Source: Candidatus Rhodoferax bjergmarkensis | Lineage (GTDB): Bacteria > Pseudomonadota > Gammaproteobacteria > Burkholderiales > Burkholderiaceae_C | DNA: 64,000 nucleotides | Assembly (NCBI GenBank): GCA_016708345.1 | Contig: JADJFX010000007.1 | Coordinates: forward strand, 96,339-160,338 | Direction: 5' to 3' | Part shown: positions 1-64,000 of the stretch, in pieces | How the letters are laid out: each line of letters opens with the position of its first letter | Position numbering within the stretch: position 1 is the first letter of the stretch | Program-made: the position numbers and the translations under genes | Notes under the pieces: model-generated | What the model saw: only the letters and a program-made list of their open reading frames with translations | Database searches by the model: none | What the model was told of the DNA's origin: nothing

Positions 1-592
1 CAGGCAAGGTGGTTTTCATGAATTCAACCACCAAGGTTTGCCCTTGTTGGCGAATGTCCACACCCACTTGGTTGTTAGGCAGTGCGACAACGACCCTGCC
101 TGCACCTTCATCACCCCGACGGAAATCCAAATCTTTCAACGGCAAGGTATCGCGACTTCGATTTTCAGCAAACACGGGGGTAGCTGACACTGATGGTGCT
201 ACGGCTACCACCGTGTCCATGACAACCAGCAAGGATTTTCCTTGCAGCTGCGCCTTGTAAGTTGTAGCTTGTTTCAAATTCAGCACAACACGGGTTCGTT
301 CACCCGCCTGAACTACGCTGACAGACTTCAAATTACCTTGATTGATCTCGACTGTGGAACGCCCCATGGCGTTTGAAACACCCGGAAAATCAAGCGCAAT
401 TCTGGCAGGCGACTGAATCGAAAACCCGGTTGGAATCGCTGCAAGTGGTTGTGTCAGGTCAATTTTGACAACTTCAGAGCCACCTTGAATCGACCCAGAT
501 ACTGCCTCAATTGCACTCTGAGCCTGCGCGCCAAGAGCTAAAACCGTAAGCGAAGCAGCGATAAAAATTCGTTGCCAAATACGCTTTGCCAT
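1..592 (-). CDS. pilQ: Type IV pilus secretin PilQ (N-terminal part, runs off the window)
   Basis: Manual translation from ATG at 592: MAKRIWQRIFIAASLTVLALGAQAQSAIEAVSGSIQGG...PARIALDFPGV...RTRVVLNL (AMIN domains); follows pilP. Confidence 0.9.
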   Translation of the reverse strand, partial: MAKRIWQRIFIAASLTVLALGAQAQSAIEAVSGSIQGGSEVVKIDLTQPLAAIPTGFSIQSPARIALDFPGVSNAMGRSTVEINQGNLKSVSVVQAGERTRVVLNLKQATTYKAQLQGKSLLVVMDTVVAVAPSVSATPVFAENRSRDTLPLKDLDFRRGDEGAGRVVVALPNNQVGVDIRQQGQTLVVEFMKTTLP

Positions 593-609
593 TTCAAAGT
601 TTTGTTTGT

Positions 610-1152
610 TCATTTTGATCTCTCTTGCAATTGCAAAGTAGCTGTCCGCTCAATCCATTCACCCACCGCATCTTGCACAATTTCACGAAGTGTGACTTCG
701 GTTTCACTGATCTTGGTAACCCGTCCATAACTTTGACCAAGATAATTTCCAGGCCGCACTTGGTACAGCAAGTTGTCAACTTTGATCAAGGCCACTGGTT
801 GACCTGTCTTGATCAAACTGCCAACCATTGACAACGCGTCCAGCGGGAAAGCCTCCAGCGCTTCTTTGTGACGAGCCAATTCGGGCGCAATCAGCGCGCC
901 ATTGACTGCAGCTTGGGTGGACTCCCGCTTCAGCGCCTGTGTCAGCTTTTGGTTGCTGAAGGGCTCAGTCGCGCTTACTTCAGTGTAACTCTCTGGGTTG
1001 AATTGCTTTGGCTCAGAAATCGGTGCAATTTTGGGCATGGTCTGCTTTTTCTGGCTTTCCATCCACTGCGTGAGTTCGTCTTGGCTTGATGCGCTGCACC
1101 CCGCCAGCGCACAAACCGTTGCCAGACAGACCAATTTAGTCATCGGCTTCAT
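610..1152 (-). CDS. pilP: Type IV pilus lipoprotein PilP
   Basis: Lipobox LAGC, KEALEAFPLDALSMVG, GNYLGQSYGRV; operon position. Confidence 0.93.
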   Translation of the reverse strand: MKPMTKLVCLATVCALAGCSASSQDELTQWMESQKKQTMPKIAPISEPKQFNPESYTEVSATEPFSNQKLTQALKRESTQAAVNGALIAPELARHKEALEAFPLDALSMVGSLIKTGQPVALIKVDNLLYQVRPGNYLGQSYGRVTKISETEVTLREIVQDAVGEWIERTATLQLQERSK

Positions 1153-1823
1153 TTTTTGGCCCCTTTGGGTGCAGTGACCTTGCTTTGAGCTTCCACTTCA
1201 TCTTTGTCAAGATAGCGGAAGGTTTTGGCCGTCGTGTCCATAGCCAAAGTTCCGTCTTTCGCGGGCACTATCGCTAAATTATTTAGCGTCACAATTCGTG
1301 ACAAGTTGGCAATGTCTGAGGCAAAGGCACCAATGTCGTGGTAACGCCCAGTTACTCTTACCGCGATGGGAAGCTCGGCATAATAGTCCATTACAGCGAC
1401 TTGACCGGGTCGAAATAAATCAAACTGAAGACTGCGCCCCAAGCCGGCCTGGTTGATATCCGAAAGCAAGGCGTCCATTTCTGCTTTGCTTGGTAACTGC
1501 TTCTCCAGCTGAGTAACGTACTGTTGAACCTGCTCGCGCTGCTTTTTGAGCGCACCAAGATTAACTGCCTTACCCAACTTCACTGTGAACTCATCACGTA
1601 GCTTGACTTCTTTGGCCTGCTCTGCCACCAACTCTTCTTGCGAAGCACTTAACCACAAAAACCAAAGAGCAACCACCAACGCTATAGCAATCGCAGCAAA
1701 AGTAGCATACCGTGGCAACGCAGGCCAGCTCGATGGATCCTTTGGATCTAAGTTGCGAAACTGCCCAACCAATTTTTCCTGCAGCGCAGGAAAGTCGACA
1801 TTCATGGAAATATTGCTAGCCAT
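1149..1823 (-). CDS. pilO: Type IV pilus assembly protein PilO
   Basis: QLPSKAEMDALLSDINQAG, YYAELPI...GRYHDIGAF. Confidence 0.93.
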   Translation of the reverse strand: MASNISMNVDFPALQEKLVGQFRNLDPKDPSSWPALPRYATFAAIAIALVVALWFLWLSASQEELVAEQAKEVKLRDEFTVKLGKAVNLGALKKQREQVQQYVTQLEKQLPSKAEMDALLSDINQAGLGRSLQFDLFRPGQVAVMDYYAELPIAVRVTGRYHDIGAFASDIANLSRIVTLNNLAIVPAKDGTLAMDTTAKTFRYLDKDEVEAQSKVTAPKGAKK

Positions 1824-1835
1824 AATTTATTGCTC

Positions 1836-2504
1836 CTAGTTCTTCACAGGAGACGATGCAGCCGCTACAGGTACCACTGCTGCGGAAGCCGTATCGGCTG
1901 CAGCAGAAGCGGCGCTGGCAGCTGCTTTTGATTTTTCAGCCTCACTGGCCCGCACCAAACCAACACGGATGGTGAAATTGGCAACCCGACGCTGATCCCG
2001 CGGTGCCAAAGTCACTAAACCAGCCACAATTTCAACCAACTCAGGTTTTGAAAACCAAGGCGTGTTATTTCCCAAATTGCGCAGCAGCTCAGACACGCGT
2101 TCATTGGACTGTGCAGTACCCACTAGCGTGACGGATTGACCCTCTTGCTTCAAGCTGGAGATATAAACGCCATCGGGCAGTTGTTTCACAACCTCAGTCA
2201 ACAAATGCACAGGTAAATTTCGATCTGCTTGCAGATCCTCTACGGCTTTTTGGCGCGCGCGCAATGCAGCAATTTCGGACTCAAGCCCAGCAATGTCCTT
2301 GATTTGCTCATCGAATCGTTTGATTTCACTTTGCAGCATTTGGTTTTTACCCTGTTGGTCTGCAATCTGCGCTTGAAACCAAAGGAAAATAATGCCAGCC
2401 ATCAGTCCGCCGACAAGAGCCGAAACCGCAAGACTAACGTTGAATATGTCACGACGCAACTTGCGCGCCGCCTCTCTGTGAGGGAGCAGGTTGATCAGTA
2501 TCAC
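1836..2504 (-). CDS. pilN: Type IV pilus assembly protein PilN
   Basis: MILINLLPHRE N-terminus, TM segment, QSNERVSELLRNL. Confidence 0.93.
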   Translation of the reverse strand: MILINLLPHREAARKLRRDIFNVSLAVSALVGGLMAGIIFLWFQAQIADQQGKNQMLQSEIKRFDEQIKDIAGLESEIAALRARQKAVEDLQADRNLPVHLLTEVVKQLPDGVYISSLKQEGQSVTLVGTAQSNERVSELLRNLGNNTPWFSKPELVEIVAGLVTLAPRDQRRVANFTIRVGLVRASEAEKSKAAASAASAAADTASAAVVPVAAASSPVKN

Positions 2505-3580
2505 TGCATGAACCTCCGCAATGCCAAACCACAGGAGGTGAGATATGAAGGCGCTTCTCGAGTCATTTTCTTCAAGCGGACGTTAGCGCCCATCTCCATC
2601 CCATCAAACGGATTGACTAAATTACAGACGAAAGATGTGTGCTGCGTCACTGCTGCTGTAAGCCCCGGCAGAGCCGCTGAACCACCAGCCAGCATCACAT
2701 AGTCAACTTTATTGTGTGGGGTGCTGGTAAAGAAAAATTGCAAAGCACGACCAATTTCCTGAACCATGCTTTCGATAAACGGGCGCAGCACACTTGACTC
2801 GTAGTCATCGGGCAATTCACCGCTTCGTTTCTTGCTCTCCGCTTCCTCAAGCGAAAAACCATACTGGCGCACAATCAGCTGGGTCAATTGAGCACCCCCA
2901 AATGCTTGATCGCGATCGTACAAGACTTCATCATCACGAATGACCTGCATGCTGGTTGTCAAGGCACCCACTTCAAACAAGGCCACAACTTTTCCTGCGC
3001 CTTTGTTGGGCAAACTTTCAATCAAGCGGCCTGTCGCCAAACGGGACGCATAAGACTCCACGTCCACAATCACCGGCTTTAAACCAGCTGCCTCTGCCAA
3101 CCCTTGGATATCTTGCACTTTCTCACGGCGAGAGGCGGCTATCAACACCTCGACATCACCAGTAGAGTTTGCGCTTGGCCCCACAACGCAAAAGTCAAGG
3201 CTGACCTCCTCCAAGGGGAATGGGATGTACTGGTTGGCTTCAGTCTCTACCTGAACCTCCAGTTCCTGATCCGACATGCCACCCGGAAGAATTATTTTTT
3301 TGGTGATGACAGCAGATGGCGGCAGTGCCATTGCGACATTTTTGGTTTTTGTTCCGCTTTTTTTGACCAGCCGTCGAACGGCCTCAGCGACTTCATCGAA
3401 TTTTTCGATGTTTCCATCGCTAATCCATCCACGCTCTAGCGGTTCAATCGCACATCGTTCAAGCACCAATTTCCCAGCCTTGTCTCGACCCAACTCGACC
3501 AGTTTGACACTGGAAGAGCTGATGTCTAAGCCCAGCATGGGAGCGGGTTGACGGCTTAACAAGGACCCCAATGAGATCAA
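2501..3580 (-). CDS. pilM: Type IV pilus assembly protein PilM
   Basis: LGLDISSSSVKLVEL, actin-like LAGG motif; divergent from mrcA. Confidence 0.95.
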   Translation of the reverse strand: MISLGSLLSRQPAPMLGLDISSSSVKLVELGRDKAGKLVLERCAIEPLERGWISDGNIEKFDEVAEAVRRLVKKSGTKTKNVAMALPPSAVITKKIILPGGMSDQELEVQVETEANQYIPFPLEEVSLDFCVVGPSANSTGDVEVLIAASRREKVQDIQGLAEAAGLKPVIVDVESYASRLATGRLIESLPNKGAGKVVALFEVGALTTSMQVIRDDEVLYDRDQAFGGAQLTQLIVRQYGFSLEEAESKKRSGELPDDYESSVLRPFIESMVQEIGRALQFFFTSTPHNKVDYVMLAGGSAALPGLTAAVTQHTSFVCNLVNPFDGMEMGANVRLKKMTREAPSYLTSCGLALRRFMQ

Positions 3581-3854
3581 GACTATCCCCTGAAACAGGC
3601 CGATCGGCGATCAGCGAAACTTAAGAATTCACTTGAATCCTATCAGCAAGCTTATTGACCAGCAAAGGTTTTTTCGGTACCGAGGGATTACCAGCGTTGC
3701 CAAAAGCCGACGTTTTGTCGAAGCTCTGTCCCTGCAACCACCACCAGACCACAATGCATGCCCCGGAGACAATGTCGGATACAAATAGCACCCAAGCTGC
3801 GAAAGCGATATTTTTACAATTGCAAGTGATTCAAGTGATTACAAGAACCATTTT

Positions 3855-6248
3855 ATGTCCTCAAAATCCCCTTCCAGTGAAAACAAAACGACAAAAAATA
3901 CGGCACCACCCACAAGTGCTTTGAATTGGCTGCTTCGCTTTGCTTTATGGACGGGTGCGATGGCCCTAGCAGGGTTGTTTTCCATTCTGATCGTGATTGC
4001 GATAGCGTTGGCTGTGGCGTTCCCCAACCTGCCTGATATTTCTGACTTGCAGGATTACCGCCCCAAATTGCCTTTGCGCGTTTTTTCTTACGAGGGAGCG
4101 CTCATTGGTGAATTTGGCGAGGAGCGTCGACACCTGACGCCTGTTAAAGAGATACCGAAAGTAATGATTGACGCGGTATTGGCCATCGAGGATGCTCGAT
4201 TTTTTGAGCACGGTGGTGTTGACTACAAGGGCGTGTTGCGGGCGGCCTTGGCAAACTTGGGGCGCGTCAAAAGCCAAGGTGCATCTACCATCACCATGCA
4301 AGTGGCGCGCAATGTCTATTTATCGACCGAAAAGACATACACCCGCAAGATCTACGAAATTCTGCTGACATTTAAGCTGGAACACATGTTGACAAAAGAT
4401 CAGATTCTTGAAATCTACATGAATCAGATTTTTCTTGGCAATCGCGCGTACGGCTTCGCCGCAGCTTCAGAGGCTTATTTTGACAAACCGCTGGCAAACA
4501 TCACCATCGCTGAAGCGGCCATGTTGGCCGGTCTGCCCAAGGCTCCATCCGCTTACAACCCCATCAACAACCCCAAGCGGGCCAGATCCCGGCAGCTTCA
4601 CATCATCGAACGCATGCTGGAAAACAAATTCATTACGCCTGAGCAAGCTACTGCTGCAAAAAAGGAAGAACTGAAAGTTAAAACCACCGCTGACAACACC
4701 AAGGTGCATGCCGAATATGTGGCAGAAACTGTTCGGCAGTTGATGTTTGCCCAATACGGCGATGAGACCTACACCCGAGGATTGAATGTTTACACCACAC
4801 TGCGAGCCGCCGATCAGGACGTCGCTTACAGGGCACTGCGCAAAGGCATCATGGATTTTGAACGCAGACAGGTTTACCGCGGGCCAGAAAAATTTGTCAC
4901 ATTGCCCCTTCATAACAATGAAATTGAAGACAGCATTGACGAAGCATTGGACGATCATCCTGATAACGGTGACGTCATGTCTGCCTTGGTGCTCGAAGCT
5001 GACAGCAAGAAAATACGGGCGATTCGCCAAAACGGCGAGACGCTCGAGATCACGGGAGACGGTCTCAAACCAGCACAATCGGGCTTGTCGGACAAAGCGC
5101 CACCCAACATCAAGATTCGGCGCGGTGCCGTGATTCGGGTGGCAAAAACACTCAAGAACACTTGGGAAATCACGCAGTTGCCTGAGGTCGAGGGAGCCTT
5201 CGTAGCGCTTGATCCGCGCGACGGTTCAATCAAAGCCATGGTAGGAGGATTTGATTTCGAGAAAAACAAATTCAACCATGCCATGCAAGCTTGGCGGCAA
5301 CCCGGCTCCAGCTTCAAGCCCTTCATTTACTCAGCCGCTTTGGAGAAAGGAATTACCCCGGCTACCGTCATCAACGATGCCCCCTTGTTTTTTGATGCCG
5401 GCGTTACCGGTGGACAGCCTTGGGAGCCTAAGAACTATGACGGAAAATTTGAAGGCCCCATGACGATGCGACGGGGATTGGCGAAGTCAAAAAACATGGT
5501 TTCCATTCGGATTCTGCAAGCGGTGGGCGCTCAGAACGCGCAGGAATGGATCACACGCTTTGGCTTTGACCAAGACAAACACCCTGCTTATTTGACTATG
5601 GCACTTGGTGCCGGATCGGTGACACCGATACAAATGGCCTCTGCCTACTCGGTCTTTGCCAACGGTGGCTACCGCATCAACCCGTGGCTGATCAGCAAAA
5701 TAACTGAGCAAAAAGGCAAGGTCCTGGTGGAAACAATCCCACCGATTCTTGATGAGTCGATGCGCGCAATTGATGCACGCAACGCCTTCGTCATGGAAAG
5801 TTTGCTCCAGGAAGTCACCCGCTCAGGCACCGCAGCATCTGCTCAGGCAAAACTCAAAAGACCTGATTTATACGGAAAAACGGGAACAACCAATGATTCG
5901 ATGGATGCTTGGTTTGCCGGTTTTCAACCCACCTTGACGGCAGTTACCTGGATTGGTTACGACAAACCGCGCAAACTCGGGGATCGGGAAACCGGGGGGG
6001 GCCTGAGTTTGCCTGTCTGGATCCAATTCATGGAACATGCCCTCAAAAATGTTCCTGTGGTGGAGCCTGGTGCGCCAGAGGGGCTGATTCACTCTGGTGG
6101 GGAATGGTTTTATGACGAATTTGCGCATGGCTCTGGCGTCAGCAGCATGGGGTTGAACGACAGCATCGACGGTGAACCCGATACGCAGGTTCAAGAACTT
6201 CCAGCTGCCGATGAAAAGAAAAAAATACTTGATCTGTTCAAGAACTAA
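3855..6248 (+). CDS. mrcA: Penicillin-binding protein 1A
   Basis: Transglycosylase motifs EDARFFEH, GASTITMQ; transpeptidase SSFK, SKN, KTG. Confidence 0.95.
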   Translation: MSSKSPSSENKTTKNTAPPTSALNWLLRFALWTGAMALAGLFSILIVIAIALAVAFPNLPDISDLQDYRPKLPLRVFSYEGALIGEFGEERRHLTPVKEIPKVMIDAVLAIEDARFFEHGGVDYKGVLRAALANLGRVKSQGASTITMQVARNVYLSTEKTYTRKIYEILLTFKLEHMLTKDQILEIYMNQIFLGNRAYGFAAASEAYFDKPLANITIAEAAMLAGLPKAPSAYNPINNPKRARSRQLHIIERMLENKFITPEQATAAKKEELKVKTTADNTKVHAEYVAETVRQLMFAQYGDETYTRGLNVYTTLRAADQDVAYRALRKGIMDFERRQVYRGPEKFVTLPLHNNEIEDSIDEALDDHPDNGDVMSALVLEADSKKIRAIRQNGETLEITGDGLKPAQSGLSDKAPPNIKIRRGAVIRVAKTLKNTWEITQLPEVEGAFVALDPRDGSIKAMVGGFDFEKNKFNHAMQAWRQPGSSFKPFIYSAALEKGITPATVINDAPLFFDAGVTGGQPWEPKNYDGKFEGPMTMRRGLAKSKNMVSIRILQAVGAQNAQEWITRFGFDQDKHPAYLTMALGAGSVTPIQMASAYSVFANGGYRINPWLISKITEQKGKVLVETIPPILDESMRAIDARNAFVMESLLQEVTRSGTAASAQAKLKRPDLYGKTGTTNDSMDAWFAGFQPTLTAVTWIGYDKPRKLGDRETGGGLSLPVWIQFMEHALKNVPVVEPGAPEGLIHSGGEWFYDEFAHGSGVSSMGLNDSIDGEPDTQVQELPAADEKKKILDLFKN

Positions 6249-6315
6249 TCTGTTCAAAAATTAATTCGCAGCAGCCGGGAGTGCACTCAAACCCGCGTCC
6301 CGCGTCTATTGCCAC

Positions 6316-6645
6316 TCAACCAGCGAACTGCAACGGGCACCCCGCCTGTTCGCTGGCAAACCGCGATAAATTGAGAAAAAATTCGCCCTGCCCTTTGGTA
6401 TCAAACCATTGTTTGCTATCAAATTTGTAGTGATAACCGCCTGATTTGGCTGCCACCCACACTTCATGCAAGGGCTTTTGCAGATTGATGACAATCTGAC
6501 TTTTGTTGGGAAAAACAAGGGTAACCATGCCCCCTGTGCGTTGATTGTCGATATCGGCTGTGCTTTCGTCATTGATTCGGTCACAACTCGCCTCAACGGC
6601 TTTGAGCAAAATTTCCGCACGGTCCATGAATTCAGAGTCGGTCAT
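6316..6645 (-). CDS. cyaY: Iron donor protein CyaY (frataxin)
   Basis: [23 protein letters not shown]. Confidence 0.93.
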
Positions 6646-6656
6646 ACAATTTCACC

Positions 6657-6881
6657 ATGTTGCGATTCACTCAAATTTTAGTTAGTTTAGTAGCCTTGGG
6701 ATTGACCGTGCTGAGTCTGGGGGCGTGTGGTCAGCAAGGCCCGCTGTATCTGCCCACCGACCGAGCTGCCACTGGTCGGGCAACCTTACCCGAAACACTG
6801 TTGCCCTCGGCCGCGCGCAAAACCTCAAATGCCACCCCCCCTGTCCCAGCAGCATCTACCGCATCTTCAGTTCCTCAATGA
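6657..6881 (+). CDS. Small lipoprotein (LptM/LppL-like)
   Basis: LGACGQQGPLYLP motif; conserved position between cyaY and lysA. Confidence 0.8.
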   Translation: MLRFTQILVSLVALGLTVLSLGACGQQGPLYLPTDRAATGRATLPETLLPSAARKTSNATPPVPAASTASSVPQ

Positions 6882-8152
6882 CCACTCAAAATCTTCCCGG
6901 CCAACCCCAACTTGCCTACCGGGGCAACGAACTATTTACTGAATCCATGCGCCTGCGCGACCTGGCGAAGCAGCATGGCACGCCACTGTTTGTGTACTCC
7001 AAGGCATCGATGTTGTCCGCACTGGCTTCCTACCAGCGTGGATTTGCAGGCAGAAAGGTTCAAATTTGCTATGCCATGAAAGCCAACCCGGCGCTGGGCG
7101 TGATTCAGGTTTTTGCGCAAGCGGGTTGCGGTTTTGACATTGTGTCGGCAGGCGATATGGACCGTGTTTTGGCGGCGGGTGGTAAGGCCGAAAAAATCAT
7201 CTTCTCCGGCGTTGGCAAAACACGCTTTGAGATGCGCCGCGCACTTGAAGCAGGAATTGGCTGCTTCAATGTCGAAAGCGAAGCAGAGCTTGAGGTTTTA
7301 AGTGAAGTGGCCTTGTCTTTAGGACTGCGCGCACCCGTCAGTCTGCGCGTCAATCCCAACGTGGACCCCAAAACTCACCCGTATATTTCTACCGGCCTCA
7401 AAAGCAGCAAGTTCGGCGTGGCGCACGAACGCGTTGTGCAAACCTACCAACGAGCCGCTGAACTGGCCGGAGTTCGGGTCGTCGGTATCGATTGCCACAT
7501 CGGCTCCCAAATCACCCAAGAAGCCCCTTATCTGGACGCGGTAGACCGCATGTTGGACTTGGTTGAGGCCATTGAAGCGGCCGGCATTCCCATCCATCAC
7601 CTGGATTTTGGCGGCGGCCTAGGGATTGACTACAACGGTGAGACACCGCCAGGGGCCGATCAACTCTGGAAAAAAATGCTGGCCAAACTCGATGCCCGAG
7701 GCTTTGGGCAGCGACAGCTGATGATTGAGCCAGGGCGCTCGCTGGTTGGCAATGCGGGCGTGTGCCTCACCGAAGTGATTTACCTCAAACCCGGCGAACA
7801 AAAAAACTTCTGCATCATCGACGCCGCCATGAACGACTTGCCCCGGCCCGCCATGTACCAAGCCTACCATCAGATCGTTCCGCTAACACCACGCCCGGAT
7901 GCACCCAAACAATGGGATGTAGTCGGCCCGGTGTGCGAAAGTGGCGACTGGATTGGGCATGACCGCACATTGGCGGTGCAAAGCGGCGACTTGCTGGCGG
8001 TGTTGTCTGCTGGTGCTTACTGCATGAGCATGGCCAGCAACTACAACTCACGTGCGCGCGCCGCTGAGGTGCTGGTGGATGGCAGCCATGCACACCTCAT
8101 TCGCCGACGCGAAACCATAGTCGAACAGATGCAACAAGAACTTTTGCTGTGA
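6878..8152 (+). CDS. lysA: Diaminopimelate decarboxylase
   Basis: YAMKAN PLP lysine, HIGSQ, GPVCESGD; ATG at 6878 overlaps the upstream stop (ATGA). Confidence 0.95.
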   Translation: MTTQNLPGQPQLAYRGNELFTESMRLRDLAKQHGTPLFVYSKASMLSALASYQRGFAGRKVQICYAMKANPALGVIQVFAQAGCGFDIVSAGDMDRVLAAGGKAEKIIFSGVGKTRFEMRRALEAGIGCFNVESEAELEVLSEVALSLGLRAPVSLRVNPNVDPKTHPYISTGLKSSKFGVAHERVVQTYQRAAELAGVRVVGIDCHIGSQITQEAPYLDAVDRMLDLVEAIEAAGIPIHHLDFGGGLGIDYNGETPPGADQLWKKMLAKLDARGFGQRQLMIEPGRSLVGNAGVCLTEVIYLKPGEQKNFCIIDAAMNDLPRPAMYQAYHQIVPLTPRPDAPKQWDVVGPVCESGDWIGHDRTLAVQSGDLLAVLSAGAYCMSMASNYNSRARAAEVLVDGSHAHLIRRRETIVEQMQQELLL

Positions 8153-8162
8153 TGGGCGAAAG

Positions 8163-8480
8163 TTACAAACGCTTTTGCTTGGTCAGCTCTTTAGCGAGTT
8201 GATCGGCAGCGTCATCGATGTCCTTGGCCGGGTTTGTTTGACAGTAGTTATCAATCCAAAGAAAAAACGAACTACTGTCCGTGTCACGCAAAAAATCTTT
8301 GTTTTTTGAACTGGCAAGTCCAGACAGATAGCCAAGCAGCCACGCTTCATTTTCTGCTTTTGCGGCAGGGTTGGCTTTATCGTCGTTCCATGTCTTGCAA
8401 GACTGCGCACCGCGAATTTGAACGGCCCACACGTCCCAAGCGGCCGTGCTGAGCATCAGGCCAAACAGCGTCAGAATCAT
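8163..8480 (-). CDS. Small secreted hypothetical protein (HdeA/Rap1a-like two-Cys pattern)
   Basis: Signal peptide, SCKTW...AWLLGYLSG...WIDNYCQTNP; family assignment tentative. Confidence 0.55.
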   Translation of the reverse strand: MILTLFGLMLSTAAWDVWAVQIRGAQSCKTWNDDKANPAAKAENEAWLLGYLSGLASSKNKDFLRDTDSSSFFLWIDNYCQTNPAKDIDDAADQLAKELTKQKRL

Positions 8481-8762
8481 GATTTTTTTGACTGCACCAG
8501 CACTTGTTGTTTGCATTGCCCTTCTCACTTCCACGAATTCCAACCAAGCGAATCGTCTCGCTTCATAAATCAGTTTTGTGAAAAACTGAATCGCACCGGA
8601 CACCGGATTCACCTAAGTAAACATGGTAATTCAATTTACCCCCGGAAATTCCCCATTAACCCTTGCGCATTGCCAGCTTGTGTTTCAACATGCTGACTTT
8701 TGAATTTTTCCAATGAAATAAGCACCTACCGCACGTCCTGTATGCGCATGGCGCTATAAAAA

Positions 8763-11648
8763 TCATTGCACCTCCCCCTGACAGGCCTTGGCGAGGGCGA
8801 CGGTAAGGCGTCGGCCCAGATTGGCAGGCGCATTCGATACCAAACCGTTCAGCAGGCTGCGGCCCTCGTTTTGAAACGGGCATCGTCTGGTTTCCAGAAT
8901 CGGTGCCCAATCCTCAGCAGGCAGCCAGGGCACGAGCGACTCGACCGCTGCGTTGCTCAATGCGGCAGAGCGCTTCGGGTTCGCCAGGAGCCAGGCCATG
9001 CGAGCGCGGCGCTGGGCCAGCGACAAATCAGTGTTGGCGCTAAGCCAAAGCACAGCGGCATCCAGCCAATGCGGGAACAGGCCCGCCTGTTGCTGATCCG
9101 ACAGCGCGCGGCGTTCAAGTGCCATGAAGGCATCAAGGAAGGCCTGGCGGTCGGCGGTCCAGTGGGAGTCAGCAAACTCATGCGCAGGCACAGGCTCACG
9201 CGGGAGGCGCTGACGATCTGGCGATGGGGTGCCATCTGCCGGTAGCAGCCCCAGTGCGGTGCTGGCCTCGCGAGGGTCAACGACCGACTGCCAGCGCGCA
9301 TCGAGCGCAGAGGTCTGCGGCAGCCCCTCAAGCTTGGGTTCAGCTTGCTGCCATTGAACCAGGAAAGCGCTGGCAGGGTGATCACCATTGGCATGGCTGT
9401 CGAGTGCCAACCAAAACCTGTCGCCGTGCGGTAGCAGTTCGACCTCAACCAGGCCAGTAGCAGAGAAGATGTCTCGCAGCGGTAGCCACCGGCCATTGGG
9501 TTCATCCCAGCGCCTCACGTACAGCGTCTCTTCAACGGATCCGCGGTGGCTCTCGTAATGCTCACCGTCGAAGAACGATCGATCGGTCCAACCACCGCCA
9601 TGCACCTCGGTCCACGAATGCAACCACTGGCAGTTCGGTTGGCCAGGTGCAGCCAAAGGTTGAACCTGGCTCGCATCCCTGCGTGGTTCGTCCGTGCTGG
9701 CTGCATCGTCCAGCATCCTTGCCGCAAGGGCGGCGCGCAAGCCAGCGGAGGCCACAGGTTTGCAATCCGGTGGCGCGGCGGTGAGCGCCAGCCGTTCGAC
9801 GGGCGCATTCGCTGGCACGGATTCGGAAGCAGGGGTCTTCGGAGCGAGCGCCACCAAGGGCACTTCCTTCGGCAACAAAAGCAGACCCTCCGTCACCGCC
9901 CATCGCGCGAGAGGCGCTGCGCAGCAGGGTGCTTCGTCGCCCTGCGCACCGCGTACTTCGCCCGATGCCAGTAACCGTGGCTTGGCGGTGAGGCCCTGCA
10001 CTCGCAGGAACTTTGCCTTGGCAAGAGCGTCCACACCCACGCTGAATGGCAACAGGGCCTTGCCCAGCCTGTCGGTTGGGGGTTCAGCGGACAAGGCGGC
10101 AAGCTGGCCTGCAAGCAACTCGTTTGCCCAGCGGGGCGCAAGCTTCTTGAGCGTCGGCCAGGCCCGCTCCATGGCACTTGCAGACGCATGGAAGTACCAC
10201 GGCGCGATCGACTCGGGCACACGATCTGCGGCAACAGCCCAGGCCAGCACAAGCTCAAACTGCGTCGACGGCACCTCCCTGAGCAAGTGATCGGCGTTCT
10301 TGAAGCCCAGCCGATCTGCGGCCGGCAGGGCTGCCAGCTGCGCAACGATCAGTTCCCAATGCTTGGGTGCCGATGGCCCCAGGTGGCCAGCGCCCCAAAT
10401 GCCTGCCTCTGCCAGCCGAAACAAACCTTCAACCGGGGCACTCCGAACCAAGGACTCAAAACGCTCGGTGGGCAACTTCCACAACTCGACGGCCTGATGC
10501 ACCGACACCTTGGGCCAGAGCACACGCGTTGGCACGCCCCAGGCCGACTGCGAGAGCAAGAGATCCGGGAGCAGACGATGGGGCACGCGGTCAACAAACG
10601 CCGCTACGAAACCCGCGTCCTGCCAGGGCTGCGCAAGACCGCTCGCGAGTGCTGCGCGAAGGTCGGCTGCTGAACGCATGGACGGCACGATGTAAGGCAA
10701 TAACGCTTGCGTGAACTTTGCTTCCAGGGCGTGCCAGGCCTTGAAGTCCATGCGGTGCGGCGCAGGGGCTTCGAAATCGGAGCAACGCGGTTTGGGCTCC
10801 AGGGCAATTGGCGTGCTCACCTGCGCCAGCAGCCCACTGGCGATGGTCAGATCGGCAGAGCAAAGCACTGTGGCCAGCAAGGGAGATCCCGCCTTGCCCA
10901 GGTCAGGGACTGGCACGGCCGGGCGCAAGCGCAGCAGCGCCGATCTATGCTCCCGGGTTATCGCGCCAGCCCACAGTCGCTCGGCAACTTCGTCCTTCGC
11001 CAAACGCTGATAGGCGGCATGCCGCAGCAAGGTGCGAACGAGTGACCAGCGCTCCATCCGAACCGCGACGCCCAGCGCATCCAGCCCACCTGCGTCAATG
11101 CGCTGGGTGGGGTCGGCACCGTTGCGCAGCAGCCACCTGGCCACATCGTCAAATCCCGCGCGCAGGCTGTGATGGAGCAGTGTGCCGAGGTAGCGGTATC
11201 GATCCCACCGCGCACCATGCCCGCGCTGTTCGCTCAGGTAGGCGATCAGTTCGGCTTCGCCGCCACCTTGGAACCCGTCAGGGGCGGAAGAGTTACTGAC
11301 GCCCTCTGGCGTCGATCCCTCCATAGAAAAGAACGCATCCATTGCCGCTTTGGTTGCGAGGACAGTTTGGTCGGAGTCTGGCTTGGGTGCCGCAAGGGCA
11401 CCGGCCCCGGTCAGGACCGTGGCGAGCAGGAGGGTCGCAAGTCCGGCCTTCACGACCGCACCCCAGTCCCGCGCGAAGCCAGCAAGACCAGGGCCCGGGC
11501 CACGGTGTAGTTGCCGCAATGGATGATGCTGCAGCTGATGAGCGACCGGGGCGCGGTAAGCCTCAGTCCCGGCAGGGGCATCGGCCGCCCGATGCGACTT
11601 GGCGGGGGGTGCAGACAGGGGTAGTTTGAGTTTGGTCAGGCGGGTCAT
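8763..11648 (-). CDS. Large, probably exported ankyrin-repeat protein
   Basis: GTLLHHSLRAGFDDVARWLLRNGAD and LDALGVAVRMERWSLVRTLL ankyrin-like repeats after a hydrophobic signal-like segment; start uncertain (the listed ORF runs up into the REP). Confidence 0.6.
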   Translation of the reverse strand: MTRLTKLKLPLSAPPAKSHRAADAPAGTEAYRAPVAHQLQHHPLRQLHRGPGPGLAGFARDWGAVVKAGLATLLLATVLTGAGALAAPKPDSDQTVLATKAAMDAFFSMEGSTPEGVSNSSAPDGFQGGGEAELIAYLSEQRGHGARWDRYRYLGTLLHHSLRAGFDDVARWLLRNGADPTQRIDAGGLDALGVAVRMERWSLVRTLLRHAAYQRLAKDEVAERLWAGAITREHRSALLRLRPAVPVPDLGKAGSPLLATVLCSADLTIASGLLAQVSTPIALEPKPRCSDFEAPAPHRMDFKAWHALEAKFTQALLPYIVPSMRSAADLRAALASGLAQPWQDAGFVAAFVDRVPHRLLPDLLLSQSAWGVPTRVLWPKVSVHQAVELWKLPTERFESLVRSAPVEGLFRLAEAGIWGAGHLGPSAPKHWELIVAQLAALPAADRLGFKNADHLLREVPSTQFELVLAWAVAADRVPESIAPWYFHASASAMERAWPTLKKLAPRWANELLAGQLAALSAEPPTDRLGKALLPFSVGVDALAKAKFLRVQGLTAKPRLLASGEVRGAQGDEAPCCAAPLARWAVTEGLLLLPKEVPLVALAPKTPASESVPANAPVERLALTAAPPDCKPVASAGLRAALAARMLDDAASTDEPRRDASQVQPLAAPGQPNCQWLHSWTEVHGGGWTDRSFFDGEHYESHRGSVEETLYVRRWDEPNGRWLPLRDIFSATGLVEVELLPHGDRFWLALDSHANGDHPASAFLVQWQQAEPKLEGLPQTSALDARWQSVVDPREASTALGLLPADGTPSPDRQRLPREPVPAHEFADSHWTADRQAFLDAFMALERRALSDQQQAGLFPHWLDAAVLWLSANTDLSLAQRRARMAWLLANPKRSAALSNAAVESLVPWLPAEDWAPILETRRCPFQNEGRSLLNGLVSNAPANLGRRLTVALAKACQGEVQ

Positions 11649-11772
11649 CGCAGGGCTCCGGGCTATCTGGCAGGCTGATGGATCATATGCCTGCCTGCGG
11701 CAGGGTGTATCGGCCTGTGCGAGGGTCAACTCTCCAGCCGTATCGGCCTGGCATGCCATCCACGGGCGCTGA

Positions 11773-11845
11773 TTTACTCCTGAATTAATAGCTGCTTCCG
11801 CAAGCCAGACGTGCGCAAAGGCACTATTTGACACACAAACCCGGC
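11773..11845. repeat. REP-like repeat, copy a
   Basis: TTTACTCCTGAATTAATAGCTGCTTCCGCAAGCCAGACGTGCGCAAAGGCACTATTTGACACACAAACCCGGC; matches 15658, 28761, 32672, 40313, 46215. Confidence 0.85.
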
Positions 11846-11929
11846 CCCTGCCAGACCGCGTTCATCCTGACCGTCACTTCGGGCGTCATCTGCATCGCGC
11901 GTCCCGATTCGCGCTGCGTCTCGCCGGAC

Positions 11930-12352
11930 CTACACCAGCGCCACACCCGTCTGCTGCATTGCTGCGCGCAGTGCGTCGTCCAGCGTGGCCAGTGGCAGGC
12001 CTTCGCGCAGAGCCAGTTCCAGATAGGAAGCATCGTAAGACGACAACTTGAAACGGCGCGCCAGTTGCAAGGTGTCGCCCAAAGCGCGCTCTGCCGTGCG
12101 GGTGTCGGTGCTAAACGCCATATCGTCTAACAAACCCACAAATGCCGCCGACCGTGCTTCCGCCACCAAGCCCCTGGCCTGCGCCTTGACCAGTACGTTG
12201 GCGGCCTCCAATGCCCAGATGCCCGGCACCACGGCCTGTGCCCCATCTTGCGCCAGCAAATCCAACACGTGACGGGCATAGCCCAGACGTTCGTCGCTGC
12301 CATCTTGCAGCAGCCAACGCATGACGACGGAGTTGTCTAAAACAAAGCGCAT
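11930..12352 (-). CDS. vapC: VapC-family PIN-domain toxin
   Basis: FVLDNSV, WALEAANVL, LSSYDASYLELA, LATLD. Confidence 0.9.
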   Translation of the reverse strand: MRFVLDNSVVMRWLLQDGSDERLGYARHVLDLLAQDGAQAVVPGIWALEAANVLVKAQARGLVAEARSAAFVGLLDDMAFSTDTRTAERALGDTLQLARRFKLSSYDASYLELALREGLPLATLDDALRAAMQQTGVALV

Positions 12353-12371
12353 GCCGTGCGAGCCCAGGGCT

Positions 12372-12629
12372 TCAATCCCGACCTTCGTCCATCAGTTGAC
12401 GCAGGTCGAACGGAGTTGCTGGCAGGGGTGGGGCATCTTGCATAAATTGCCGCATGCGCGCGGCCGCCTGCACACCGGCGCGCCGGATGCCGCTGCCAGT
12501 GGGCAACAAATCAGCCACTGGCTCGCCACGCTGGGTAATGGTAAAGCCCTGCCCCGCGCGCACCTGACGCAACAAATCCGCCAAATGGGTCTTGGTTTCG
12601 TAGCTGCCAATGGTTTGAAGGGGAGGCAT
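12372..12629 (-). CDS. Phd/YefM-family antitoxin
   Basis: TIGSYETKTHLADLLRQVRAGQGFTITQRGEPVADL; directly upstream of vapC. Confidence 0.88.
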   Translation of the reverse strand: MPPLQTIGSYETKTHLADLLRQVRAGQGFTITQRGEPVADLLPTGSGIRRAGVQAAARMRQFMQDAPPLPATPFDLRQLMDEGRD

Positions 12630-12694
12630 ACGCTGTACCGAAAATGAAGCAGACCAGATTGTAGACCAGTTGACTTCAGGGCAGCAGTAAGCTG

Positions 12695-12833
12695 GCTTTT
12701 GGGCGGTGCTGGCGGGATGCAGTGCAAGGCGTCCTGAGCGCGGTTTGGCTAGCCAAATAAGCGAAGGATAACGAAGCAATGCGCCCGGCAGTGCCGTCAA
12801 AAACGGGATATTGGTTACTTCTGCATCCCTAAG
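12695..12833. repeat. About 140-bp MITE/REPIN-like element, copy 1
   Basis: Closely similar to 48583-48720; imperfect inverted repeats TTTTGGGCGG(T/C)GCTGGCGGG ... CCCGGCAGTGCCG(T/A)CAAAAA. Confidence 0.7.
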
Positions 12834-13040
12834 CTAAGGACGAGGAAATTTATCGGCGGTTATTTCATCGAATTCCAAAAGCAAATTCAGCGCTTCTTGT
12901 AACGCGACCAAACTGGCATCAATGACGCCCCATACAACTCGGTCGTCAACATCGGCGTAGCCATGAATAAGCACATTGCGAAAAGCCACAATGCGCGGCA
13001 AATCCGGGATGGCTGCCGCCGTTGCAGGGTCTACCCAAAG
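12834..13040 (-). pseudogene. HepT/DUF86 HEPN RNase toxin, C-terminal fragment
   Basis: VDPATAAAIPDLPRIVAFRNVLIHGYADVDDRVVWGVI (R-X4-H motif); 5' part and partner antitoxin absent. Confidence 0.75.
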
Positions 13041-13064
13041 CCCGCCACCAAGGTCAGACCAACA

Positions 13065-13130
13065 TTTTTCAAGTCAAATCGGCCACCAGCGTACGTGAAA
13101 TAAGCGCGAACAGCTATCAAAGGAGTAGCA
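13065..13130. repeat. REP-like repeat, opposite orientation
   Basis: Reverse strand reads GCTACTCCTTTGATAGCTGTTCGCGC-loop-GTACGCTGGTGGCCGATTTGAC; same family. Confidence 0.65.
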
Positions 13131-13252
13131 CTGCTTGATTGCAAGATATGACCCTCGCACTGCGGGGGGAGCGCAGTATTTTGCTCGCCCTATTGACGGA
13201 GGTCGGCCAATGGGAGATCCCTTACTGCAGGTCCACCGCACGGACTCTAGGA

Positions 13253-15525
13253 TCATGCGAGATTCGCACCTGCTTCTTTGCAGACGGTTTCCACGACAGC
13301 GGCAACCTCGTGCAAAAAGGAGTTTCGATCAGGAGAAGGAGTAACGTCTGGAATCGGCGCAGCACGCTCGTAGATTTGCTCGCCGATTATTGATGCGCGC
13401 GCATAGCTTGATCCTCGACCGGTCTGATTGAACGCCGATTGCCACTCCGACATTCTTTCTGCTCGTACCCGCCGTGTCGAAAGATCTAGAATCTTGGCCG
13501 AAATGGTATTGGCCAGTTCGTCAAATACCTGCTGCTTTTGAGCATCATCGGTGGGTTCCGCAGGCTCCCAACGCAGGGGGTTTTGCAGGAGGACATAAAG
13601 GCGATCTTGCAGTTGCTTGCGAAGGTCCGCGACTGGCTTTAGGTTGTCATACTCGTCACTAAAGCCTGGCGTGCTGAGTCGTCTGCTCAAGGCCCAAATG
13701 CGCTTCCAGTGCTCTTTGCCGACGCCTGGCTTGTATGCTAATCCGAGGCGCGGCCACCATGCGTCGTGAAAACTCTCGGCTGCGTTCTTTACGGCGAGAA
13801 CCAAATTCATGCGGTCGTAAACTGGCGTGGCATGCACTGGTGCCGGCTTTTCGACGATTGCGTCGATCGCGGACAGCAATTTTTGCAATTCACCGATGGC
13901 ACGTTTTTGCGTTTTCTTGGTTGTATCTAGGTGCTCATCAATACTGCCGACAAAGAAGCACGCTTCCTTCAGTCGGCCCCGTAGCGCACGTTCTGCGAAC
14001 GGCCCCAGCTCTTCACCAATAGAGGCCAAGACGTTTTCGGCTGAGGCCAATACATGTTGCTCTTTGGCTGCTGCGTTAGGCAGGTTGTCGCCTTTCACTT
14101 CATCGAAATGCGTAAATACAAGTAGCAGCTTTCTAGCGCTACCGGTCGTGATCATTTCTCTCATTGCGGCAACTGGAGCGGCCTGCATGGGAATGGTCGC
14201 GTTATCAACTAAAACGATTGCATCGGTCGATTCGATTCGCCGGGTTAGAGATGTCGAAATTGCTGCCACCGATTTTGGCGTGTGACCCAGACCTTCGCCA
14301 TCCAGAAGAACCAACTTAGGTTGTTGCCCATCATTCCATTCCGGCATGAATGGGCCTGAGACCCGAACGCCGTTTACCAGTGGCGTCAACAGCTTTCCAA
14401 AGCGAGGTGAATGATTGCTAGAGAAGCGGGTCACTGCCTTTATAAAGCAACCCGGTCGTCGGTTTGCCATGACCAGGACTGTGGCCATCCCTGCTTGCTG
14501 CGGCGAACAGCACCTTGGTCAAGAAGGGGGGGAAACCTTCGCTCAATCTCATCCATTAATTCGTCGCTAACGCGATGGAAATCCTCGTCCTCACGAAGTC
14601 GTCGATCCAGTTCACTCCTCAAACAGCTCATCGACCACACGCTGATCTTTTTCGTCAATTGCGCCAATTTCACCTTTCAGTTGATTGCCGTGTCGCGTTG
14701 CTATAGATCGCAGTTCAGAAAGACACTTGGTAAGCAAAGCATTGGTGGCATTGAGATCAATCGCTTGGTCAGCGGCTGTCTCTTCGACTGGAGTAACCTC
14801 AACTTCGTCCTCATCATCATCTTCGTCATCTAGCTCAGGGGCATGTGGACCGTTGCCGAGAACGTAGTTGAAGCGAAATCGCTGATTCACATGCATGAGC
14901 AATTTGCGCAGCATTTCCTTGTCTGCATCCCCTCTGTACGCTGCCAGTACGGCCTCGGAAATGCACTCGTTCAAATGCTCACGAACTTCATCAATCGGAA
15001 AGAATGTGACAACCGCCTGGTATGGTCCTGGCGCCAGAACCACCTCAGTTTCGTGGACAGTAGTCTTGGCGGTCGATGTCGACGGAAATCGCTCAGTTTC
15101 AGGGTCCGTACCGATCAATTGTCTGAGCAGTGTTGTTTTACCAGCACCTGTGGTTCCGAGCAGTAGCGCCCGCCGGTATTCCGAGTCTTGGGATTTTGGC
15201 AAGGGAATGACTGCCTCGCGCACAGAACCAAAGTCACTTTGCTCTGGCTCCATTCCATGAAAAAGATTTCAACGACGCGGCGGTGGAAGCGCTTTTCGGC
15301 TTCGGCTTTGGCGGCCATGCTCCAGAATGCCTCGTCGCCCAATATCTGATTGAGTTGGTCCTTCAACTCATTTGCTTCGGCATCGTCGGACGTGCCCAGA
15401 CCTTGCCTAACCCTGATTCCTGCCTTCCCTGTATTCGGGTCAATCCGAGCAGGATGGCGGAATATCACAGCCCACGCACTGCGACCTTGCGAGCGGCTCA
15501 GTGTTGCAGCGAATCGTTTTTCCAT
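13253..15525 (-). CDS. Dynamin-like (TRAFAC) GTPase, about 750 aa, split by three apparent frameshifts
   Basis: Joining ORFs 15115-15525, 14612-15253, 14440-14673 and 13253-14488 gives G1 GTTGAGKTT, G2-like PSTSTAKTT, G3 DGEG, G4 THFD and a helical C-terminus. Confidence 0.7.
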
Positions 15526-15641
15526 GGTAAAACTCCGTTGTTCAGTTGTTGTTCCGATGAAGTGTAGACGGCAGAAATATCGGTGTCAAGTATTTTCTGA
15601 ACAACGACAGAACAACGAAATAATTTTACAGACGGTGACCT

Positions 15642-15661
15642 CTCGTAGATGCGGGCAATCA
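15642..15661 (-). other. 20-bp relic of the ISCR transposase gene fused to a REP
   Basis: CTCGTAGATGCGGGCAATCA matches transposase copy 1 at 19480-19499 at 19/20 positions (IARIYE codons). Confidence 0.65.
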
Positions 15662-15730
15662 CTCCTGAATTGATAGCTACCTGCACCCGCCAGACGTGCG
15701 CAAAGGCACTATTTGACACACAAACCCGGC
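15658..15730. repeat. REP-like repeat, copy b
   Basis: ATCACTCCTGAATTGATAGCTACCTGCACCCGCCAGACGTGCGCAAAGGCACTATTTGACACACAAACCCGGC. Confidence 0.85.
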
Positions 15731-15814
15731 GTCTTGCGCATGGATTGAGCGTCATGGGCCGGTCCTCACATCGACCGGCTGACGCCCTGCAGCCTGTCCC
15801 AACAGGTGTGCCTT

Positions 15815-17002
15815 TCAGCCCCGCATCCACGTATGAAAGCGCCCCAGCCAGGCCAGCACTTTGTGGGGCGCATGGGCTCGCTTCCATTGCCCGGCGGCAT
15901 ATTGTTGGCCTCGGCCAGTGTGGGGTAGGTGTGGATGGTGCCCAGAATCTTGTTCAGCCCCAGGCCGTGTTTCATGGCCAGCACAAACTCCGCCCATTAA
16001 ATCGCCGCGTGTTCACCAACGATGGTCACGCGCCCAAAATGCAGTCTTTGCCCGGCACCGTCAGCACTGACAAAACCGTGCGCCGTGCCGTCCGCTATCA
16101 GCGCAGTCCGGTCGTCAATGCCGTATTGTGTGACCTCATAGGCAATGCCTTTCTCTTTGGCATCTTGCTCATAGCGGGGCCCACCCCGCGCCACCGGGCT
16201 CGATAAAGGTATTACGGCACCACCGAATAGTCCACCTTGAACTTTTTGAAGTGCCCAAACAGCGCGTTTACGCGGCATACGAACCATGTGGGGAAGCGGT
16301 GTGGGTGAATTGGTAAAGGCCCAGCCACATCGCCCGCCGCGTAGATGTTGGGGTACAGCGTTTCCAGATAATCGTTCACCGCCACGGTGCGCTGTGTGGG
16401 AATACCCAGTTCTTCCAGACCATAACCCTGCAGGCGGGCCACGCGGCCCACGGCGCAGAGCAAGGCATCAAACTCGATACGTTTCTCGACGCCTTGGTGC
16501 GCAACGACGATGAATTTGCGGGCGTCGTTGCCCTCGCCCTCGCCCTCGCCCTCGCCCTCGCCCTCCCGCTCGCAGCGCAGGGCCTGGTGGCTGGTTAACA
16601 CATCCACACCGTCGCGGGTCAGGGAGTCGCGGGCCAGGTCAGAAACCTCGGTGTCTTCGCGGATCATGAGGCGCGGGGCCATCTCAATTTGTGTCACCTT
16701 GGAGCCCAGGCGGGCAAAACTCTGCGCCAGTTCGCAACCAATCGGGCCGCCGCCCAGCACCACCAGCCGCGCGGTGGGCGCATCGCGTTTGGAAAATTCG
16801 TCCCACAGGGTGTCGCTGGTCACATAACCCGTCATCCAGACCCGTAGCGGCGGCACGAAGCGGACGGGCTCCTGCGGCAATAACGATGGCGCGGGTGGTG
16901 GGCGCTGGGTGCCTCCATCGTTCGATTTGATTTCCACCGTCCACGGGTCAGTGATGCGCGCATAGCCTTGCAGCACTTCCACGCCCAGGCGGTGTAGCGC
17001 TC
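15815..17002 (-). pseudogene. 3' 1.2 kb of a divergent allele of the oxidoreductase at 46373-48536
   Basis: GGGPIGCELAQSF, NIYAAGDVAGP, HTYPTLAEAN; several frameshifts; homology stops at 17002. Confidence 0.85.
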
Positions 17003-17036
17003 GCGCACCAACCTCTCGCAGCGCACGGGCGCAGGC

Positions 17037-18061
17037 ATGATGGCAGTAATACTGGTCAGCCCCCTGCCCTTCTTGTTGGACTTGCAGGGTTTTCCCTGCT
17101 GGGCTCAACTGGGCACGGTGGGGGGTGGCTGCGCCGCCTTGTGGTGGTGGTTTCACCGGGCTTTCTCGCCGGCGGTGGATGCCGCCAGCACCTTCGCCGA
17201 TGCCTTGGCCAGCTGCAACCTCACGACACAAGCGCCCAGCGGCTTTGTGCCACCTTTCAACGCCCTGCTGCAGCCTGTTCCAAATCCAGATCAACCTGCA
17301 AGCGGTGGTGGGCGACGTGCGCTCGCAAATCGACCGCTTCCAGCCAGACTTCCAGCGAAATTGCCGAAGGGCTACCAACCTCTCGGACCGCACCGAGTCG
17401 CAGGCCGGCTCACGGAAACTGCGACCTTAGGAGTGAACTGTCCGATGCGGTGCACGAGGCAACCTCTACGGTGGAGCGTATCGACCAGCAAAGCAAGCAA
17501 AGCAATGCTGCGGCGTCGGCCAGCGCACAGGCCGTACAGCGGGTGGACAACGCCATGCAGGCCATCGCGCAGTCGTCGCAGCGCATGACCGACATCATCA
17601 GCACCATTGAAGGTATTGCCTTTCAAACCAACCTGCTGGCGCTCAATGCCGCCGTGGAAGCGGCCCGGGCGGGCGAGCAGGGCCGCGGCTTTGCGGTGGT
17701 GGCCACCGAGGTGCGTGCGCTGGCTGGGCGCAGTGCCAGCGCCGCCCGTGAAATCCGTGCCCTGATTGCGCAAAGTGGGCAGCAAATCACCGAGGGCACG
17801 CAACAAATGCACAGCGCCGGTGAAACCGTGCACCACGTGGCCCGCAGCGTGCAGGAGGTCGGGACGCTGATTGCGCAGTTCGACCATGCCACACACACCC
17901 AGGCCCAGGGCATTGCGCAGATCAACGAGGCCGTGCGCCATGTGGACGACATGACCCAACAAAATGCAGCCCTGGCCGAGCAGTCGGCAGCGGCTGCGGC
18001 GGGCCTAAAATCGGGCGCTGTGGGACTTGCACGCGCGGTGCAGGTGTTCCACCTGCCCTGA
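17037..18061 (+). pseudogene. Methyl-accepting chemotaxis protein, 5'-truncated and frameshifted
   Basis: [34 protein letters not shown] signalling domain; TM/HAMP-like region upstream; no intact N-terminus. Confidence 0.85.
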
Positions 18062-19010
18062 TGAATGACCAAACCCTCTACACCCTGCTGAACCACCACC
18101 CCATCGCCTGCAAGGCGGTGTTCGACGCCATGGCGGTGCCCTGCCTCGTGCGCCACGCCGATGGCCACTGGGTACTGGTGAACCACAGCGCCGTACAGAC
18201 CCTGGGAGCAGACCTGGAACAACTGCGCGCCGCAGGTACAGCCGGTGCCATTTCCGTTGCCTGGCTTGCTGCACTGGCGCAGGCCCAGCAGCAGGCCTTC
18301 GCCACGGGCATGCCCGTGCGTTGCAGTGCCCCAGCGCCCACTTCCGGCTTGCAAAACGGGCACGCAGCGCAGTTGCTGTGCCACCCGGTGCCCGACGAGC
18401 AGCAGTGCCCTGCTTTCGCGGTGTTCCAGGTACTGGACGCCCCCGCGTCAGGCTGTACCGATGCGCAAGGGCGCAGCGAGTCTTTCTTCCGCACGCTGGT
18501 GGAATGGTCTCCAGACGCGATGCTGGTCCAATGCAACGGCCTGATTGCCTATGCCAATCCGGCGGCCGTGGCCATGTTCGGGGGCGAGGGTGAGCAGGAC
18601 CTGCGCCGGCGCAGCCTGGTGTCACTGGTGCCGCCGATTTCCGCGAGGAACAAGCCGCCCGCATGCACGCACTGGAGCAGGGCCAGCTACTCTCGCCCGC
18701 AGCGAAAGCCAGTTCCTGCGCCCGGACGGTCAGGTGTTTGACGCCGAGGTGCAGGGTATCCGCATGGTGCAGTTCGAGGAAGTCTGCACCGTGCTCGTGC
18801 TGCGGGAAATTTCGGACCGCATTGCCGCACGCGCGCAGCGCCAGGCCGACGAACAGGCCCTGCGCGACGCCGCCCTGCACACCCAGACCATCCTGGACAA
18901 CATGGTCGATGGCGTGATCTCCATCAACGCCCAAGGGCTGGTGGAGTCAATAAAACATGCCGCCCCACATGTTTTTTGGGCCAGGGGGTGCACGAAGTGT
19001 TGGGACGACG
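18061..19010 (+). pseudogene. Multi-PAS sensor protein truncated by ISCR copy 1
   Basis: PAS starts FRTLVEWSPDAML..YANPAA and QTILDNMVDGVISIN; cut in the third PAS. Confidence 0.75.
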
Positions 19011-19012
19011 AC

Positions 19013-20850
19013 GGAATACGAGACACCACATGAGGCCAAGTATCGCACCTTAGAAGCGCCTGCGATCCGCGTGAAGCAGTCCATTTAGCGCCCCACCTGG
19101 CAGATTCACCACCAGGGCTTGATGTTCAAGAGCGTGATGTGCTGGGCGCGGCATGTACCGAGCGCAGAGACATCCCGCAGCGATTCAAAATCGCCACTTT
19201 GACCTCTCACCAGTTGATACGCTGATCGACCTCAAAGTCGGGTACCGGTTGAGCTGCCCCATCCCAGTCGGTTGCCCAATCTGGCTCGGTTTGCGCCCCG
19301 TCATCCATCTGCGCATCACCGCAGTCATCCCACAGCGGTGGTCCGCGCGCTGGGGCTATGTGCGGGGGCTCCGAGTCCACCCCGATGTGATCCAGAATCC
19401 GCCTGATCTGCCTGCCCTCGGTGACAAAGGCGATCAGGCGCATCTGCCCGCCACATAGCGGGCACAGCAACGGGAACACCTCGTAGATGCGGGCGATCAG
19501 CACCGCCCACAGGTAGTGGGCCGGGCGCTTGGTCGGTACGGGTTCGGGCGTGGGTGAAATTGCATTGCCCAGCGGCGCGGGGCGGTGTGCGTCATCGCCC
19601 GTGGCATCTGGCTGGGCATCCGCCATGGCCGTAACCGCTGAGCGCAGCGGCGAGTTCGGCGCCAGCACACCAAAGTAGCGATGCCGGTGGGTGCGCGGTG
19701 GTGGCACCAGGGCGGCAATGCGGTCGATCAGCTCCAGCGCTGTGAGGTGCAGTTCGTCCACCTTGGCGCCACGCTTGTCACTGGTGGGCTCGCTGCGCTG
19801 TTTGGCGCAGCGGTACACCAGGGCTGCGCCCTCTTTGCGAAGGCGTTCCATGGCAAAGGGTGGGCGGGCGCAATACCTCAGCAAGCGCTCCAGGGCTGCG
19901 CGGTCGTCTGCTTCAATGCAGACACCGGCGTCCACCGAGAAGCCGCTGTGCTGGTAGGCCAGCATCTCTTTGGCATCAGCCTTCTCGATCAGGCCCCGGC
20001 CGACGAAGGCGCGCAGGATGCGTCGGCGCAAATCGGTCTGTACCTGGGCCACAGCGGTCTCGTCGATAGCACTGGCCGGGTGAAAAACGATGCCCGGTGG
20101 TGAGGATTGGACGTCGGTTTGGCCCACCACCGCCACCGGTATTTCCTCAAACACGCCATCGACCACACAGACGTGGAAGTGCACATGAGCGTTCAGGCTG
20201 GAGCCGAACCGGTGGATAAACGCCACGGCGCCGATGTGCTTGGCCGCCTTGTCCACATTTGCCGCACCGGGGCTGTGGGTCTGCAGGCTTTGCGCAATGA
20301 CCCGCAGGAAGATGCGCAGCACCATGTTGAGCACTGCCCCGTCACGCTGCATGAAATAGCGCAGTCGCTTCGGCACCGACAGCACCCACTGGCGCACCGG
20401 CAGGCGGGGGAAGACGTGGTCGCAGAGGTGCGCCGCCGTCTCCACCATGCGCCGGGTGTTGCACGAGGGGCACACGCCCCGGCCTTTGCAGGAATAGGCC
20501 ACGAAGTAGTCGTGCCCGCAGTCATCACACCACGCCCGGGCAAAGCCATGGGCGAAGATGCCGCATTCCAGATATTTGCGAAAGGCTTGGCGGACATAGG
20601 GCCTGGGGCTGTGGTGGTCGCCCTGGCCATCGAACTGACCGGCACTGGCCAACTCAAACCAGGTCTCAAAATGCTCGGCTATGGTTTGGTACAGCAGGGT
20701 CCGCTCGGGGTGGTGCCGGTTGTAGAGCTTTGGCTTTGTACCCGCTTGCCCGCCCGCGTGTGAATGCGCTTGCGTTGGGCGTGCAGTGGCGGGCATGGGG
20801 CAGTGCCAGCGTGGGCTGGGTGCCTGATGATACTGGGTTTATATCCAGCT
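19013..20850 (-). mobile_element. ISCR-type (IS91 family) element, copy 1 (type C)
   Basis: Intact 529-aa ORF 19207-20796 with Zn motifs CDDC/CKGRGVCPSC, HUH motif HVHFH and single-Tyr RLLRYCARPP; degenerate ori end near 19011. Confidence 0.92.
20833..20848. promoter_or_regulatory. LexA (SOS) box upstream of transposase copy 1
   Basis: taCTGGGTTTATATCCAGct fits CTG-N10-CAG. Confidence 0.7.
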
Positions 20851-20853
20851 TCG

Positions 20854-21182
20854 TCACAGGCAGAGCCAACCACTGGGCGCGCAAATAACGTCATCATTGT
20901 GGACTTTCCCGACCCCACCAATTTTTCCATCGGCAAGCTCTACAACAAACGCCTCGTCATTGTCAAAGCGCCAGTGAAAGCGGGAAGGCTGGGCGGTGAA
21001 GAACGAAACCGCCTTGTAGGGTGTCACCGTGCCCACGGTGCGCAGTACTCGCGCGGTTTTCACTTCGATCGCCCACAATGACATCGGCCTCAAGGGGTAG
21101 GGTCCATCCAACCCTGCGGGCTGTCGAGCGATGCCTGGGTGATGGTGTCCGGGTTGGGGGGAATCTGGGGAAGACGGGACAT
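20854..21182 (-). pseudogene. Small cupin-like protein, frameshifted, ending at the copy 1 boundary
   Basis: AAGGAG RBS before ATG at 21182; FTAQPSRFHWRFDNDEAF...DDVICAPSGW resembles cupin_3 motifs. Confidence 0.35.
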
Positions 21183-21309
21183 GGGGGAACTCCTTATGGA
21201 TGAAAAGAGAGGTACGGTTTGCTAGTAAATATGACGAATGTCATATTCGTGCAAATGCGGGGTAGCATTGCTGACGCCCGGGGGTCGTCATAGTTGGAAT
21301 GCGAAACAC

Positions 21310-21923
21310 ATGTCCCTGAACACCCGCGAAAAAATGATTTCTGGCGCCGCCGACCTGATCAGTCGCCGGGGGATCAATGGCACCAGTCTGCGCAACGTGG
21401 TAGACCACACGGGCACCCCGCGCGGCTCGCTTGCGCATCACTTCCCGGTGGCAAGATGCAGATGCTGGAAGAGGCCATCGCCTTTGCGTCCGACGCGGTG
21501 GCCGTTCCGCTGCACAGCGCCGTGGCGGACAAGGGCGTGGTGGCGGGCTTGCGCAGCTTCATTGGTTGGTGGCGTGCGCTTCTGCTTGCGTCGGACTTTG
21601 AAGCCGGTTGCGCCGTGATGGCCGTGGCCGTGGAGCCCCTGACCAGTACGGAGGGTGCCGCGCCCGAATCACCGGGCCAGCCCGAAAAATTGAGGGCTTT
21701 GGCACACGCCGCCTTTGGTCGTTGGGAAACCATCCTGACTGATGCCTTGTGCCAAGAGGGTGTGGACACCGCCCAAGCCAAGCGCTTGGCGGTATTGTGC
21801 GTGGCCGCGATTGAAGGCACGGTCGCCCTCTGCCGCGCCGCACGCAGCCCGCAAGCCTTGGACGATGTACTGCAGGAATTGGAAGCCCTGCTCGTGGTGC
21901 GCATCGCAAGCGCCCAGGCATAA
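21310..21923 (+). CDS. TetR-family regulator (one frameshift near 21445)
   Basis: TREKMISGAADLISRRGINGTSLRNVVDHTGTPRGSLAHHFP HTH; GCAVMAVAVE. Confidence 0.85.
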
Positions 21924-21947
21924 GAGCATGTTCTGAGGCGTTACAGC

Positions 21948-22898
21948 CTACGCAGCCACCGGCTGGCGTGCCTGCGCCGCCGGTGCTACCCGCATTAGCC
22001 CTTCCTGCGCAACGGAGGCCACCAGCCTACCCTGCTGAAAAAATTCACCTTTGCACAGGGCCCGTCCTCCACCGATATTGCGGCACTCGACCACGTACAG
22101 CAACCAGTCATCCATGCGAAACGGGCGGTGGAACCACAGCGTGTGGTCCAGGCTGGCCAGGCGTACTTCGCCGCGCGCCAGACTCAGCGGGTAGGGGGCA
22201 ATGGCGGTCACCAGCAAACCATGGTCGGACGCATATGCCAGCAAGGCCTGGTGCAAGGCCATATCTCCAGGCAGGTTTTGGCAGGCCTTGAGCCAGATGC
22301 GGGTCGGCCCTTCTGCACGAACCGGGTTGAGCATGTCCAGCGGCGTTTCACGCCGGTACTCAATGCCTAAAGGGGCCAATCGCAAGGCGCGCTGGTGCAC
22401 GGGCCATTGTTCGGCGGTCTGGGCCCGGTACGCGGTCTCACTTTGCAGTCCGCTGGGGCCAACCACCGCTGGCTGCGGCGGGTGGGCGTCCATGCCGGGC
22501 TCCGGCACCTGGGCCGATACGGTGGCTTCAAAAATGACGCCGCCGCTTTGCGATGCCGTCACCCGGCGGGCGCTGTAGTTTTTCCCGTCGCGCAAGCGCT
22601 CTACGGCATAGTCGATGGGCGCTTGCACCCCGAGTGATAGGAAATATGCATGCAGGGAATGCAACTCCCCCTGCGCGGGCAAGGTGGCTCTGGCGGCCAT
22701 CACCGCCTGCGCCAACACCAGCCCGCCATAAACCGAGGGTGTTCCGATGTCATGGCAGGGCCCGGTAAAACGACCGTCGCCAACGGGCTTCACCGCAACG
22801 ATCGTTGGTAAATCTCGCCCGGCCAGGCCTTCGTCGGCAACGGCAGCAAGGGGCGCGCGCAATACGCTGGAAATGGAAGTATCAGTTGGCATGTGCAA
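21948..22898 (-). CDS. tesB: Acyl-CoA thioesterase II
   Basis: VYGGLVLAQA, LHSLHAYF, LAYASDHGLL, ASLDHTLWFH. Confidence 0.88.
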   Translation of the reverse strand: MHMPTDTSISSVLRAPLAAVADEGLAGRDLPTIVAVKPVGDGRFTGPCHDIGTPSVYGGLVLAQAVMAARATLPAQGELHSLHAYFLSLGVQAPIDYAVERLRDGKNYSARRVTASQSGGVIFEATVSAQVPEPGMDAHPPQPAVVGPSGLQSETAYRAQTAEQWPVHQRALRLAPLGIEYRRETPLDMLNPVRAEGPTRIWLKACQNLPGDMALHQALLAYASDHGLLVTAIAPYPLSLARGEVRLASLDHTLWFHRPFRMDDWLLYVVECRNIGGGRALCKGEFFQQGRLVASVAQEGLMRVAPAAQARQPVAA

Positions 22899-23001
22899 TT
22901 CGGGATTTGGAGAAAACCCAAATTATGTCAACTGACATAACACACCACTGTCGCGCAGGTTCCGCACGCTTCAGCCGTGGCCAATTGATGCCGCGAAACT
23001 G

Positions 23002-23469
23002 CTATGCAGACGGCGCGCTGGACTCGGGTGGGCTGCTTGCAAGGCCGGGGCCGGGCTCGACCTGCATGTCAAAGGGTGAAAGGGTTTCCTTGCATTCGGA
23101 GCACGTCAGCACGGCGGTGGTGATATGGCCGCAGTTGCGGTGGCGGTGCAGGGCCGGGGGGCCTTCGGGGCCGACCATCCAGCGGTCGCCCCACTGCTTG
23201 AGCAAAAGGATGACGGGATAAAGGTCGCGCCCTTTTTCGGTGAGGCGGTATTCGAAGCGGGGTGGATTGTTCTGGTACTCCCGCCGCTCCAAAACGCCTT
23301 CGGCCACCAGCCGCTCCAGCCGGTCGGCCAGGCGGTGGCGTGACATACCCAGGCTGCGCTGCAGCTCGTCAAAGCGCCGAATGCCCAAAAAAGGCGTCGC
23401 GCACGATCAGGCCAGTCCAACGGTCGCCCACTACCGAGAGCGCACGGGCAATCGAGCACGGCGTTTCAT
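23002..23469 (-). CDS. HxlR-family winged-helix regulator (frameshift near 5' end)
   Basis: RRFDELQRSLGMSRHRLADRLERLVAEGVLER..YQNNPPRFEYRLTEKGRDL. Confidence 0.85.
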
Positions 23470-23578
23470 GAATTTCATCCCATCGCATGTCGCCAGTGTA
23501 ACAACTAAGTTCTGTTTTGGAACTATGATGCGATCAAGTTCCGTTTTGGAACTTACAACTTTTGACAAGGAATTCACC

Positions 23579-24367
23579 ATGACATCCACAGCCTCCCCCA
23601 TTTCGCGCGAAGTTCGCGGCCATGTCTTTCTGATTGGCCTGAACCGCGTGGACAAGAAAAACGCCTTCAACCTGGCCATGCTGCGCGAGCTGTCCGCCGC
23701 CATTGGCGAGTACGAAGCCAACCCCGAGCTGCGCGCTGCCGTCCTCTTCACCCATGGTGAAGACTTCACCGCAGGCCTGGACTTGATGGATGTGGCACCC
23801 GCCATGGCCGGTGACGCAGGCATCGTTGAAGAAGGTGCATTCGATCCCGTCGGCGTGCACGGCAAGACCCGCACCAAGCCGCTGGTGTGCGCCGTGCAGG
23901 GCCTGTGCCTGACCCTGGGCATTGAATTGATGCTGGCCTCCGACATCGTGGTGGCAGGTGACGACACCCGCATGGCCCAGATCGAAATCAAGCGCGGCAT
24001 CTTCCCCTTTGGTGGCGCCAACCAGCGTTGGGTGGCAGCTTCGGGCTGGGGCAACGCCATGCGCTACCTGTTGACGGGCGACGAACTTGACGCGGCCACC
24101 GCCTACCGTATCGGTATGGTGCAGGAAGTGGTCAGCCCCGACCAAGTCCTGTCCCGCGCGCTGGAGCTGGCCAATACGATTGCCGCCCAGGCCCCACTGG
24201 GTGTGGCCGCCACGCTGCGCTCGGCACGCATAGGTGTGGAGGAAGGCCAGCAGGCTGCATTCCAGCATTTGGTGCCGGAAATTCACAAGCTAATGGTGAC
24301 GGAAGACGCGCGTGAAGGTGTGATGTCCTTCATGCAGCGCCGCGCCGCGCAGTTCAAGGGCCGGTAA
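23579..24367 (+). CDS. Enoyl-CoA hydratase/isomerase (crotonase family)
   Basis: FTAGLDL, GIELMLASDIVVA, EIKRGIFPFGG. Confidence 0.9.
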   Translation: MTSTASPISREVRGHVFLIGLNRVDKKNAFNLAMLRELSAAIGEYEANPELRAAVLFTHGEDFTAGLDLMDVAPAMAGDAGIVEEGAFDPVGVHGKTRTKPLVCAVQGLCLTLGIELMLASDIVVAGDDTRMAQIEIKRGIFPFGGANQRWVAASGWGNAMRYLLTGDELDAATAYRIGMVQEVVSPDQVLSRALELANTIAAQAPLGVAATLRSARIGVEEGQQAAFQHLVPEIHKLMVTEDAREGVMSFMQRRAAQFKGR

Positions 24368-24378
24368 GGCAAGCTGCC

Positions 24379-24807
24379 ATGAGCCCATCTGTATTACTCA
24401 CCATCCATCTGTTCGCGGTTGCGTTCTGGCTCGGCGTCGTGGGCGTGGAATACCTGCTGGAACGCGGCCGCGCCCATAGCCACCAACATGGCTTCAACGT
24501 GGCACGCCTGCACTTTCAGATCGACACATGTCTGGAAATGCCGACCTTTCTGGTGGTGCTGGCCACAGGGTTGGCCCTGCTGGAGCCGCAGCGCATGAGT
24601 GGGCTGTATGCGCTCAAGGTGGCGGCGGGCGCGTTGGCCGTGCTGGGCAACGTGCTGTGCGTTGTCCCCATCGTGTTGCGCAAACGCGCCGCCGAGCGCC
24701 AAGACCTGGGCGCCGTCATCCGTTACTCCCGCTGGGTGGATCGGATTTCCGCCACCGCCATTCCTGCCGGGCTGGCTGCGTTTGCACTCGGCTGGGCCTT
24801 GCCCTGA
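24379..24807 (+). CDS. Small integral membrane protein
   Basis: About four hydrophobic segments; in operon between the crotonase and the ACAD. Confidence 0.7.
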   Translation: MSPSVLLTIHLFAVAFWLGVVGVEYLLERGRAHSHQHGFNVARLHFQIDTCLEMPTFLVVLATGLALLEPQRMSGLYALKVAAGALAVLGNVLCVVPIVLRKRAAERQDLGAVIRYSRWVDRISATAIPAGLAAFALGWALP

Positions 24808-24888
24808 CTGGTTGCCACCGTACAACCACTCCCCGCGTGGCCCCAAAGCAGGGGCCACGCTTCCTATCCCTCTTCACCGACACCCCCC

Positions 24889-26688
24889 ATGAATCTGTAC
24901 CAAGCCCCCCTGCGCGACATGCGCTTTGTATTGCACGAACTGCTCAACGTGGAGCAGCACTACACCTCCATTCCCGCCTTCGCCGAAGTCAACCGCGAAC
25001 TGGTGGACAGCATCCTGGACGTGGGCGCCCGTTTCGCCGAGCAGGAACTGTCGCCCTTGAACCGCAGCGGCGACGAAGAAGGGTGCCACTACCACGACGG
25101 AACCGTCACCACCCCGAAAGGTTTCAAGGAGGCCTACGCCCAGTACCTCGACCTGGGGCTGGGCTCGCTGTCCGCCCCGCAGGCGTATGGAGGCCAGGGC
25201 CTACCGCCCTCCCTGGACATTGCCGTGGGCGAAATGAATGGCACCGCCAACTGGTCCTGGGGCATGTACCCCGGCCTGTCGCGGGGCGCCATTGAAACCA
25301 TCAAGGCACATGGCACCGATGCGCAAAAGAACACCTACCTGTCCAAAATGACCAACGGCATCTGGACTGGCACCATGTGTTTGACCGAGTCGCATGCCGG
25401 CTCGGACCTGGGGTTGATCCGCACCAAGGCCATTGAGCAGGACGACGGCTCCTACGCCCTGCACGGCACCAAGGTATTTATCTCGGCGGGGGAACACGAT
25501 ATGGCCGACAACATCGTGCACATCGTGCTGGCCCGTTTGCCCGACGCCCCCAAAGGCACCAAAGGTATTTCGCTCTTCATCGTCCCCAAATACCTGCCCG
25601 ATGCTGGTGGCGAGGTGGGGCCCCGCAACGGCGTGCACTGCGGTGGCATTGAGCACAAGATGGGCATCAAGGCGTCAGCCACCTGCACCATCAACTTCGA
25701 TGGCGCCACGGGTTTTCTCATCGGCGAGCCCAACAAAGGGCTGCAGTGCATGTTCACTTTCATGAACGCGGCGCGGGTGGGCACCGCCGTGCAGGGCGTC
25801 TGCGCAGCCGAAGGGGCCTTCCAGGGTGCCCTGCGCTATGCGAAAGACCGCGTGGCCATGCGTTCACTCAACGGCCCTAGCCACCCGGAGCTGGAGGCCG
25901 ATCCCATCATCGTCCACCCCGCCGTGCGGACCATGCTGCTGACACAAAAAACCTTTGCCGAAGGTGGCCGCGCACTGGTGTACTGGCTGGCGACGCAAAT
26001 CGACCTGGCCGCGCACGCCTCCACCCCCGAAGCGCGGCAGCAGGCGGACGACCTGATGAGCATTCTGACCCCCATCGCCAAGGCATTCCTCACCGAAATG
26101 GGCAGTGAAGCCGCCAAACATGGTGTGCAGGTGTACGGTGGGCATGGGTTCATCCGCGAATGGGGCATGGAGCAAATCGTGCGCGACACCCGCATCGCCT
26201 GCCTGTACGAAGGCACCACCGAAATCCAGGCCTTGGATTTACTTGGCCGCAAAGTACTGCAAACACAGGGCGAATTGCTCAAAAAATTCACCCGCATCAT
26301 TCACAAGTTCTGCGAGGCCCACGCAGCACAAGCGGGCATGGACGAATTCGTCGCCCCACTCCAGTCATTGAACAAAACCTGGAGCGACCTGACCATGGAC
26401 ATTGGCATGAAAGCACTGATGAACCGCGATGAGGTCGGTGGCAGCGCCGTGGACTACCTGTATTTTTCGGGCTATGTCACCCTGGCCTATATATGGGCCT
26501 GGATGGCCGAGACGGCCTCGCGTCGTCTGTCCGAAAACCCCGAGCAAGCCGACTTCTACCACGCCAAGGTGCAAACCGCGCAGTTCTACTACCGCAAATT
26601 GCTGCCCAGGGCGCAGGCGCACCTTGCGTGCATTCAGGGTGGTTTGGTGGTCGTACAGCAAATGCCTGTCGCAGCATTTGCGTTTTGA
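24889..26688 (+). CDS. Acyl-CoA dehydrogenase (about 600-aa class with C-terminal extension)
   Basis: WTGTMCLTE, GTKVFISAG, GIEHKMGI, YEGTTEIQ. Confidence 0.93.
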   Translation: MNLYQAPLRDMRFVLHELLNVEQHYTSIPAFAEVNRELVDSILDVGARFAEQELSPLNRSGDEEGCHYHDGTVTTPKGFKEAYAQYLDLGLGSLSAPQAYGGQGLPPSLDIAVGEMNGTANWSWGMYPGLSRGAIETIKAHGTDAQKNTYLSKMTNGIWTGTMCLTESHAGSDLGLIRTKAIEQDDGSYALHGTKVFISAGEHDMADNIVHIVLARLPDAPKGTKGISLFIVPKYLPDAGGEVGPRNGVHCGGIEHKMGIKASATCTINFDGATGFLIGEPNKGLQCMFTFMNAARVGTAVQGVCAAEGAFQGALRYAKDRVAMRSLNGPSHPELEADPIIVHPAVRTMLLTQKTFAEGGRALVYWLATQIDLAAHASTPEARQQADDLMSILTPIAKAFLTEMGSEAAKHGVQVYGGHGFIREWGMEQIVRDTRIACLYEGTTEIQALDLLGRKVLQTQGELLKKFTRIIHKFCEAHAAQAGMDEFVAPLQSLNKTWSDLTMDIGMKALMNRDEVGGSAVDYLYFSGYVTLAYIWAWMAETASRRLSENPEQADFYHAKVQTAQFYYRKLLPRAQAHLACIQGGLVVVQQMPVAAFAF

Positions 26689-26694
26689 TCAGAC

Positions 26695-26728
26695 AAAAAA
26701 AATAAAGGGGGCGCTACACGCGCCCCTT
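26695..26728 (-). terminator. Intrinsic terminator between the convergent ACAD and rlmD 3' end
   Basis: GGGGCGC-TACAC-GCGCCCC stem with an A-run on the left (U-tract on the minus strand). Confidence 0.6.
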
Positions 26729-26756
26729 GCAACACCATCCGTCCTTCAAGCAGCCC

Positions 26757-26834
26757 TTACCCCTGCAACTCAAACACCGCCATGCTTTCCACATGCGCCG
26801 TGTGGGGGAACATGTTCACCACGCCCGCCATGAC
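26757..26834 (-). pseudogene. rlmD: Last ~25 codons of the 23S rRNA m5U methyltransferase RlmD
   Basis: MAGVVNMFPHTAHVESMAVFELQG*; directly abuts oriIS of copy 2. Confidence 0.8.
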
Positions 26835-28755
26835 GGATAGGCCATTCAACCGCCCTAGCCGAAGTATCGCGCCCCGGTATAGCCTTCGAGCCCCGTGAAA
26901 ACCCTGAGTTTCTTGCCCGCGTTGCTGGTTCACCAGCAAAATGCACCGTCGCCAGAGCCTATAGCGCTGCTGCGGGTGCGTCGGGCGCAGGCCTACCCTG
27001 CAGCGATTCAAAATCGTCGCTTCGCCCATTCACCAACTGATGCGCTGGTCTACCTCGTAGTCGGGGCTGGTTGCTCTGCTAAATCCCAACCCGACTCGCT
27101 TTGCACCCCTTCACCTGTCTGCGCATCACCACCGTCCTCCCACAGCGGTGGCCCGCGTGCCGGGGAGATGTGCGGGGGATCAGTCTCCACCCCGATGTGG
27201 TTCAGAATCTTCTTGATCTGCGTGCCCTCGGTAATGAACGCAATCAGACGCATCTGGCCACCGCACTTTGGGCACAGCAGCGGGAAAACCTCGTAAATGC
27301 GGGCGATCAAAACGGCCCACAGGTAGTGCGCTGGGCGCTTGGGCGGCACCGGCTCTGCAGGCCCGCTCTGGCCTGGGAGCACATTGCCCAGCGGTGCCAC
27401 ACCAGGCGCACCCTCCCCCGTGGTGCTCGGCTGCGCCGTGGCCGGGTGGGCCGGTGCTGCAAGCGCTGTGACCGCAGCCCTGAGCGGCGAATTCGGGGCC
27501 AGCACACCAAAGTAGCGGTGCCGATGCGTGCGTGGTGGCGGCACCAGGGCTGCTATGCGGTCGATCAGCTCCAGCGGTGTGAGGGTGATTTCGTCTACCT
27601 TGGCACCGCGCTTGTCACTGGTGGGCTCGCTGCGCTGCTTGGCACAGCGGTACACCAGGGCTGCGCCCTCTTTGCGAAGGCGGTCCATGGCAAAGGGCGG
27701 GCGGGCGCAGTAGCGCAGTAAGCGCTCCAGCGCAGCGCGGTCGTGTGCTTGGATGCACACACCGGCATCCACCGAGAAGCCGCTGTGCGTGTAGGCCAGC
27801 ATGTCTTTGGCGTCACAACTCTCCAGCAGGCCCCGAGCGACGAAGGCGCGCAGGATGCGTTTTTGCAGGGTGGTCTGCACTTGGGCAACGGCATCCGCAT
27901 CGATGGCGCTGGCCGGGTGGAAGATGACGCTCGGCGCAGGGGCTGGAGGAACATCCGCGTCGCCCTCGCCCGCCACCGCCTCAATCACCCCATCGACCAC
28001 GCAGACGTGGAAATGCACATGCTGGTTCAGGCTGGAGCCGAATCGGTGGATAAAGGCGATGGCCCCGATGTGCAGGGCGGCCTTGTCTACCTGTGCCGCA
28101 CCGGGGCTGTGGGTCTGCAGGCTTTGCGCGATGACCCGCAGAAAAATACGCAGCACCATGCCCAGCACTGCCCCCATCGCGCTGCATGAAGTAGCGCAGC
28201 CGCTTTGGCACCGACAGCACCCACTGGCGCACCGGCAGGCGGGGGAAGACGTGGTCCGTGAGGTGTGCCGCCGTCTCCACCATACGCCGGGTGTTGCACG
28301 AGGGGCACACGCCACGGCCTTTGCAGGAAAAGGCCACAAAGTAGTCGTGGCCGCAGTCGTCACACCAGGCTCTGGCAAAGCCGTGGGCAAAGATGCCGCA
28401 TTCCAGATATTTGCGAAAGGCTTGGCGGACATAGGGCTTTGGGGTGTGGTGGTCGCCCTGCCCGTCGAACTGGCCTGCGCTGGCCAACTCAAACCAGGTC
28501 TCAAAGTGCTCGGCTATGGTTTGGTAGAGCAGGGTTCGCTCAGGGTGGTGCGGGTTGTAGAGTTTGGATTTGCTGCCCGATTGGCCACCCGCTGGCCCAC
28601 CCGCGTGCGGGTGTGAGCAGGCTTGCGCGGTACGGGCGGCGACAGGCATGGTGCAGCGCCAGAGCGAGCGTATTGGCTCGGGCTGGGTGCACCATGTTAC
28701 TGTTTTTATATCCAGTTATATCCGCTTGGTATGGCTTGACAGGCCATCTGCAGAC
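26835..28755 (-). mobile_element. ISCR-type element, copy 2 (type A)
   Basis: oriIS GGATAGGCCATTCAACCGC; transposase in ORFs 27981-28649 and 27050-28504 (frameshifts); hairpin ATGGC-TTGACAG-GCCAT at 28731-28747. Confidence 0.92.
28700..28715. promoter_or_regulatory. LexA box, copy 2
   Basis: taCTGTTTTTATATCCAGtt. Confidence 0.8.
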
Positions 28756-28760
28756 ACTCA

Positions 28761-28834
28761 TTCACTTCTGAATTGATAACTACCTGCGCACGCCAGGCGT
28801 GCGCAAAGGCACTATTTCTATGCATAAACCCGGC
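28761..28834. repeat. REP-like repeat, copy c
   Basis: Perfect hairpin GCGCACG-CCAGG-CGTGCGC. Confidence 0.85.
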
Positions 28835-28918
28835 GTCTTGCGCATGGATTGAGCGTCATGGCTCAAGCCTCACATCGACTCGCTGATGCCCTAATGCCTG
28901 TCCCGACAAGAGTTTCTT

Positions 28919-29070
28919 TCAGCCCCGCATCCACGTATGAAAACGCCCCAGCCAGGCCAGCACTTTGTGGGGTGCATGGGCACGCTTCCATTCCCCGGCC
29001 GCATATTTGTTGGCTTCGGCCAAGGTCGGGTAGGTGTGGATGGTGCCCAGAATTTTGTTCAGCCCCAAGC
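28919..29070 (-). pseudogene. Last ~50 codons of the oxidoreductase
   Basis: LGLNKILGTIHTYPTLAEANKYAAGEWKRAHAPHKVLAWLGRFHTWMRG, nearly identical to 46373-46524. Confidence 0.85.
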
Positions 29071-29315
29071 TCCAGGCTGCACCGACGCTCGCCGGGGCTA
29101 CGGCGTAGCGGTCGCTGGTGCCGTTGCCCACTTGGTCGTAGGCAATGGCGTGGCCGCTGGGGTCGGTGTGACTGCGGGTGTACGGGTCCAGCAGTTGGTG
29201 CGAAACCGCTATCTGCTCAGAAGCGCATTACGCAGGTAGCACGTGGGCTGGAGGCTGGTTTTGTTTAAACTTATTGGGGCTGTGCAGGGTTAATTTGATC
29301 CTGGCCCCTTTTCTC

Positions 29316-30635
29316 CTACGGCGGGAATCCATCTTTGTTGTTAAGCGGCTTCTTTTGTTGCGCCACCCAAGCAATATATTGCGAGGCTAGGACCATTCCT
29401 TGGGTTGACTTGAGACCATTCATAATACTGACGGCGCGTTCTTGAAAGGACGGCGTGTGCCGTATTTCTTCCACACTGTCGAGCAGTTGTTTTTCGCTAA
29501 ATGTTGCGATGTCTATGCGTTTACCGACTCCCAAATAGACGACGCGACTTGCATTATCGGCTTGCTCTCCTCCCACTGGCATGACAATAATTGGTTTTCC
29601 TGAAGCGAGAGCTTCATTTGTGCTGTTATTTCCGCCATGACTGATAAACAGGTCAATTCTGTTGAGCACACTGATTTGCGGGACGCTTTTATAGACGATT
29701 GCATTCTGGGATACCCTGTCCCGCTGTAACTTCTGATAAGCGCCGCCCGCACTGATGATGACCTGGTAGTCTGATGTATCCAGCGCACGCATGATCTTTC
29801 GGAAAACCTCTGGCTTATTATTGAAAACCGTCCCGAGCGAAACATAAATTTTGAATTTATCTGACCGAAATGGGTCAAATGAGAATGCTTCTTCTGCACG
29901 CTTGCCAAAGCAAGGACCAATAAAAAACGTGGAATCCGTCAGGTTATTGCGCGGCGCTTCCATATGTGCGCCACTGACAACCAGATTGAGCCACGGCGAA
30001 TATGGACGCCGCAATATGTCCGGTTCAGTTGGCGTCAAACCAAGAGCCCGTCTTGCTGCATTCATGCGCTTGTCAATTCGGTTCAGTAGCTGGTTCTCCC
30101 GGCGAACATAGCCGTCGTCTGAGTTCGCGTAGTTATCCCCAATCGGCAAACCGCTCCCAAAAGGTGGAATTCCATCACCACGAAAGGGCAGACCACTATG
30201 ATAGATCACGGCATAGGGAATCCCGGCAATTTCAGCCGCCAGGCTCGCAGCTGGAAAGGCAAAATCACTAACCAGAATGTCGGGCTTGTATCGTTCAACG
30301 AATCTCAGGACACATCGCGCGTAATGCTCTACCGCTAGAAAAAACATATTAAAGGCGTGGATGGTCTCGCCATGCCCTGATTTAAATGGCAAGAGAAGGG
30401 AATTCCATATCACGGAAAGGTCGGGCGGCAGGCAATCAACATCAAGCCCGTTTCGCCTGATTCGATGGGGAACCTCAATGGCTGTATCAAATATCTGAAT
30501 GCCTGTTCGTATCCCCTTGACATATGGCACCAAAAATCGGACAGAATGCCCATCGTCTTTCATTTGAGACGCAATACTGAGAAGCGTGTTCACATGCCCC
30601 ACGCTAGGTTGATTCAGGAAGATGATCTTGCTCAT
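29316..30635 (-). CDS. GT1-family (MGT/UDP-glycosyltransferase-like) glycosyltransferase
   Basis: N-terminal GHVN, VYVSLGT-like IYVSLGTV, PSPG box FISHGGNNSTNEALASGKPIIVMPVGGEQ; visibly AT-richer than flanks. Confidence 0.85.
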   Translation of the reverse strand: MSKIIFLNQPSVGHVNTLLSIASQMKDDGHSVRFLVPYVKGIRTGIQIFDTAIEVPHRIRRNGLDVDCLPPDLSVIWNSLLLPFKSGHGETIHAFNMFFLAVEHYARCVLRFVERYKPDILVSDFAFPAASLAAEIAGIPYAVIYHSGLPFRGDGIPPFGSGLPIGDNYANSDDGYVRRENQLLNRIDKRMNAARRALGLTPTEPDILRRPYSPWLNLVVSGAHMEAPRNNLTDSTFFIGPCFGKRAEEAFSFDPFRSDKFKIYVSLGTVFNNKPEVFRKIMRALDTSDYQVIISAGGAYQKLQRDRVSQNAIVYKSVPQISVLNRIDLFISHGGNNSTNEALASGKPIIVMPVGGEQADNASRVVYLGVGKRIDIATFSEKQLLDSVEEIRHTPSFQERAVSIMNGLKSTQGMVLASQYIAWVAQQKKPLNNKDGFPP

Positions 30636-30732
30636 TAATAACCCTCACAGATGATTTCTGGCGACGTTGCCCAAGGTTTGAGATCGGGGGATGCCAACTT
30701 GCTGGCTTGTTGAACCGCCCACTGCGAACAAC

Positions 30733-32668
30733 GGATAGGAAATTCAACCGCATGAGGCCAAGTATGTCACGGGTTTGGGGCCACGAAACACGTCTGGCCC
30801 TGGCAATTTGAGCGCTCGCAGCCGCTCAACGACGAGGCCTTGGGTTGCAAGATGGATTTGGGGCTGGCGCGCACGCAGCTGCTCCCCGCAGCAGTCGAAA
30901 TCACTGCTGGGGTCCATCACCAATTGATGCGCTGATCCACCTCGTAGTCTGGGGCGGGTTGTGCCGCAATGTCCCAATCTGGCTCGACATCAGCACCCTC
31001 GCCCACCTGCGCGTCACAACCCTCCCACAGCGGTGGCCCACGTGCCGGGGCGATGTGTGGGGATCGGACTCCACCCCAATGTGATTGAGAATTTGCAGGA
31101 TATCGGCGCGGTGGGTGATGAACGCAATCAGGCGCATCTGCCCACCGCACATTGGGCACAGCAGCGGGAATACCTCGTAGACGCGTGCAATCAGCACCGC
31201 CCACAGGTAGTGGGCTGGACGCTTGGGCGGCACCGGCTTGGAAGGCTCGGTCTGGGTTGGGAGTGCGTTGCCTTGCTGCACAACCCCAAATGCGCCCACG
31301 CACGCACCCGTGCTGGCTGGCTCGGCCTGCGCAGTGACCGGTTGCGCAGGTAGCACCTGTGCCAGCGCTGTGACCGCACAGCGCAGTGGCGAATTCGGGG
31401 CCAGCACACCAAAGTAGCGGTGCCGGTGCGTGCGCGGCGGCGGCACCAAGGCCGCAATGCGGTCGATCAGCTCCAGCGGTGTGAGGTGCAGTTCGTCTGC
31501 CTTGGCACCGCGCTTGTCACTGGTGGGCTCGCTGCGCTGTTTGGCGCAGCGGTACACCAGGGCTGCGCCTTCTTTATGCAGCCGATCCATGGCAAAGGGT
31601 GGGCGCGCGCAGTAGCGCAGCAGCCGCTCCAGTGCCGCGCGGTCGTGGGCTTCGATGCACACACCCGCATCCACCGAGAAGCCGCTGTGCTGGTAGGCCA
31701 GCATGTCTTTGGCGTCACAGCTCTCCAGCAGCCCCCGGCCGACGAAGGCGCGCAGGATGCGTTTTTGCAGGGTGGTCTGCACTTGGGCCACGGCGGCCTG
31801 GTCAATAGCGGTGGCCGGGTGGTAAATGACACCCGGCGAAGATGCTTGCACCTGGGCAGCAGCCCCGCCCACGCCCGCCACCGCCTCAAACACCCCATCG
31901 ACCACGCAGACGTGGAAATGCACATGCCCGTTCAGACTGGAGCCGAATCGGTGGATAAAGGCGATGGCGCCGATGTGCAGGGCCGCCTTGTCTACTTGTG
32001 CCACACCGGGGCTGTGGGTCTGCAGGGTTTGCGCGATGACCCGCAAGAAGATGCGCAGCACCATGTTCAGTACCGCCCCGTCACGCTGCATGAAGTAGCG
32101 CAGGCGTTTGGGCACGGACAGCACCCATTGGCGCACCGGCAGACGCGGGAATACGTGATCGGTGAGGTGCGCGGCCGTCTCCACCATGCGCCGTGTGTTG
32201 CACGAGGGGCACACGCCCCGGCCTTTGCAGGAATAGGCCACAAAGTAGTCATGCCCGCAGTCATCACAGCGGGCGCGGGCGAAGCCATGGGCAAATATGC
32301 CGCATTCCAGGTATTTGCGAAATGCTTGACGGACATAGGGCTTTGGGGTGTGGTGGTCGCCCTGGCCGTCGAACTGGCCGGAACTTGCCAACTCATGCCA
32401 GGTCTCGAAGTGTTCGGCAATGGTTTGGTACAGCAGGGTTCGCTCAGGGTGGCGCGGGTTGTAGAGCTTGGGCTTGGCGCCCGATTGGCCACCCGCTGAC
32501 CCTCCCGCGTGCGGGGCCGGGTGGGCGTGCGGATGCAGTAGCGTTTGCGCGGAACGGGCAGCGACAAGCATGATGCGGTGCCAGAGCGAGCGTGTGTGCT
32601 CGGATTGGCTGCACCATAGTACTGTTGTTATATCCAGCTATATCAACCTGAATACCGTTTACGGAGGT
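30733..32668 (-). mobile_element. ISCR-type element, copy 3 (type B)
   Basis: oriIS GGATAGGAAATTCAACCGC; transposase ORF 30901-32571 with a frameshift near the 3' end; nested hairpin ACCT..CCGT-TT-ACGG-AGGT at 32646-32668. Confidence 0.92.
32622..32637. promoter_or_regulatory. LexA box, copy 3
   Basis: taCTGTTGTTATATCCAGct. Confidence 0.78.
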
Positions 32669-32671
32669 TCG

Positions 32672-32744
32672 TTCACTCCCTAATTGATAGCTGCCTCCGC
32701 ACGCCAGACGTGCGCAAAGGCACTATTTTGTTCACAAACCCAGC
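32672..32744. repeat. REP-like repeat, copy d
   Basis: TTCACTCCCTAATTGATAGCTGCCTCCGCACGCCAGACGTGCGCAAAGGCACTATTTTGTTCACAAACCCAGC. Confidence 0.85.
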
Positions 32745-32745
32745 G

Positions 32746-35225
32746 TCAACCCCGCCCCAGCACCGCCGCCAATTCCCGACCGGTGTGCGTACCCAGCGCC
32801 ACCAGCGCCTCGGGTGTGCCCGCCGCCACAATGCGCCCGCCACCCGTGCCGCCTTCCGGCCCCAGGTCGATGATCCAGTCGCTCTCGGCAATCACGTCCA
32901 GGTCGTGCTCGATGACGACCACGCTGTGCCCGGCGTTGACCAGGCGGTGCAGCACGTGGATGAACTTTTCCACATCGGCCATGTGCAGGCCCACGGTGGG
33001 TTCGTCCAGCACGTACAGGGTGTGCGGTACTTTTTGCCCGCGTTTGGTGATGTCGTCGCGCACTTTGCTCAGCTCCGTCACCAGCTTGATGCGCTGCGCC
33101 TCGCCACCGCTGAGGGTGGGTGACGGCTGGCCCAGCGTGAGGTAGCCCAGGCCCACGTCTTTGAGCAGTTGCAGCGGGTGGGCAATGGATGGCATGGCGG
33201 CGAAGAAGTCGACCGCTTCGTCCACCTCCATTTGCAACACATCGCCAATGTTTTTGCCGCGCCAAGTCACCGCCTGCGTCTCGGGGTTAAAGCGGGCTCC
33301 TTTGCAGGTTTCGCACAAGACCTTTACATCCGGCAAAAAGCTCATGCCAATGGTGCGTATGCCCTGCCCTTCGCAGCCGGGGCAACGACCCTCGCCGGTG
33401 TTGAAGCTGAAGCGGTTGGCGGCGTATCCGCGCGCCTTGGCTTCCAGGGTGTCGGCAAAGAGTTTGCGGATTGTGTCCCAGAAGCCGATGTAGGTGGCGG
33501 GGCAACTGCGTGGGGTTTTGCCAATGGGGGTTTGGTCGACTTCCAACACGCGGTCTACGGACTCGAACCCGCTCACGCCCTGGCAACCTACCCAAGGCGG
33601 ATGCTCGCCTTTTGATAGCTGCTCTCGCCCGTCCCTTGTGCTCTGCAGGCTTACTACGGCCTGAACATTGGCCAACAACACATCACGCGCCAAAGTCGAC
33701 TTGCCGGAGCCGGAAACGCCGGTGATGGCGACCAGGCGTTTTAACGGGACGTGGGCGGTGACGGCTTGTAGGTTGTGCAGGGTGGCGTTGTGGACGGTTA
33801 GCCAGTTGATGGGGGCGTAGCTGGGCTCCGCGGCTACGGGGCCCGCAGCGGGTGCGCCTGGGGCGGGGGCCTCATGCGCTTGCTGCGCAATCGCAAAATC
33901 GGCACCCACCCCAGGCGCACCCGCTGCTGCCACGGTAGATCTTTCCATGGAGCGGTTGGCCAGTTCGGCGTAGGTGGCGGCAACGCGGTTGCGCTCTACA
34001 AACTCCGCGTTGACCGCTGCGCTGGCAGCTGCATTGGCGGCCGCAACCGCCGCAGCCTTTGCTGCCTTGCCTTTGGGCTTCTGACCCGCATCGCGCCCGC
34101 CCGGTCCGGCGGTCGGAGTCGGTGCGCCGGGGACCGATTTTGCAGTCGCGTAGCGAATGCATGAGGCCCCCGGCGTGCCGGCTCCGGCCGTAGCGAGTGC
34201 TACAACGCCCCCCGCAGCAACCACCGCATCCAGCGACAAAGACTCCGCATAAGAAACCGTAAACCGCCGCAGCGCCAACGGATGCCGCATCGCATGCAAC
34301 AAATACCGCCCGGTCTGCGACTCCGCCGCGTTCTGCACATCGGCCACCGAACCCTGCGCCACCAGCCGCCCACCACGCTTGCCCGCACTGGGCCCAATGT
34401 CGATGATGTGGTCGGCATGGCGAATGGTGTCCTCGTCGTGCTCTACCACCAGCAACGTGTTGCCCAAGTCGCTCAAACGGCGCAAAGCACCCAGCAGAAT
34501 TTTGTTGTCCCGCGCGTGCAGCCCAATGGTGGGCTCGTCCAGCACGTAACACACCCCCTGCAAATTACTACCCAACTGCGCCGCCAGCCGAATGCGCTGT
34601 GCCTCGCCGCCGGACAGCGTGGGTGCTCCCCGGTCCAGCGTGAGGTAGCCCAGGCCCACTTCTTCCAGAAACTGCAAGCGGCTCTGAATCTCGGGCAACA
34701 GGTCGCGCGCAATGTCGGCCTCGCGGCCCGTCATGCCCCCTTCCACCAGCAGGCCCTGCACCCACTCGCGCACATCGCCCACGCTCAGGCGCGCGATGTC
34801 GGTGATGGAAACGCCTGAGGTATGCATAGCAAACCGCACGGCGCGCGCGGTGGCATTCAGGCGCGTGCCGTGGCAGGTGGGGCAGGTGGCGTCATGCAGG
34901 TCTTCCACATCGGCCTCGGCAAAGGTCTGCTCGCGGCCTTGTGTGTCGTCGTCCTTCACGGAGTCATCGAACACCTTGCGCTGCTCTTTGGTCAGCGCCA
35001 CACCAGTGCCCACGCAGTCCGGGCACCAGCCGTGTTTGCTGTTGTAGCTAAACAGGCGCGGGTCCAGCTCGGCGTAAGACGTGGCGCACACCGGGCAGGC
35101 GCGTTGGGTGGAAAACACCTGCACCGTGCCAATCCCCGCGGTGGGTGTGCCCGCCGCCATGGCCTCGCGCAGGCCGTGCATGGCGCTCATCACCTGCACC
35201 ACGCCTTTGGCGTGCGCACGTCCGT
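32746..35225 (-). pseudogene. uvrA: UvrA, 3' part only
   Basis: Zn fingers CPVC/CPDC/CPTC, LSGGEAQRIRLA, GVSGSGKST, IGKTPRSCPATY, LDEPTVGLH; no 5' half, joins the stop of the 560-aa ORF. Confidence 0.88.
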
Positions 35226-35227
35226 CC

Positions 35228-36910
35228 TCAAAGACGCGGCAGACGCGCCAGATCCGCCCTGAAATACTTGCGCTGCGCCACCTGCAGAGCAGCCAGTTGC
35301 GACTCCAGCTTGCGCCGCAGTTCGGCGGCCTCCTTCGCCCTGTCATGCAGCACCAGTTGCCACAGATGCTCCAGCATCGCCGCGCAGCGCTGTATGGGCG
35401 AGATCGTCGGATCGCCCGCGTCTTCGCTCACGGCATCCAGCATGCGACCCGTGAGCGCAAACCAGTCGGGCAACGAGGGCGGCAGCAGCAACTCGCACAA
35501 GGCGTGCAGCTCGCGCACCGCCGGATCGCTGGCATCGCCCTCGTCATGCGCGAGTTCAGCGCGCAGATCCGCAAGACTCCAGATCCGCGAACGCCAATCG
35601 ATCGGTGACTCGGACTGCGTTGTGACCTGCCCATCGCCAACATCGCCCGCATCATCCGCGCCGACCACCGCACCCCGCGCGATGCGGCAGATGTAGATGA
35701 TGTTCCAGTACGAACCCGAACCCAACCCATGCCGCCGCGCGAGCGCCTCGCCCGTGAGAATCCAGCGCACGGCCAGCCTTCTGCCCGCACCCGCCCCCAC
35801 ACGCTGCTGCAAGGCAGGCGCGAGCAGCCACAGCGAATAGCCCAGATTGGACGCCACCGCCTCCATGAGCGTGAGCGAGTCGGTCTCCACCGCACACACC
35901 AGCGCCAGTTGCATGTCGCGCAGCACCTGCACCGCGTCCTGCTCGGGCTGCTCGGGCTGCTCGTGCGATGTGCCCAAAAGCAAGGCCCGCCGCGCCAATG
36001 CACGCAGGTTGAAATACTCGGCCGCCAGACGCGAACTCAGCCGCAGCGCTGCCGCGTCTCCCTCGAAGCGATCGCTCATCTGCTCCAGCCGCATCAGCGC
36101 CGCTGCGCTGCGGTTGTCCTGATGGTCGCACCACGCAAGTCCGATTTCGGACATCGCATCGAGCACCGGCAGACGCTGAAAGGAATCATCATCGCCACGC
36201 TTCAGCGCAGCAGACCGGCAGCGCCGACGCAGCTCCTTGTAGAGCGCCCGCGCCTCATTGCCCTTTCTCGCCAGACGCGCATAACGGGCCTGCAGATTCA
36301 AGGCCCACAGCGGCGATGCGTCACCGCTCGAGTCCGGCACATCGCGATGGTGCACACGCGAAAATCCATCCATCACCTCGGGCAGGGACAGCCGCCCTTC
36401 TTCCGCCGACTGGCGCAGAACGAAGACGCGCATCCACCGCTCAAGCTGCGCTTCAAGCTGTTTTTCCAGTCCTTCGCCCACCGTGCTTTCAGCAGCGCTT
36501 TGCGCCATCCCCGACATGCGCGCCAGCAGACCTTTCTGCACCGCAGGCGTGATCCGTTTTCCACTCACGCAGAACGTCAGTCGCTCCAGCTCCCCTCGCG
36601 CAAGCCAGAACGGGCCATGCACGCGTCCGCGCACCGACAGCGCAGACGCATCCGCGCGCGCATTGCGTCCCCAGCCGACCGTGATTCCCGCCTGCGCAAA
36701 CTGCTTGAACGCACGACTGAGCGCCATCGGGAAAGCCGTTCCGGTCTGCCCCGCAAAGTGCAGGCTGTAGACCGGAACCGTCGACTGCCCCGCACGTCTG
36801 GCAACGGCCAGCGCCAGCAGAAGCAGCACCGCAAAGCGTGATGCAGCCACATCGCCCAAGGTCCACGGAGCTTCAAGCGCGATCTGAATAGCTGGTTTTT
36901 TCGTGGGCAT
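35228..36910 (-). CDS. 560-aa hypothetical protein; putative regulator (possible N-terminal winged helix plus TPR-like helices)
   Basis: Clean ORF divergent from the beta-lactamase; helical repeat-like C-terminus; function inferred from position only. Confidence 0.6.
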   Translation of the reverse strand: MPTKKPAIQIALEAPWTLGDVAASRFAVLLLLALAVARRAGQSTVPVYSLHFAGQTGTAFPMALSRAFKQFAQAGITVGWGRNARADASALSVRGRVHGPFWLARGELERLTFCVSGKRITPAVQKGLLARMSGMAQSAAESTVGEGLEKQLEAQLERWMRVFVLRQSAEEGRLSLPEVMDGFSRVHHRDVPDSSGDASPLWALNLQARYARLARKGNEARALYKELRRRCRSAALKRGDDDSFQRLPVLDAMSEIGLAWCDHQDNRSAAALMRLEQMSDRFEGDAAALRLSSRLAAEYFNLRALARRALLLGTSHEQPEQPEQDAVQVLRDMQLALVCAVETDSLTLMEAVASNLGYSLWLLAPALQQRVGAGAGRRLAVRWILTGEALARRHGLGSGSYWNIIYICRIARGAVVGADDAGDVGDGQVTTQSESPIDWRSRIWSLADLRAELAHDEGDASDPAVRELHALCELLLPPSLPDWFALTGRMLDAVSEDAGDPTISPIQRCAAMLEHLWQLVLHDRAKEAAELRRKLESQLAALQVAQRKYFRADLARLPRL

Positions 36911-37023
36911 CGGTGCTTGTTATGAAAGTTATGAACTCGCATTTTACGAACGAGAACGCCAAGGGCATGCTTGCGGCCATTGTCATCAGCACATTCATTT
37001 TTCACCCACGAAAGCCGCACACC

Positions 37024-37908
37024 ATGCACCGTCGCCAATTCCATCTTCACGCGCTGAGCGCCTGCGCCGCCGCTGCCGCATTGCCGCTGACCGCCTGCTC
37101 CACAGCGCAGAGTCAAAGCGCATCCGAGCCATGGTCCCGCATCGAAAAACAATCCACCGGACGCATGGGCATCGCCGTGCTCGACACCGCCGATGACAAG
37201 TGGGAGGGGCAGCGTCTCGATGAGCGCTTTCCCATGTGCAGCACCTTCAAATGGCTTGCGGCGGCCCATGTACTGCAACGTGTCGATCAGGGCCGCGAAC
37301 AGTTGGATAGACGCATCCGTTTCGAGCGCAAGGCGCTGATCGAATACTCGCCCATCACCGAACCGCAAGCAGGCAAGAACGGCATGACGCTGGCCGAGCT
37401 GTGCCACGCAGCCATCACCGTGAGCGACAACACCGCCGCCAATCTGATTCTGGAAACGCTGGGCGGTCCGCAAGGCATGACGGCATTTGCGCGCTCGCTC
37501 GGTGACGAGGTCACACGTCTCGATCGCTGGGAGCCCGATCTGAACGAAAGCAAACCCGGCGATCCGCGCGACACCACCTCGCCGCGCGCCATGGCCACGC
37601 TGCTGCAGCAACTGGTGCTGCGCGATGTGCTTTCGCCGCGCAGCCGCGAGCTGCTGGTTCAGTGGATGCGTGCGACCAGCACCAATCGCAACCGCCTGGC
37701 CGCAGGTCTTCCGGAAGGCTGGAAGATCGGCAGCAAGACCGGCTCTTCAGGCACGGGATCGGTCAACGATGTGGGCGTGTTCTGGCCACCGAATCGCCCG
37801 CCCATCATCGCGGCGGTCTACATCACACAAGGCACAGGCAGCACCAAGAACATCGAGCCCGCGATTGCCGCCGTCGCGCAGCACATCACGCGCGGCGCTG
37901 CACGCTGA
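37024..37908 (+). CDS. Class A serine beta-lactamase (Tat/lipoprotein-type signal)
   Basis: MCSTFK (S70), SDN, WEPDLNE (E166/N170), KTG; RRQF twin-arginine motif and LTAC lipobox. Confidence 0.95.
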   Translation: MHRRQFHLHALSACAAAAALPLTACSTAQSQSASEPWSRIEKQSTGRMGIAVLDTADDKWEGQRLDERFPMCSTFKWLAAAHVLQRVDQGREQLDRRIRFERKALIEYSPITEPQAGKNGMTLAELCHAAITVSDNTAANLILETLGGPQGMTAFARSLGDEVTRLDRWEPDLNESKPGDPRDTTSPRAMATLLQQLVLRDVLSPRSRELLVQWMRATSTNRNRLAAGLPEGWKIGSKTGSSGTGSVNDVGVFWPPNRPPIIAAVYITQGTGSTKNIEPAIAAVAQHITRGAAR

Positions 37909-37927
37909 ACCGCTTGCGCTTCACACG

Positions 37928-38381
37928 TCAAAGCCCGAGCAGCCCTTCCACCAGCTCGCGCCGCGCGAGCTTGCGTGCGTTGCCGCGCTGCCAGTGGTAG
38001 ATGTCATAACCGTTGGAATACAGCAGCGAGCCATCGGCCAGCACGTCGAACTGCGCAACATGGCTTGCTATCTCTTCGGGCGCGGCATTGCGGCCCGCCT
38101 GCGCGATGAGCTTCCACGACGCAGGCACGAGGTTGCCCGCGTATTCGGGATCGTTGCGCACCTTGGAGAGTTCGATGCGGCGGCCATGCAGCCACAGCGT
38201 GCCGAGGTCCTGATCGAGCTCCGGCGTGCGCGGGCCACCGGCCGAACGCAGCGGCTCCTTGCCATAGAGCATCGAGAACACGTTCAGATAACCGAACACC
38301 GCCTTGCCCAGACGCAGCGGCATCAACAGCGCATCCTTGGCCGCGCCGCCCGCCTTTTCGTGCAGCGGCTTGTCGGCGGAC
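37928..38381 (-). pseudogene. C-terminal fragment of a hypothetical protein cut by oriIS of copy 4
   Basis: Open reading with its own stop at 37928 that runs into oriIS. Confidence 0.6.
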
Positions 38382-40307
38382 GGATAGGAAATTCAACCGC
38401 ATGAGGCCAAGTATGTCACGGGTTTGGGGCCACGAAACACGTCTGGCCCTGGCAATTTGAGCGCTCGCAGCCGCTCAACGACGAGGCCTTGGGTTGCAAG
38501 ATGGATTTGGGGCTGGCGCGCACGCAGCTGCTCCCCGCAGCAGTCGAAATCACTGCTGGGGTCCATCACCAATTGATGCGCTGATCCACCTCGTAGTCTG
38601 GGGCGGGTTGTGCCGCAATGTCCCAATCTGGCTCGACATCAGCACCCTCGCCCACCTGCGCGTCACAACCCTCCCACAGCGGTGGCCCACGTGCCGGGGC
38701 GATGTGTGGGGGATCGGACTCCACCCCAATGTGATTGAGAATTTGCAGGATATCGGCGCGGTGGGTGATGAACGCAATCAGGCGCATCTGCCCACCGCAC
38801 ATTGGGCACAGCAGCGGGAATACCTCGTAGACGCGTGCAATCAGCACCGCCCACAGGTAGTGGGCTGGACGCTTGGGCGGCACCGGCTTGGAAGGCTCGG
38901 TCTGGGTTGGGAGTGCGTTGCCTTGCTGCACAACCCCAAATGCGCCCACGCACGCACCCGTGCTGGCTGGCTCGGCCTGCGCAGTGACCGGTTGCGCAGG
39001 TAGCACCTGTGCCAGCGCTGTGACCGCACAGCGCAGTGGCGAATTCGGGGCCAGCACACCAAAGTAGCGGTGCCGGTGCGTGCGCGGCGGCGGCACCAAG
39101 GCCGCAATGCGGTCGATCAGCTCCAGCGGTGTGAGGTGCAGTTCGTCTGCCTTGGCACCGCGCTTGTCACTGGTGGGCTCGCTGCGCTGTTTGGCGCAGC
39201 GGTACACCAGGGCTGCGCCTTCTTTATGCAGCCGATCCATGGCAAAGGGTGGGCGCGCGCAGTAGCGCAGCAGCCGCTCCAGTGCCGCGCGGTCGTGGGC
39301 TTCGATGCACACACCCGCATCCACCGAGAAGCCGCTGTGCTGGTAGGCCAGCATGTCTTTGGCGTCACAGCTCTCCAGCAGCCCCCGGCCGACGAAGGCG
39401 CGCAGGATGCGTTTTTGCAGGGTGGTCTGCACTTGGGCAACGGCATCCGCATCGATGGCGCTGGCCGGGTGGAAGATGACGCTCGGCGCAGGGGCTGGAG
39501 GAACATCCGCGTCGCCCTCGCCCGCCACCGCCTCAATCACCCCATCGACCACGCAGACGTGGAAATGCACATGCTGGTTCAGGCTGGAGCCGAATCGGTG
39601 GATAAAGGCGATGGCCCCGATGTGCAGGGCGGCCTTGTCTACCTGTGCCGCACCGGGGCTGTGGGTCTGCAGGCTTTGCGCGATGACCCGCAGAAAAATA
39701 CGCAGCACCATGCCCAGCACTGGCCCGCCCTGCTGCATGAAGTAGCGCAGCCGCTTTGGCACCGATAGCACCCACTGGCGCACCGGCAGGCGGGGGAAGA
39801 CGTGGTCCGTGAGGTGTGCCGCCGTCTCCACCATACGCCGGGTGTTGCACGAGGGGCACACGCCACGGCCTTTGCAGGAAAAGGCCACAAAGTAGTCGTG
39901 GCCGCAGTCGTCACACACCAGGCTCTGGCAAAGCCGTGGGCAAAGATGCCGCATTCCAGATATTTGCGAAAGGCTTGGCGGACATAGGGCTTTGGGGTGT
40001 GGTGGTCGCCCTGCCCGTCGAACTGGCCTGCGCTGGCCAACTCAAACCAGGTCTCGAAGTGCTCGGCTATGGTTTGGTAGAGCAGGGTGCGCTCAGGGTG
40101 GCGCGGGTTGTAGAGTTTGGATTTGCTGCCCGATTGGCCACCGCTGGCCCACCCGCGTGCGGGTGTGAGCAGGCTTGCGCGGTACGGGCGGCGACAGGCA
40201 TGGTGCAGCGCCAGAGCGAGCGTATTGGCTCGGGCTGGGTGCACCATGTTACTGTTTTTATATCCAGTTATATCCGCTTGGTATGGCTTGACAGGCCATC
40301 TGCAGAC
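38382..40307 (-). mobile_element. ISCR-type element, copy 4 (B/A hybrid)
   Basis: Ori half matches copy 3, upstream half matches copy 5; frameshift near 39910. Confidence 0.92.
40252..40267. promoter_or_regulatory. LexA box, copy 4
   Basis: taCTGTTTTTATATCCAGtt. Confidence 0.8.
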
Positions 40308-40312
40308 ACTCA

Positions 40313-40386
40313 TTCACTTCTGAATTGATAGCTACCTGCGCACGCCAGGCGTGCGCAAAGGCACTATTTCTATGCATAAACCCAGC
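40313..40386. repeat. REP-like repeat, copy e
   Basis: Same hairpin as copy c. Confidence 0.85.
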
Positions 40387-40470
40387 GTCTTGCGCATGGA
40401 TCGAGCGCCATGGCTCAAGCGTCGCATCGACTCGCTGACGCCCTGCTGCCTGTCCCGACAAGAGTTTCTT

Positions 40471-40897
40471 TTAGCCCCGCATCCACGTGTGAAAGCGCCC
40501 CAGCCAGACCAGCACTTGGTGGGGCGCATGGGCTCGCTTCCATTCCCCGGCCGCATATTTGTTGGCTTCAGCCAATGTTGGGTAGGTGTGGATGGTACCC
40601 AGAATCTTGTTCAGCCCCAGCCCGTGTTTCATGGCCAACACAAACTCCGCCAGCAAATCGCCCGCGTGTTCACCGACGATGGTCACGCCCAATATTCGGT
40701 CTTTGCCGGGCACCGTCAGCACCTTGACAAAACCGTGCGCGGTGCCGTCGGCAATGGCGCGGTCCAGGTCATCAATACCGTATTGTGTGACTTCATAGGC
40801 AACGCCCTTCTCTTTGGCGTCTTGCTCATTGAGGCCCACCCGCGCCACTTCGGGCTCGATAAAGGTGGCCCACGGCACCACCGAATAGTCCACCTTG
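40471..40897 (-). pseudogene. Last ~140 codons of another allele of the oxidoreductase
   Basis: KVDYSVVPWATFIEPEVARVG...HQVLVWLGRFHTWMRG with a TAA stop (the full gene has HKVLAW and TGA). Confidence 0.85.
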
Positions 40898-40936
40898 GCT
40901 GCCACCGCGCGTTGATCGGCGAGCGGCGTGGCTCGC

Positions 40937-43749
40937 TCAAGCCTGCACAGCAAACTTGCCCGGCAGGGTGATGACGGTCTCAAAGGCTCGCAGGTCGGCG
41001 TCAACGTTGTTGTCCAGCAAATGGATTTCAATGCTGCCGCCTTCGTTTTCCAGAAAGCCCTTGACCGCGTCCATGCCCACGCCGCGTCCGGACACTTCGG
41101 TCACTTTTTCGGCGGTCGAGAAGCCGGAGGCAAAAATCATCTTCGCCACCGTTTCAGGTGATGCCGCATTGCCTTCGGGTAGCATGTTTTCTCGATCGCC
41201 ATTTTGCGAATGCGGCCAATGTTCAGGCCCCTGCCATCGTCGCGCAAGCTCAATTTGAGCTTGTCGTCTTCGACGCTCATGGCCAGCTGAATGTTGCCCA
41301 CCTGCGTCTTGCCCGCCGCTTGGCGCACCTCGGCGGTTTCCAGGCCATGGTCAATCGAGTTGCGCAGCAGATGCACGAACAGGTTTTTCAGCAGACCGCC
41401 GATCTGGTTGCGCACCACAATGCCTTGGTCGTCAATGCGGATCACCGGCGGCTCCTTGCCCAGCTCCTTGGCCAGCGAGGGGATGGACTCGATCACTCCA
41501 GAAAGAATCTTGTCGATTTTCTCGGTGCCAATCAGGCTCAGCGTCTTGCCAATTTGGGACAGCGCTGCGCGCATGGCGGCGAGGTCGGTGGCATCCACCG
41601 AATCGACCAGTTGTATCGACTGCGCCACCTGTTCTTTGTCAACCAGCAAGAACTTTTCAACGCCGCCCCGGCGCCCTGGTCCTTTGCGACCCAGCGTGTG
41701 GCTGTTGACCTTGGCGTATTCGTCCACAAGGTTTTTGACCTGCGCCAGTTGCTGCCCCAGCATCTCGGAGTCCCAGACCATCTCGGGGTTCTGACGCAAC
41801 TCATGGTAGGTCTGTTCCGTCTCGTGCACCACGTTGGTCATGTGCAGCAAACCGTAGGTTCTGGCATTGCCCTTGATGGTGTGCATGTTGCGGAACAGTA
41901 CGCCGATGACGCCGTCATCCTTTTGGGCGGTTTTCTGGGTAATGACCTCGTTCTCAGCGACAAACTTGTACGAACTGTCGACGAACTCCTGGAATTTTTC
42001 CTGACTGACGGCCAGGATTTCACCAATGATTTCGAGCTCGCGTTTTTGCGCATTGGCTTCTTTGCCCAAGCGTTTGAGCTCGGTGACGTCGCGGGCGCAT
42101 AGCATGATTTTCTCAACCACATCGTTGGCATCGCAAATGGGCGACCAACTCAGCTCGATCGATTTGACCCGGCCATCTGGCATCGTTTTATCAAATTCGG
42201 TGACCATCAAGTGTGAGTTGAATTCGAAGTTCATCCGGTCCTCTCCAACGCAGGCATCCACCGCCGCTTCTACTTGCGACAGAGGGTCGGAGCCCAGGTT
42301 GGTGTTGGAGAACACCAGTTTCATCAGATTCTTGCCGGCAATCTCGTGCGTTTCAAACATGGTTTCCAGGTAGGCCGAGTACTCGGGGTGGATCACGTTG
42401 TTTGCCAATACGGTCAACACGCCCTGTGGCATGTTCTGCATCATGGCCTGGATGTCGTGGGTCTTTTGGGCCAACTGGGCGGTGCGTTCGGTGACCAGGT
42501 GCTCCAGATTGTCGTTGAGCACCTTCAGATCCTTCACCAGAATCTTGTTTTCCACGAAGGTGTTGGCGAAGGTATTGGAGGCCACATAAAGCATGGTGCC
42601 AACAAATATGGCGGTGCCAAAAAACACCATGGCAAAGCTGCTGATGACGCCCAATGAAAGCAGGATATCGTTGAATCCGGTCACCAAGATGGACGAGATA
42701 CCAACCAGAAGAATGGCGGAACCAGGTTTCCGATGCTGGATCCCTCGAATCAGCTGATAACAACCACCGAATCCGCCTAACAGGACGCCGATGAATAGAA
42801 AGGTTTTCACTGGCTGGAAAAGTTCCAGATTGGGGTGAATGGTCATCGTGGCAATGTACAAACCCGAAGCGCCCAGCAGCACACCGCCAACCCAGTTGAT
42901 CTTGGGCGTGAACTTGTGAAAAAACTGCGTGAAGATGTAGAACAAAAAGATGGCGCAAATACCGGGGTAATGCAGGTAAAGCATGGTCTCCGGCTCAAAC
43001 AGTTTGACGAAATAATCGGCTGGCGCGCCAAAAAATGGAAAGATCAAAATACTGGAAGAGCCGCAAACCAGATAAAGCGCGTACCGGGTCTTGGCGAAAA
43101 CCAGTAGGAAAAAGAATCCAAAAAACAAAATCACGTACGAGATGATGATGCGCGCCTCACCGCCCAGGAGCTGGTAGATGACCACACCACGGTCATGCTG
43201 GTCGTATTTGCGCAATTCAAAGGGCAATTGGTATACCCCCACCATCAGGGGCGTATCAATGCGCATGGCCAGCACGTGGTGCGGCTGACTGATCTTGAAA
43301 CGCACAGGAATGGCCTGAGTTGAAAAATACGGCTCAACATTGATGTTGTTGGGGCGACGGTAAATTTCTTGACCATCGACGTAGATGTTGACTCGCGCCA
43401 TGTAGGCATTGACCAAAAGGACGACTTCTTGCCCCACCAGCGAGGGATGGAATTCGAAGTGCCCGCGGTACCAACCTATGGGAAATACCTTTTTGTCGTT
43501 ATAGACACCTTTCCACGGCCCCGGTGCCTTGGCCAGTCGCCAGCTGGAAGTATCAAGGTTGACGTCCTTGTTTTGGGGGGAATCGTCGCGGGTAAAAAGC
43601 CACTTGCCGCTCAATTTCAGTGGCTTGTCCAGACTTTCAATCTGGATTTTGCAGGAGGTGCAGCCGACTTGATGCGCTGGTGAGTTGGCCGCTGCTTTTG
43701 CGAACAAGGAGCAAAAAATCAGCAGCAGCAATGCGAGTCTCGAAAGCAT
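40937..43749 (-). CDS. Membrane sensor kinase: 7TM-DISM-type sensor + PAS-like + Hpt + CheA-type HATPase (frameshift near 41160)
   Basis: Sugar-binding-like LSGKWLF..GWYRGHF, about seven TMs, Hpt LFRNMHTIKGNAR, HLLRNSIDHG, DDGRG, IFASGFSTAEKVTEVSGRGVGMDAV. Confidence 0.8.
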
Positions 43750-43892
43750 GGGGAAGGTTTCCTGAAGTGGATAGACAAAAAGCTTGAAGTGGTCACTTGA
43801 TTTGTTACAACTTTAACCAGTCATTTACAACTTATCAAGCACTACGCCTCTCAACACACGTGTTTTCCCTTTGTGTGTGGTGCCCAACGCAA

Positions 43893-43917
43893 AGTGGCTG
43901 GGGGCAACCCAGCCACT
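43893..43917 (-). terminator. Intrinsic terminator after the chalcone-isomerase-like gene
   Basis: Perfect 10-bp stem AGTGGCTGGG/CCCAGCCACT followed by TTGCGTT on the minus strand. Confidence 0.6.
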
Positions 43918-44023
43918 GGCGGTAAGCTAAACATGCACTATTTTGGTGAGCCAAACTTGTTGGCCAAATACAGCGCCGCAAAAGCGGTTTGAAGCAAGCG
44001 CTCCGTTTAGAAAAATCTCCGGC

Positions 44024-44282
44024 TTATTGGATGCCCAGCAATTGATCCTTGAGTTTCCAATTGGTCGGCTGTTGCCCCAGCCAGACGCTGGCGATGGCAT
44101 AGAAAAATTCGGGCTCCTTGAATGGCTCGCCCTGCTGCTTGCCCTTGCCGTTAACCACCAGGCCGGTGCCCGGAATCCAGTCCAGCGTCACGACGTCACC
44201 CTCGACAAAAGTCTTGGCTGTGGAAAAAATCTCACCCATGCGCATCAGGCCCGGAATGAGTTTGGACAACTCACTGCGGGAC
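44024..44282 (-). pseudogene. Chalcone-isomerase-like protein, C-terminal fragment
   Basis: LDWIPGTGLVVNGKGKQQGEPFKEPEFFYAIASVWLGQQP; cut by oriIS of copy 5. Confidence 0.7.
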
Positions 44283-46209
44283 GGATAGGCCATTCAACCG
44301 CCCTAGCCGAAGTATCGCGCCCCGGTATAGCCTTCGAGCCCCGTGAAAACCCTGAGTTTCTTGCCCGCGTTGCTGGTTCACCAGCAAAATGCACCGTCGC
44401 CAGAGCCTATAGCGCTGCTGCGGGTGCGTCGGGCGCAGGCCTACCCTGCAGCGATTCAAAATCGTCGCTTCGCCCATTCACCAACTGATGCGCTGGTCTA
44501 CCTCGTAGTCGGGGGCTGGTTGCTCTGCTAAATCCCAACCCGACTCGCTTTGCACCCCTTCACCTGTCTGCGCATCACCACCGTCCTCCCACAGCGGTGG
44601 CCCGCGTGCCGGGGAGATGTGCGGGGGATCAGACTCCACCCCGATGTGGTTCAGAATCTTCTTGATCTGCGTGCCCTCGGTAATGAACGCAATCAGACGC
44701 ATCTGGCCACCGCACTTTGGGCACAGCAGCGGGAAAACCTCGTAAATGCGGGCGATCAAAACGGCCCACAGGTAGTGCGCTGGGCGCTTGGGCGGCACCG
44801 GCTCTGCAGGCCCGCTCTGGCCTGGGAGCACATTGCCCAGCGGTGCCACACCAGGCGCACCCTCCCCCGTGGTGCTCGGCTGCGCCGTGGCCGGGTGGGC
44901 CGGTGCTGCAAGCGCTGTGACCGCAGCCCTGAGCGGCGAATTCGGGGCCAGCACACCAAAGTAGCGGTGCCGATGCGTGCGTGGTGGCGGCACCAGGGCT
45001 GCTATGCGGTCGATCAGCTCCAGCGGTGTGAGGGTGATTTCGTCTGCCTTGGCACCGCGCTTGTCACTGGTGGGCTCGCTGCGCTGCTTGGCACAGCGGT
45101 ACACTAGGGCAGCGCCCTCTTTGCGAAGGCGGTCCATGGCAAAGGGCGGGCGGGCGCAGTAGCGCAGTAAGCGCTCCAGCGCAGCGCGGTCGTGTGCTTG
45201 GATGCACACACCGGCATCCACCGAGAAGCCGCTGTGCGTGTAGGCCAGCATGTCTTTGGCGTCACAACTCTCCAGCAGGCCCCGAGCGACGAAGGCGCGC
45301 AGGATGCGTTTTTGCAGGGTGGTCTGCACTTGGGCAACGGCATCCGCATCGATGGCGCTGGCCGGGTGGAAGATGACGCTCGGCGCAGGGGCTGGAGGAA
45401 CATCCGCGTCGCCCTCGCCCGCCACCGCCTCAATCACCCCATCGACCACGCAGACGTGGAAATGCACATGCTGGTTCAGGCTGGAGCCGAATCGGTGGAT
45501 AAAGGCGATGGCCCCGATGTGCAGGGCGGCCTTGTCTACCTGTGCCGCACCGGGGCTGTGGGTCTGCAGGCTTTGCGCGATGACCCGCAGAAAAATACGC
45601 AGCACCATGCCCAGCACTGGCCCGCCCTGCTGCATGAAGTAGCGCAGCCGCTTTGGCACCGATAGCACCCACTGGCGCACCGGCAGGCGGGGAAGACGTG
45701 GTCCGTGAGGGTGTGCCGCCGTCTCCACCATACGCCGGGTGTTGCACGAGGGGCACACGCCACGGCCTTTGCAGGAAAAGGCCACAAAGTAGTCGTGGCC
45801 GCAGTCGTCACACCAGGCTCTGGCAAAGCCGTGGGCAAAGATGCCGCATTCCAGATATTTGCGAAAGGCTTGGCGGACATAGGGCTTTGGGGTGTGGTGG
45901 TCGCCCTGCCCGTCGAACTGGCCTGCGCTGGCCAACTCAAACCAGGTCTCAAAGTGCTCGGCTATGGTTTGGGTAGAGCAGGGTTCGCTCAGGGTGGCGC
46001 GGGGGACCTTGTAGAGTTTGGATTTGCTGCCCGATTGGCCACCCGCTGGCCCACCCGCGTGCGGGTGTGAGCAGGCTTGCGCGGTACGGGCGGCGACAGG
46101 CATGGTGCAGCGCCAGAGCGAGCGTATTGGCTCGGGCTGGGTGCACCATGTTACTGTTTTTATATCCAGTTATATCCGCTTGGTATGGCTTGACAGGCCA
46201 TCTGCAGAC
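44283..46209 (-). mobile_element. ISCR-type element, copy 5 (type A)
   Basis: oriIS identical to copy 2; 541-aa ORF 44478-46103 with local compensated frameshifts. Confidence 0.92.
46154..46169. promoter_or_regulatory. LexA box, copy 5
   Basis: taCTGTTTTTATATCCAGtt. Confidence 0.8.
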
Positions 46210-46214
46210 ACTCA

Positions 46215-46288
46215 TTCACTTCTGAATTGATAACTACCTGCGCACGCCAGGCGTGCGCAAAGGCACTATTTCTATGCATAAACCCGGC
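46215..46288. repeat. REP-like repeat, copy f
   Basis: Identical to copy c. Confidence 0.85.
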
Positions 46289-46372
46289 GTCTTGCGCATG
46301 GATTGAGCGTCATGGCTCAAGCCTCACATCGACTCGCTGATGCCCTAATGCCTGTCCCGATAAGAGTTTCTT

Positions 46373-48536
46373 TCAGCCCCGCATCCACGTATGAAAACGC
46401 CCCAGCCAGGCCAGCACTTTGTGGGGTGCATGGGCACGCTTCCATTCCCCGGCCGCATATTTGTTGGCTTCGGCCAAGGTCGGGTAGGTGTGGATGGTGC
46501 CCAGAATCTTGTTCAGCCCCAAGCCGTGTTTCATGGCCAGCACAAACTCCGCCAGCAAATCGCCCGCGTGTTCACCGACGATGGTCACGCCCAAAATGCG
46601 GTCTTTGCCGGGCACCGTCAGCACTTTGACAAAACCGTGCGCCGTGCCGTCGGCTATGGCGCGGTCCAGGTCGTCAATGCCGTATTGTGTGACCTCATAG
46701 GCAATGCCTTTCTCTTTGGCATCTTGCTCATTGAGGCCCACGCGCGCCACCTCGGGCTCGATAAAGGTGGCCCACGGCACCACCGAATAGTCCACCTTGA
46801 ACTTTTTGAAGTGGCCAAACAGCGCGTTCACCGCGGCATACCAGGCCATGTGGGAAGCGGTGTGGGTGAATTGGTAAGGCCCGGCCACGTCGCCCGCCGC
46901 GTAGATGTTGGGGTACAGCGTTTCCAGATAATCGTTTACCGCCACGGTGCGTTGGGTGGGAATACCCAGTTCCTCCAAACCATACCCCTGCAAACGGGCC
47001 ACGCGGCCCACGGCGCAGAGCAGGGCATCAAACTCGATGCGTTTCTCGCCATCTTGGTGTGCGACGACAATGAATTTGCGGGCGTCTTTGCCCTCGCCTT
47101 CCCGCTCACAGCGCAGGGCCTGGTGGCCGGTCAGCACCTCCACACCGTCGCGCACCAAGGCAGCGCGGGCCAGCTCGGAGACCTCGGCGTCTTCGCGCAC
47201 CATGAGGCGCGGGGCCATCTCGATTTGTGTCACCTTGGAGCCCAGGCGGGCAAAACTCTGCGCCAGTTCGCAACCAATCGGGCCGCCGCCCAGCACCACC
47301 AGCCGCGCGGGGGGCGCATCGCGTTTGGCAAATTCGTCCCACAGGGTGTCGCTGGTCACATAACCCACGTCATCCAGACCCGGCAGCGGTGGCACAAACG
47401 GGCGGGCACCGGCGGCAATGACGATGGCGCGGGTGGTGAGGCGCTGGGTGCTTCCATCGTTCAATTTGATTTCCACCGTCCAGGGGTCAATGACCTTGGC
47501 GTAGCCTTGCAGCACTTCCACGCCCAGGGCGGTGTAGCGCTCCACGCTGTCATGTGGGGCCACGGCGGCAATGACCGCGTGCACGCGCGCCATCACTTTG
47601 GCGAAGCTGAACTGGGGTTCGGTGGCGCTCAGCCCATAGTTTTCGGCATGGCGCGTCTGGTGGGCCACCCGGGCCGATTTGATGAGCGCCTTGCTGGGCA
47701 CACAGCCGTAGTTCAGACAATCGCCGCCCATCTTGTGCGCTTCCACCAAAGTGACCTTGGCTTTGACGGCTGCCGCAATGTAAGACGTTACCAAGGCCCG
47801 CCGCGCCGCCGCCAATCACCACCAGGTTGCGGTCAAACTTTGGGGGGCGCTGCCAGCGGGCGTAGACCCGGCGGCTGTGCAGAAATTGCAAGAACTTTTT
47901 GGCCAGCATGGGAAAGACCCCGAGCAGCGCGAACGACAACAAAACGCCGGGCGACACAATGCCCGACACGCTGGTGAGCCGGGCCAGTTGGGTACCGGCG
48001 TTGACGTACACCACGGTGCCCGCCAGCATGCCCAGCTGGCTGACCGCGTAGTAACGCAGGGTGCGAATCGGCGTCAGGCCCATGAGCAAATTCACCAAAA
48101 AAAACGGGAACAAGGGCACCAGCCGCAGGGTGAACAGGTACAGCGCGCCGTCTTTTTCCATACCTTCGTTGATGGCTTTGAGGCGGTCGCCAAAGCGGCT
48201 CTGCACGGCATCGCGCAGCAGGTAGCGCGACGCCAGAAACGCCAGCGTGGCACCAATAGAAGAGGCAAACGACACGATCACCGTGCCCATGACCAGCCCA
48301 AACAAGGCCCCCGCCGCCAGCGTCAGCACCAAGGCTCCGGGTAGGGACAAGGCAGTTGCAGCCACATACACGGCAAAAAAAGCCAGACCCACCGTCAGGG
48401 GCGACGCGGAGCGCTGGGCCTCAAACTGCCCCAGCCCGGCCTTCATGCCGTCCAGCGTCAGGTACTGGTGCAAACCCAGCGCGAAAAAGCCCCAGGCCAA
48501 AGCGGCGGCGGTGACAAGAATCAGTATTTTTTTCAT
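46373..48536 (-). CDS. VTT (DedA/TVP38) domain fused to an LpdA/MerA-like pyridine nucleotide-disulfide oxidoreductase (frameshift near 47800)
   Basis: LFTLRLVPLFPFFLVN (VTT), VIGGGAAGL, GGDCLNYGCVPSK, GGGPIGCE; no C-terminal Cys-Cys pair. Confidence 0.9.
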
Positions 48537-48582
48537 GGTTTGCCCGAGTTCGGTGAATGCTTGCAGGCCAGTGATTCTCACC

Positions 48583-48720
48583 GCTTTTGGGCGGCGCTGG
48601 CGGGATGCAGCGCAAGGCGTCCTGAGCGCGGTTTGGCCAGCAAAACAAACGAGGGCAACGAAGCAATGCGCCCGGCAGTGCCGACAAAAACGGGATATTG
48701 CTTTCTTCTGCACCCCTAAG
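48583..48720. repeat. About 140-bp MITE/REPIN-like element, copy 2
   Basis: Aligns with 12695-12833. Confidence 0.7.
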
Positions 48721-49050
48721 GCATGCGAATTTAAAAAAATACTTGCCCCTGCCGACTGTGGGTTAGCTTGTGGACAAGCCTGTTCACAAACACTAAAAGC
48801 CACGCCAGCCTTGGCTTGGCGGGCCGTGCCCGGTTTTTAGGCAGCGGTAGAAGGGTCGGATTTTTGGGGCTTGGAGTGTGCTATGTGCACTATTGCGATA
48901 CAAAGTGGTGACTATTGCCAAATACCGAATCAAACCCGGCTGATTGCGTTTCCCTATCGATGCGACCAGGCGCGAAGCTGCAGACAGGCACTTGGACACC
49001 CTGCGAACTACCTCAATTGATAGAATTACCCCAATCAAGGGAGTCCAATC

Positions 49051-49359
49051 ATGCAACGCGAAGCCACCGCCATGACCGTGCGCCAAAACCTAGGCGAATT
49101 GCTCAACGAGGTTCAGTACAAACACGATGAAGTGGTGATTACCAAAGCTGGCAAACCAGTCGCGGCCATGATCGACATCGCCTTGTACAAGTCCTTGAAA
49201 CAGGACAGCGATGATTTTGAGCGCCTTTGGGCCAAGTTTTCACGCGGTTTTGAGGCCATGACCGAAGACGAAATCATGGACGAAGCCACTGCAATGGTCA
49301 AAGAGGCACGCCGTGACATCGCACGCCAAAAAGCGCAAACAGGGCAGGCTGCGCAGTGA
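49051..49359 (+). CDS. Phd/YefM-family antitoxin
   Basis: TAMTVRQNLGELLNEVQYKHDEVVITKAGKPVAAMI. Confidence 0.88.
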   Translation: MQREATAMTVRQNLGELLNEVQYKHDEVVITKAGKPVAAMIDIALYKSLKQDSDDFERLWAKFSRGFEAMTEDEIMDEATAMVKEARRDIARQKAQTGQAAQ

Positions 49360-49766
49360 AGTTACTGCTGGACTCGAACGTCATTGTTTCAGGCCTGCTT
49401 AGCACCAAATCCAGCCCAGGCCAGCTCATGCGGCTGTGGCGAGAGCGGTACTGCGAGTGGGTTACCTGCGAGCAGCAACTGGCCGAACTGACGGTGGTTT
49501 TGTGCCGCCCCTGGGTCGCCAGCCGGGTTGACGGTAGCCTGGGCTCGGTCTACGCCTTCATGCGTGAGTTTCATGGCAAAACGACCCAGCTGACCCTTGA
49601 GCCACCCTTTGAACCCGTTTGTCGCGACCCCAACGACGATTTTTTACTGGCCATGCTGACCCGCCACCCGATTGATTTCCTAGTTTCTGGCGACAAAGAC
49701 CTGTTGAGCCTGAAACACCTTTACCCCACCATTTTGACGCCCCGCGAACTGATTGATCGGCTATGA
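49356..49766 (+). CDS. PIN-domain toxin (COG1569-like)
   Basis: [31 protein letters not shown]. Confidence 0.88.
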
Positions 49767-51921
49767 CAAACCCACCCACCCCACGCCAACTATTCGTCAC
49801 CACCGCCCTGCCCTACGCCAACGGAAACTTCCACGTCGGGCACATCATGGAATACATCCAGGCCGACATCTGGGTGCGCTACCAGCGCATGCAGGGCAAC
49901 GCGGTCGATTTTGTCTGCGCCGACGACACGCACGGCGCGCCGATCATGATTGCAGCCGAAAAAGCCGGCAAAACACCTCAGCAGTTTGTGGCCGACATAG
50001 CAGCCGGGCGCAAACCCTACCTGGACGGTTTTCACATCAGTTTTGACAACTGGCACAGTACCGACGGCCCGGAAAACCACGAACTGGCACGCCAGATTTA
50101 CCGTGATTTGCGCGACCGCAAGGACGGCTCGCTGATTGAGGTCAAGACCATCGAGCAGTTCTTCGACCCCGAGAAGAACATGTTTTTGCCGGACCGCTTC
50201 ATCAAGGGCGAGTGCCCCAAGTGCCACACCCTGGACCAGTATGGCGACAACTGCGAGGCCTGCGGCGCGGTTTACGCACCGACCGACCTGATCAACCCGT
50301 TTTCTGCCCTGTCGGGGGCCAAGCCGGAGCTCAAAAGCTCGGAACACTTTTTCTTCAAACTGTCCGACCCGCGCTGCGTCAGCTTTTTGGAAGCGTGGAC
50401 GCAGGACGGCAAGTTGCAGCCCGAGGTGGCCAACAAGATCAAGGAATGGTTCTCGGTGCGCACCAACCCGGACGGCTCCAAGAGCGAAGGCCTGGGCGAC
50501 TGGGACATCTCGCGCGACGCACCCTACTTTGGCATCGAGATTCCCGATGCGCCGGGCAAATATTTCTACGTGTGGCTGGACGCACCCATTGGCTACCTGG
50601 CCTCGCTGAAAAACCTGCTGGGCAAGCGGGGGCTTGATTACGAAGCCTACATGGCCAACCCCGCCTTGGAGCAATACCACTTCATCGGCAAGGACATCGT
50701 CACCTTTCACACCCTGTTCTGGCCCGCCACGCTGCATTTCAGTGGCCGCAAAACGCCGAACAACGTGTTTGTCCACGGCTTTTTGACGGTGAACAACGGC
50801 GAGAAGATGAGCAAAAGCCGTGGCACCGGGCTGGACCCGCTCAAGTACCTGAGTCTGGGAATGAACCCCGAATGGCTGCGCTACTACCTGGCCGCCAAAC
50901 TCTCCGCCCGCAATGAAGATGTTGACTTCAACGCCGATGATTTCATGGCACGCGTCAACAGCGATTTGATTGGCAAGTTTGTCAACATTGCCAGCCGCGC
51001 GGCGGGTTTTCTGACCAAGCGTTTTGACGGCCAGCTCACCACGCACTTTGGCTCCGTGGGTGCCGAGTTGCTGGCCGACATCCGCTCCGAAGCCGATGCC
51101 ATTGCCGACTTGTACGAAGCGCGTGAATTTGGCAAAGTCACCCGCGAGGTCATGCTGCTGGCCGACCGCGTGAACGCCTATGTGGACCAGAACAAGCCCT
51201 GGGACCTGGCCAAAGACGTGGCCAACAACGAGGCGCTGCACCAGGTCTGCTCGGTGCTGGTGAACGCTTTTGCGGTCATCACCCGCTACCTGGCCCCCGT
51301 GCTGCCCTCACTGGCCCAAGCGGTGCAAGGTTTTGTCGGCCAGCCCATGCAAGACTGGAACGTGGACACCGACGTGCTGGCCATCACCCCCTACCAGCAC
51401 CTGATGCAGCGTGTCAACCCCGAGCAGCTGGACGCACTTTTTGAAGTAAAAGAGGCTGTAGCGCAGGTAGAACCTGCGCAAGCAGCTCCTAAAAAGGTAG
51501 CAAAATCAGCCCCTGCAGCAGCCCCGGTTGACCCGCTGGCACCCGGCGGTGAGGCCTGGCCCCCACCATTGGCATCGACGACTTTGCCAAAATCGACCTG
51601 CGCATTGCCAAAATCGTGGCCTGCGCAGCGGTGGAAGGCTCCACCAAGCTCTTGCGCCTGACGCTGGACGTGGGCGAAAAAGACGCCAGCGGCCAGCCCA
51701 CCACCCGCAACGTGTTCAGCGGCATTGCCAGCGCCTACCAACCTGAGCAACTCGTGGGCCAGCTCACCGTGCTGGTGGCCAACCTGGCACCGCGCAAGAT
51801 GAAATTTGGCATGAGTGAGGGCATGGTGCTGGCCGCCAGCCATGCCGACGAAGCCGCCCAGCCCGGCATCCACATCCTCACGCCCTGGCCCGGTGCCGCG
51901 CCTGGCATGCGAATCCATTAA
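49763..51921 (+). CDS. metG: Methionyl-tRNA synthetase (apparent frameshift near 51555 before the C-terminal tRNA-binding domain)
   Basis: [17 protein letters not shown]-terminal [19 protein letters not shown]. Confidence 0.95.
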
Positions 51922-51946
51922 GTTTGGCACTGGCTGACCCCACAGC

Positions 51947-52708
51947 ATGATCCCCCTGATCCGCGGCTGGACTGGCCTGCAGCGCACCACCGAAAACAAC
52001 ACCCGGCTCGGGGTGACCCTGGCTTTTGTGGCTGGTGCGGCCAATGCAGGCGGTTTTTTGGCCGTGGGGCAGTACACCTCGCACATGACCGGGGTGGTTT
52101 CCTCCATTGCCGACTCCCTGGTGCTGGGCAATATCACCCTCGCGCTGGTCGGCGTGGCCATGCTGATGGCGTTTTTGGCGGGTGCCATGAGCACGGCCCT
52201 GCTGGTCAACTGGGGCATTCGCCGCGCGCTGCAAAGCGCCTACGGCCTGCCGCTGCTGCTCGAATCCGTGCTGTTGCTGATTTTTGGCGTTTTTGGCGGG
52301 GCCATGAACATCGCGGCCCACCTGTTTGCCCCGCTGACGGTGCTTTTGCTGTGTTTCATGATGGGCTTGCAAAACGCTGTCATCACCAAAATATCACGCG
52401 CCGAAATTCGCACCACCCACGTCACCGGCCTTCTGACCGACTTTGGCATTGAGCTGGGAAAACTTTTGTACATCAATCGCACGGTGCAGAAAACCCCGGT
52501 GCGGGCCAACCCCGACAAGCTCAAACTGCAAGGCAAGCTGATCACGGGTTTTCTGGGTGGTGCGCTGGTGGGAGCCACCGGCTTCAAACATGTGGGTTTT
52601 GTGACCACAGTGCCGCTGGCCATTGCCTTGCTGCTGTTGGTGCTGCGCCCGCTGTGGAACGATTTGCTCAGCCTGCGCACCCAGCCCCTGGGCGCGGGTT
52701 CAAAATAG
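51947..52708 (+). CDS. YoaK/DUF1275-family membrane protein
   Basis: AFVAGAANAGGF, TSHMTG, MGLQNA, IRTTHVTG. Confidence 0.85.
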   Translation: MIPLIRGWTGLQRTTENNTRLGVTLAFVAGAANAGGFLAVGQYTSHMTGVVSSIADSLVLGNITLALVGVAMLMAFLAGAMSTALLVNWGIRRALQSAYGLPLLLESVLLLIFGVFGGAMNIAAHLFAPLTVLLLCFMMGLQNAVITKISRAEIRTTHVTGLLTDFGIELGKLLYINRTVQKTPVRANPDKLKLQGKLITGFLGGALVGATGFKHVGFVTTVPLAIALLLLVLRPLWNDLLSLRTQPLGAGSK

Positions 52709-52712
52709 CACC

Positions 52713-54424
52713 ATGCTTGAGAATTCAGCCGCCCCCCCTGCGCCGCGAGGCTGGTCATTCTTTCGCCCGCGCCTGGTGGACGCGCTGGCGAGCTACCAGC
52801 GCCAGCAACTGGGCCGCGACATTGGTGCGGGCCTCACCGTGGGCATGGTGGCCCTGCCACTGGCCATGGCCTTTGCCATTGCCAGCGGGCTCAAGCCGGA
52901 GGCCGGGCTGTTCACCGCCATCATTGCCGGTTTTCTGATCTCCGCCCTGGGCGGCAGCCGGGTGCAGATTGGCGGGCCGGCCGGGGCCTTTATCGTCATC
53001 GTCTATGGCATTGTGGAGCGCTACGGGCTGGCCAACCTGATCATTGCCACCGCCATGTCGGGCGTGATGCTGTTTGCCATGGGGTTTTTCAAGCTGGGCA
53101 CACTGATCCGCTTTATTCCGATTGCGGTGGTGATTGGCTTCACCAACGGCATTGCGGTGCTCATCGGGCTGTCACAGGTCAAGGATTTCCTGGGCTTGAG
53201 CGTGAGCAACATGCCGGCCAACTTTTTTGGCATCTTGTCCGCCCTGGGCAATGCACTGCACACGGTAAATTGGCACGCTGCCGGGCTGGCGCTGGCCTGC
53301 CTGGGCCTGCTGGTGCTGTGGCAGTTTGCCCTGCCCAAACTGGCCGCAACCCGGCCCTGGGCGGCCCGCCTGGCCCTGGTGCCGGGCACGGTGCTGGTGC
53401 TGGTGTTGGCCACCTTGTGTGTCTCAGTGCTCAAGCTGCCGGTCGAAACCATTGGCAGCCGTTTTGGCGGCATCCCCTCCAGCCTGCCATCGCTGCAGTG
53501 GCCTGCTTTTTCGTGGGATTCGGTCCGGTTTCTTTTCATGCCCACCATCACGCTGGCGCTGCTCGGGGCCATTGAATCGCTGCTGTGCGCCCGTGTGGCC
53601 GACGGCATGATTGATGACCGCCACAACCCGAACCAGGAGCTGATGGCGCAGGGCATTGCCAACTTTGTAACCCCCTTTTTTGGCGGCATGCCCGCCACCG
53701 GCACTATTGCACGCACGGTCACCAACGTCAAAAGCGGTGCCACCAGCCCGGTAGCGGGCATCGTGCATGCCATCACCTTGCTGCTGGTGATGCTGATGGC
53801 CGCGCCGCTGGCGCAAACATTCCCTTGGCCGCCATGGCAGCCATTTTGATGTTTGTCGCCTGGAACATGGGCGAGTGGCACGAGTTTGTGCATCTGCGCC
53901 AGTTCCGCCTGCCCTACCGGGCCACGCTGCTGGCTGTTTTCTTCCTGACCGTGGTGTTCGACCTGACCGTGGCCGTGGAAGTGGGGCTGGTGGCCGCCTT
54001 CATCACCTTCATCTACCGCATATCGAGCCTGTCGCGCTGCGAAGCCATGAGCGCTGACGACTACCCCGCGATGGAACCCTTGGTTGCGCTGGGCAAGCAG
54101 GTGGCGTGCTACCGGCTGTATGGCGCGCTGTTTTTCGGTGCCGTCAAACTGATTGAAGACCTGCAAGACCATTTGCCCAGCCAGGTGCTGTTGATTGACC
54201 TGCGCAACGTCATCTACATCGACTCGTCCGGTGCCGATACCTTGAACGATCTGGCCCGTGCCTGTACCAAACATGGCGTGCGTTTGCTGGTGTGCGGCCT
54301 GAGCCACCAGCCGCTGGACATTGCCCAGCGCAGCGGCTTTGTCCAGCGGGTGGGCAGCGAGCACATCTACCCCGGCTGGGCTGCGGGTCTGGCCAGCGCG
54401 CTGGCGCTGACGCAAGCCCGGTAA
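52713..54424 (+). CDS. SulP-family anion permease with STAS domain (frameshift near 53820)
   Basis: AGLTVGMVALPLAMAFA, GGSRVQIGGPAGAF, YIDSSG. Confidence 0.9.
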
Positions 54425-54447
54425 AATCACCCAAAGAGGTTACCCAT

Positions 54448-54654
54448 ATGAATATTTTTTATCGCCCCAAGTACCAGTCTGAAGCCACCCAATTTCTGGA
54501 GTCGCTCAAAGCCAAAGACCCGCAACTCGATGCCAAACGGCTGCAGGGCCGCTCGCTGCTGTGGGACAAAGCCATGGACCCCAAAATCTGGAGCGACTAC
54601 CGGGCAGGCCAGGTCAGCCAAAAGCCCTACGTTTACCAGACCAACCCCAAGTAA
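54448..54654 (+). CDS. DUF3460-family protein
   Basis: YQSEATQFLESLK...GRSLLWDK...VSQKPYVYQT; usual position before scpA. Confidence 0.8.
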   Translation: MNIFYRPKYQSEATQFLESLKAKDPQLDAKRLQGRSLLWDKAMDPKIWSDYRAGQVSQKPYVYQTNPK

Positions 54655-54728
54655 GCATTTTTAATAGCTATTTATGCCATTACCGCCCTTCAACAGGGCG
54701 CAGGCAGCTATTATTTTTGTAGTAAACA

Positions 54729-55586
54729 ATGACTCACGCAGCTGACCACGGTGCGCAGGCGCACGCTGGCGAGGCGGCCCTGTCTGCCATGCCAGACGTG
54801 GTGGACAACGTGGCCGTGGCCCGGCTTTATGGCGAACCTTTGTTTGCCATGCCGCGCGATTTGTACATTCCGCCCGATGCGCTGGAGGTCTTTTTAGAGG
54901 CGTTTGAAGGGCCGCTGGACTTGCTGCTGTACCTCATCCGCAAGCAAAACTTCAACATTCTCGACATTCCCATGGCCGGGGTGACCCGCCAGTACTTGGC
55001 CTATGTGGAAGAAATCCGCAGCCGCAACCTCGAACTGGCTGCCGAATACCTCTTGATGGCGGCGATGCTGATCGAGATCAAGTCGCGCATGCTGCTGCCC
55101 CCCAAAAAGTCTGCCGAAGGCAAGGAGGCCGAAGACCCGCGCGCCGAACTGGTGCGCCGCCTGCTGGAATACGAGCAAATGAAGCTGGCGGCGGCCCGGC
55201 TCAATGAACTGCCGCAGTTTGGCCGCGACTTTCTCAAAGCGCAGGTATTTATTGAACAGTCATTGCAGCCACGCTTTCCCGATGTCAGCGTGGTTGATCT
55301 GCAAGAAGCCTGGCGCGACATTTTGAAACGCGCCAAACTGGTGCAGCACCACAAAATCACGCGCGAAGAATTGTCGGTGCGTGAGCACATGAGCATGATG
55401 CTCAAAACGCTGCAAGGCCAGCGTTTTGTTGAGTTTGAAGATTTGTTTGACACCAGCAAAGGCACGCCGGTGCTGGTGGTGACCTTTATCGCCATGCTCG
55501 AACTGGCAAAAGAAACCCTGATCGAGATTACCCAGGCCGAAGCCTTCGCCCCGATTTACGTCCGGCTGGCGTATTCACTTGCTTGA
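54729..55586 (+). CDS. scpA: Segregation and condensation protein A
   Basis: FEGPLDLLLYLIRK, AEYLLMAAMLIEIKSRMLLP. Confidence 0.93.
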   Translation: MTHAADHGAQAHAGEAALSAMPDVVDNVAVARLYGEPLFAMPRDLYIPPDALEVFLEAFEGPLDLLLYLIRKQNFNILDIPMAGVTRQYLAYVEEIRSRNLELAAEYLLMAAMLIEIKSRMLLPPKKSAEGKEAEDPRAELVRRLLEYEQMKLAAARLNELPQFGRDFLKAQVFIEQSLQPRFPDVSVVDLQEAWRDILKRAKLVQHHKITREELSVREHMSMMLKTLQGQRFVEFEDLFDTSKGTPVLVVTFIAMLELAKETLIEITQAEAFAPIYVRLAYSLA

Positions 55587-57193
55587 GCCCCCACGTTGTG
55601 ACCACTACCCCTCACCATTTTGATGTCCTGATTGTGGGCAGCGGCCTGGCCGGCCTGAGCGCCGCGCTGCACCTGGCAGACACGCACCGCGTGGCCATTT
55701 TGACCAAACGCGCCCTGATGGACGGTGCCAGCAGCTGGGCGCAAGGCGGCATTGCCGCCGTGCTGGGCGAGGGCGACACCTTTGCCTCCCACGTGGACGA
55801 CACCCAGGTGGCCGGTGCCGGCCTGTGCGACCTGCCTGCCACCCGGCTGGTGGTGGAGCAGGCACCCCGCGCCATTGCGTGGCTGCAAAAAATGGGGGTT
55901 CCGTTCTCACAGGAAGACGGGCATCTGCACCTGACCCGCGAAGGCGGCCACAGCGCAAGGCGCATTGCCCATGTGACCGATGCCACCGGCGCAGCCGTGC
56001 AGCAAACGCTGATCGGGCACGTGCTGCGCCACCCAAATATCAGTGTTTTCGAGCAGCACACCCTGGTGGACCTGATCACCGGGGCCAAACTGGCCCAGGC
56101 GCACAACAACTGCCTGGGGTTGTACGCACTGGACGGCACAACCGACGAGGTCGTTACCTTCCAGGCACCCCACACCATCTTGGCTACTGGCGGCGCAGGC
56201 AAGGTTTACCTGTACACCACCAACCCCGACACCGCCACTGGTGACGGCATCGCAGCAGCGTGGCGCGCCGGCTGCCGGGTGCAGAACATGGAGTTCATCC
56301 AGTTCCACCCCACCTGCCTGTACCACCCGCACGCCAAGTCGTTTTTGATCAGCGAAGCGGTGCGCGGCGAAGGCGGACGCCTGCTGCTGCCCGACGGCAC
56401 CCGCTTCATGCCCAAACACGACGAGCGCGCCGAGCTGGCCCCGCGCGATGTGGTGGCCCGGGCGATTGACTTCGAAATGAAAAAAGGCGGGCTGGACTGC
56501 GTGTACCTGGACATTTCGCACCAGCCGCTCTCCTTTTTGCAGGAACACTTTCCCAACATTTATGCGCGCTGCCTGGAGCTGGGCATCGACATTTCCAAAC
56601 AAGCCATTCCGGTGGTGCCCGCCGCACACTACACCTGTGGCGGTGTGCTGACCGATCTGGCCGGCCGCACCGATGTGCCCGGCCTGTATGCCATCGGCGA
56701 AACCGCTGGCACCGGCCTGCACGGTGCCAACCGGCTGGCCAGCAACTCGCTGCTCGAATGCATGGTGTTTGCCGAGGCCACGGCCCAGGACATTGCGGCG
56801 GCCAGTGTGGCAACACCCACCGCCCTGCCTGCCTGGGATGACAGCCGCGTGACCGATGCCGACGAAGCCGTGGTGATCTCGCACAACTGGGACGAGCTGC
56901 GACGCTTCATGTGGGACTACGTGGGCATTGTGCGCACCAACAAGCGGCTGGAGCGCGCCGCCCACCGCATTGCCCTGCTGCAGGACGAAATCCAGGAGTT
57001 TTACGCCCACTTCCACGTGACGCGTGACCTGCTGGAACTGCGTAACCTGGTGCTGGTGGCGGACCTGATCGTGCGCTCGGCACAGGCCCGCCATGAAAGC
57101 CGTGGCCTGCATTTCAGCCGCGACTACCCGAACCTGCTGCCACAAGCTGTGAGCACGGTGCTCGCGCCTGCAGAAACCCACGCGGGGGTCTGA
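55583..57193 (+). CDS. nadB: L-aspartate oxidase
   Basis: VGSGLAGL, WAQGGIAA, EGGHSARRI, QFHPT, GLHGANRLASNSLLE. Confidence 0.95.
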   Translation: MSPHVVTTTPHHFDVLIVGSGLAGLSAALHLADTHRVAILTKRALMDGASSWAQGGIAAVLGEGDTFASHVDDTQVAGAGLCDLPATRLVVEQAPRAIAWLQKMGVPFSQEDGHLHLTREGGHSARRIAHVTDATGAAVQQTLIGHVLRHPNISVFEQHTLVDLITGAKLAQAHNNCLGLYALDGTTDEVVTFQAPHTILATGGAGKVYLYTTNPDTATGDGIAAAWRAGCRVQNMEFIQFHPTCLYHPHAKSFLISEAVRGEGGRLLLPDGTRFMPKHDERAELAPRDVVARAIDFEMKKGGLDCVYLDISHQPLSFLQEHFPNIYARCLELGIDISKQAIPVVPAAHYTCGGVLTDLAGRTDVPGLYAIGETAGTGLHGANRLASNSLLECMVFAEATAQDIAAASVATPTALPAWDDSRVTDADEAVVISHNWDELRRFMWDYVGIVRTNKRLERAAHRIALLQDEIQEFYAHFHVTRDLLELRNLVLVADLIVRSAQARHESRGLHFSRDYPNLLPQAVSTVLAPAETHAGV

Positions 57194-57831
57194 TGACCTA
57201 CAGCGTCAAGGAGATTTTTTACACCCTGCAGGGCGAAGGCGCACAAGCGGGCATGCCCGCCGTGTTTTGCCGCTTTGCCGGTTGCAACCTGTGGACCGGG
57301 CGCGAGAGTGAGCGCGCCAGCGCTATCTGCCAGTTTTGCGACACCGACTTTGTCGGCACCGACGGCACGCACGGCGGCAAATACTCCACCGCGCAGGAAC
57401 TGGCCGAGCGAATCGAAGCCCTTTGGCCTGCCGCTCACCGCGCCAACCGCTTGACCGTGCTCACAGGGGGTGAGCCATTGCTGCAGCTTGACACGGCCTT
57501 GATCGACGCGCTGCACGAACGCGGCTTTCGGGTGGCGGTGGAGACCAATGGCACCTTGGGGGCACCCGCTGGCATCGACTGGCTGTGCGTCAGCCCCAAA
57601 GCCGGTGCGCCTTGGGTGCAGCAAAGCGGTCAGGAACTCAAGCTGGTGTGGCCGCAAAGCGGCTTTGACCTGCCAACCATGGCCAGCACCGGCCAGTTTC
57701 AGCACAGTTTTCTGCAAGCCATGGACGGCCCCGACCAAAGCGCAAATTTGGCCACCTGCATCGACGCCTGCCTGCAGCACCCGGTGTGGCGGCTGAGCCT
57801 GCAAACCCACAAAATCAGCGGCATCCGCTAA
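57193..57831 (+). CDS. queE: 7-carboxy-7-deazaguanine synthase (radical SAM)
   Basis: [39 protein letters not shown]. Confidence 0.92.
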
Positions 57832-57893
57832 CTTGTCAAGTTGAGTGCACAATCGCGGCCATTGTCCGCCCAAGTTTCCACCCAAAGGTCCCT

Positions 57894-59637
<1,744 letters not shown>

Positions 59638-59716
59638 GCCCTTTGAAGTTTGCACCCTTTGAAGCTTGAGTCGCTGTCAGCGGGCCCAGCGCGCAAAACC
59701 AGCCTGTGAGCTTGCC

Positions 59717-60379
59717 TTGGATCTGTTTGACAACTTGCCTCAACCGCCAGACGCTACGCCGACGCAGATCGCGCCGGGTGCCTTCCTGCTGCGCGGCTTT
59801 GCCCTGGAAAAGGCTCCCAGCCTGCTGCAGGCCATCGAAGCCATCCTCCAGCAAGCGCCCCTGCGCCACATGCTGACCCCCGGCGGCCACACGATGTCCG
59901 TGGGCATGAGCAATTGCGGCGCGTTGGGCTGGGTGTCCGACACCAGCGGTTACCGCTACAGCGCGCGCGACCCGCTGTCTCAACTGCCCTGGCCCTGCAT
60001 GCCAGCTTGCCTGCTGGAACTGGCGCAGCAGGCCGCCACACAGGCCGGTTACCCGCAATTCCAGCCCCAGGCATGCCTGATCAACCAGTACACACCCGGC
60101 GCCAAACTCTCGCTGCACCAGGACAAGGACGAAAAAGACCTCGCCTCCCCCATCGTGTCACTGTCGCTGGGCCTGCCTGCGGTGTTTTTGTTCGGCACCC
60201 CCCGGCGCAACGACCGGCCCCAGCGCTACCGTTTGGCGCATGGTGACGTGGTGGTGTGGGGCGGCCCATCGCGTCTGGCCTACCATGGCGTAGCCCCGCT
60301 GGGTGACGACGAGCATGCGCTGCTGGGGCGCAGACGAATCAATTTGACGTTTCGGCGGGTGTATGAAAATTACCCATAA
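59717..60379 (+). CDS. alkB: AlkB DNA oxidative demethylase
   Basis: MSVGMSNCG, ACLINQY, LHQDKDE, YHGV, RINLTFR; start codon uncertain. Confidence 0.92.
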   Translation: MDLFDNLPQPPDATPTQIAPGAFLLRGFALEKAPSLLQAIEAILQQAPLRHMLTPGGHTMSVGMSNCGALGWVSDTSGYRYSARDPLSQLPWPCMPACLLELAQQAATQAGYPQFQPQACLINQYTPGAKLSLHQDKDEKDLASPIVSLSLGLPAVFLFGTPRRNDRPQRYRLAHGDVVVWGGPSRLAYHGVAPLGDDEHALLGRRRINLTFRRVYENYP

Positions 60380-60432
60380 AAAAGACCTCTTGCGCCCGTG
60401 GATATTGCGCAAGCAGCTATCAATTATAGAGC
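60380..60432. repeat. REP-like repeat (reverse orientation), duplicated at 61944-61997
   Basis: CTCTTGCGC-CCGTGGATATT-GCGCAAG-CAGCTATCAATT. Confidence 0.7.
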
Positions 60433-60626
60433 AAACAAACTCCAATTCGTGACCTCAAGGTGCTGATGACCCCAGCGCCGACCCACCCGCAAATTCAGAA
60501 CCATGGTCCAGCTTTGGTCTTCTTGCAGGGTTTGTCGATTCTGTTATCGCTGCACAAAGCTGGACAGTTCCAAGTGATCAGCAAATCAGAGTTTCTTTTA
60601 GTACCTGAAACTGGTACTATTGAAAA

Positions 60627-60881
60627 ATGAAACGACGGCATCAACGGATTGTTGAATTGATTTTTTCGCGGCCGACGAGCGGCAATGTCCAGTGGCGCGA
60701 TGTTGAGTGCCTCTTCATTGAACTGGGTGCAGAAATTGAAGAACGGGCAGGTAGCCGGGTTTCTGTCTTTTTGTTTGGCGAGGTGCGGGTCTTTCACCGT
60801 CCACATCCATCACCCAACACAGACAAAGGCGCGGTGGCATCTATCCGCAAATGGCTGGAACAACACGGAGTCGAACCATGA
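60627..60881 (+). CDS. hicA: HicA-family toxin
   Basis: WRDVECLFIELGAEIEERAGSRV...FHRPHPSPNTDKGAV. Confidence 0.9.
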   Translation: MKRRHQRIVELIFSRPTSGNVQWRDVECLFIELGAEIEERAGSRVSVFLFGEVRVFHRPHPSPNTDKGAVASIRKWLEQHGVEP

Positions 60882-61207
60882 ACGTAATGACTGTTGACGA
60901 CTATCACGCAACGATTGAATTTGACCCTGATCTTGACATGTTCAGGGGGGAAATTCTCGGCCTCAACGGTGGCGCAGATTTTTACGGAAAGAACCCGCAG
61001 GAACTTCGTGCGGAGTTCAAGCGCTCGCTTGAGGTTTTTCTTGAAGTGTGCGCAGAGAAGGGCATTGAGCCAAAACGTCATTTTTCGGGAAAATTCAATC
61101 TGCGGATTTCCCCGCAGTTGCACGAAAAACTCGCTATTGCTGCGCAAGCAAGGGGCAAAAGCATCAATGCCCTGGCGCAAGAGACTTTGCAGGAAAACTT
61201 TGCGTGA
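60878..61207 (+). CDS. hicB: HicB-family antitoxin
   Basis: YHATIEFDPD..FRGEILGLNGGADFYG; RHH FSGKFNLRISPQLH. Confidence 0.9.
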   Translation: MNVMTVDDYHATIEFDPDLDMFRGEILGLNGGADFYGKNPQELRAEFKRSLEVFLEVCAEKGIEPKRHFSGKFNLRISPQLHEKLAIAAQARGKSINALAQETLQENFA

Positions 61208-61303
61208 ATTGGACACAAGTTAACTGGTCAACCCATCGGACGGCTACGCCGACCGCAGAATTTTGACGTTAAAGCCTTCGCAGATTAGTGCTAGGATTTG
61301 CCC

Positions 61304-61528
61304 ATGAATACTGCAACCATAACCAGCGAAGCGCTGTCCCTCCCAGTGCAACAACGGGCGGAATTGGCCGCGCAGTTGTTGTCCAGCCTTGACGCGCTGT
61401 CCGAATCCGAAATTGAACCGCTTTGGTTTCAAGAGGCGGCGCACCGGGCTGCGGAAATGGATCAAGGGTTGTCCAAACGCATTCCTGCTGAGGAAGTGCG
61501 ACGGCAAGCAAATGCCTTGCTCAAGTGA
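61304..61528 (+). CDS. Addiction-module antitoxin (Unstab_antitox-like)
   Basis: EALSLPVQQRAELAAQLLSSL...WFQEAAHRAAEM. Confidence 0.85.
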   Translation: MNTATITSEALSLPVQQRAELAAQLLSSLDALSESEIEPLWFQEAAHRAAEMDQGLSKRIPAEEVRRQANALLK

Positions 61529-61728
61529 GTTACTTTTTTAACGAAGCCGCGCGCGTTGAGCACCTGGAGCATGTGGCCTACTACGAGTCCTGCCAAATTG
61601 GGCTTGGCGCACGATACCTGTTGGCTTTCGATGCGGCAATGGGGGCCGTCTGCGAAGCGCCAGATCGTTTTCGCGTCGAGTCCCGAATTGCATCCGAAAG
61701 ACCAGTATCGCCTATGAACGCATGGTGA
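61525..61728 (+). pseudogene. RelE/ParE-family toxin, truncated or degenerate
   Basis: FFNEAARVEHLEHVAYYE..QIGLGARYL; overlaps the antitoxin stop; C-terminal half not recognisable. Confidence 0.65.
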
Positions 61729-61827
61729 CCACTTCCCCTGGCCGTCATTCCTCCCCCGGCGCGGCTAGCGCGCAGCTCACCCGCGTCTTGGCTACCAGTT
61801 GCGCTCAAGCGCCGACCAAGCATCAGC

Positions 61828-62055
61828 ATGGGTTTGCCTGCGGTTTTTTTGTTCGGCACCCCGCTGTGTGACGACGAGCATGCGCTGCTGGGGCGCAGAC
61901 GAATCAATTTGACGTTTCGGCGGGTGCATGAAGGTTACCCATAAAAACAGCCTCTTGCGCCCGTAAATATTGCGCGAGCAGCTATCAAATAAATAGCAAA
62001 TAGGCTCCAATTCGTGACCTCAAGGGGTTGATGACCCCAGCACCAACCAACCCGC
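61828..62055 (+). repeat. Diverged direct repeat of the alkB 3' end plus REP (copy of 60166-60490 with about 100 bp deleted)
   Basis: GGG..TGCCTGCGGT.TTTTTGTTCGGCACCCC and TGACGACGAGCATGCGCTGCTGGGGCGCAGACGAATCAATTTGACGTTTCGGCGGGTG shared. Confidence 0.9.
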
Positions 62056-62363
62056 TGATTGAAGAAAACAAAGTCCGTCGGGCAATTTGACTCACCGCAA
62101 CCGGCTTTGAAGCAAGCGCTGGCACCAACTGTGGCCAACGCACGGTTATGGGCAGGCAGTTTCACGACTCTGGAGGTTAGTCAGCCGACGTTCTTGGCAG
62201 TCGGCAAAAGACACTCAGCTGACATTGACGAGTCGGGTTTGCGAGTTCGTATTCGACCTTGCAGTCGTCGACATCTGGAACTGCGGTCGTTCCATCCAAC
62301 CAGGCCCTCACCAACGGATGGGGAGCAACCGATGCTGTGCGGTTGGACGAAAATCAGCGGCTG

Positions 62364-63034
62364 TCACGGGCTTCGCCGTAGCCGCGTGCTGAATCTCCCA
62401 CTGGTAGTCCGGAATTTTCTTGTACTCAGTATCGAATTCCAAGCCAGCTTTGCCGTCCGAGGGCTGGCTGTCAAGCCGAACAAGTGAGCTTTGGCGTCAC
62501 GGAAGGTGGCGTTGACAGCGCCGTTGTCGAAATTGACGTTCCAGGCGTTGACGCTTTTGCCCGCTTGCGGCGTGGATGACCAGAAGATGCCGGGGTGACC
62601 GTCTTTCTCCGTTGCAGGGTGCGCGATGGCCCTGCTGGCGGCGTATTTGCCGCCCTCGAATTCATTGTTCTTGCAGTCCTTGTGTCGCCCAACCACCGCC
62701 TCGAACTCCGCCTTGGTGGGAATGCGCCAGCCACTTTTCGTCTGGAAGTGGCTTTGCCTTGCGACGCGCATGGCCTCGAACCAATTCATTTCTGTGATGG
62801 TCTCCCTGCCTTCCATGCCTTCCCTGCATGACTTTCCGTTCCAGAAGTAGCCTACCACGCAGCGCTTCCAGATCAGGCCATGCGCGGGTCGGTCACGGTG
62901 CCGTCGCCGTTGTCTTTGAAGCCATCAAAAACTTACGTTGCATGGGCCTGGCAGCACAGCGCGGTCATCAGCACGCCGAGCACCAGCCGAAAGTTGATGG
63001 CCGTTAGCAGGCCCGCATTCGTGCGACGGTTCAT
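62364..63034 (-). pseudogene. DUF1566 (Lcl-type) domain exported protein, interrupted
   Basis: FKDNGDGTVTDP..LIWKRC, GWRIPTKAE, FWSSTP, AWNVNFDNG; in-frame TAA plus frameshifts. Confidence 0.7.
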
Positions 63035-63394
63035 ATTTAATCCTTTAAAAGGCCTACGAAAGGCGGTCACTGCCTGATGTCCTCAAAGGACCGGAAAGAG
63101 TTGCAGTTACTTTGGCAATGAAAGATAGAGCCCTCTGAATCAACATACCTTTTGCCTTCGACGTGAAGTTCTCCCAGCCGATTCTGCATATTCAATCGCA
63201 CTTGGTCTATTCCCCAATTGTGGGGATTGCACCGACCGGCATCGCTGCGCTGCGGGTCTACGACTCTCTCCGAAGCTGACTGTCAATCCTGACACCTGTC
63301 ATCCAAAACCACGTTCGAAAGCCAAAATTGTACGCTGTCAGGCTGCCGATCACGGCCCCCGACGGACTTTGTTTTCTCTGAACACCGCTTCTGA

Positions 63395-64000
63395 TCAGCC
63401 CCCGGTGTCCATGCCTGACGACAAACGCAGGCCGCGCAAACGCTGGTGCGCCGCGCTGTGCAGGTCCACCGGCAACTGGTGCTTGGCTTGCAGGTAGTGG
63501 ACGGTGAACACTTCCAGGTAAGCCTGCAGCGTCTGCGCCGCCAGGGTCTCGCCAGCCAGCTCCAGACACAGGGCGGCCACCTCCGAGGTGCAAAAGTGGT
63601 CCTCTCGCCTGGAGCGGCGCAGGCGGTAGGTGGATATCTGCTCAGGCTGCAGGCTGAGCACCGGCAAGTGGTTCAGATAGGGGCTTTTGCGAAACATCTT
63701 GCGCGCCTCGGGCCAAGTGGCGTCGAGCAACACAAACAACGGGCGCTGGGCCGTTTGACCCACGGGCGTATCGGCAGGCTGCACCTGCGTCACCACCCGC
63801 TCAGGGGCCACAAACTCCCCCGGAAACACCAGATACGGCTGCCACTGCGGATCGGCCAGCAGGGCCAGCAAGGCCGGGTCCACCTCGGTGCGCGCCCAGC
63901 CAAAGGCAGCGGTGTCTGCCACCACATCGGCAATCAGCCAGCCGGTGTTGCTGGGCTTGAGCGGTTCGATGTCGCACATGATCAGGCACACGCCCGCCCT
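63395..64000 (-). CDS. DTW-domain tRNA-uridine aminocarboxypropyltransferase (TapT/YfiP-like), 5' end beyond the window
   Basis: EPLKPSNTGWL, LDATWPEARKMFRKSPYL, YRLRR, CTSEVA. Confidence 0.88.
   Translation of the reverse strand, partial: RAGVCLIMCDIEPLKPSNTGWLIADVVADTAAFGWARTEVDPALLALLADPQWQPYLVFPGEFVAPERVVTQVQPADTPVGQTAQRPLFVLLDATWPEARKMFRKSPYLNHLPVLSLQPEQISTYRLRRSRREDHFCTSEVAALCLELAGETLAAQTLQAYLEVFTVHYLQAKHQLPVDLHSAAHQRLRGLRLSSGMDTGG

Follow-up and report, generated by a model that had tools for sequence, protein, structure and literature searches.

Single-tyrosine HUH elements of the IS91 family (ISCRs) are known to transpose by a rolling circle and to recombine with one another, and several described systems resemble the locus reported here. 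Among the closest are elements of the ISCR8 group (ISPps1; pADP-1, pCNB1 and herbicide plasmids of Delftia and Sphingobium). In Sphingobium herbicidovorans MH an IS91-type sdpA cluster is associated with an 11-kb circle, cIS91sdpA, that contains two IS91 copies together with cargo (PMC5737581). A ‘sandwich’ mode of capture has been proposed for ISCR28 and armA/sul4 (Yuan et al. 2024, as outlined in PMC12772301). The promoters of ISCR1, ISCR2 and ISCR8 are under LexA control (PMC13393415).

The locus analysed here, part of a window of 64,000 nucleotides, comes from the chromosome of a wastewater betaproteobacterium, where it occupies a variable region flanked by lysA and metG. It is a genuine cluster of ISCR8-group elements, present in five chromosomal copies. 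An original prediction had placed five co-oriented ISCR-type transposase genes within 27 kb: this holds, with all five on the minus strand between 19011 and 46216.

Transposases, sequence types and ends of the elements

Five repeats of ∼1.9 kb occupy the positions first given, with the limits of every copy now refined. The first, c1 (19011-20887), is a sequence type of its own with an intact transposase ORF of 529 aa (19207-20796); its left (ter) limit at 20887 is also the limit of copies with 94-98% identity in MAGs of Ca. Aalborgicola. Type A is represented by c2 (26833-28762), in which the N-terminal frame is broken by homopolymer indels, and by c5 (44281-46216), whose 541-aa ORF (44478-46103) is open and contains two locally frame-scrambled but compensated patches. 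Type B is represented by c3 (30731-32672), its C-terminal frame shifted by one C within a C-run, and c4 (38380-40314) is a mosaic with a one-G deletion near 40142. Most of these indels fall in homopolymer runs, and the frameshifts of the four copies are probably long-read errors.

All five copies contain the Pfam domain Y2_Tnp and four of the five Zn_Tnp_IS91. In the transposase alignment HVHFHV represents the HUH motif, and LLRYCARPP contains a single tyrosine, the second one four residues on being absent. Identity to ISPps1/ISCR8 is ∼81% at the nucleotide and 76-83% at the amino acid level, and the copies score below the NCBIfam cut-off for ISCR clade Ia.

Three sequence types had been proposed and three were found: c1 is 85-90% identical to the other copies, and c2 and c5 are ∼99-100% identical across ∼2.2 kb. 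To these a hybrid must be added: the 5′ half of c4 is A-type, its 3′ half (1.1 kb) is identical to that of c3, and the switch lies inside a 49-nt stretch shared by both (39390-39438). Hybrid copies had been predicted, and the mosaic nature of c4 implies exchange between copies.

The oriIS terminus lies ∼170 nt past the transposase stop codon. The terminal sequence of c2-c5 is …CCTATCCGT, past which the DNA is unrelated; this end matches ISPps1/ISCR8, and over their last 37 nt c3 and c4 do not differ from ISPps1 of pADP-1. The terminal 17-mer of c1 is divergent (…TGTCTCGTATTCCGT). Each transposase gene is preceded by a LexA-like box: that of c5 reads CTGG-N8-ACAG (46152-46169, minus strand) and the equivalents in the other four copies are at 20831-20848, 28698-28715, 32620-32637 and 40250-40267 (five matches against none expected). 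The elements may therefore be under SOS control. Boxes, oriIS and single-Tyr HUH transposase together place the copies among the ISCRs. As first stated there is no integron: no tyrosine recombinase, and hence no integron integrase, occurs across the whole contig.

Ter-side flanks and cargo blocks

The blocks between copies measure 1.7-5.9 kb and are mutually unrelated. Each is set off by a flank on the ter side of the preceding element, and the flanks of c2-c5 start with a dispersed REP-like hairpin, at whose edge the ter limits of these copies are drawn. On the minus strand next to c2 (28763-29070) the hairpin is followed by 152 nt from the 3′ end of an oxidoreductase gene, and next to c4 (40315-40897) by 427 nt from the 3′ end of such a gene. 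Only c5 retains the full-length context (46217-48803, minus strand). After its REP-like element come the FAD oxidoreductase (46373-47815) and the VTT/DedA domain (47550-48803), which are parts of one fused gene in relatives, and then metG. The upstream DNA common to the three is thus cut at 308 bp in c2, at 583 bp in c4 and not at all in c5; identity is 99-100% between the flanks of c2 and c5 and ∼90% between the oxidoreductase parts at c4 and c5. The flank of c3 (32673-35225, minus strand) consists of the REP-like element (32673-32749) and a second, 5′-truncated uvrA, the genome's own uvrA being on another contig. One ter flank at three lengths, together with the 5′-cut uvrA, is characteristic of one-ended rolling-circle transposition, and bears out the claim that ter-side DNA travelled with the elements. 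The flank of c1 is a 57-bp stretch without a REP and of unassigned origin (20888-20944, minus strand); it runs from the c1 limit to 20945. A solo REP-like element with a 5′-truncated oxidoreductase paralogue and no ISCR attached is found at 15659-17400 (minus strand); the paralogue is 82-91% identical to the oxidoreductase of the array.

Beyond the flanks lie four blocks of captured DNA. T1 (20945-26832) encodes a TetR regulator, acyl-CoA thioesterase II, HxlR, enoyl-CoA hydratase, a 142-aa ORF and acyl-CoA dehydrogenase. It occurs in metagenome contigs at 99.5% identity with ISCR junctions as well as in its native setting, which has cupin/LysR to the left and a trmA-like gene to the right and parts from the window at 20945. 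T2 (29071-30730, minus strand) holds an intact GT1 (MGT-family) glycosyltransferase (29316-30635) with a G+C of ∼51%. T3 (35235-38379) is a beta-lactamase module. The class A beta-lactamase itself, which is new, is encoded on the plus strand (37024-37908); it is accompanied by a 560-aa protein with no family assigned (35228-36910, minus strand) and by a neighbouring gene that is cut. In T4 (40898-44280, minus strand) the 3′ part of a chalcone-isomerase-like gene accompanies a cheA-like Hpt/HATPase gene (∼40935-43749) that has a single frameshift near 41150. Contrary to the first reading the cheA-like gene shows no visible cut and has its own stop near 40935.

Blocks had been said to end in a gene cut at the next oriIS, and a remnant does abut the ori of c2 (75 bp of the trmA-like ORF), c3 (75 bp of a chalcone-isomerase-like gene, 30656-30730), c4 (the gene beside bla) and c5 (the chalcone-isomerase-like part, 44032-44280). 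Parts of what was first taken as cargo, namely the 3′ fragments of the oxidoreductase and the 5′-truncated uvrA, are element-borne flanks. G+C is unequal among the blocks and T3 matches an ISCR-free chromosomal locus of another genus at 89% identity, which together point to a foreign origin of the cargo.

Origin of the array

We consider it likely that the array was built by one-ended rolling-circle transposition combined with recombination or gene conversion between copies, both of which are known for the family. Transposition would start at the fixed oriIS, cross the element and halt at variable points in the ter-side DNA, so that the ori end is constant and the opposite end ragged (152 nt, 427 nt or the full length of the oxidoreductase gene, or the 5′-cut uvrA). 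Homologous recombination or gene conversion among the ∼1.9-kb copies would generate mosaic copies and re-join any ter-side with any ori-side junction, chaining blocks of different genomes head to tail. The outcome would be an ISCR-cargo mosaic that unites the beta-lactamase module and the glycosyltransferase with a set of fatty-acyl-CoA genes and the gene of a chemotaxis-type kinase, and in which each interval between consecutive oriIS sites is a potential excisable unit. The elements may still be active.

The one-ended pattern recurs elsewhere: among related ISCRs, lpdA or 3′ lpdA fragments of variable length lie directly upstream in 11 of 76 loci, as also upstream of ISPps1 in pADP-1, and of the internal partial copies 21 keep the ori end, against 8 with the ter end. 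Recombination is supported by the c4 mosaic, by a single junction of the 75-bp chalcone-isomerase-like remnant with the glycosyltransferase that recurs behind two different ISCR types, and by the ends of T1, for which all four combinations of ISCR junction and native continuation are present in metagenome contigs. For no unit was a native locus found that is contiguous across both its sides: simple insertion alone is therefore insufficient, and the reading needs further steps, either recombination or deletion next to the unit. Targeting of the REP-like hairpin would be another source of the common flanks, and strand-biased insertion could likewise account for co-orientation.

In its strict form the original prediction invoked ter-side read-through circles that repeatedly integrate by homology into a resident ISCR, adding one ISCR-cargo unit per round. 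Its premises (ISCR type, ter-side transport and recombination between copies) are supported, and T3 fits it well: its near end coincides with the ragged end of the c3 unit, an ori terminus exactly adjoins its far end, and c4, upstream of T3, shares its 1.1-kb 3′ half with c3. Copies are directly oriented throughout, in this array as in other genomes, and the circular IS91-cargo form of Sphingobium was seen experimentally (PMC5737581). Nevertheless, we regard the strict form as rather doubtful. The reciprocal hybrid of a simple A × B crossover is missing, c3 being pure B, and the model can be kept only with a crossover within 3′ halves that were already identical. Nor does it predict 5′-truncated copies, which are frequent in related arrays. 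The far end of T1 carries an A-type ori rather than the divergent ori expected of a c1 circle, and contigs with just one of T1's ISCR junctions occur in both versions; this ori and the four end combinations fit two separate junction events better. A looser model of circles plus recombination is compatible with the array, though not demonstrated.

A chimeric assembly, in which strains or species with one or two ISCR copies each were chained through the repeat, is improbable. The bin is mixed (contamination 4.5%) and includes a contig, C39, that is a 90% homeologue of the region from metG (in part) through oxidoreductase, REP and c5 to the chalcone-isomerase-like gene, including the T4 ori junction; the same blocks have alternative contexts in metagenomes; and neither the c4 hybrid joint nor the joint of T4 with the oxidoreductase was found in JGI metagenome contigs. 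Against this, wastewater metagenome contigs from independent samples repeat c1-T1-c2, c3-T2-flank-c2 and c4 ori-T3-uvrA′ at 99.5-100% identity (T3 at 99.8-100% in several samples), so that consecutive copies are crossed, with the whole cargo and both adjoining ISCR ends, in c1-T1-c2 and c3-T2-c2. Identical repeats of >1 kb are resolved within a 214-kb contig, which with the homopolymer-type indels indicates a long-read assembly, and a finished chromosome and isolates assembled from long reads have equivalent arrays. Since most junctions are reproduced independently, a chimera is unlikely; the long-range order through identical ISCR bodies is given by one assembly.

Least probable of all are independent insertions into a tolerant hotspot, strand-biased or REP-targeted, with ori-side deletions and no recombination in the block order: c2-c5 adjoin one position of the hairpin, in oxidoreductase and uvrA contexts, c3 and c5 adjoin one position of orthologous chalcone-isomerase-like genes and the DNA downstream of the oxidoreductase differs among species of the genus, but c1 has no REP, the mosaic c4 is proof that copies exchanged sequence, and the c2 and c5 flanks remain 99-100% identical far past the REP, compared with 82-91% for unlinked paralogues, which argues for copying rather than separate targeting.

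Relation to described ISCR systems

The array is close to ISCR8. Shared features include the zinc domain and single-Tyr HUH transposase, the position of oriIS and, in c3 and c4, its last 37 nt, a CTG-N10-CAG LexA-type box ahead of the gene, a truncated pyridine-nucleotide-disulfide oxidoreductase gene at the ter side, and multiple copies per replicon that flank accessory genes. The differences are also clear: beyond the limited sequence identity, the promoter and ter region cannot be aligned with ISPps1; the remnant is a PRK06370-type oxidoreductase fused to VTT/DedA, not lpdA; and three diverged types and a mosaic lie adjacent to one another on a chromosome.

Complex class 1 integrons with ISCR1, and multi-copy ISCR1/ISCR2 resistance regions, likewise have a constant ter flank with variable truncation points, unrelated captured genes right past oriIS, and repeated copies in direct orientation that can be used in homologous recombination. 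Here, in contrast, the contig has no integron or integrase, the copies fall below the clade Ia cut-off and are heterogeneous rather than identical, and the cargo is mostly unrelated to resistance. The sdpA cluster also alternates several ISCR8-related copies with cargo, and its authors propose one-ended transposition; it is, however, plasmid-borne and mainly a tandem duplication of similar units, whereas the blocks here are unrelated (PMC5737581). In the ISCR28 case two sequential oriIS ends enclose a gene and are the proposed limits of the mobilised segment; the element belongs to another ISCR group and one cassette is involved, compared with four here (PMC12772301).

Co-oriented multi-copy arrays, as yet undescribed, are also found in other Burkholderiales, namely in a finished chromosome (Betaproteobacteria bacterium UKL13-2, CP012157) and several long-read MAGs or isolates, with Sulfuritalea, Ca. 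Ideonella and Ottowia among the assemblies. These belong to the same ISCR clade (63-86% amino acid identity), with all copies co-oriented, 1-6 kb of cargo between them and 5′-truncated copies that retain the ori end. Their copies are mostly 96-100% identical and some arrays are plain tandem amplifications; the combination of three types and a hybrid is present here and in none of them. The suggestion that a multi-type array of this length is novel was overstated: the literature already describes oriIS ‘sandwich’ capture, IS91-cargo circles and ISCR-cargo-ISCR arrays, and public genomes contain comparable arrays. Rather than a new system, the array represents an already known type of mobile-DNA mosaic in an unusually readable form.

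Five co-oriented ISCR-type elements

Repeat finding and a listing of open reading frames reveal a unit of ∼1.9 kb that is present five times on the minus strand of the window, between 19.0 and 46.2 kb (copies c1 to c5, at 19011–20887, 26833–28762, 30731–32672, 38380–40314 and 44281–46216). The Pfam Y2_Tnp core (PF04986) is found in every copy (E 1e-38) and the IS91 zinc-binding domain (PF14319) in four, the match in c2 being lost through an N-terminal frameshift. Alignment of the proteins shows that the HUH motif HVHFHV and the segment LLRYCARPPF are invariant across the copies, with a proline four positions past the tyrosine. Elements of the ISCR group have a single catalytic tyrosine, IS91 proper has two; the window copies have one, in agreement with the original prediction of ISCR-type, single-Tyr HUH transposases. 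The nearest NCBIfam models are those for ISCR and IS91, both of which score under their curated cut-offs: 266 at best against 925 for ISCR clade Ia (NF052416) and 104 at best against 125 for the IS91 equivalog (NF033538), so that membership is assigned in neither. Identity to ISPps1 (ISCR8) is 76–83% at the amino acid level and ∼81% at the nucleotide level. In ISfinder practice one and the same IS is defined by at least 95% amino acid or at least 90% nucleotide identity; with this threshold applied, ISCR8 itself is ruled out and the copies are, as classed by sequence identity, new elements of the ISCR8 group, distinct from ISCR8. The assignment to the IS91 family and ISCR is firm.

Copies c2 to c5 have the non-inverted, distinct ends and the precise ori boundary that define IS91 and ISCR elements. 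Their oriIS terminus, …ATACTT…TTGAAT(TT/GG)CCTATCCGT, lies on the minus strand at 26833, 30731, 38380 and 44281, respectively, with unrelated DNA beyond each. As in ISCR8, the ori end is ∼170 nt past the stop codon, and over the final 37 nt c3 and c4 do not differ from the oriIS end that ISPps1 has in plasmid pADP-1; c1 ends at 19011 (minus strand) in a divergent 17-mer. In DNA folding predictions the ori ends did not outperform shuffled sequence. On the side of the putative terIS, upstream of the gene, the copies have a common left limit (AATGA/AACGA…) and a LexA-like box: CTGG-N8-(A/C)CAG stands ahead of each transposase gene (five matches against zero expected). These boxes resemble the LexA box that controls the transposase promoters of ISCR1, ISCR2 and ISCR8 (PMC13393415), which makes LexA a putative regulator here.

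Aligned as DNA together with the adjoining flanks, the copies bear out the description, made from the sequence at the outset, of five co-oriented elements of three types, and one of them proves to be a hybrid. Copies c2 and c5 (type A) are ∼99–100% identical across 2.2 kb, c3 is type B, and c1 is a separate type, 85–90% identical to the others. The hybrid is c4, which follows type A as far as a common stretch of 49 nt (39390–39438) and is identical to c3 beyond it.

Indels between near-identical copies fall nearly all within homopolymer runs, mostly of C or G. This suggests residual long-read errors across the region and renders the apparent frameshifts of c2 to c5 doubtful; genuine pseudogenization of the four copies was judged unproven on the same ground. 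The transposase reading frame of c1 is intact. Frameshifts also divide genes that are single open reading frames in relatives, at 47550–47815 (a VTT-oxidoreductase fusion) and ∼41150 (a cheA-like gene), and a further site lies at 16212.

Ter-side flanks and a REP-like repeat

A REP-like hairpin repeat of ∼57 nt (AAATAGTGCCTTTGCGCACG…CGTGCGCAAGCAGCTATCAATTCAGGAGTAA), with a perfect 9-bp hairpin, is dispersed through the genome in at least 16 copies. In the window it occurs at 46217–46290, 40315–40388, 32673–32749, 28763–28836, 15659–15733 and 11776–11845; elsewhere it is found on contigs C3, C8, C19 and C26. It folds well (z = −2.6), and is the sole good folder when set against the ori ends. 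The ter ends of c2 to c5, that is, the ends upstream of the transposase gene, adjoin the repeat at an identical position in two gene contexts, and c1 is without it. A role as a component of the ISCR was rejected, given its absence from c1 and ISPps1 and its dispersal in the genome. Either these ISCRs use the repeat as a hotspot of insertion or termination, or the junction that they have in common is ancestral.

On the ter side of c2, c4 and c5 the repeat lies directly upstream and is followed by the 3′ end of an FAD oxidoreductase gene. Beside c5 the gene is whole and, as in relatives from the same genus, continues into a VTT/DedA domain; metG comes next, and the site appears to be the native one. 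The flank of c2 is 99–100% identical to that of c5 and ends after 308 bp, while c4 carries a 90%-identical version that ends after 583 bp. Next to c3 is a further copy of the repeat and then a 5′-truncated uvrA gene; the proper uvrA of the genome is on another contig. One-ended rolling-circle transposition of the IS91 type is described as giving a fixed ori end (Mendiola 1994 and Garcillán-Barcia 2002, as summarized in PMC5737581) and, in the same account, as leaving a ragged upstream end (PMC5737581). The fixed ori ends and ragged upstream ends of the window elements match this footprint.

The pattern is not restricted to the window. The gene lpdA (dihydrolipoyl dehydrogenase), or 3′ fragments of it of variable length, lies directly upstream in 11 of the 76 related ISCR loci (compared loci L002, L004, L007, L010, L015, L023, L029, L031, L044, L058 and L072), an lpdA tail precedes ISPps1 in pADP-1 too (L121), and lpdA-flanked ISCR copies occur in many Burkholderiales. 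Among internal partial ISCR copies of the compared loci, the ori end is retained in 21 cases and the ter end in eight. Together the lpdA flanks and the ori-retaining partial copies indicate that fixed ori and ragged ter ends are general. In contrast to the lpdA-flanked ISCRs and ISPps1, the window elements bear a different member of the same enzyme superfamily at this position. A ‘dihydrolipoyl dehydrogenase’ beside an ISCR on a Klebsiella plasmid was rejected as a counterpart of the window oxidoreductase, to which it has no DNA similarity; it probably belongs to the kind of lpdA flank seen with ISPps1.

Further remnants were seen. At 15659–17400 the repeat and a 5′-truncated oxidoreductase paralogue resemble an ISCR ter flank but are without an ISCR, and a fragment of an MCP signaling domain (17141–18061) adjoins them. 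Other ISCR debris in the genome includes a solo oriIS terminus (contig C34, ∼126848) and partial copies at C3:358671–359800, at C3:366194–367271 and on C13 and C24; the larger ones, on C3, keep the ori end, and one has the REP-like repeat and an internal promoter deletion.

Cargo blocks and their linkage

Four blocks remain between the copies after removal of the carried ter-side flanks. T1 (20945–26832) contains genes for TetR, thioesterase II, HxlR, enoyl-CoA hydratase and acyl-CoA dehydrogenase; T2 (29071–30730) a low-G+C GT1 glycosyltransferase; T3 (35235–38379) a 560-aa protein, a class A beta-lactamase and a cut neighboring gene; and T4 (40898–44280) a cheA-like kinase gene and the 3′ part of a chalcone-isomerase-like gene. 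The blocks have no mutual similarity, repeats being limited to the ISCR bodies and ter flanks, which rules out tandem amplification of one ISCR-gene unit. An integron, or complex class 1 integron, is also ruled out, as originally stated: no tyrosine recombinase of the IntI type (PF00589) is matched anywhere on the contig. No Rfam family was detected within the window.

The beta-lactamase fits no named family. T3 shares 89% identity with a chromosomal locus from another genus of the family (genome G026, C1:3656414–3659523; L084/L089). That locus is free of ISCRs over ±8 kb and has an unbroken version of the gene that is cut at the ori of c4; it is a candidate source context of the captured module.

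The flanks of the window are ordinary chromosome (pilMNOP, mrcA and lysA to one side; metG, scpA, nadB and panBC to the other), and everything from lysA to metG has the look of a variable island. Its part between lysA and the array (8763–15253) contains an ankyrin-repeat protein of 1023 aa (G+C 65%) and genes of low G+C, among them those for a P-loop protein and a dynamin-like protein.

The array is real. Exact repeats of more than 1 kb are resolved within the 214-kb contig, which, together with the homopolymer indels, is typical of long-read assembly. Exact-protein look-ups gathered independent contigs, 99.5–100% identical, from many independent wastewater assemblies. These contigs span the ter end of c1 through T1 to the ori of c2; the ori of c3 through T2 and the 308-bp flank into 1.4 kb of c2; and the ori of c4 through T3 to the truncated uvrA. 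The joints so confirmed exclude those within the hybrid c4, between T4 and the oxidoreductase and between the REP-like repeat and uvrA, and the left junction of c1; for the first two there was no exact match among JGI metagenome contigs. The look-ups returned nothing for the beta-lactamase (294-aa start), the cheA-like reading frame, truncated uvrA, the oxidoreductase fragment or a 309-aa reading frame, likely due to start-codon differences or frameshifts. An 8119-bp contig of the same bin (C39) carries a 90%-identical homeologue of 43517–50317, comprising metG, the VTT-oxidoreductase gene, the REP-like repeat, a c5-type ISCR and the cut chalcone-isomerase-like gene, with an unrelated 2-kb IS with terminal inverted repeats inside the repeat; because it includes part of metG, it is probably from a second, related organism. 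Resolved repeats, spanning contigs and this homeologue all argue against an assembly chimera.

The same modules occur in other linkages. T1 is found in four ways: native on both sides, with the c1 junction only, with the type-A ori junction only, and with both; the two junctions are therefore separate events that were later recombined. The exact 439-aa MGT-family glycosyltransferase of T2 (29316–30635; L091–L100) is present in 36 blocks from the public collection, mostly wastewater. The contigs that carry it are in every case short and terminate in ISCR sequence, and it has at least three upstream and at least two downstream linkages. Its core follows a type-B ori and a gene remnant of 75 bp; at the same joint, a different ISCR type that matches a Ca. 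Ideonella copy at 100% identity; or a type-B ori that has inserted, 125 bp upstream, into an apparently native neighbor; or it is on a contig with no ori in the 102 bp of upstream sequence, an absence that applies to that distance. On its other side is the 308-bp oxidoreductase flank or a chromosomal metY-like gene, joined at the same nucleotide. From the variants of T1 and the glycosyltransferase core, ISCR bodies thus serve as exchangeable links between junctions. The presence of 99.5–100% identical modules in several wastewater studies, in alternative linkages, means that the system is polymorphic in the field. No native locus with both sides of a unit contiguous was found; plain insertion alone is therefore insufficient to produce the order, and recombination or adjacent deletion must have followed.

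Formation of the array and known ISCR systems

One-ended transposition combined with recombination between copies probably built the array, a mechanism that we read from the variable-length ter flanks and the ori-retaining truncated copies. The original prediction was stricter, holding that circles of an ISCR plus ter-side DNA integrate into a resident copy. T3 would be neatly explained in this way: the ragged end of the c3 unit forms its near side, the far side falls exactly on an ori terminus, and c4, the upstream copy beside it, has a 3′ half identical to c3. T1 is a misfit, its far end bearing a type-A rather than a c1-type ori, and the reciprocal hybrid is absent, so that under this model the crossover must lie inside pre-existing identity. 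As the sole route to the array, integration of circles is unlikely.

In a bolder scheme, which we regard as doubtful, co-oriented ISCR arrays form an integron-independent cassette platform. The DNA from each oriIS to the following one would already constitute a unit, to be excised by an SOS-induced single-Tyr transposase as a circle that runs from one oriIS to the other; recombination would let this circle into any other ISCR copy, and the REP-like hairpin would be a preferred landing or termination site. If true, chromosomal genes such as that for the class A beta-lactamase would become mobile cassettes among the Burkholderiales of wastewater.

The movement of many resistance genes is attributed to ISCR elements, whose mechanism is known largely from sequence footprints. 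The window brings together in one place fixed ori ends, a ter flank at three lengths, a mappable crossover between two types, and a captured beta-lactamase module that can be compared with its probable, ISCR-free chromosomal source. It is most useful as a well-documented natural system in which ISCR transposition, termination and SOS control could be tested, and the array records a chromosomal class A beta-lactamase module becoming ISCR-linked in wastewater bacteria.

Structures in which ISCRs alternate with cargo are already published, as are multiple ISCR8 copies on catabolic plasmids. A circular form of IS91 with cargo has been observed (PMC5737581) and capture between two oriIS ends is reported for ISCR28 (Yuan et al. 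2024, as cited in PMC12772301). In the finished chromosome of Betaproteobacteria bacterium UKL13-2, 14 kb contain three full copies of the same clade and two that are 5′-truncated, with cargo including adenosine deaminase, a Schlafen-type ATPase, Imm49, Imm5 and glyoxalase; co-oriented arrays of the clade are also present in Sulfuritalea, Ca. Ideonella and Ottowia, some of them plain tandem amplifications, from which (in Sulfuritalea and Ottowia) the unrelated cargo of the window differs. The original claim of novelty is overstated: ISCR-cargo arrays are known and those of the same clade exist in public genomes. Our literature search found no paper on a chromosomal array in which three types and a hybrid occur together; the three types and the hybrid are a difference of degree, not of kind.

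Follow-up and report, generated by a model that had tools for sequence, protein, structure and literature searches.

The window, as the whole 64,000-nucleotide stretch of DNA analysed here is called, contains five homologous transposase genes on the minus strand, designated copies A, B1, C, B2 and B3, and a putative LexA box is located on the 5′ side of each. The elements are on a 214-kb contig, where the neighbouring genes are those of a class A beta-lactamase, a UvrA paralogue and a glycosyltransferase. The features are listed below.

19207..20796, minus strand: transposase gene, copy A, ISCR8-like; the sole copy with a clean frame (529 aa), its product 76% identical to the ISPps1/ISCR8 transposase
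20831..20850, minus strand: putative LexA box, type A; AGCTGGATATAAACCCAGTA on the transposase strand; 16-mer 36 nt upstream of the ATG; 22.2 bits
26833..26855, minus strand: end of B1 on the oriIS side, reading ...TTGAATGGCCTATCCGT on the transposase strand; the copies are homologous up to this point
27050..28649, minus strand: transposase gene, copy B1; broken frame, split into ORFs 27050-28504 and 27981-28649
28647..28697, minus strand: leader from box to ATG (type B); predicted hairpin in which the start codon pairs with the CAT that immediately follows the box
28698..28717, minus strand: putative LexA box, type B1; AACTGGATATAAAAACAGTA; 16-mer 50 nt upstream of the ATG; 26.9 bits
28768..28817, minus strand: REP-like GC-rich hairpin segment, outer terIS-side boundary of B1
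30901..32571, minus strand: transposase gene, copy C; 556-aa open frame, in which the final ∼50 aa are read in a different frame from A and B3
32620..32639, minus strand: putative LexA box, type C; AGCTGGATATAACAACAGTA; 16-mer 50 nt upstream of the ATG; 21.2 bits
38566..40201, minus strand: transposase gene, copy B2; broken frame; mosaic, with 100% identity to copy C in the 3′ part
40250..40269, minus strand: putative LexA box, type B2; 26.9 bits
44478..46103, minus strand: transposase gene, copy B3; open frame of 541 aa, in which two short patches close to the N-terminus are out of frame
46152..46171, minus strand: putative LexA box, type B3; 26.9 bits
46376..47815, minus strand: pyridine-nucleotide-disulfide oxidoreductase gene, adjoining B3 on its upstream side

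The reading frame is disturbed in all copies except A (4 of 5), and the segment that B2 shares with C extends over 38380-39008 and 30731-31358, respectively. The gene products match Pfam Y2_Tnp (PF04986) and Zn_Tnp_IS91 (PF14319) and include an HVHFH motif, and are predicted to be single HUH/Y2 rolling-circle transposases with an N-terminal zinc-binding domain, belonging to the ISCR group of the IS91 family. Identity to ISPps1/ISCR8, the upstream region of which is the ISCR8 sequence of PMC13393415 letter for letter, is ∼80% for the gene and ∼76% for the protein. The 80% nucleotide identity is below the minimum of 98% used for membership of a named ISCR, and the NCBIfam ISCR clade models scored below their cut-offs (NF052416, 265.8 bits against 925; NF033538, 98 against 125). 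The elements are therefore unnamed relatives of ISCR8 and not ISCR8 itself.

ISPps1/ISCR8, found on catabolic plasmids (pADP-1, pCNB1 and IncP-1 plasmids of Comamonadaceae and Pseudomonas), belongs to the same IS91/ISCR subgroup. In both cases multiple copies flank accessory genes, the oriIS ends are related, and the 3′-end of a pyridine-nucleotide-disulfide oxidoreductase gene lies upstream of the terIS side. However, the ∼80% nucleotide identity is confined to the transposase gene, and the promoter and terIS regions have no match at the DNA level. When the 25-kb cargo region was compared with plasmids, only the transposase genes matched, and a distant search of plasmids with the type B promoter region recovered a match to the coding N-terminus but no annotated promoter twin.

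The copies share a 3′-end, ...CCTATCCGT, where homology between them stops. Equivalents of the oriIS-side end of B1 are at 30731 (C), 38380 (B2) and 44281 (B3), and copy A has a diverged one at 19011. Equivalents of the REP-like hairpin are at 32679-32728 (C), 40320-40369 (B2) and 46222-46271 (B3), and solo copies were found at 11780-11829 and 15665-15714. The ends are thus arranged as in the ISCR group, with a distinct oriIS downstream, a hairpin terIS upstream and no terminal inverted repeats, though the outer hairpin is absent from copy A. A boundary initially assigned to terIS, AAATAGTGCC...CAGGAGTG, is a REP-type repeat of the host that occurs at least 57 times in the genome, and was discarded. 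Upstream of the elements, the last 141 aa of the oxidoreductase are repeated before B2 (40474-40896) and the last 49 aa before B1 (28922-29068), and a frameshifted copy is present at 15818-16988.

All five CTG-N10-CAG 16-mers of the original prediction (20833, 28700, 32622, 40252 and 46154) were recovered with the letters quoted, and they fall in a single block of alignment columns, as expected if the position is equivalent in each copy. In every case the two arms, 10 nt apart, form a 16-bp palindrome with an AT-rich spacer. Five sites do not represent five independent events, as B1, B2 and B3 are 98–100% identical around the box and only three sequence types can be counted. Divergence of the surrounding sequence, which had also been proposed, is seen in the ∼35 nt on the upstream side of the box but does not extend to the downstream side, where the leader is conserved as well. 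The type A box has CTGG/CCAG in both half-sites in place of CTGT/ACAG; position 4 is likewise G and position 13 likewise C in the second lexA box and the intI box of the host. The type A 20-mer recurs identically in many related loci.

A TATAA(A/C) hexamer on the transposase strand lies inside each box (CTGGATATAAACCCAG, CTGGATATAAAAACAG, CTGGATATAACAACAG), as claimed, and is the only −10-like sequence common to all box types. TATAAA and TATAAC both lack the final conserved T, the −35 region differs between box types, and a strict sigma-70 scan around the type B box found no promoter. The type B leader is predicted to fold into a hairpin of −33.1 kcal/mol (z −5.4). Pairing was retained in 78% of cells compared with 22–33% in slid controls, with little covariation (counts for this named structure), and RNAalifold did not recover the hairpin. 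Such a structured leader between the box and the ATG could dominate control.

The bare CTG-N10-CAG pattern is not enriched, with 28 occurrences in the window against 27 expected. For this reason a manually entered LexA weight matrix was used instead, and significance rests on the full 20-mer. The five boxes are the only matches in the window of at least 14 bits, with scores of 21.2–26.9. In 200 first-order Markov simulations, the mean number of such matches per window was 0.155, and none reached 21 bits. In the 4.96-Mb genome the boxes account for five of the 10 best LexA-like sites. Fourteen sites score at least 18.7 bits genome-wide, six of them boxes of these insertion sequences, and the others include two before lexA, one before an IntI-like integrase gene (27 bits) and one before a umuD-like gene, indicating that the matrix recovers the SOS regulon of the host. 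The host LexA, encoded at C2:43290-43937, is canonical (TIGR00498, 230.6 bits, above cut-off), and the second of the two boxes upstream of lexA, AACTGGATATCAAGACAGTG, differs from the box AACTGGATATAAAAACAGTA by only three letters, of which two are in the spacer and the third is in the flank. On the same scale, the validated boxes of ISCR1, ISCR2 and ISCR8 score 20.2–22.4 bits and Escherichia coli operators 13–30. A further copy on another contig (C39), with an identical box and a transposase that appeared to be 45% identical, was considered as independent evidence but proved to be an indel-ridden type B copy with 89% nucleotide identity. The alignment of that copy has 124 gaps in 2176 nt, and the assembly may carry indel errors.

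LexA repression of the transposase promoters (Prcr) of ISCR1, ISCR2 and ISCR8 has been published (Lallement et al., J Bacteriol 2026, PMC13393415). LexA binding was shown by EMSA, and binding to the ISCR8 box was lost when the CAG was mutated. lacZ fusions in lexA-deletion, recA-deletion and lexA3 strains of E. coli were derepressed in the lexA deletion, and the promoters were induced by mitomycin C. Derepressed expression was very low, the rise for ISCR2 being less than 2-fold, and by the authors' own statement ISCR transposition lacks experimental proof (PMC13393415). LexA control of the transposase is thus already known from these three, and the window elements add further members.

Like ISCR1, ISCR2 and ISCR8, the window elements occur in a beta/gamma-proteobacterial host and carry a terIS-proximal box of the CTGT-N8-ACAG class directly upstream of an HUH/Y2 rolling-circle transposase gene. 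The spacers of ISCR1 (ACATAACCAC) and ISCR2 (ATGTAAACAC) resemble those in the window (ATATAAAAAC, ATATAAACCC), whereas ISCR8 has a different box sequence, TACTGTGCATTTGTACAGTA. The distance from box to ATG is 36 nt (type A) or 50 nt (types B and C) in the window but 3–10 nt in ISCR1, ISCR2 and ISCR8 (5 nt in ISCR8). In contrast to ISCR8, the window elements have a leader predicted to sequester the start codon and a 15–40 aa N-terminal extension, and on the outer side they end in a host REP-like hairpin, where ISCR8 has the CAAGGCCCGAAC...GTTCGGGCCTTG hairpin. The boxes of ISCR1, ISCR2 and ISCR8 are known from experiment, those of the window from sequence.

Conservation was assessed in 80 related loci from other genomes, mostly Comamonadaceae. 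A box is present at the homologous place in approximately 50 of the 80, and the 34 distinct variants, which come from four or more distinct promoter and leader contexts, are almost invariant at C3, T4 and G5 and at A17 and G18, with an AT-rich spacer. Of 22 copies with an open transposase frame, 19 retain the box, compared with 24 of 51 in which the frame is broken (Fisher p = 0.0018), though the copies share ancestry and these counts are not independent. The related family is found mainly in Comamonadaceae from wastewater and freshwater.

The best-surviving alternative is that the boxes are inherited relics, once functional in an ancestor or another host, kept because the copies are young and now regulating nothing. 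The near-identity of the three B copies around the box and the disturbed frames of four of the five genes would fit such a history, as would the failure of the strict sigma-70 scan to find a canonical promoter and the mutated box arms of some decayed relatives (L050, L053, L058 and L067). It is nonetheless unlikely, as the arms have been kept in the three window types and in 34 variants elsewhere while the 35 nt upstream were scrambled, the box is enriched among open-frame copies, copy A is intact, and the LexA system of the host matches the boxes.

Even less probable is a primary role in transposition, with the palindrome forming part of terIS or a hairpin bound by the transposase and its likeness to a LexA box secondary. 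The palindrome is within ∼100 nt of the terIS-side end, and several truncated relatives break at the box or no more than a few nt from it (L008, L026, L032, L037 and L080, and the relics at C3:358650 and C3:448701). However, the stem is just 4–5 bp with an 8-nt AT loop, and the breakpoints do not coincide but are scattered from −143 to −203. The box had also been considered as the exact end of the insertion sequence, given four relatives that break just after it, and this was rejected on the same ∼60-nt scatter. The GC-rich REP-like hairpin further out is a better candidate for terIS. Furthermore, the conserved positions are exactly those read by LexA, and the ISCR8 box loses LexA binding in vitro when its CAG is changed (PMC13393415). 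Chance matches in AT-rich promoter DNA, with which the unenriched bare pattern would agree, are rejected as practically inconceivable, since all five boxes are at a homologous position, outscore every match in the simulated windows and rank within the top 10 sites of the genome.

The interpretation of the boxes as LexA operators is strongly supported by their sequence, the SOS sites of the host, conservation in the family and the experiments on the related ISCR1, ISCR2 and ISCR8 (PMC13393415). The five boxes are probably genuine SOS operators of the beta/gamma-proteobacterial type that belong to IS91-family elements related to ISCR8/ISPps1 and repress their transposase genes. In an undamaged cell, a host LexA dimer on the box would block initiation of transposase transcription. 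After DNA damage, RecA on single-stranded DNA would promote self-cleavage of LexA, and its loss would derepress a transposase promoter that is already weak. We infer that LexA of this host would bind the boxes, where the promoter would lie relative to them, and that SOS induction may increase transposition or cargo movement, the last as in the original prediction.

Guerin et al. in 2009 are said to have described SOS-controlled integron integrases, with a LexA box at intI. As in the window elements, the recombinase of a gene-capture system is there under LexA, but the integron enzyme is a tyrosine recombinase with cassettes as its substrates and not a rolling-circle transposase. The IntI-like gene with a box in the same genome would be a second gene-capture system here.

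More tentatively, and with the balance leaning against it, the LexA box may be an ancestral feature of the ISCR clade, under selection across at least four promoter and leader architectures in a large, mostly Comamonadaceae environmental radiation. In the window it would be joined by a leader hairpin masking the start codon and a host REP-like hairpin serving as terIS, so that rolling-circle capture of flanking genes would be gated by SOS and by a second, translational lock. If so, the captured genes here would be the nested lengths of the oxidoreductase, beside a class A beta-lactamase. The 34 box variants form a natural mutational series, which together with the distinct leader architecture is available for tests of the limits on ISCR expression. 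Should the boxes function as they do in ISCR1, ISCR2 and ISCR8, SOS control would extend far past those three to a large, mostly environmental family located beside catabolic and resistance genes, and the view that DNA-damaging agents, some antibiotics included, raise the expression of several gene-capture systems together would be firmer.

A search of the window for CTG-N10-CAG recovered all five boxes of the original prediction, with 16-mers at 20833, 28700, 32622, 40252 and 46154. Each lies just upstream (at higher coordinate) of one of five homologous minus-strand ORFs, which represent ISCR8-like transposase copies of types A, B (B1 to B3) and C. Pfam Y2_Tnp was found in all five ORFs and Zn_Tnp_IS91 in four.

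Transposase ORFs in the window
19207-20796, minus strand, copy A
27050-28649, minus strand, copy B1
30901-32571, minus strand, copy C
38566-40201, minus strand, copy B2
44478-46103, minus strand, copy B3

The position of the boxes is equivalent as claimed, the five upstream regions aligning with the box as one column block. Between the 16-mer and the conserved ATG lie 36 nt in type A and 50 nt in types B and C; on the transposase strand the box reads CTGGATATAAACCCAG in A, CTGGATATAAAAACAG in B and CTGGATATAACAACAG in C. Around the box, identity among B1, B2 and B3 is 98-100%, so the window holds three types rather than five events. Copy B2 is mosaic, with a type B promoter and 5′ part and a 3′ part, including the oriIS region (downstream of the stop codon), that is 100% identical to C (38380-39008 and 30731-31358). 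Only copy A has a clean reading frame; B1 and B2 are frameshifted, and B3 and C have out-of-frame patches, defects that may stem from assembly indels.

The loose CTG-N10-CAG pattern alone is uninformative, with 28 matches in the window against 27 expected from shuffles. Sites were therefore judged with a 20-position LexA matrix, which is approximate and was built from 27 E. coli operators (Lewis 1994; Fernandez de Henestrosa 2000). With this matrix the five boxes reach 21.2-26.9 bits and no other site in the window attains 14 bits, while 200 windows simulated with a first-order Markov model gave a mean of 0.155 matches at ≥14 bits and none at ≥21, which excludes chance matches. Only 14 sites in the whole 4.96-Mb assembly reach 18.7 bits, and 6 of these are IS boxes, namely the five in the window and one from a type B copy on contig C39 that is riddled with indels. 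Two others precede the canonical lexA gene (TIGR00498, 230.6 bits), one lies in front of an umuD-like S24 peptidase gene, and comM-like and parE-like genes are also preceded by high-scoring sites. The best SOS site of the genome outside the IS copies is a 27-bit box 31 nt upstream of an IntI-like integron integrase gene, outside the window (contig C9, 51427). The matrix thus recovers the host SOS regulon, and the second box of the host lexA gene, AACTGGATATCAAGACAGTG, almost equals the IS box AACTGGATATAAAAACAGTA. For comparison, the same matrix gives 20.2-22.4 bits for the boxes of ISCR1, ISCR2 and ISCR8, which have been validated by experiment.

A survey in which each species was represented by a single genome gave 80 related loci, the majority in Comamonadaceae, among them Rhodoferax, Polaromonas, Candidatus Aalborgicola, Limnohabitans and Acidovorax. 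About 50 of the 80 have a box of at least 14 bits at the homologous distance from the coding anchor. No fewer than four contexts occur, namely A-like, B/C-like, ISCR8/22-like and a 'D' type (AACTGTATAAATGTACAGTT) whose outer hairpin resembles that of ISCR8. Across 34 distinct 20-mers, C3, T4, G5, A17 and G18 are nearly invariant and the AT-rich spacer is kept, while positions 13-15 vary freely, which is the pattern of LexA contacts. The further claim that the surroundings diverge while the box is kept stands for the A-like elements, where the 35 nt just upstream are scrambled from locus to locus, but not for the downstream leader, which is conserved too. The box is kept in 19 of 22 copies with an open frame (≥440 aa after the anchor) but in 24 of 51 broken copies (Fisher p = 0.0018); as the copies are related by descent and several of the assemblies they come from are long-read MAGs, this contrast is supportive, not decisive. 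For individual decayed copies the box is possibly a non-functional relic, a reading at odds with the family-wide box pattern. In one Polaromonas MAG locus (L009), a CGCAAC/CGCAAT hexanucleotide run ∼100-190 nt before the QTIAEHF anchor, within the N-terminal extension of the transposase ORF, shifts the box to -254.

The window genes share ∼80% DNA identity with genes annotated 'IS91-like element ISPps1 family transposase' on plasmids from Comamonadaceae, Pseudomonas and others, and copy A shares 76% protein identity with the ISPps1 transposase of Acidovorax plasmid p2-T1. Matches to the NCBIfam ISCR clade Ia and IS91 models were below cut-offs. The region upstream of the p2-T1 gene is letter-for-letter the ISCR8 terIS region in Fig. 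S1 of Lallement et al. (J Bacteriol, June 2026; PMC13393415; preprint November 2025), so ISPps1 is ISCR8 and the window elements are unnamed relatives. That study, which had only nine full rcr8 sequences, dealt with ISCR1, ISCR2 and ISCR8, whose terIS regions contain LexA boxes. All three promoter fragments were shifted by purified E. coli LexA, CAG-to-ACT mutants were not, and lacZ fusions rose 18.2-, 1.6- and 4.1-fold, respectively, on lexA deletion, 48.5-, 14.5- and 10.6-fold on box mutation, and 7-, 2- and 3.2-fold with mitomycin C (PMC13393415). The authors emphasise that promoter activities were very low throughout, and that ISCR transposition is undemonstrated (PMC13393415). The idea of LexA regulation is therefore correct in kind, and known for sister elements.

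The window elements differ from ISCR8 in several respects. The ISCR8 box is TACTGTGCATTTGTACAGTA, whereas the window boxes have spacers nearer to those of ISCR1 and ISCR2, and the box lies 36-50 nt from the ATG rather than 5 nt. Unlike ISCR8, the window ORFs have a conserved N-terminal extension, and the box-ATG leader has a predicted fold in which the transposase start codon is paired with a CAT that closely follows the box (28647-28697 in B1, with equivalents in A, C, B2 and B3). The type B fold has a predicted energy of -33.1 kcal/mol (z -5.4). Among 19 family sequences the pairing is present in 78% of cells against 22-33% in slid controls, with covariation in two pairs only; RNAalifold did not recover the hairpin. 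The hairpin may add a translational lock to control by LexA. The predicted TATAA(A/C) hexamers are present inside the box on the transposase strand. However, TATAAA and TATAAC lack the final T, a strict sigma-70 scan around the type B box found no promoter, and the arrangement seen by eye in type B (CTGTCA, 16 nt, TATAAC, ending at the first base of the box) is not common to types A and C, so the promoter position stays putative.

Past the stop codon, homology between copies breaks off at a shared end, ...CCTATCCGT, which fits an oriIS. On the terIS side (upstream of the gene), B and C share sequence to ∼100 nt upstream of the box, and the outer 50 nt correspond to a GC-rich, hairpin-forming part of a host REP-type repeat (...TTGCGCACG-N10-TGCGC.AGCAGCTATCAATTCAGGAG...) with at least 57 genome copies, mostly away from any IS.

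Element ends and REP-like segments
26833, 30731, 38380 and 44281, common downstream end, homology stop
19011, diverged form of this end, copy A
28768-28817, 32679-32728, 40320-40369 and 46222-46271, REP-like terIS-side boundary of B and C copies
11780-11829 and 15665-15714, solo REP-like segments

The IS may target REPs or terminate at them; alternatively, its terIS hairpin is a REP that it carries itself. In copy A this segment is missing, the element being cut 36 nt upstream of the box. The box itself is unlikely to be a terIS or transposase hairpin, as its stem is weak, the breakpoints of truncated relatives are scattered and a better hairpin lies further out.

Other derivatives occur outside the window. 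A ∼150-bp miniature of the type B element (contig C8, 184700-184900) has the leader hairpin, a degenerate box and two ends, one REP-like and the other oriIS-like (AATGCCTATCCGTTCC), and is MITE-like in that the transposase gene is absent. The C39 copy (5418-7529) is decayed and 89% identical to type B, its 124 gap positions suggesting an assembly-quality problem or decay. In relics on contig C3 (358650-359800 and 448500-448760) the LexA box is deleted, or cut after AACTG.

Cargo and flanking genes
15818-16988, frameshifted oxidoreductase copy, adjoining the solo REP-like end at 15665
21948-26688, fatty-acid oxidation genes, between copies
28922-29068, repeated last 49 aa of the oxidoreductase, upstream of B1
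29316-30635, MGT-like glycosyltransferase, between copies
32746-35346, UvrA paralogue (866 aa), between C and B2
36913-37908, class A beta-lactamase (NF033103, 326 bits), between C and B2
40474-40896, repeated last 141 aa of the oxidoreductase, upstream of B2
41137-43749, CheA-like fragment, between copies
46376-47815, complete pyridine-nucleotide-disulfide oxidoreductase (480 aa), directly upstream of the B3 terIS side

The beta-lactamase belongs to no named family, the best named model, ACA, scoring 298 bits against a cut-off of 592. Canonical ISCR8/ISPps1 likewise has the 3′-end of a pyridine-nucleotide-disulfide oxidoreductase gene upstream (related locus L083, 2200-2630). Nested oxidoreductase flanks sharing the terIS-side endpoint are the trace that terIS read-through would be expected to leave, and recombination with later truncation would also produce them; the flanks carry no sign of SOS dependence. 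Judged from sequence, the boxes are best read as genuine LexA operators, well conserved and belonging to new relatives of ISCR8. This type of regulation is already known, and what is new is these member elements, for which SOS-dependent mobilisation of cargo is predicted.

Follow-up and report, generated by a model that had tools for sequence, protein, structure and literature searches.

The junctions at which two types of ISCR element, A and B, meet a REP-like repeat in the 64,000-nucleotide stretch of DNA analysed here (the window) are, on sequence comparison, relics of one ancestral ubiD-REP-ISCR junction, and their REPs are of common descent. The REP lies outside the element, and types A and B did not each select it anew. 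The first-pass annotation had proposed either REP targeting or use of the REP as a terminator.

Results

IS91/ISCR-type elements and their ends

Five elements in the window are IS91/ISCR-type rolling-circle elements with a Y2 transposase. Their transposase (tnp) ORFs all lie on the minus strand (19207-20796, 27050-28504, 30901-32571, 38566-39954, and 44478-46103), and a domain search matched all five to Y2_Tnp (E = 3e-39 to 2e-38). Zn_Tnp_IS91 was found in four of the five, the exception being copy 2, in which a stop codon separates the 5' part of the gene. Copy 1 (type C; 19174..20889, minus strand) consists of a tnp gene and a ter end (...GCGCGCAAATAAC|, at 20887-20889) without a REP, and since no oriIS motif was found at its 3' side, it is 3'-truncated. 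Copy 2 (type A; 26833..28765, minus strand) extends from oriIS (ACGGATAGGCC...) to ter (...CATTCAC), with tnp split by the stop codon. Copy 3 (type B; 30731..32676, minus strand) is intact from oriIS to ter (...GGTTCGTTCAC), and copy 5 (type A; 44281..46219, minus strand) is intact as well. Copy 4 (38380..40317, minus strand), with a frameshifted tnp, is an A/B recombinant in which the 3' part matches copy 3 at 100% identity and the 5' part matches type A at 99-100%. Overall, types A and B share 82.5% identity, and copies 2 and 5 are 99% identical, 240 bp past the REP included. In the ter region, copies 2, 4, and 5 are identical (type A), whereas copy 3 (type B) differs. Among the genes captured between same-orientation copies is a class A beta-lactamase.

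The two ends are dissimilar (oriIS downstream and terIS upstream of tnp), without terminal inverted repeats. On the bottom strand oriIS reads |ACGGATAGG..., and about 90 ends show its conserved motif (GCGGTTGAATTTCCTATCCGT) although their flanks are unrelated; in all of these, GT follows ...CCTATCC, and every ter end begins with GTGA, GTAT, or GTTA. The terminal 40 nt of copy 1 match three other loci (L063, L075, and L044), and the match ends exactly where those loci join the REP. Because the break in copy 1, and likewise that in a second REP-less copy (L133), lies no more than 2 nt from the REP junction, the true element end is GGA|GTNN. Read from sequence, the element proper thus extends from oriIS to terIS at GGA|GTNN (GTGA, GTAT, or GTTA; top strand), the GT belonging either to the element or to the target. 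The GTNN at terIS also agrees with the invariant GT after every oriIS end. Between sub-clades, the ter ends have only NTNA in common, and no target duplication was found at the four window copies. The boundary initially drawn between element and REP, TTCA|CTYC, is best set 2 nt rightward, at GGA|GTGA on the tnp strand. The terminal hairpins assigned to types A and B are present, but they are weak (-4.5 and -3.3 kcal/mol; z = -0.2 and -0.6) and no better than those of shuffled sequences.

One REP at the same base of every junction

As first described, copies 2-5 all meet one REP-like repeat of ~70 nt at the identical base and in the same register. The common junction reads ...TTCAC|TCCTGAATTGATAGC on the bottom strand; on the plus strand, the type A junctions read ...CACTCATTCAC|TTCTGAATTGATA (28765/28766, 40317/40318, and 46219/46220) and the type B junction ...GGTTCGTTCAC|TCCCTAATTGATAGC (32676/32677). 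A profile built solely from copies distant from ISCR DNA detected about 778 non-overlapping REP-like copies in the 4.96-Mb genome. This is a short, mostly intergenic, hairpin-forming repeat present in hundreds of copies, with a 9-bp hairpin (-15 kcal/mol, z = -3) that none of 200 shuffles equalled; Rfam holds no family matching it. As REPs make up ~1% of the genome, four adjacencies in exact register are not due to chance.

The REP adjoining copy 2 (28766..28838, plus strand; TTCTGAATTGATAAC...GCGCACGCCAGGCGTGCGC...AAACCCGGCGTCT) is followed by 232 bp from the 3' end of an lpd-like gene (28839..29070, minus strand), the shortest member of a nested series. Beside copy 4, the REP (40318-40390) and a 507-bp lpd-like fragment ending after ...CACCTTG occupy 40318..40897, and beside copy 5 the REP (46220-46292) precedes the full lpd-like gene (46373-47815, minus strand; together 46220..47815), so that flanks of 232, 507, and ~1250 bp are nested beside copies 2, 4, and 5. 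The lpd-like gene is of the pyridine-nucleotide-disulphide oxidoreductase type. The REP of copy 3 (32677..32747, plus strand) overlaps the stop codon of a uvrA-like cargo gene, and its far end (GTTCACAAACCCAGCGTC) comprises 18 nt identical to the ubiD-end sequence of a related locus (L079).

The segment 15648..17002 holds a ter-like remnant (15648-15662), a REP (15663-15735), and a broken lpd-like paralogue 88% identical to the copy-5 flank. Only ~13 nt of ter-like sequence are left (GATGCGGGCA-ATCAC, compare L074), with a ter-remnant score of 6 that lies inside the control range, and by its sequence the site at 15638 is probably a scar. The first-pass annotation had counted this scar as a third junction. 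However, copies 2, 4, and 5 share their far flank with the 15638 site, one and the same lpd-like gene (86-99% identical), so these represent one junction, not three or four. In a solo relic at 11733..11945, ~45 nt left from an ISCR ter end (11733-11777) are followed by a REP of the lineage seen beside the elements (11778-11848) and by ~100 nt encoding a UbiD C-terminus (residues GETQRE..MTPEVT..WQ..GL). The junction in this relic (11733-11848; ter relic, REP, then ubiD relic) is an additional one, absent from the first reading.

The junction REPs descend from one ancestor

Types A and B carry REPs that are 83% identical, a value equal to that of the elements themselves and far outside the spread of random REP pairs (mean 0.62, sd 0.056, 99th percentile 0.746), which speaks against independent junctions. 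ISCR-linked REPs are mutually 0.72-0.89 identical (0.83 for A and B), and distances between REPs are correlated with those between tnp genes (Mantel r = 0.26, p = 0.014). Their hairpin (GCGCACGCCAGACGTGCGC) occurs in seven copies in this genome (G000), all next to ISCR DNA, and in 59 copies in an Aalborgicola genome (G001) that has sister elements; as draft assemblies are interrupted at these repeats, all copy counts are minimum values. From these sequences, the ISCR-linked REPs have a hairpin type that is common in Aalborgicola but foreign here. A ubiD-like 3' end comes after the same REP both in Aalborgicola and in the window (11778-11945). Two loci (L130 and L161) are located at a ubiD gene (UbiD_C), and L079 bears the same UbiD C-terminus as window positions 11849-11945. 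The element also retains its REP in genomes where such REPs are few (3 core hits in Limnohabitans, G005). REP identity, the foreign hairpin type, and the ubiD-REP-ISCR arrangement therefore largely bear out the objection noted at the outset, that A and B inherited one ancestral junction. The other objection, that most homologous elements lack an adjacent REP, also largely held: the REP was absent in 65 of 80 fetched loci, although it was present in 8 of 10 loci at the level of the Rhodoferax genus with an intact 5' region. The proteins of the closest fetched loci were at most ~83-88% identical.

Some observations run counter to an inherited REP: an invariant stretch, REP variants that differ by sub-clade (a GGGCT..AGCCC type and a GCGCACG..CGTGCGC type), a REP without an element, and the lack of a clean empty site. 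The 16 REP nt nearest the junction (AGCTATCAATTCAGGA) are almost invariant in all ISCR sub-clades, whereas the 40-nt element spacer by the junction is unalignable between sub-clades and the remaining REP is 30-50% different. Such a pattern is not predicted by purely neutral hitch-hiking; it points to some function for the element or else to REPs having been sampled repeatedly. In one relative (G158), the ubiD locus lacks an ISCR but has a REP at the corresponding position and in the same orientation, consistent with an original insertion beside a pre-existing REP; collinearity does not extend to the flanks on the far side. Searches yielded no clean empty site for any of the copies, and those directed at the uvrA and C3 sites were equally negative.

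Repeated sampling would follow if the Y2 transposase preferred the GTNN at the edge of CTCC-class REPs (...CAGGA|GTAAAT), with a separate primary insertion in each sub-clade. All of the ~11 sub-clades do use the same register and CTCC-class REPs only, a class that accounts for 7% of REPs here and bears GTAA exactly at the junction point. The junction-proximal motif is conserved as the subclass itself is, the G158 locus could be read in the same way, and other IS families are known to target REPs (PMC1525189). We nevertheless consider such targeting unlikely. In a genome scan, none of ~43 native CTCC-class REPs had an ISCR or a ter remnant, none of 90 ori ends abuts a REP, and the ori flanks do not carry on with the expected REP remainder (L039 alone starts GTAAT). 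Moreover, the REP arrived with the element in every testable case, and the tie of two different sub-clades to ubiD favours descent over repeated hits. As the junction REP is inherited, the native REPs are unoccupied, and no ori end lies at a REP, the window gives no evidence for the targeting originally suggested. A broader version, in which the transposase of this clade reads the CTCC-class REP edge as a preferred GTNN target or as part of a termination signal, would account for the invariant 16 bases, the sole use of a 7% subclass, and the pile-up of endpoints past the REP described below; we regard it, too, as improbable.

Homologous recombination or gene conversion between REPs could also shift the ter junction, keeping the proximal part while the distal part and flank are swapped. 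This would match the conserved proximal and variable distal REP, and exchange between copies does occur (the copy 4 mosaic). However, generic REPs share a 15-nt core and ~62% identity, too little for efficient exchange, and the ISCR-linked REPs are a full-length foreign lineage without chimeras with native REPs, which makes this route very unlikely. More doubtful still, to the point of being hardly credible, is that the REP was the mobile partner, inserted at ISCR ter ends by a RAYT-type enzyme. The genome does contain two Y1_Tnp genes over the cut-off (just one of them with a single REP within 1.5 kb), and in an ISCR remnant (C3) generic REPs lie at the truncated 5' end and immediately adjoin the ori end. 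Against this, the ISCR-linked REPs all belong to a single lineage that is absent from the rest of the genome, an NTNA shared by the ter ends is too little for a target, and REP-less copies exist.

Probable read-through past the ter end

The nested ter-side flanks point to one-ended (read-through) transposition that would have co-mobilised ter-side DNA. In addition to the lpd-like series, the Aalborgicola genome contains at least 11 [ter]-REP-ubiD units with nested ends, their ubiD portions ranging from ~0 to over 1500 nt. About 6 of ~16 carried-flank endpoints fall within ~10 nt just past the far edge of the REP, ~78-87 nt from its start (L074, C19, L171:6089, the C3 remnant, type B, and type A), and the others are spread from 104 to over 1600 nt. 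To our knowledge, such clustering just past a REP has not been described for IS91.

This cluster raises the possibility that the REP hairpin, or a ter-like motif at the far edge (TTCGTTCAC) that matches the type B ter end exactly, halts displaced-strand read-through, "ISCR + REP" then being a longer element with an end of its own. By rough arithmetic, ~0.3 endpoints would be expected per 10-nt window; the far flanks of types A, B, and the C3 remnant start within 3 nt of one another though unrelated, and the REP hairpin is strong. On the other hand, at least 10 units read straight through the REP, the endpoints lie at differing bases without a common tetranucleotide, and the cluster is 45-50 nt away from the hairpin; A, B, and the C3 remnant may also descend from one truncated ancestor, leaving fewer independent events. 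The initial proposal of a REP terminator thus keeps its endpoint cluster but must accommodate read-through past the REP in many copies. We regard a secondary terminator as conceivable but somewhat doubtful; it is compatible with an inherited REP, which may have acted as a secondary stop.

We therefore favour, as the probable though not secure explanation, inheritance of the REP combined with one-ended transposition from an earlier junction. A single REP would have lain beside the ter end of the common ancestor of A and B, downstream of a ubiD-like gene; this REP type is native to Aalborgicola-like genomes, one of which was most likely the donor. One-ended transposition, presumably by a rolling-circle mechanism, would then have copied the ISCR, the REP, and a variable stretch beyond, so that the same REP came to lie behind unrelated genes (lpd-like, uvrA-like plus beta-lactamase, and a PIN toxin gene). 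Recombination between copies, as in copy 4, and deletions would have given rise to the scars. The far edge of the REP could in addition have served as a favoured secondary stop, which this explanation does not require.

Discussion

ISCR elements mobilise resistance and catabolic genes, and because their ter ends are poorly defined, cargo pick-up is unpredictable. The clade described here offers a sequence-defined ter end together with a natural read-through series with mapped endpoints, and the REP plus ubiD relic is a built-in marker by which the units can be followed from one genus to another (Aalborgicola-like genomes to Rhodoferax). It also calls for caution, since an apparent "host REP" by a mobile element can be cargo, and adjacency alone is no proof of targeting. 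Any effect of the REP edge on termination or on the choice of target would link IS91-family enzymes to REPs for the first time.

Like ISCR1, ISCR2, and ISCR8 of the IS91 superfamily, these elements encode a Y2 HUH transposase with an N-terminal zinc-binding domain, have a conserved oriIS downstream of the gene, and form arrays of same-orientation copies separated by captured genes. The LexA-type box (CTG-N10-CAG) known from the ter-side promoter region of ISCR1, 2, and 8 (PMC13393415) is present in that of the Comamonadaceae ISCR too. Unlike those elements, the Comamonadaceae sub-clade has a ter end, GGA|GTNN, that can be defined from REP-less copies, and a REP, often plus a ubiD relic, immediately outside it. 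One-ended transposition and ter/ori tetranucleotides are known from IS91 (PMC13181058). As in IS91 and IS1294, termination would fail here, with terIS-adjacent DNA co-mobilised in nested lengths of one flank. The ter-end tetranucleotide may likewise correspond to that of oriIS; it is GTNN here, in contrast to CTTG/GTTC/CTCG, and there is no orf121.

The REP-targeting insertion sequences IS1397/ISKpn1 (IS3) and ISPpu9/ISPpu10/ISPa11 (IS110) (Tobes & Pareja 2006, PMC1525189; PMC12288879) likewise sit at a fixed REP position. However, they occupy many different native REPs, whereas all junctions in the present genome involve a single foreign REP lineage, the native REPs being unoccupied; the chemistry also differs, with an HUH Y2 enzyme here and DDE or DEDD enzymes there. 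The REP/RAYT system (TnpA-REP, Y1 HUH) resembles the present case in having an HUH enzyme beside REP hairpins, and this genome has hundreds of REPs and its two Y1_Tnp genes. The REP family is far more abundant than ISCR and largely independent of it, and unlike in REP/RAYT, we found no evidence here that the Y2 enzyme recognises the REP. Should it read the REP edge after all, REPs would have a functional partner in an IS91-family enzyme as well as in the Y1 RAYTs.

Types A and B adjoin one repeat in the same register

The window (C6:96339–160338 of the 4.96-Mb draft genome) carries five IS91/ISCR-type genes, all in one orientation; Y2_Tnp was found in all five ORFs and the IS91 zinc-binding domain in four. 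Elements of type A (copies 2, 4, and 5) are 82.5% identical to the type B element (copy 3), and copy 4 is a mosaic, with a 3′ part 100% identical to copy 3 and a 5′ part 99–100% identical to type A. The ori ends of copies 2–5, downstream of tnp, start at 26833, 30731, 38380, and 44281 and read ACGGATAGG(CC/AA)ATTCAACCGC on the plus strand from the first base; the flank before this end differs for each copy. Its gene-strand form, GCGGTTGAATTTCCTATCCGT, is shared by some 90 ends from other genomes, with unrelated DNA after each. No ori end was found for copy 1 (type C).

As the first-pass annotation had proposed, the two types share an endpoint: their ter-proximal 40–50 nt, upstream of tnp, differ, yet one repeat adjoins both in the same register, the bottom strand reading ...TTCAC up to the junction and TCCTGAATTG... 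beyond it. The repeat belongs to a true REP-like family, with 778 non-overlapping copies in the genome by a profile search (profile built from copies away from ISCRs only). A major class, TTTGCTATnAATTnATAGCTGCTTGCGCA-N8-GTGCGCAAA, accounts for 519 copies and a minor "CTCC" class, TTTACTCCTGAATTGATAGC, for 52 (7%). The REP forms a strong hairpin (−15 kcal/mol, z = −3), and the "terminal hairpins" earlier drawn at ter proved no better than shuffled sequence. A junction-spanning hairpin of type A (ATTCA-CTTC-TGAAT) was dropped for lack of conservation in types B and C. The idea that the REP belongs to an Rfam family or serves as an RNA leader was likewise abandoned: it had no Rfam match, and a Shine-Dalgarno/start-codon arrangement failed on other copies.

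Copy 1 and a homologous locus, L133, lack the REP, and their similarity to REP-linked relatives ends within 2 nt of the junction. Each junction, read on the gene strand, consists of ...AGCTATCAATTCAGGA followed directly by GT(GA/AT/TA), and GT also follows every ori end. The pattern appears to parallel IS91, in which the tetranucleotide at the ter cleavage site is similar to the one targeted beside oriIS (PMC13181058). Together, the point where the similarity of REP-less copies stops and the IS91-like GT at both ends argue that the REP lies outside the element proper.

The junctions share a ubiD-linked ancestor

The eight ISCR-linked REPs of the genome are 72–89% identical among themselves; for REP pairs taken at random, mean identity is 62% (sd 5.6, 99th percentile 74.6%). 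Identity between the type A and type B REPs (83%) is close to that of the elements themselves: the two have diverged in step. The hairpin type GCGCACGCCAGACGTGCGC (≤1 mismatch) occurs seven times in the genome, always beside ISCR DNA, and has 59 copies in the MAG of Aalborgicola lynettensis, the source of sister elements L074 and L079. This REP type is foreign to the Rhodoferax genome and native to that MAG.

Beyond the REP of L079 lies the 3′-terminal part of a ubiD-like gene, and two Rhodoferax loci of a different ISCR sub-clade, L130 and L161, also lie at a ubiD 3′ end (UbiD_C, E = 8e-25). The same UbiD C-terminus (GETQRE..MTPEVT..WQ..GL) is encoded by about 100 nt of the window (11849–11945), directly after a 45-nt ter relic and a REP of the ISCR-linked lineage, and 18 of 18 bases of the L079 ubiD end are kept in type B. 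Our claim of a ubiD relic is based on these two findings; short matches in the 12–15 nt past the REP were set aside as weak, because generic REPs share an A/T-rich tail. Directly beyond the relic, on the minus strand, are a PIN-domain toxin gene (11930–12352) and a Phd/YefM-type antitoxin gene (12372–12800).

A nested series of flanks on the ter side is the hallmark of one-ended transposition. The Aalborgicola genome contains at least 11 units of an ISCR or ter relic, REP, and ubiD in two arrays, whose ubiD relics end 83, 104, 114, 223+, 235, 275, 384, 428, 434, 434, and >1600 nt from the REP start. Likewise, stretches of one lpd-like gene extend beyond the REP for 232, 507, and about 1250 bp in type A copies 2, 4, and 5, respectively. 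These nested flanks, the REP similarity, the hairpin type, and the ubiD link indicate that the A and B junctions share one ancestor and did not arise independently; they also assign the probable scar at 15638, formerly counted as a third junction, to the same junction as copies 2, 4, and 5 and contig C39. By sequence comparison, the type A and type B junctions, the relic at 11733, and the remnants on contigs C3, C8, and C19 appear to descend from a single ubiD-REP-ISCR ancestor. We therefore think that the REP junction is probably inherited cargo, carried along by one-ended transposition.

The breakpoints of the nested lpd-like fragments lie at 29070/29071, right after ...CCCCAAGC, and at 40897/40898, after ...CACCTTG. 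CAAG and CTTG are the target and termination tetranucleotides of IS91; with two cases only, their presence at both breaks may be due to chance.

The cargo between copies 3 and 4 (32746–38379) comprises two genes: one for a uvrA-like ABC ATPase, a foreign paralogue that shares 82% identity with its native counterpart at C9:49199–50244, and one for a class A beta-lactamase (36913–37908; Beta-lactamase2, E = 5e-53). Miniature ISCRs with ter and ori ends only, of about 115 nt (C8:184710–184894) and about 85 nt (L161, G160:C1:1663000–1663500), are each still beside their REP. A 5′-truncated remnant (C3:366115–367500) has a generic REP in opposite orientation at its truncation point and a second one starting directly after its ori end (CCTTTCCGT joined to AATTTGCTATG...). 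Six isolated oriIS remnants, each about 60 nt long, have no element body (C37:158648–158712, C38:3136–3200, C38:7020–7084, C20:68492, C34:126848, and C14:30255), and three of them have the same flank. On contig C39, which appears error-prone (its tnp contains single-nucleotide indels and stop codons), an IS of about 1.98 kb (3380–5456) lies inside an ISCR-linked REP, with terminal inverted repeats GTGCCTGACCGAAAACCCC... and an apparent 4-bp GTTA duplication.

Tests of REP targeting

Had the ISCR transposase targeted REPs, one of the two options in the first-pass annotation, the repeat was expected beside most homologous transposases, but the junction was present in only 15 of the 80 best loci. 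About 45 of these 80 represent a widespread variant beside another lpd gene, with ragged ter sides. Within the genus the gene was found in 33 of 144 genomes, with the REP at 8 of the 10 loci that have an intact 5′ region. A piece of the REP stays with the element even in Limnohabitans, in a genome where the REP core has only three matches. Distances between tnp genes correlate with those between REPs (Mantel r = 0.26, p = 0.014). A near-identical REP-less ISCR variant lies beside the 3′ terminus of a dihydrolipoamide-dehydrogenase-like gene (L001–L023, L027, L030, L031, L048, and others) in many genera, including Tepidicella, Herbaspirillum, Hydrogenophaga, and Polaromonas; a few copies, in Achromobacter, Sphingopyxis, and Sphingobium, are instead truncated on the ter side by other DNA.

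No ter-like remnant was detected at about 43 native CTCC-class REPs of the genome when sites were scored against ter ends from other genomes, with the 99th percentile of a control class as threshold. Seven known ISCR-linked REPs exceeded it, and no others; the type B and 15638 sites, with scores of 8 and 6, stayed below. CTCC-class REPs had looked by eye like general ISCR footprints, with ter-like extensions (TCTGCAGGG...), a reading we discarded as only known ISCR-linked REPs passed scoring. None of 90 ori ends had a REP within 10 nt, and the REP remainder expected from a primary insertion was absent from the ori flanks at all 90. At the uvrA flank of copy 3, examined for an empty site, relatives either lack a REP or carry it in opposite orientation, and the joined flanks of the C3 remnant found no collinear site in 80 genomes of the genus. 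With native CTCC-class REPs empty, ori ends without REP, and a single lineage, targeting is not supported for the window.

Several observations nevertheless keep two readings besides inherited cargo alive. Across all of the roughly 11 sub-clades, hardly any variation is seen in the 16 REP bases next to the junction, whereas the adjoining element spacer is unalignable from one sub-clade to another and the distal REP shows differences of 30–50%. CTCC is the only REP class ever seen at the junction, and REP variants differ between ISCR sub-clades. At the ubiD locus, reached with a pooled flank query (seven junctions, genus-wide, two candidates scored per genome), one relative (G158) has a REP without ISCR at the same site. 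Such features might reflect targeting of the REP edge at the origin of the junctions, which we regard as unlikely. The REP could also have acted as a secondary stop, a tentative reading compatible with inherited cargo. Carried-flank endpoints cluster at 78–87 nt, just past the REP (L074, C19, L171:6089, the C3 remnant, B, and A), where rough arithmetic predicts about 0.3 per 10-nt window; the remaining endpoints scatter from 104 to >1600 nt. In addition, the type B ter-end motif TTCGTTCAC is present, identical, at the far REP edge in L079. However, types A and B and the C3 remnant may have one truncated ancestor, so these endpoints may not all be independent. Inherited cargo remains our preferred reading; the shared endpoint is real and tidy, and the REP edge is a modest remaining question.

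Comparison with known systems

Elements of the IS3 and IS110 families are known to target REPs (PMC1525189; PMC12288879). Those elements occupy many different native REPs, whereas the native CTCC-class REPs tested here were unoccupied. Of the IS91/ISCR features, the window elements show the Y2 transposase with its zinc-binding domain, two dissimilar ends, and the flanks expected of one-ended transposition. Every copy, and all related loci, has a LexA-type box (CTGGATATAA-N3-CAGTA; CTG-N10-CAG) 40–50 nt inside the ter end, located in the window on the minus strand at 28698–28715, 32620–32637, 40250–40267, 46152–46169, and 20831–20848. The elements share this box with ISCR1, 2, and 8, where it was recently demonstrated to mediate SOS control (PMC13393415).

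Follow-up and report, generated by a model that had tools for sequence, protein, structure and literature searches.

A class A β-lactamase gene of an unnamed lineage and its putative Rp3-type regulator between ISCR8-like elements in Candidatus Rhodoferax bjergmarkensis

Overview

The analyzed window, i.e., the whole 64,000-nt stretch of contig JADJFX010000007.1 of Candidatus Rhodoferax bjergmarkensis, contains a class A β-lactamase gene (bla) and a divergently transcribed partner gene, which together occupy a 3.17-kb module placed between insertion elements of the ISCR8/ISPps1 type. The observations are best accounted for jointly by an unnamed class A enzyme with a Tat-lipoprotein signal that is under Rp3-type control, originated in a Diaphorobacter clade, and was captured by ISCR elements; we give this joint explanation a probability of roughly 0.7. 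The placement of the bla-regulator module between ISCR8-like elements looks like an early stage of a resistance gene becoming mobile.

The bla gene and its product

The bla gene (37024–37908, plus strand) runs from an ATG start to a TGA stop codon and encodes a protein of 294 amino acids. The product scores 326.2 bits with the NCBIfam model bla_class_A (NF033103, cut-off 200) and 181 bits with the Pfam domain Beta-lactamase2. Ambler numbering was anchored on TEM-1, the TEM-1 reference itself being checked at full length against PDB TEM entries. The motif residues are C69, S70, K73, S130-D131-N132, E166, N170, and K234-T235-G236, and the class A motifs S70-x-x-K73, S130-D-N, E166, and K234-T/S-G stand at canonical spacing; the other positions considered are occupied by E104, Y105, R164, D179, R220, S237, S238, G240, and V244. 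Compared with TEM, there is one extra residue between positions 110 and 116. The anchored numbering bears out the claim of the preliminary description that all catalytic motifs are intact, and every one of its residue calls was correct, namely Cys69, Ser237 within KTGS, Arg220, the lack of Arg244 (V244), and the lack of Cys238 (S238). The dN/dS ratio of bla versus its relatives is 0.06–0.11; bla is thus under purifying selection, which argues only for a maintained function. From these features we infer a functional serine (Ambler class A) β-lactamase that would hydrolyze β-lactams.

With respect to naming, bla was compared with the families of NCBIfam release 20 (June 2026), and all of the best 25 families listed, except for the generic bla_class_A, remained below their cut-offs. 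The highest score of a named family was obtained for ACA (298.3 of 592 bits), followed by BOR (279 bits), PEN-Bcc (278), PAD (278), L2 (270), and CAE (267). The best match among PLSDB plasmid records is 56% identical and CAE-1 is 49% identical, the identity to any characterized enzyme being below 57%. A scan of genome contigs, from which near relatives appear to be missing, returned relatives with no more than 56% identity. An exact look-up of the 294-aa protein of the window returned no record. The homolog from Diaphorobacter HDW4B is on record as a 325-aa form, and an exact look-up of the 294-aa HDW4B form likewise returned no record. The earlier statement that the gene matches no named allele therefore stands, and by sequence comparison bla belongs to an unnamed class A lineage. 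It has the same fold and catalytic residues as the class A enzymes PenA/PEN, L2, ACA, and CAE-1 of Burkholderiales/Comamonadaceae, and the same C69, R220 in place of R244, and RR signal peptide; in contrast to this group, it falls below every family cut-off and carries S238 where its relatives have G238.

The possible extended-spectrum features seen in C69 and R220 are not supported as such by comparison with 15 aligned relatives of Comamonadaceae type. Both residues are invariant in all 15 and, being common to all of them, predict nothing specific to this enzyme, while position 237 alternates between S, T, and G. The sole clade-specific active-site change is S238. The substrate spectrum is not readable from the sequence, the only suggestive residues being S237, S238, and R220. 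We regard it as somewhat doubtful that the enzyme is a true extended-spectrum β-lactamase (ESBL) or carbapenemase. Such a reading could draw on S237, R220, and the natural S238, G238S being the classic ESBL substitution of TEM and SHV enzymes. It could also draw on the best-scoring named family, which includes ACA-7, an ESBL according to a report on P. aeruginosa (PMC13435742), and on CAE-1, an enzyme of Comamonadaceae origin that, at the identity given above, raises ceftriaxone MICs (PMC9984417). These points are set against the C69 and R220 shared by every aligned relative, the low identity to any characterized enzyme, the score of 246.7 of 390 bits with the class A carbapenemase model NF000538, and the impossibility of a C69-C238 disulfide of the KPC/SME/NMC-A type, since C69 is present and position 238 is Ser.

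The N-terminus of the bla product, MHRRQFHLHALSACAAAAALPLTAC, is predicted to be a signal peptide (37024–37098, plus strand). Twin arginines occupy residues 3 and 4 (37030–37035) within H-R-R-Q-F-H-L, and a lipobox L22-T23-A24-C25 (37087–37098), fitting the pattern [LVI][ASTVI][GAS]C, closes the h-region, Cys25 being the predicted first residue and site of lipidation. The RR pair is invariant in the 15 bla homologs (15/15), down to 58% identity, and the lipobox Cys is shared by the four closest sequences and 3 of the 11 more distant aligned homologs. Both the twin-arginine signal and the lipobox of the preliminary description are thus present as sequence features. PenA of B. pseudomallei and BRO-2 have the same combination (reviewed in PMC10235803), which is therefore not unusual. 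Most likely, the enzyme would be exported in the folded state via Tat, lipidated at Cys25, and anchored to the membrane. Plasmid-borne β-lactamases have been reported as Sec-exported (PMC10235803), and a mobilized enzyme of the Tat-lipoprotein type would offer a good opportunity to examine the limits that export signals set to host range.

The preliminary description treated bla as an isolated enzyme; its acquisition, its ISCR flanks, and its Rp3-type partner, considered below, are additions.

The divergent partner gene

The gene that diverges from bla across a 113-bp gap (35228–36910, minus strand) encodes a 560-aa protein with a predicted N-terminal α/β domain followed by a TPR-like helical repeat. 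Pfam and NCBIfam gave no match for this protein, and its family is rare, with 52 representatives among 1.84 billion proteins. It aligns with the partner of an OXA-60-family gene at a Ralstonia-type locus (BLASTP, 27% identity, E 3e-20, 438 collinear residues), and the profile of the regulator family scores E 3e-103 on the same OXA-60-family locus. The OXA-60-family neighbor (617 bits versus a cut-off of 550), the spacing, and the size suggest that this Ralstonia-type locus is the ORF-RP3 locus. Compared by way of this locus, the 560-aa gene appears to be a homolog of the regulator located beside blaOXA-60 in Ralstonia (ORF-RP3). According to summaries of the work on R. pickettii (Girlich et al., 2006, 2009; PMC3660660, PMC10039701), ORF-RP3 activates blaOXA-22 and blaOXA-60; the protein reportedly binds tandem repeats and is needed for the induction of both genes by β-lactams. 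The present arrangement resembles the ORF-RP3 system in having a divergent gene of about 530–560 aa located 110–200 bp from the bla start and tandem repeats upstream of bla that match the reported footprint on tandem repeats (PMC3660660). It differs in that the partner is a class A rather than a class D enzyme and in that ISCR-like elements appear to have moved the entire divergon. The arrangement also differs from the AmpR/PenR systems, since the divergent regulator of bla is not a LysR protein.

The association of this family with β-lactamases is conserved. Relatives of the 560-aa gene adjoin a class A or class D β-lactamase gene at 19 of 20 further loci. Distant homologs from metagenomes and genomes have a β-lactamase neighbor in every case (5/5), of class A at two loci (L098 and L100) and of class D at three (L099, L101, and L102), and in further Burkholderiales genomes a divergent class D neighbor was found in 14 of 15. 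The divergent pair is also present in three Diaphorobacter genomes. Not counting the family of the host, the pairing extends over at least six GTDB families, and it involves two β-lactamase classes.

The presumed regulatory site is a tandem direct repeat, GTTATGAAA GTTATGAAC (36919–36936), located 9 nt from the regulator start and 88–105 nt upstream of the bla ATG. It consists of two copies of GTTATGAA, which on the sense strand of the regulator read as two ATAAC units at a 9-nt period, and it is conserved across the Diaphorobacter-type clade. The motif was defined on a first set of loci and then sought in independent loci. A run of RTMAC with a 9-nt period, on the same strand, occurs at 7/8 loci of the first set and at 8/8 independent loci, including the OXA-60 locus, and where measured the repeat lies 75–130 nt upstream of bla. 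The unit is ATAAC here versus GT(A/C)AC for ORF-RP3. We consider the doubled GTTATGAA a candidate Rp3-type operator, to which the 560-aa protein may bind upstream of the bla start codon. A simple scan of positions 36700–38450 found no sigma-70-like promoter, and a terminator scan of the same region gave one terminator-like match, inside bla on the opposite strand, which is within chance expectation.

The AlphaFold2 (AF2) model of the 560-aa protein reached a pLDDT of 52 with 5 close sequences and 81.6 with 17 diverse sequences. A Foldseek search of the whole model against the PDB yielded nothing beyond weak TPR-like similarities (LGN/Pins, MalT domain III, PlcR, and NprR), with E-values of at least 1e-3, and a PDB profile search with the regulator found no DNA-binding domain match. 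A test of the N-terminal domain for an OmpR/PhoB-type winged helix was negative, hhalign giving a probability of 0.14% against ten Trans_reg_C domains of the genome. The modeled N-terminal topology (helices 25–39, 47–53, and 59–73, strands 78–80 and 101–103) is at most compatible with a winged helix; the invariant residues M62, S65, R66, and F68 lie on its third helix. Given the lack of winged-helix profile similarity, the case for DNA binding by the regulator is built on its Rp3 homology and on the repeats.

These structural results are what would favor a different role for the 560-aa protein, as an unrelated conserved neighbor or as a post-translational factor acting on the enzyme: neither Pfam, NCBIfam, and the PDB profile search nor hhalign identifies a DNA-binding domain, and the fold matches are weak and TPR-like. 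We nonetheless judge this role improbable, as the pairing is kept across two β-lactamase classes and the families counted above, the arrangement is always divergent, the conserved phased repeat keeps a nearly constant spacing from the start of bla, and published work on the Ralstonia member includes both genetics and footprinting (PMC3660660, PMC10039701). Most likely, therefore, bla expression would be controlled by the divergently transcribed 560-aa protein acting as an activator.

Origin of the module

The 3.17-kb module (35210–38379) comprises the regulator, the repeat, bla, and a gene remnant (37928–38379, minus strand). Its counterpart was found in three Diaphorobacter genomes (HDW4B, HDW4A, and D. 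aerolatus), where a gene of about 546 aa, bla, and a 392-aa gene are arranged in conserved synteny, with no transposase calls in the 20-kb bla loci of all three. The remnant corresponds to the last ~150 codons of the 392-aa gene, which is full-length beside bla in Diaphorobacter and is cut by an ISCR oriIS end in the window. The module is 88.8% identical to HDW4B at the nucleotide level over 3146 nt, the match ending at 38377. At the protein level, bla is about 94% identical to its homolog in HDW4B, 80% in HDW4A, and 77% in D. aerolatus; for the other two members of the trio, the identities to HDW4B are 87% (regulator) and 99% (third gene, last 149 codons only), with bla at about 93–94%. The other eleven HDW4B flank genes tested have no close homolog in the host genome, so that only the trio is common. 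The chromosome of the Diaphorobacter HDW4B/HDW4A/aerolatus clade thus appears to be the native location of the regulator-repeat-bla unit. As no sequenced candidate donor comes closer than 88.8% nucleotide identity, the true donor species would be an unsequenced one.

The module is foreign to its host, a Rhodoferax/Curvibacter-like member of Comamonadaceae. The host MetG is 73% identical to that of HDW4B and 82–88% identical to those of Rhodoferax, Curvibacter, and Acidovorax. It might be supposed instead that bla is an intrinsic, vertically inherited chromosomal gene of the host, near which insertion sequences merely landed. In agreement with this, bla lies within a 214-kb chromosomal contig carrying housekeeping genes such as metG, and its G+C content (~63–66%) is similar to that of the neighboring host DNA. 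Nevertheless, vertical inheritance is highly improbable: of 24 same-genus genomes, 23 lack bla and one has a class A match of only 48% identity; bla is 94% identical to the gene of a genus whose MetG reaches only 73%; synteny with the same-genus genomes begins only at metG, at ~49.8 kb of the window; and the neighbors of the module are damaged on both sides, the downstream gene being truncated exactly at the oriIS end and the upstream one being a truncated uvrA.

The module also occurs in metagenome contigs (up to 6.4 kb) with 94.5% nucleotide identity, starting from 35210, and with three different sets of ISCR junctions. The bla variant of these contigs is indexed in 67 collection blocks. The dS between the window and the metagenome copies is 0.20, which indicates that the captures of the module are not all recent. 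Searches of PLSDB plasmids with DNA and protein sequences found no carrier of the module.

The mobilization of blaCTX-M from Kluyvera by ISEcp1 or ISCR1 is an example of recent origin. The present case resembles it in combining an IS-free syntenic progenitor clade with a mobile copy that has truncated flanks; in contrast to blaCTX-M, the donor match is only 88.8% identical and neither a plasmid nor a clinical host is known so far. The reasoning is that of published origin frameworks. Another parallel is CAE-1, the gene of which, like bla, encodes a class A enzyme, stems from Comamonadaceae, and moves in the company of its regulator (PMC9984417).

ISCR8/ISPps1-like elements and their junctions

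Five IS91-family elements resembling ISCR8/ISPps1 were identified in the window, all in direct orientation on the minus strand, and the transposase gene is intact in three of them. Copy 1 (19160–20760) has an intact tnpA (19207–20796, 529 aa) and is ~78–86% identical to the other copies in nucleotide sequence. In copy 2 (26832–28837), tnpA is frameshifted near 28170, and this copy is 99% identical to copy 5 (44280–46291), which has an intact tnpA (44478–46103, 541 aa). Copies 3 and 4 flank the region of interest. Copy 3 (30731–32747) has its oriIS end at 30731 and an intact tnpA (30901–32571, 556 aa), and its terIS/promoter side faces the bla module, from which it is separated by a 5'-truncated uvrA paralog lacking about the first 200 codons (32746–35209, minus strand); the uvrA fragment is an earlier captured piece. 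Copy 4 (38380–40389) abuts the module with its oriIS end and has a frameshifted, broken tnpA.

PF04986 and PF14319 were detected in copies 1, 3, 4, and 5, copy 2 keeping PF04986 only, and the proteins combine an HUH Y2 transposase with an N-terminal zinc-binding domain (Y2_Tnp, Zn_Tnp_IS91). The NCBIfam cut-offs were not reached by the transposases, either for IS91 (103.8 of 125 bits) or for ISCR clade Ia (251.7 of 925 bits). The elements are ~82% identical in nucleotide sequence to ISPps1 of pADP-1, the host strain of which is listed as a carrier of ISCR8 (PMC13393415). The likeness to ISCR8, which is the same as ISPps1 (pADP-1 and other catabolic plasmids), thus consists in the domains, the nucleotide identity, and direct copies split by truncated foreign segments. 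ISCR8/ISPps1 is known mainly from beside catabolic genes on plasmids; here, in contrast, a chromosomal array is associated with a β-lactamase divergon.

The oriIS end ACGGATAGGAAATTCAACCGC is identical at 30731 and 38380 and is present in the metagenome contigs as well. The first 1,059 bp of copy 4 differ from positions 30731–31788 of copy 3 by a single additional G, at 38708. The junction between the module and the oriIS end of copy 4 is at 38379|38380, and that between the uvrA fragment and the module is at 35209|35210, in unique sequence. A shared, defined oriIS end with foreign DNA on the terIS side is the arrangement characteristic of IS91/ISCR elements, and junctions at a defined oriIS end fit the rolling-circle capture model for ISCR (PMC9984417, PMC13393415). 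Placed on the terIS side of the intact copy 3 and abutting the oriIS end of copy 4, the 3.17-kb piece may have been picked up by rolling-circle read-through of ISCR8/ISPps1-like elements. As copies 3 and 4 share a near-identical direct repeat of 1,058 bp, the unit could move again, either by replication from the oriIS of copy 3 or by excision as a 7.65-kb circle.

A repeat of this length could also have misled the assembly or binning, joining the module of a co-sampled Diaphorobacter-like organism to the host contig across shared ISCR copies. The genome consists of 44 contigs with an estimated contamination of 4.47%, the module is bracketed by the near-identical repeat, and metagenome assemblies of the module, in their short contigs, break at the ISCR copies. 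Yet the left junction is unique sequence rather than repeat, the assembly contains no other flank gene of Diaphorobacter type, and a host-specific repeat of ~140 bp, found on many contigs of the genome, flanks the array on both sides (12695–12833 and 48583–48720). We therefore consider such a misjoin quite unlikely, and a misjoined contig would leave the link between the module and the ISCR elements intact.

Implications

The analysis brings to light a class A lineage without a name, whose chromosomal source is probably the Diaphorobacter HDW4-type clade, and finds bla already tied, in another genus and in many assemblies of metagenomes, to ISCR8-like elements that capture genes. Such a stage in the history of a resistance gene is usually missed by surveillance. 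A broader proposal, which we advance tentatively and at somewhat less than even odds, is that the activator, the operator with a 9-nt period, and bla form a self-contained portable cassette for inducible resistance, the regulator family of which serves class A and class D enzymes across Burkholderiales, and that this cassette, with a Tat-lipoprotein class A enzyme of an as yet unnamed family as its cargo, has been caught here for the first time after capture by ISCR8-like rolling-circle elements, a single step short of being carried on a plasmid.

Rp3 has received little study; this activator, which is not of the LysR type, is known from a single Ralstonia species and for two enzymes of class D, and the present locus probably extends it to class A. 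The regulator and its target move together, and the conserved candidate operator motif and the family alignment make the mechanism of induction directly testable.

Identity and export of the enzyme

The bla gene (37024..37908, plus strand) is open from its ATG to a TGA and encodes 294 aa. Its product scores 326 bits against the NCBIfam bla_class_A model (cut-off 200) and matches Pfam Beta-lactamase2. Among solved structures, its best matches are ancestral Gram-negative class A enzymes obtained by reconstruction (GNCA), with PenA-type and CTX-M enzymes next. Ambler numbering was anchored on an alignment with TEM-1, the sequence of which was checked at full length against the TEM entries of the PDB. 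The enzyme carries C69, S70, K73, E104, Y105, S130-D131-N132, R164, E166, N170, D179, R220, K234-T235-G236, S237, S238, G240, and V244. The residues named in the preliminary description (Cys69, Ser237, and Arg220, with neither Arg244 nor Cys238) are thereby confirmed, and the catalytic motifs that it called intact are all seen in the alignment, in which no C238 is present to pair with C69. Its statement that bla matches no named allele also stands, as no cut-off of a named NCBIfam family is reached (the best being ACA, 298/592 bits); the score against the NCBIfam carbapenemase model is likewise below the cut-off. Judged from its sequence, bla is a class A beta-lactamase of no named family.

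Among the aligned Comamonadaceae-type relatives, C69 and R220 are invariant and position 237 is occupied by S, T, or G. The one residue confined to the closest clade is S238, the other relatives having G238. The dN/dS ratio against two relatives is 0.06-0.11, and bla is therefore maintained by selection. Of two characterized relatives, ACA-7 shows ESBL behavior in P. aeruginosa PAO1 (PMC13435742), and CAE-1, which is 49% identical to the bla protein, increases the MICs of ceftriaxone but not those of ceftazidime and carbapenems (PMC9984417); these two are no more than loose guides to the bla spectrum.

The N-terminus of the protein is MHRRQFHLHALSACAAAAALPLTAC. All 15 homologues compared, the most distant at 58% identity, share the RR pair of the signal peptide, and the lipobox Cys is found in all four closest sequences and in 3 of 11 more distant ones, the remainder having Ala-x-Ala-like sites. 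The intergenic alignment is conserved up to the ATG of the 294-aa frame, with GAAAGCC..CACC immediately 5' of it, and decays in a non-coding manner farther upstream, which favors this start codon over the alternatives called elsewhere, from which proteins of 325-331 aa would result. Judged from sequence, the enzyme is most likely a Tat-exported, lipid-anchored lipoprotein, a combination that is not novel, since PenA and BRO-2 provide precedents (PMC10235803).

The predicted divergent regulator and its candidate operator

The divergent partner of bla encodes a 560-aa protein (35228..36910, minus strand) without a match in Pfam or NCBIfam, and its family has only 52 representatives among 1.84 billion proteins. 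All five distant members examined are located back-to-back with a beta-lactamase gene, which is of class A (L098 and L100), class D-like (L099 and L102), or of the OXA-62 family (L101). Among 400 sampled Burkholderiales genomes, a family member was found in 15 besides the host, 14 of them with a divergent class D neighbor. One such neighbor is an OXA-60-family gene (617 bits, cut-off 550), whose partner gives a collinear alignment with the 560-aa protein (E 3e-20). The class D neighbors at L110-L123 (from the 15 Burkholderiales genomes) and L101 include members of the OXA-60, OXA-62, and OXA-1206 families; in one genome (L124/L125), the Rp3 homologue falls into two parts, and no class D gene lies within 1.5 kb of it.

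Induction of OXA-60 in Ralstonia pickettii requires ORF-RP3, a divergent gene located 192 bp upstream, the product of which footprints on tandem repeats (PMC3660660); ORF-RP3 was described as having no homology to other regulators (PMC10039701). From the homology to the partner of the OXA-60-family gene and the conserved neighborhood, we conclude that the 560-aa protein is a member of the Rp3 family. Its AF2 model (17 sequences, pLDDT 81.6) consists of a 130-residue alpha/beta N-terminal domain and a TPR-like superhelix. Homology of the N-terminal domain to the OmpR-type winged helix was tested, and none was found.

The 113-bp gap between the regulator and bla contains GTTATGAAA GTTATGAAC at positions 36919-36936, repeats that are kept in all five clade members, with three units in D. 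aerolatus. On the sense strand of the regulator they read as ATAAC twice, with a 9-nt period. The motif RTMAC with this period was defined on the first eight loci, seven of which contain runs of 2-3 units. These runs lie upstream of bla, 75-94 nt from its start codon or, at one locus, 129 nt from it. None of 20,000 shuffles gave a run of three, although the figures for these eight loci are inflated, because the motif was chosen after they had been viewed. In eight further loci, a run of 2-3 units was present on the same strand in 8/8 and on the opposite strand in 0/8. The OXA-60 locus is one of these eight, its repeat being CGTCACGCG CGTAACGCC TGTAACGGC, and each locus examined among L110-L123 and L101 has a GT(A/C)AC repeat with a 9-nt period. 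By these comparisons, bla is paired with a predicted Rp3-type activator and a candidate operator.

Origin of the bla module

The exact bla protein is present in NCBI nr, and its 90% cluster includes the protein of Diaphorobacter sp. HDW4B (94% identity); identities to the HDW4A and D. aerolatus proteins are 80 and 77%, respectively. These three complete genomes share one gene order, namely a ~546-aa gene (minus strand), bla (plus strand), a 392-aa gene (minus strand), and cytochrome c, followed by a molybdopterin oxidoreductase (uncalled in D. aerolatus) and a ferredoxin subunit, and no transposases are called within their 20-kb bla loci. In tblastn searches of the window's genome with 14 HDW4B genes, only three had close matches, namely bla (93%), the 546-aa gene (87%), and the 392-aa gene, of which just the last 149 codons were matched (99%). 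DNA homology to HDW4B spans positions 35235 to 38377 at 88.8% and ends there. The host MetG has 73% identity to that of HDW4B and 82-88% identity to sequences from Rhodoferax, Curvibacter, and Acidovorax. Of 24 genomes from the GTDB genus of the host, only one yielded any class A hit (48% identity), and synteny with same-genus genomes starts only at metG. Taken together, these comparisons indicate that bla is foreign to the genome and stems from a Diaphorobacter-type chromosome, the donor being an unsequenced relative of the HDW4 clade and the host belonging to another genus of Comamonadaceae.

The ISCR8-like array and the module junctions

Five IS91-family (Y2 transposase) genes lie between 19 and 46 kb, without exception on the minus strand, in ISCR8/ISPps1-like elements (copies 1-5: 19160..20760, 26832..28837, 30731..32747, 38380..40389, and 44280..46291). 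At the nucleotide level, the copies are ~82% identical to ISPps1, which is carried by pADP-1 and further catabolic plasmids, and Pseudomonas sp. ADP, the host of pADP-1, is listed as an ISCR8 carrier (PMC13393415). The transposase genes of copies 1, 3, and 5 are intact, whereas those of copy 2 (27050-28650, minus strand; near 28170) and copy 4 (38566-40313, minus strand; near 38708, 39915, and 40073-40163) are frameshifted. The copies are mosaics of two subtypes.

To the left of the bla module (35210-38379) lies a uvrA paralogue (32746-35209, minus strand) that lacks its 5' end (approximately the first 200 codons), is joined to the module between 35209 and 35210, and itself adjoins the terIS (promoter) side of the intact copy 3. 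The 866-aa ORF annotated for this paralogue extends by chance into the module. To the right, the oriIS end of copy 4 begins at 38380 with ACGGATAGGAAATTCAACCGC, and an identical end is found at 30731 in copy 3. Copies 3 and 4 share 1,058 bp, identical but for one extra G, and constitute a 7.65-kb direct-repeat unit.

In the rolling-circle read-through model of ISCR elements, replication begins at oriIS, crosses the transposase gene, and overruns terIS into the neighboring DNA, and captures pile up one after another. The layout of the array is what this model predicts, and, by analogy with IS91/ISCR elements, the bla module would have been captured by rolling-circle read-through of ISCR8-like elements. 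We infer that the whole regulator-operator-bla divergon was taken in this way from a Diaphorobacter-type chromosome.

The assembly comprises 44 contigs with an estimated contamination of 4.5%, and the module lies between repeats; its left junction is unique sequence. A ~140-bp repeat is found on either side of the array (12695-12833 and 48583-48720, 91% identical). Many more copies of this host-specific repeat are present on other contigs of the genome, and it looks like a REP- or MITE-like element of the host.

Immediately downstream of the oriIS end of copy 3, in DNA of lower G+C content (about 52%), lies an intact gene for a 439-aa GT1 glycosyltransferase of the macrolide-glycosyltransferase (MGT) subfamily (29316-30635, minus strand; 168 bits, cut-off 260), which may also have been captured and is possibly drug-modifying. 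Two diverged copies (88% at the nucleotide level) of a gene for a FAD-dependent pyridine-nucleotide disulfide oxidoreductase (MerA/Lpd-like; 46373-47815 and 16212-17393, minus strand) are both located on the terIS side of ISCR copies, the one at 15.6-17.0 kb being truncated, and contig C39 of the same genome holds another related ISCR-plus-flank copy. Low-G+C DNA (51-55%) between copies 4 and 5 encodes a protein of 870 aa (41137-43749, minus strand) that contains an Hpt domain and has a C-terminal stretch resembling CheA. The MetG ORF (49763-51921, plus strand) encodes 632 aa, compared with about 690-720 aa in relatives having a C-terminal tRNA-binding domain (PF01588), and a separate 101-aa ORF overlaps its end; thus, it may carry a frameshift or sequencing error.

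Occurrence of the module in metagenomes and its absence from PLSDB plasmids

The index places a variant 97% identical to the bla protein (P0127) in 67 collection blocks of metagenome data, each time on short contigs. The regulator-bla pair on these contigs has 94.5% nucleotide identity to the window and ISCR-like flanks, with junctions that differ from those of the window. An oriIS end is found 55 bp (L088, L090, and L097) or 93 bp (L095) beyond the 3' side of the regulator, and in L088 and L089 the junction with a 5'-truncated transposase gene is 83 bp past the bla stop codon. In L095, the right-hand break is at the position equivalent to 38346 of the window; the sequence past it (3150-3368, TGAGGCTTGACGGTTTTCGGATTTGATC...) is unrelated and possibly represents the terminus of a further mobile element. 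The dS between the window and the metagenome copies is 0.20, which we read as separate or old capture events. DNA and protein searches of PLSDB plasmids revealed no carrier of the module.

The genomic context of bla makes the finding more interesting than the enzyme by itself. A class A enzyme of no named family, most likely a Tat-exported lipoprotein, is paired with a predicted Rp3-type activator and candidate operator, and the divergon was probably captured by ISCR8-like elements.
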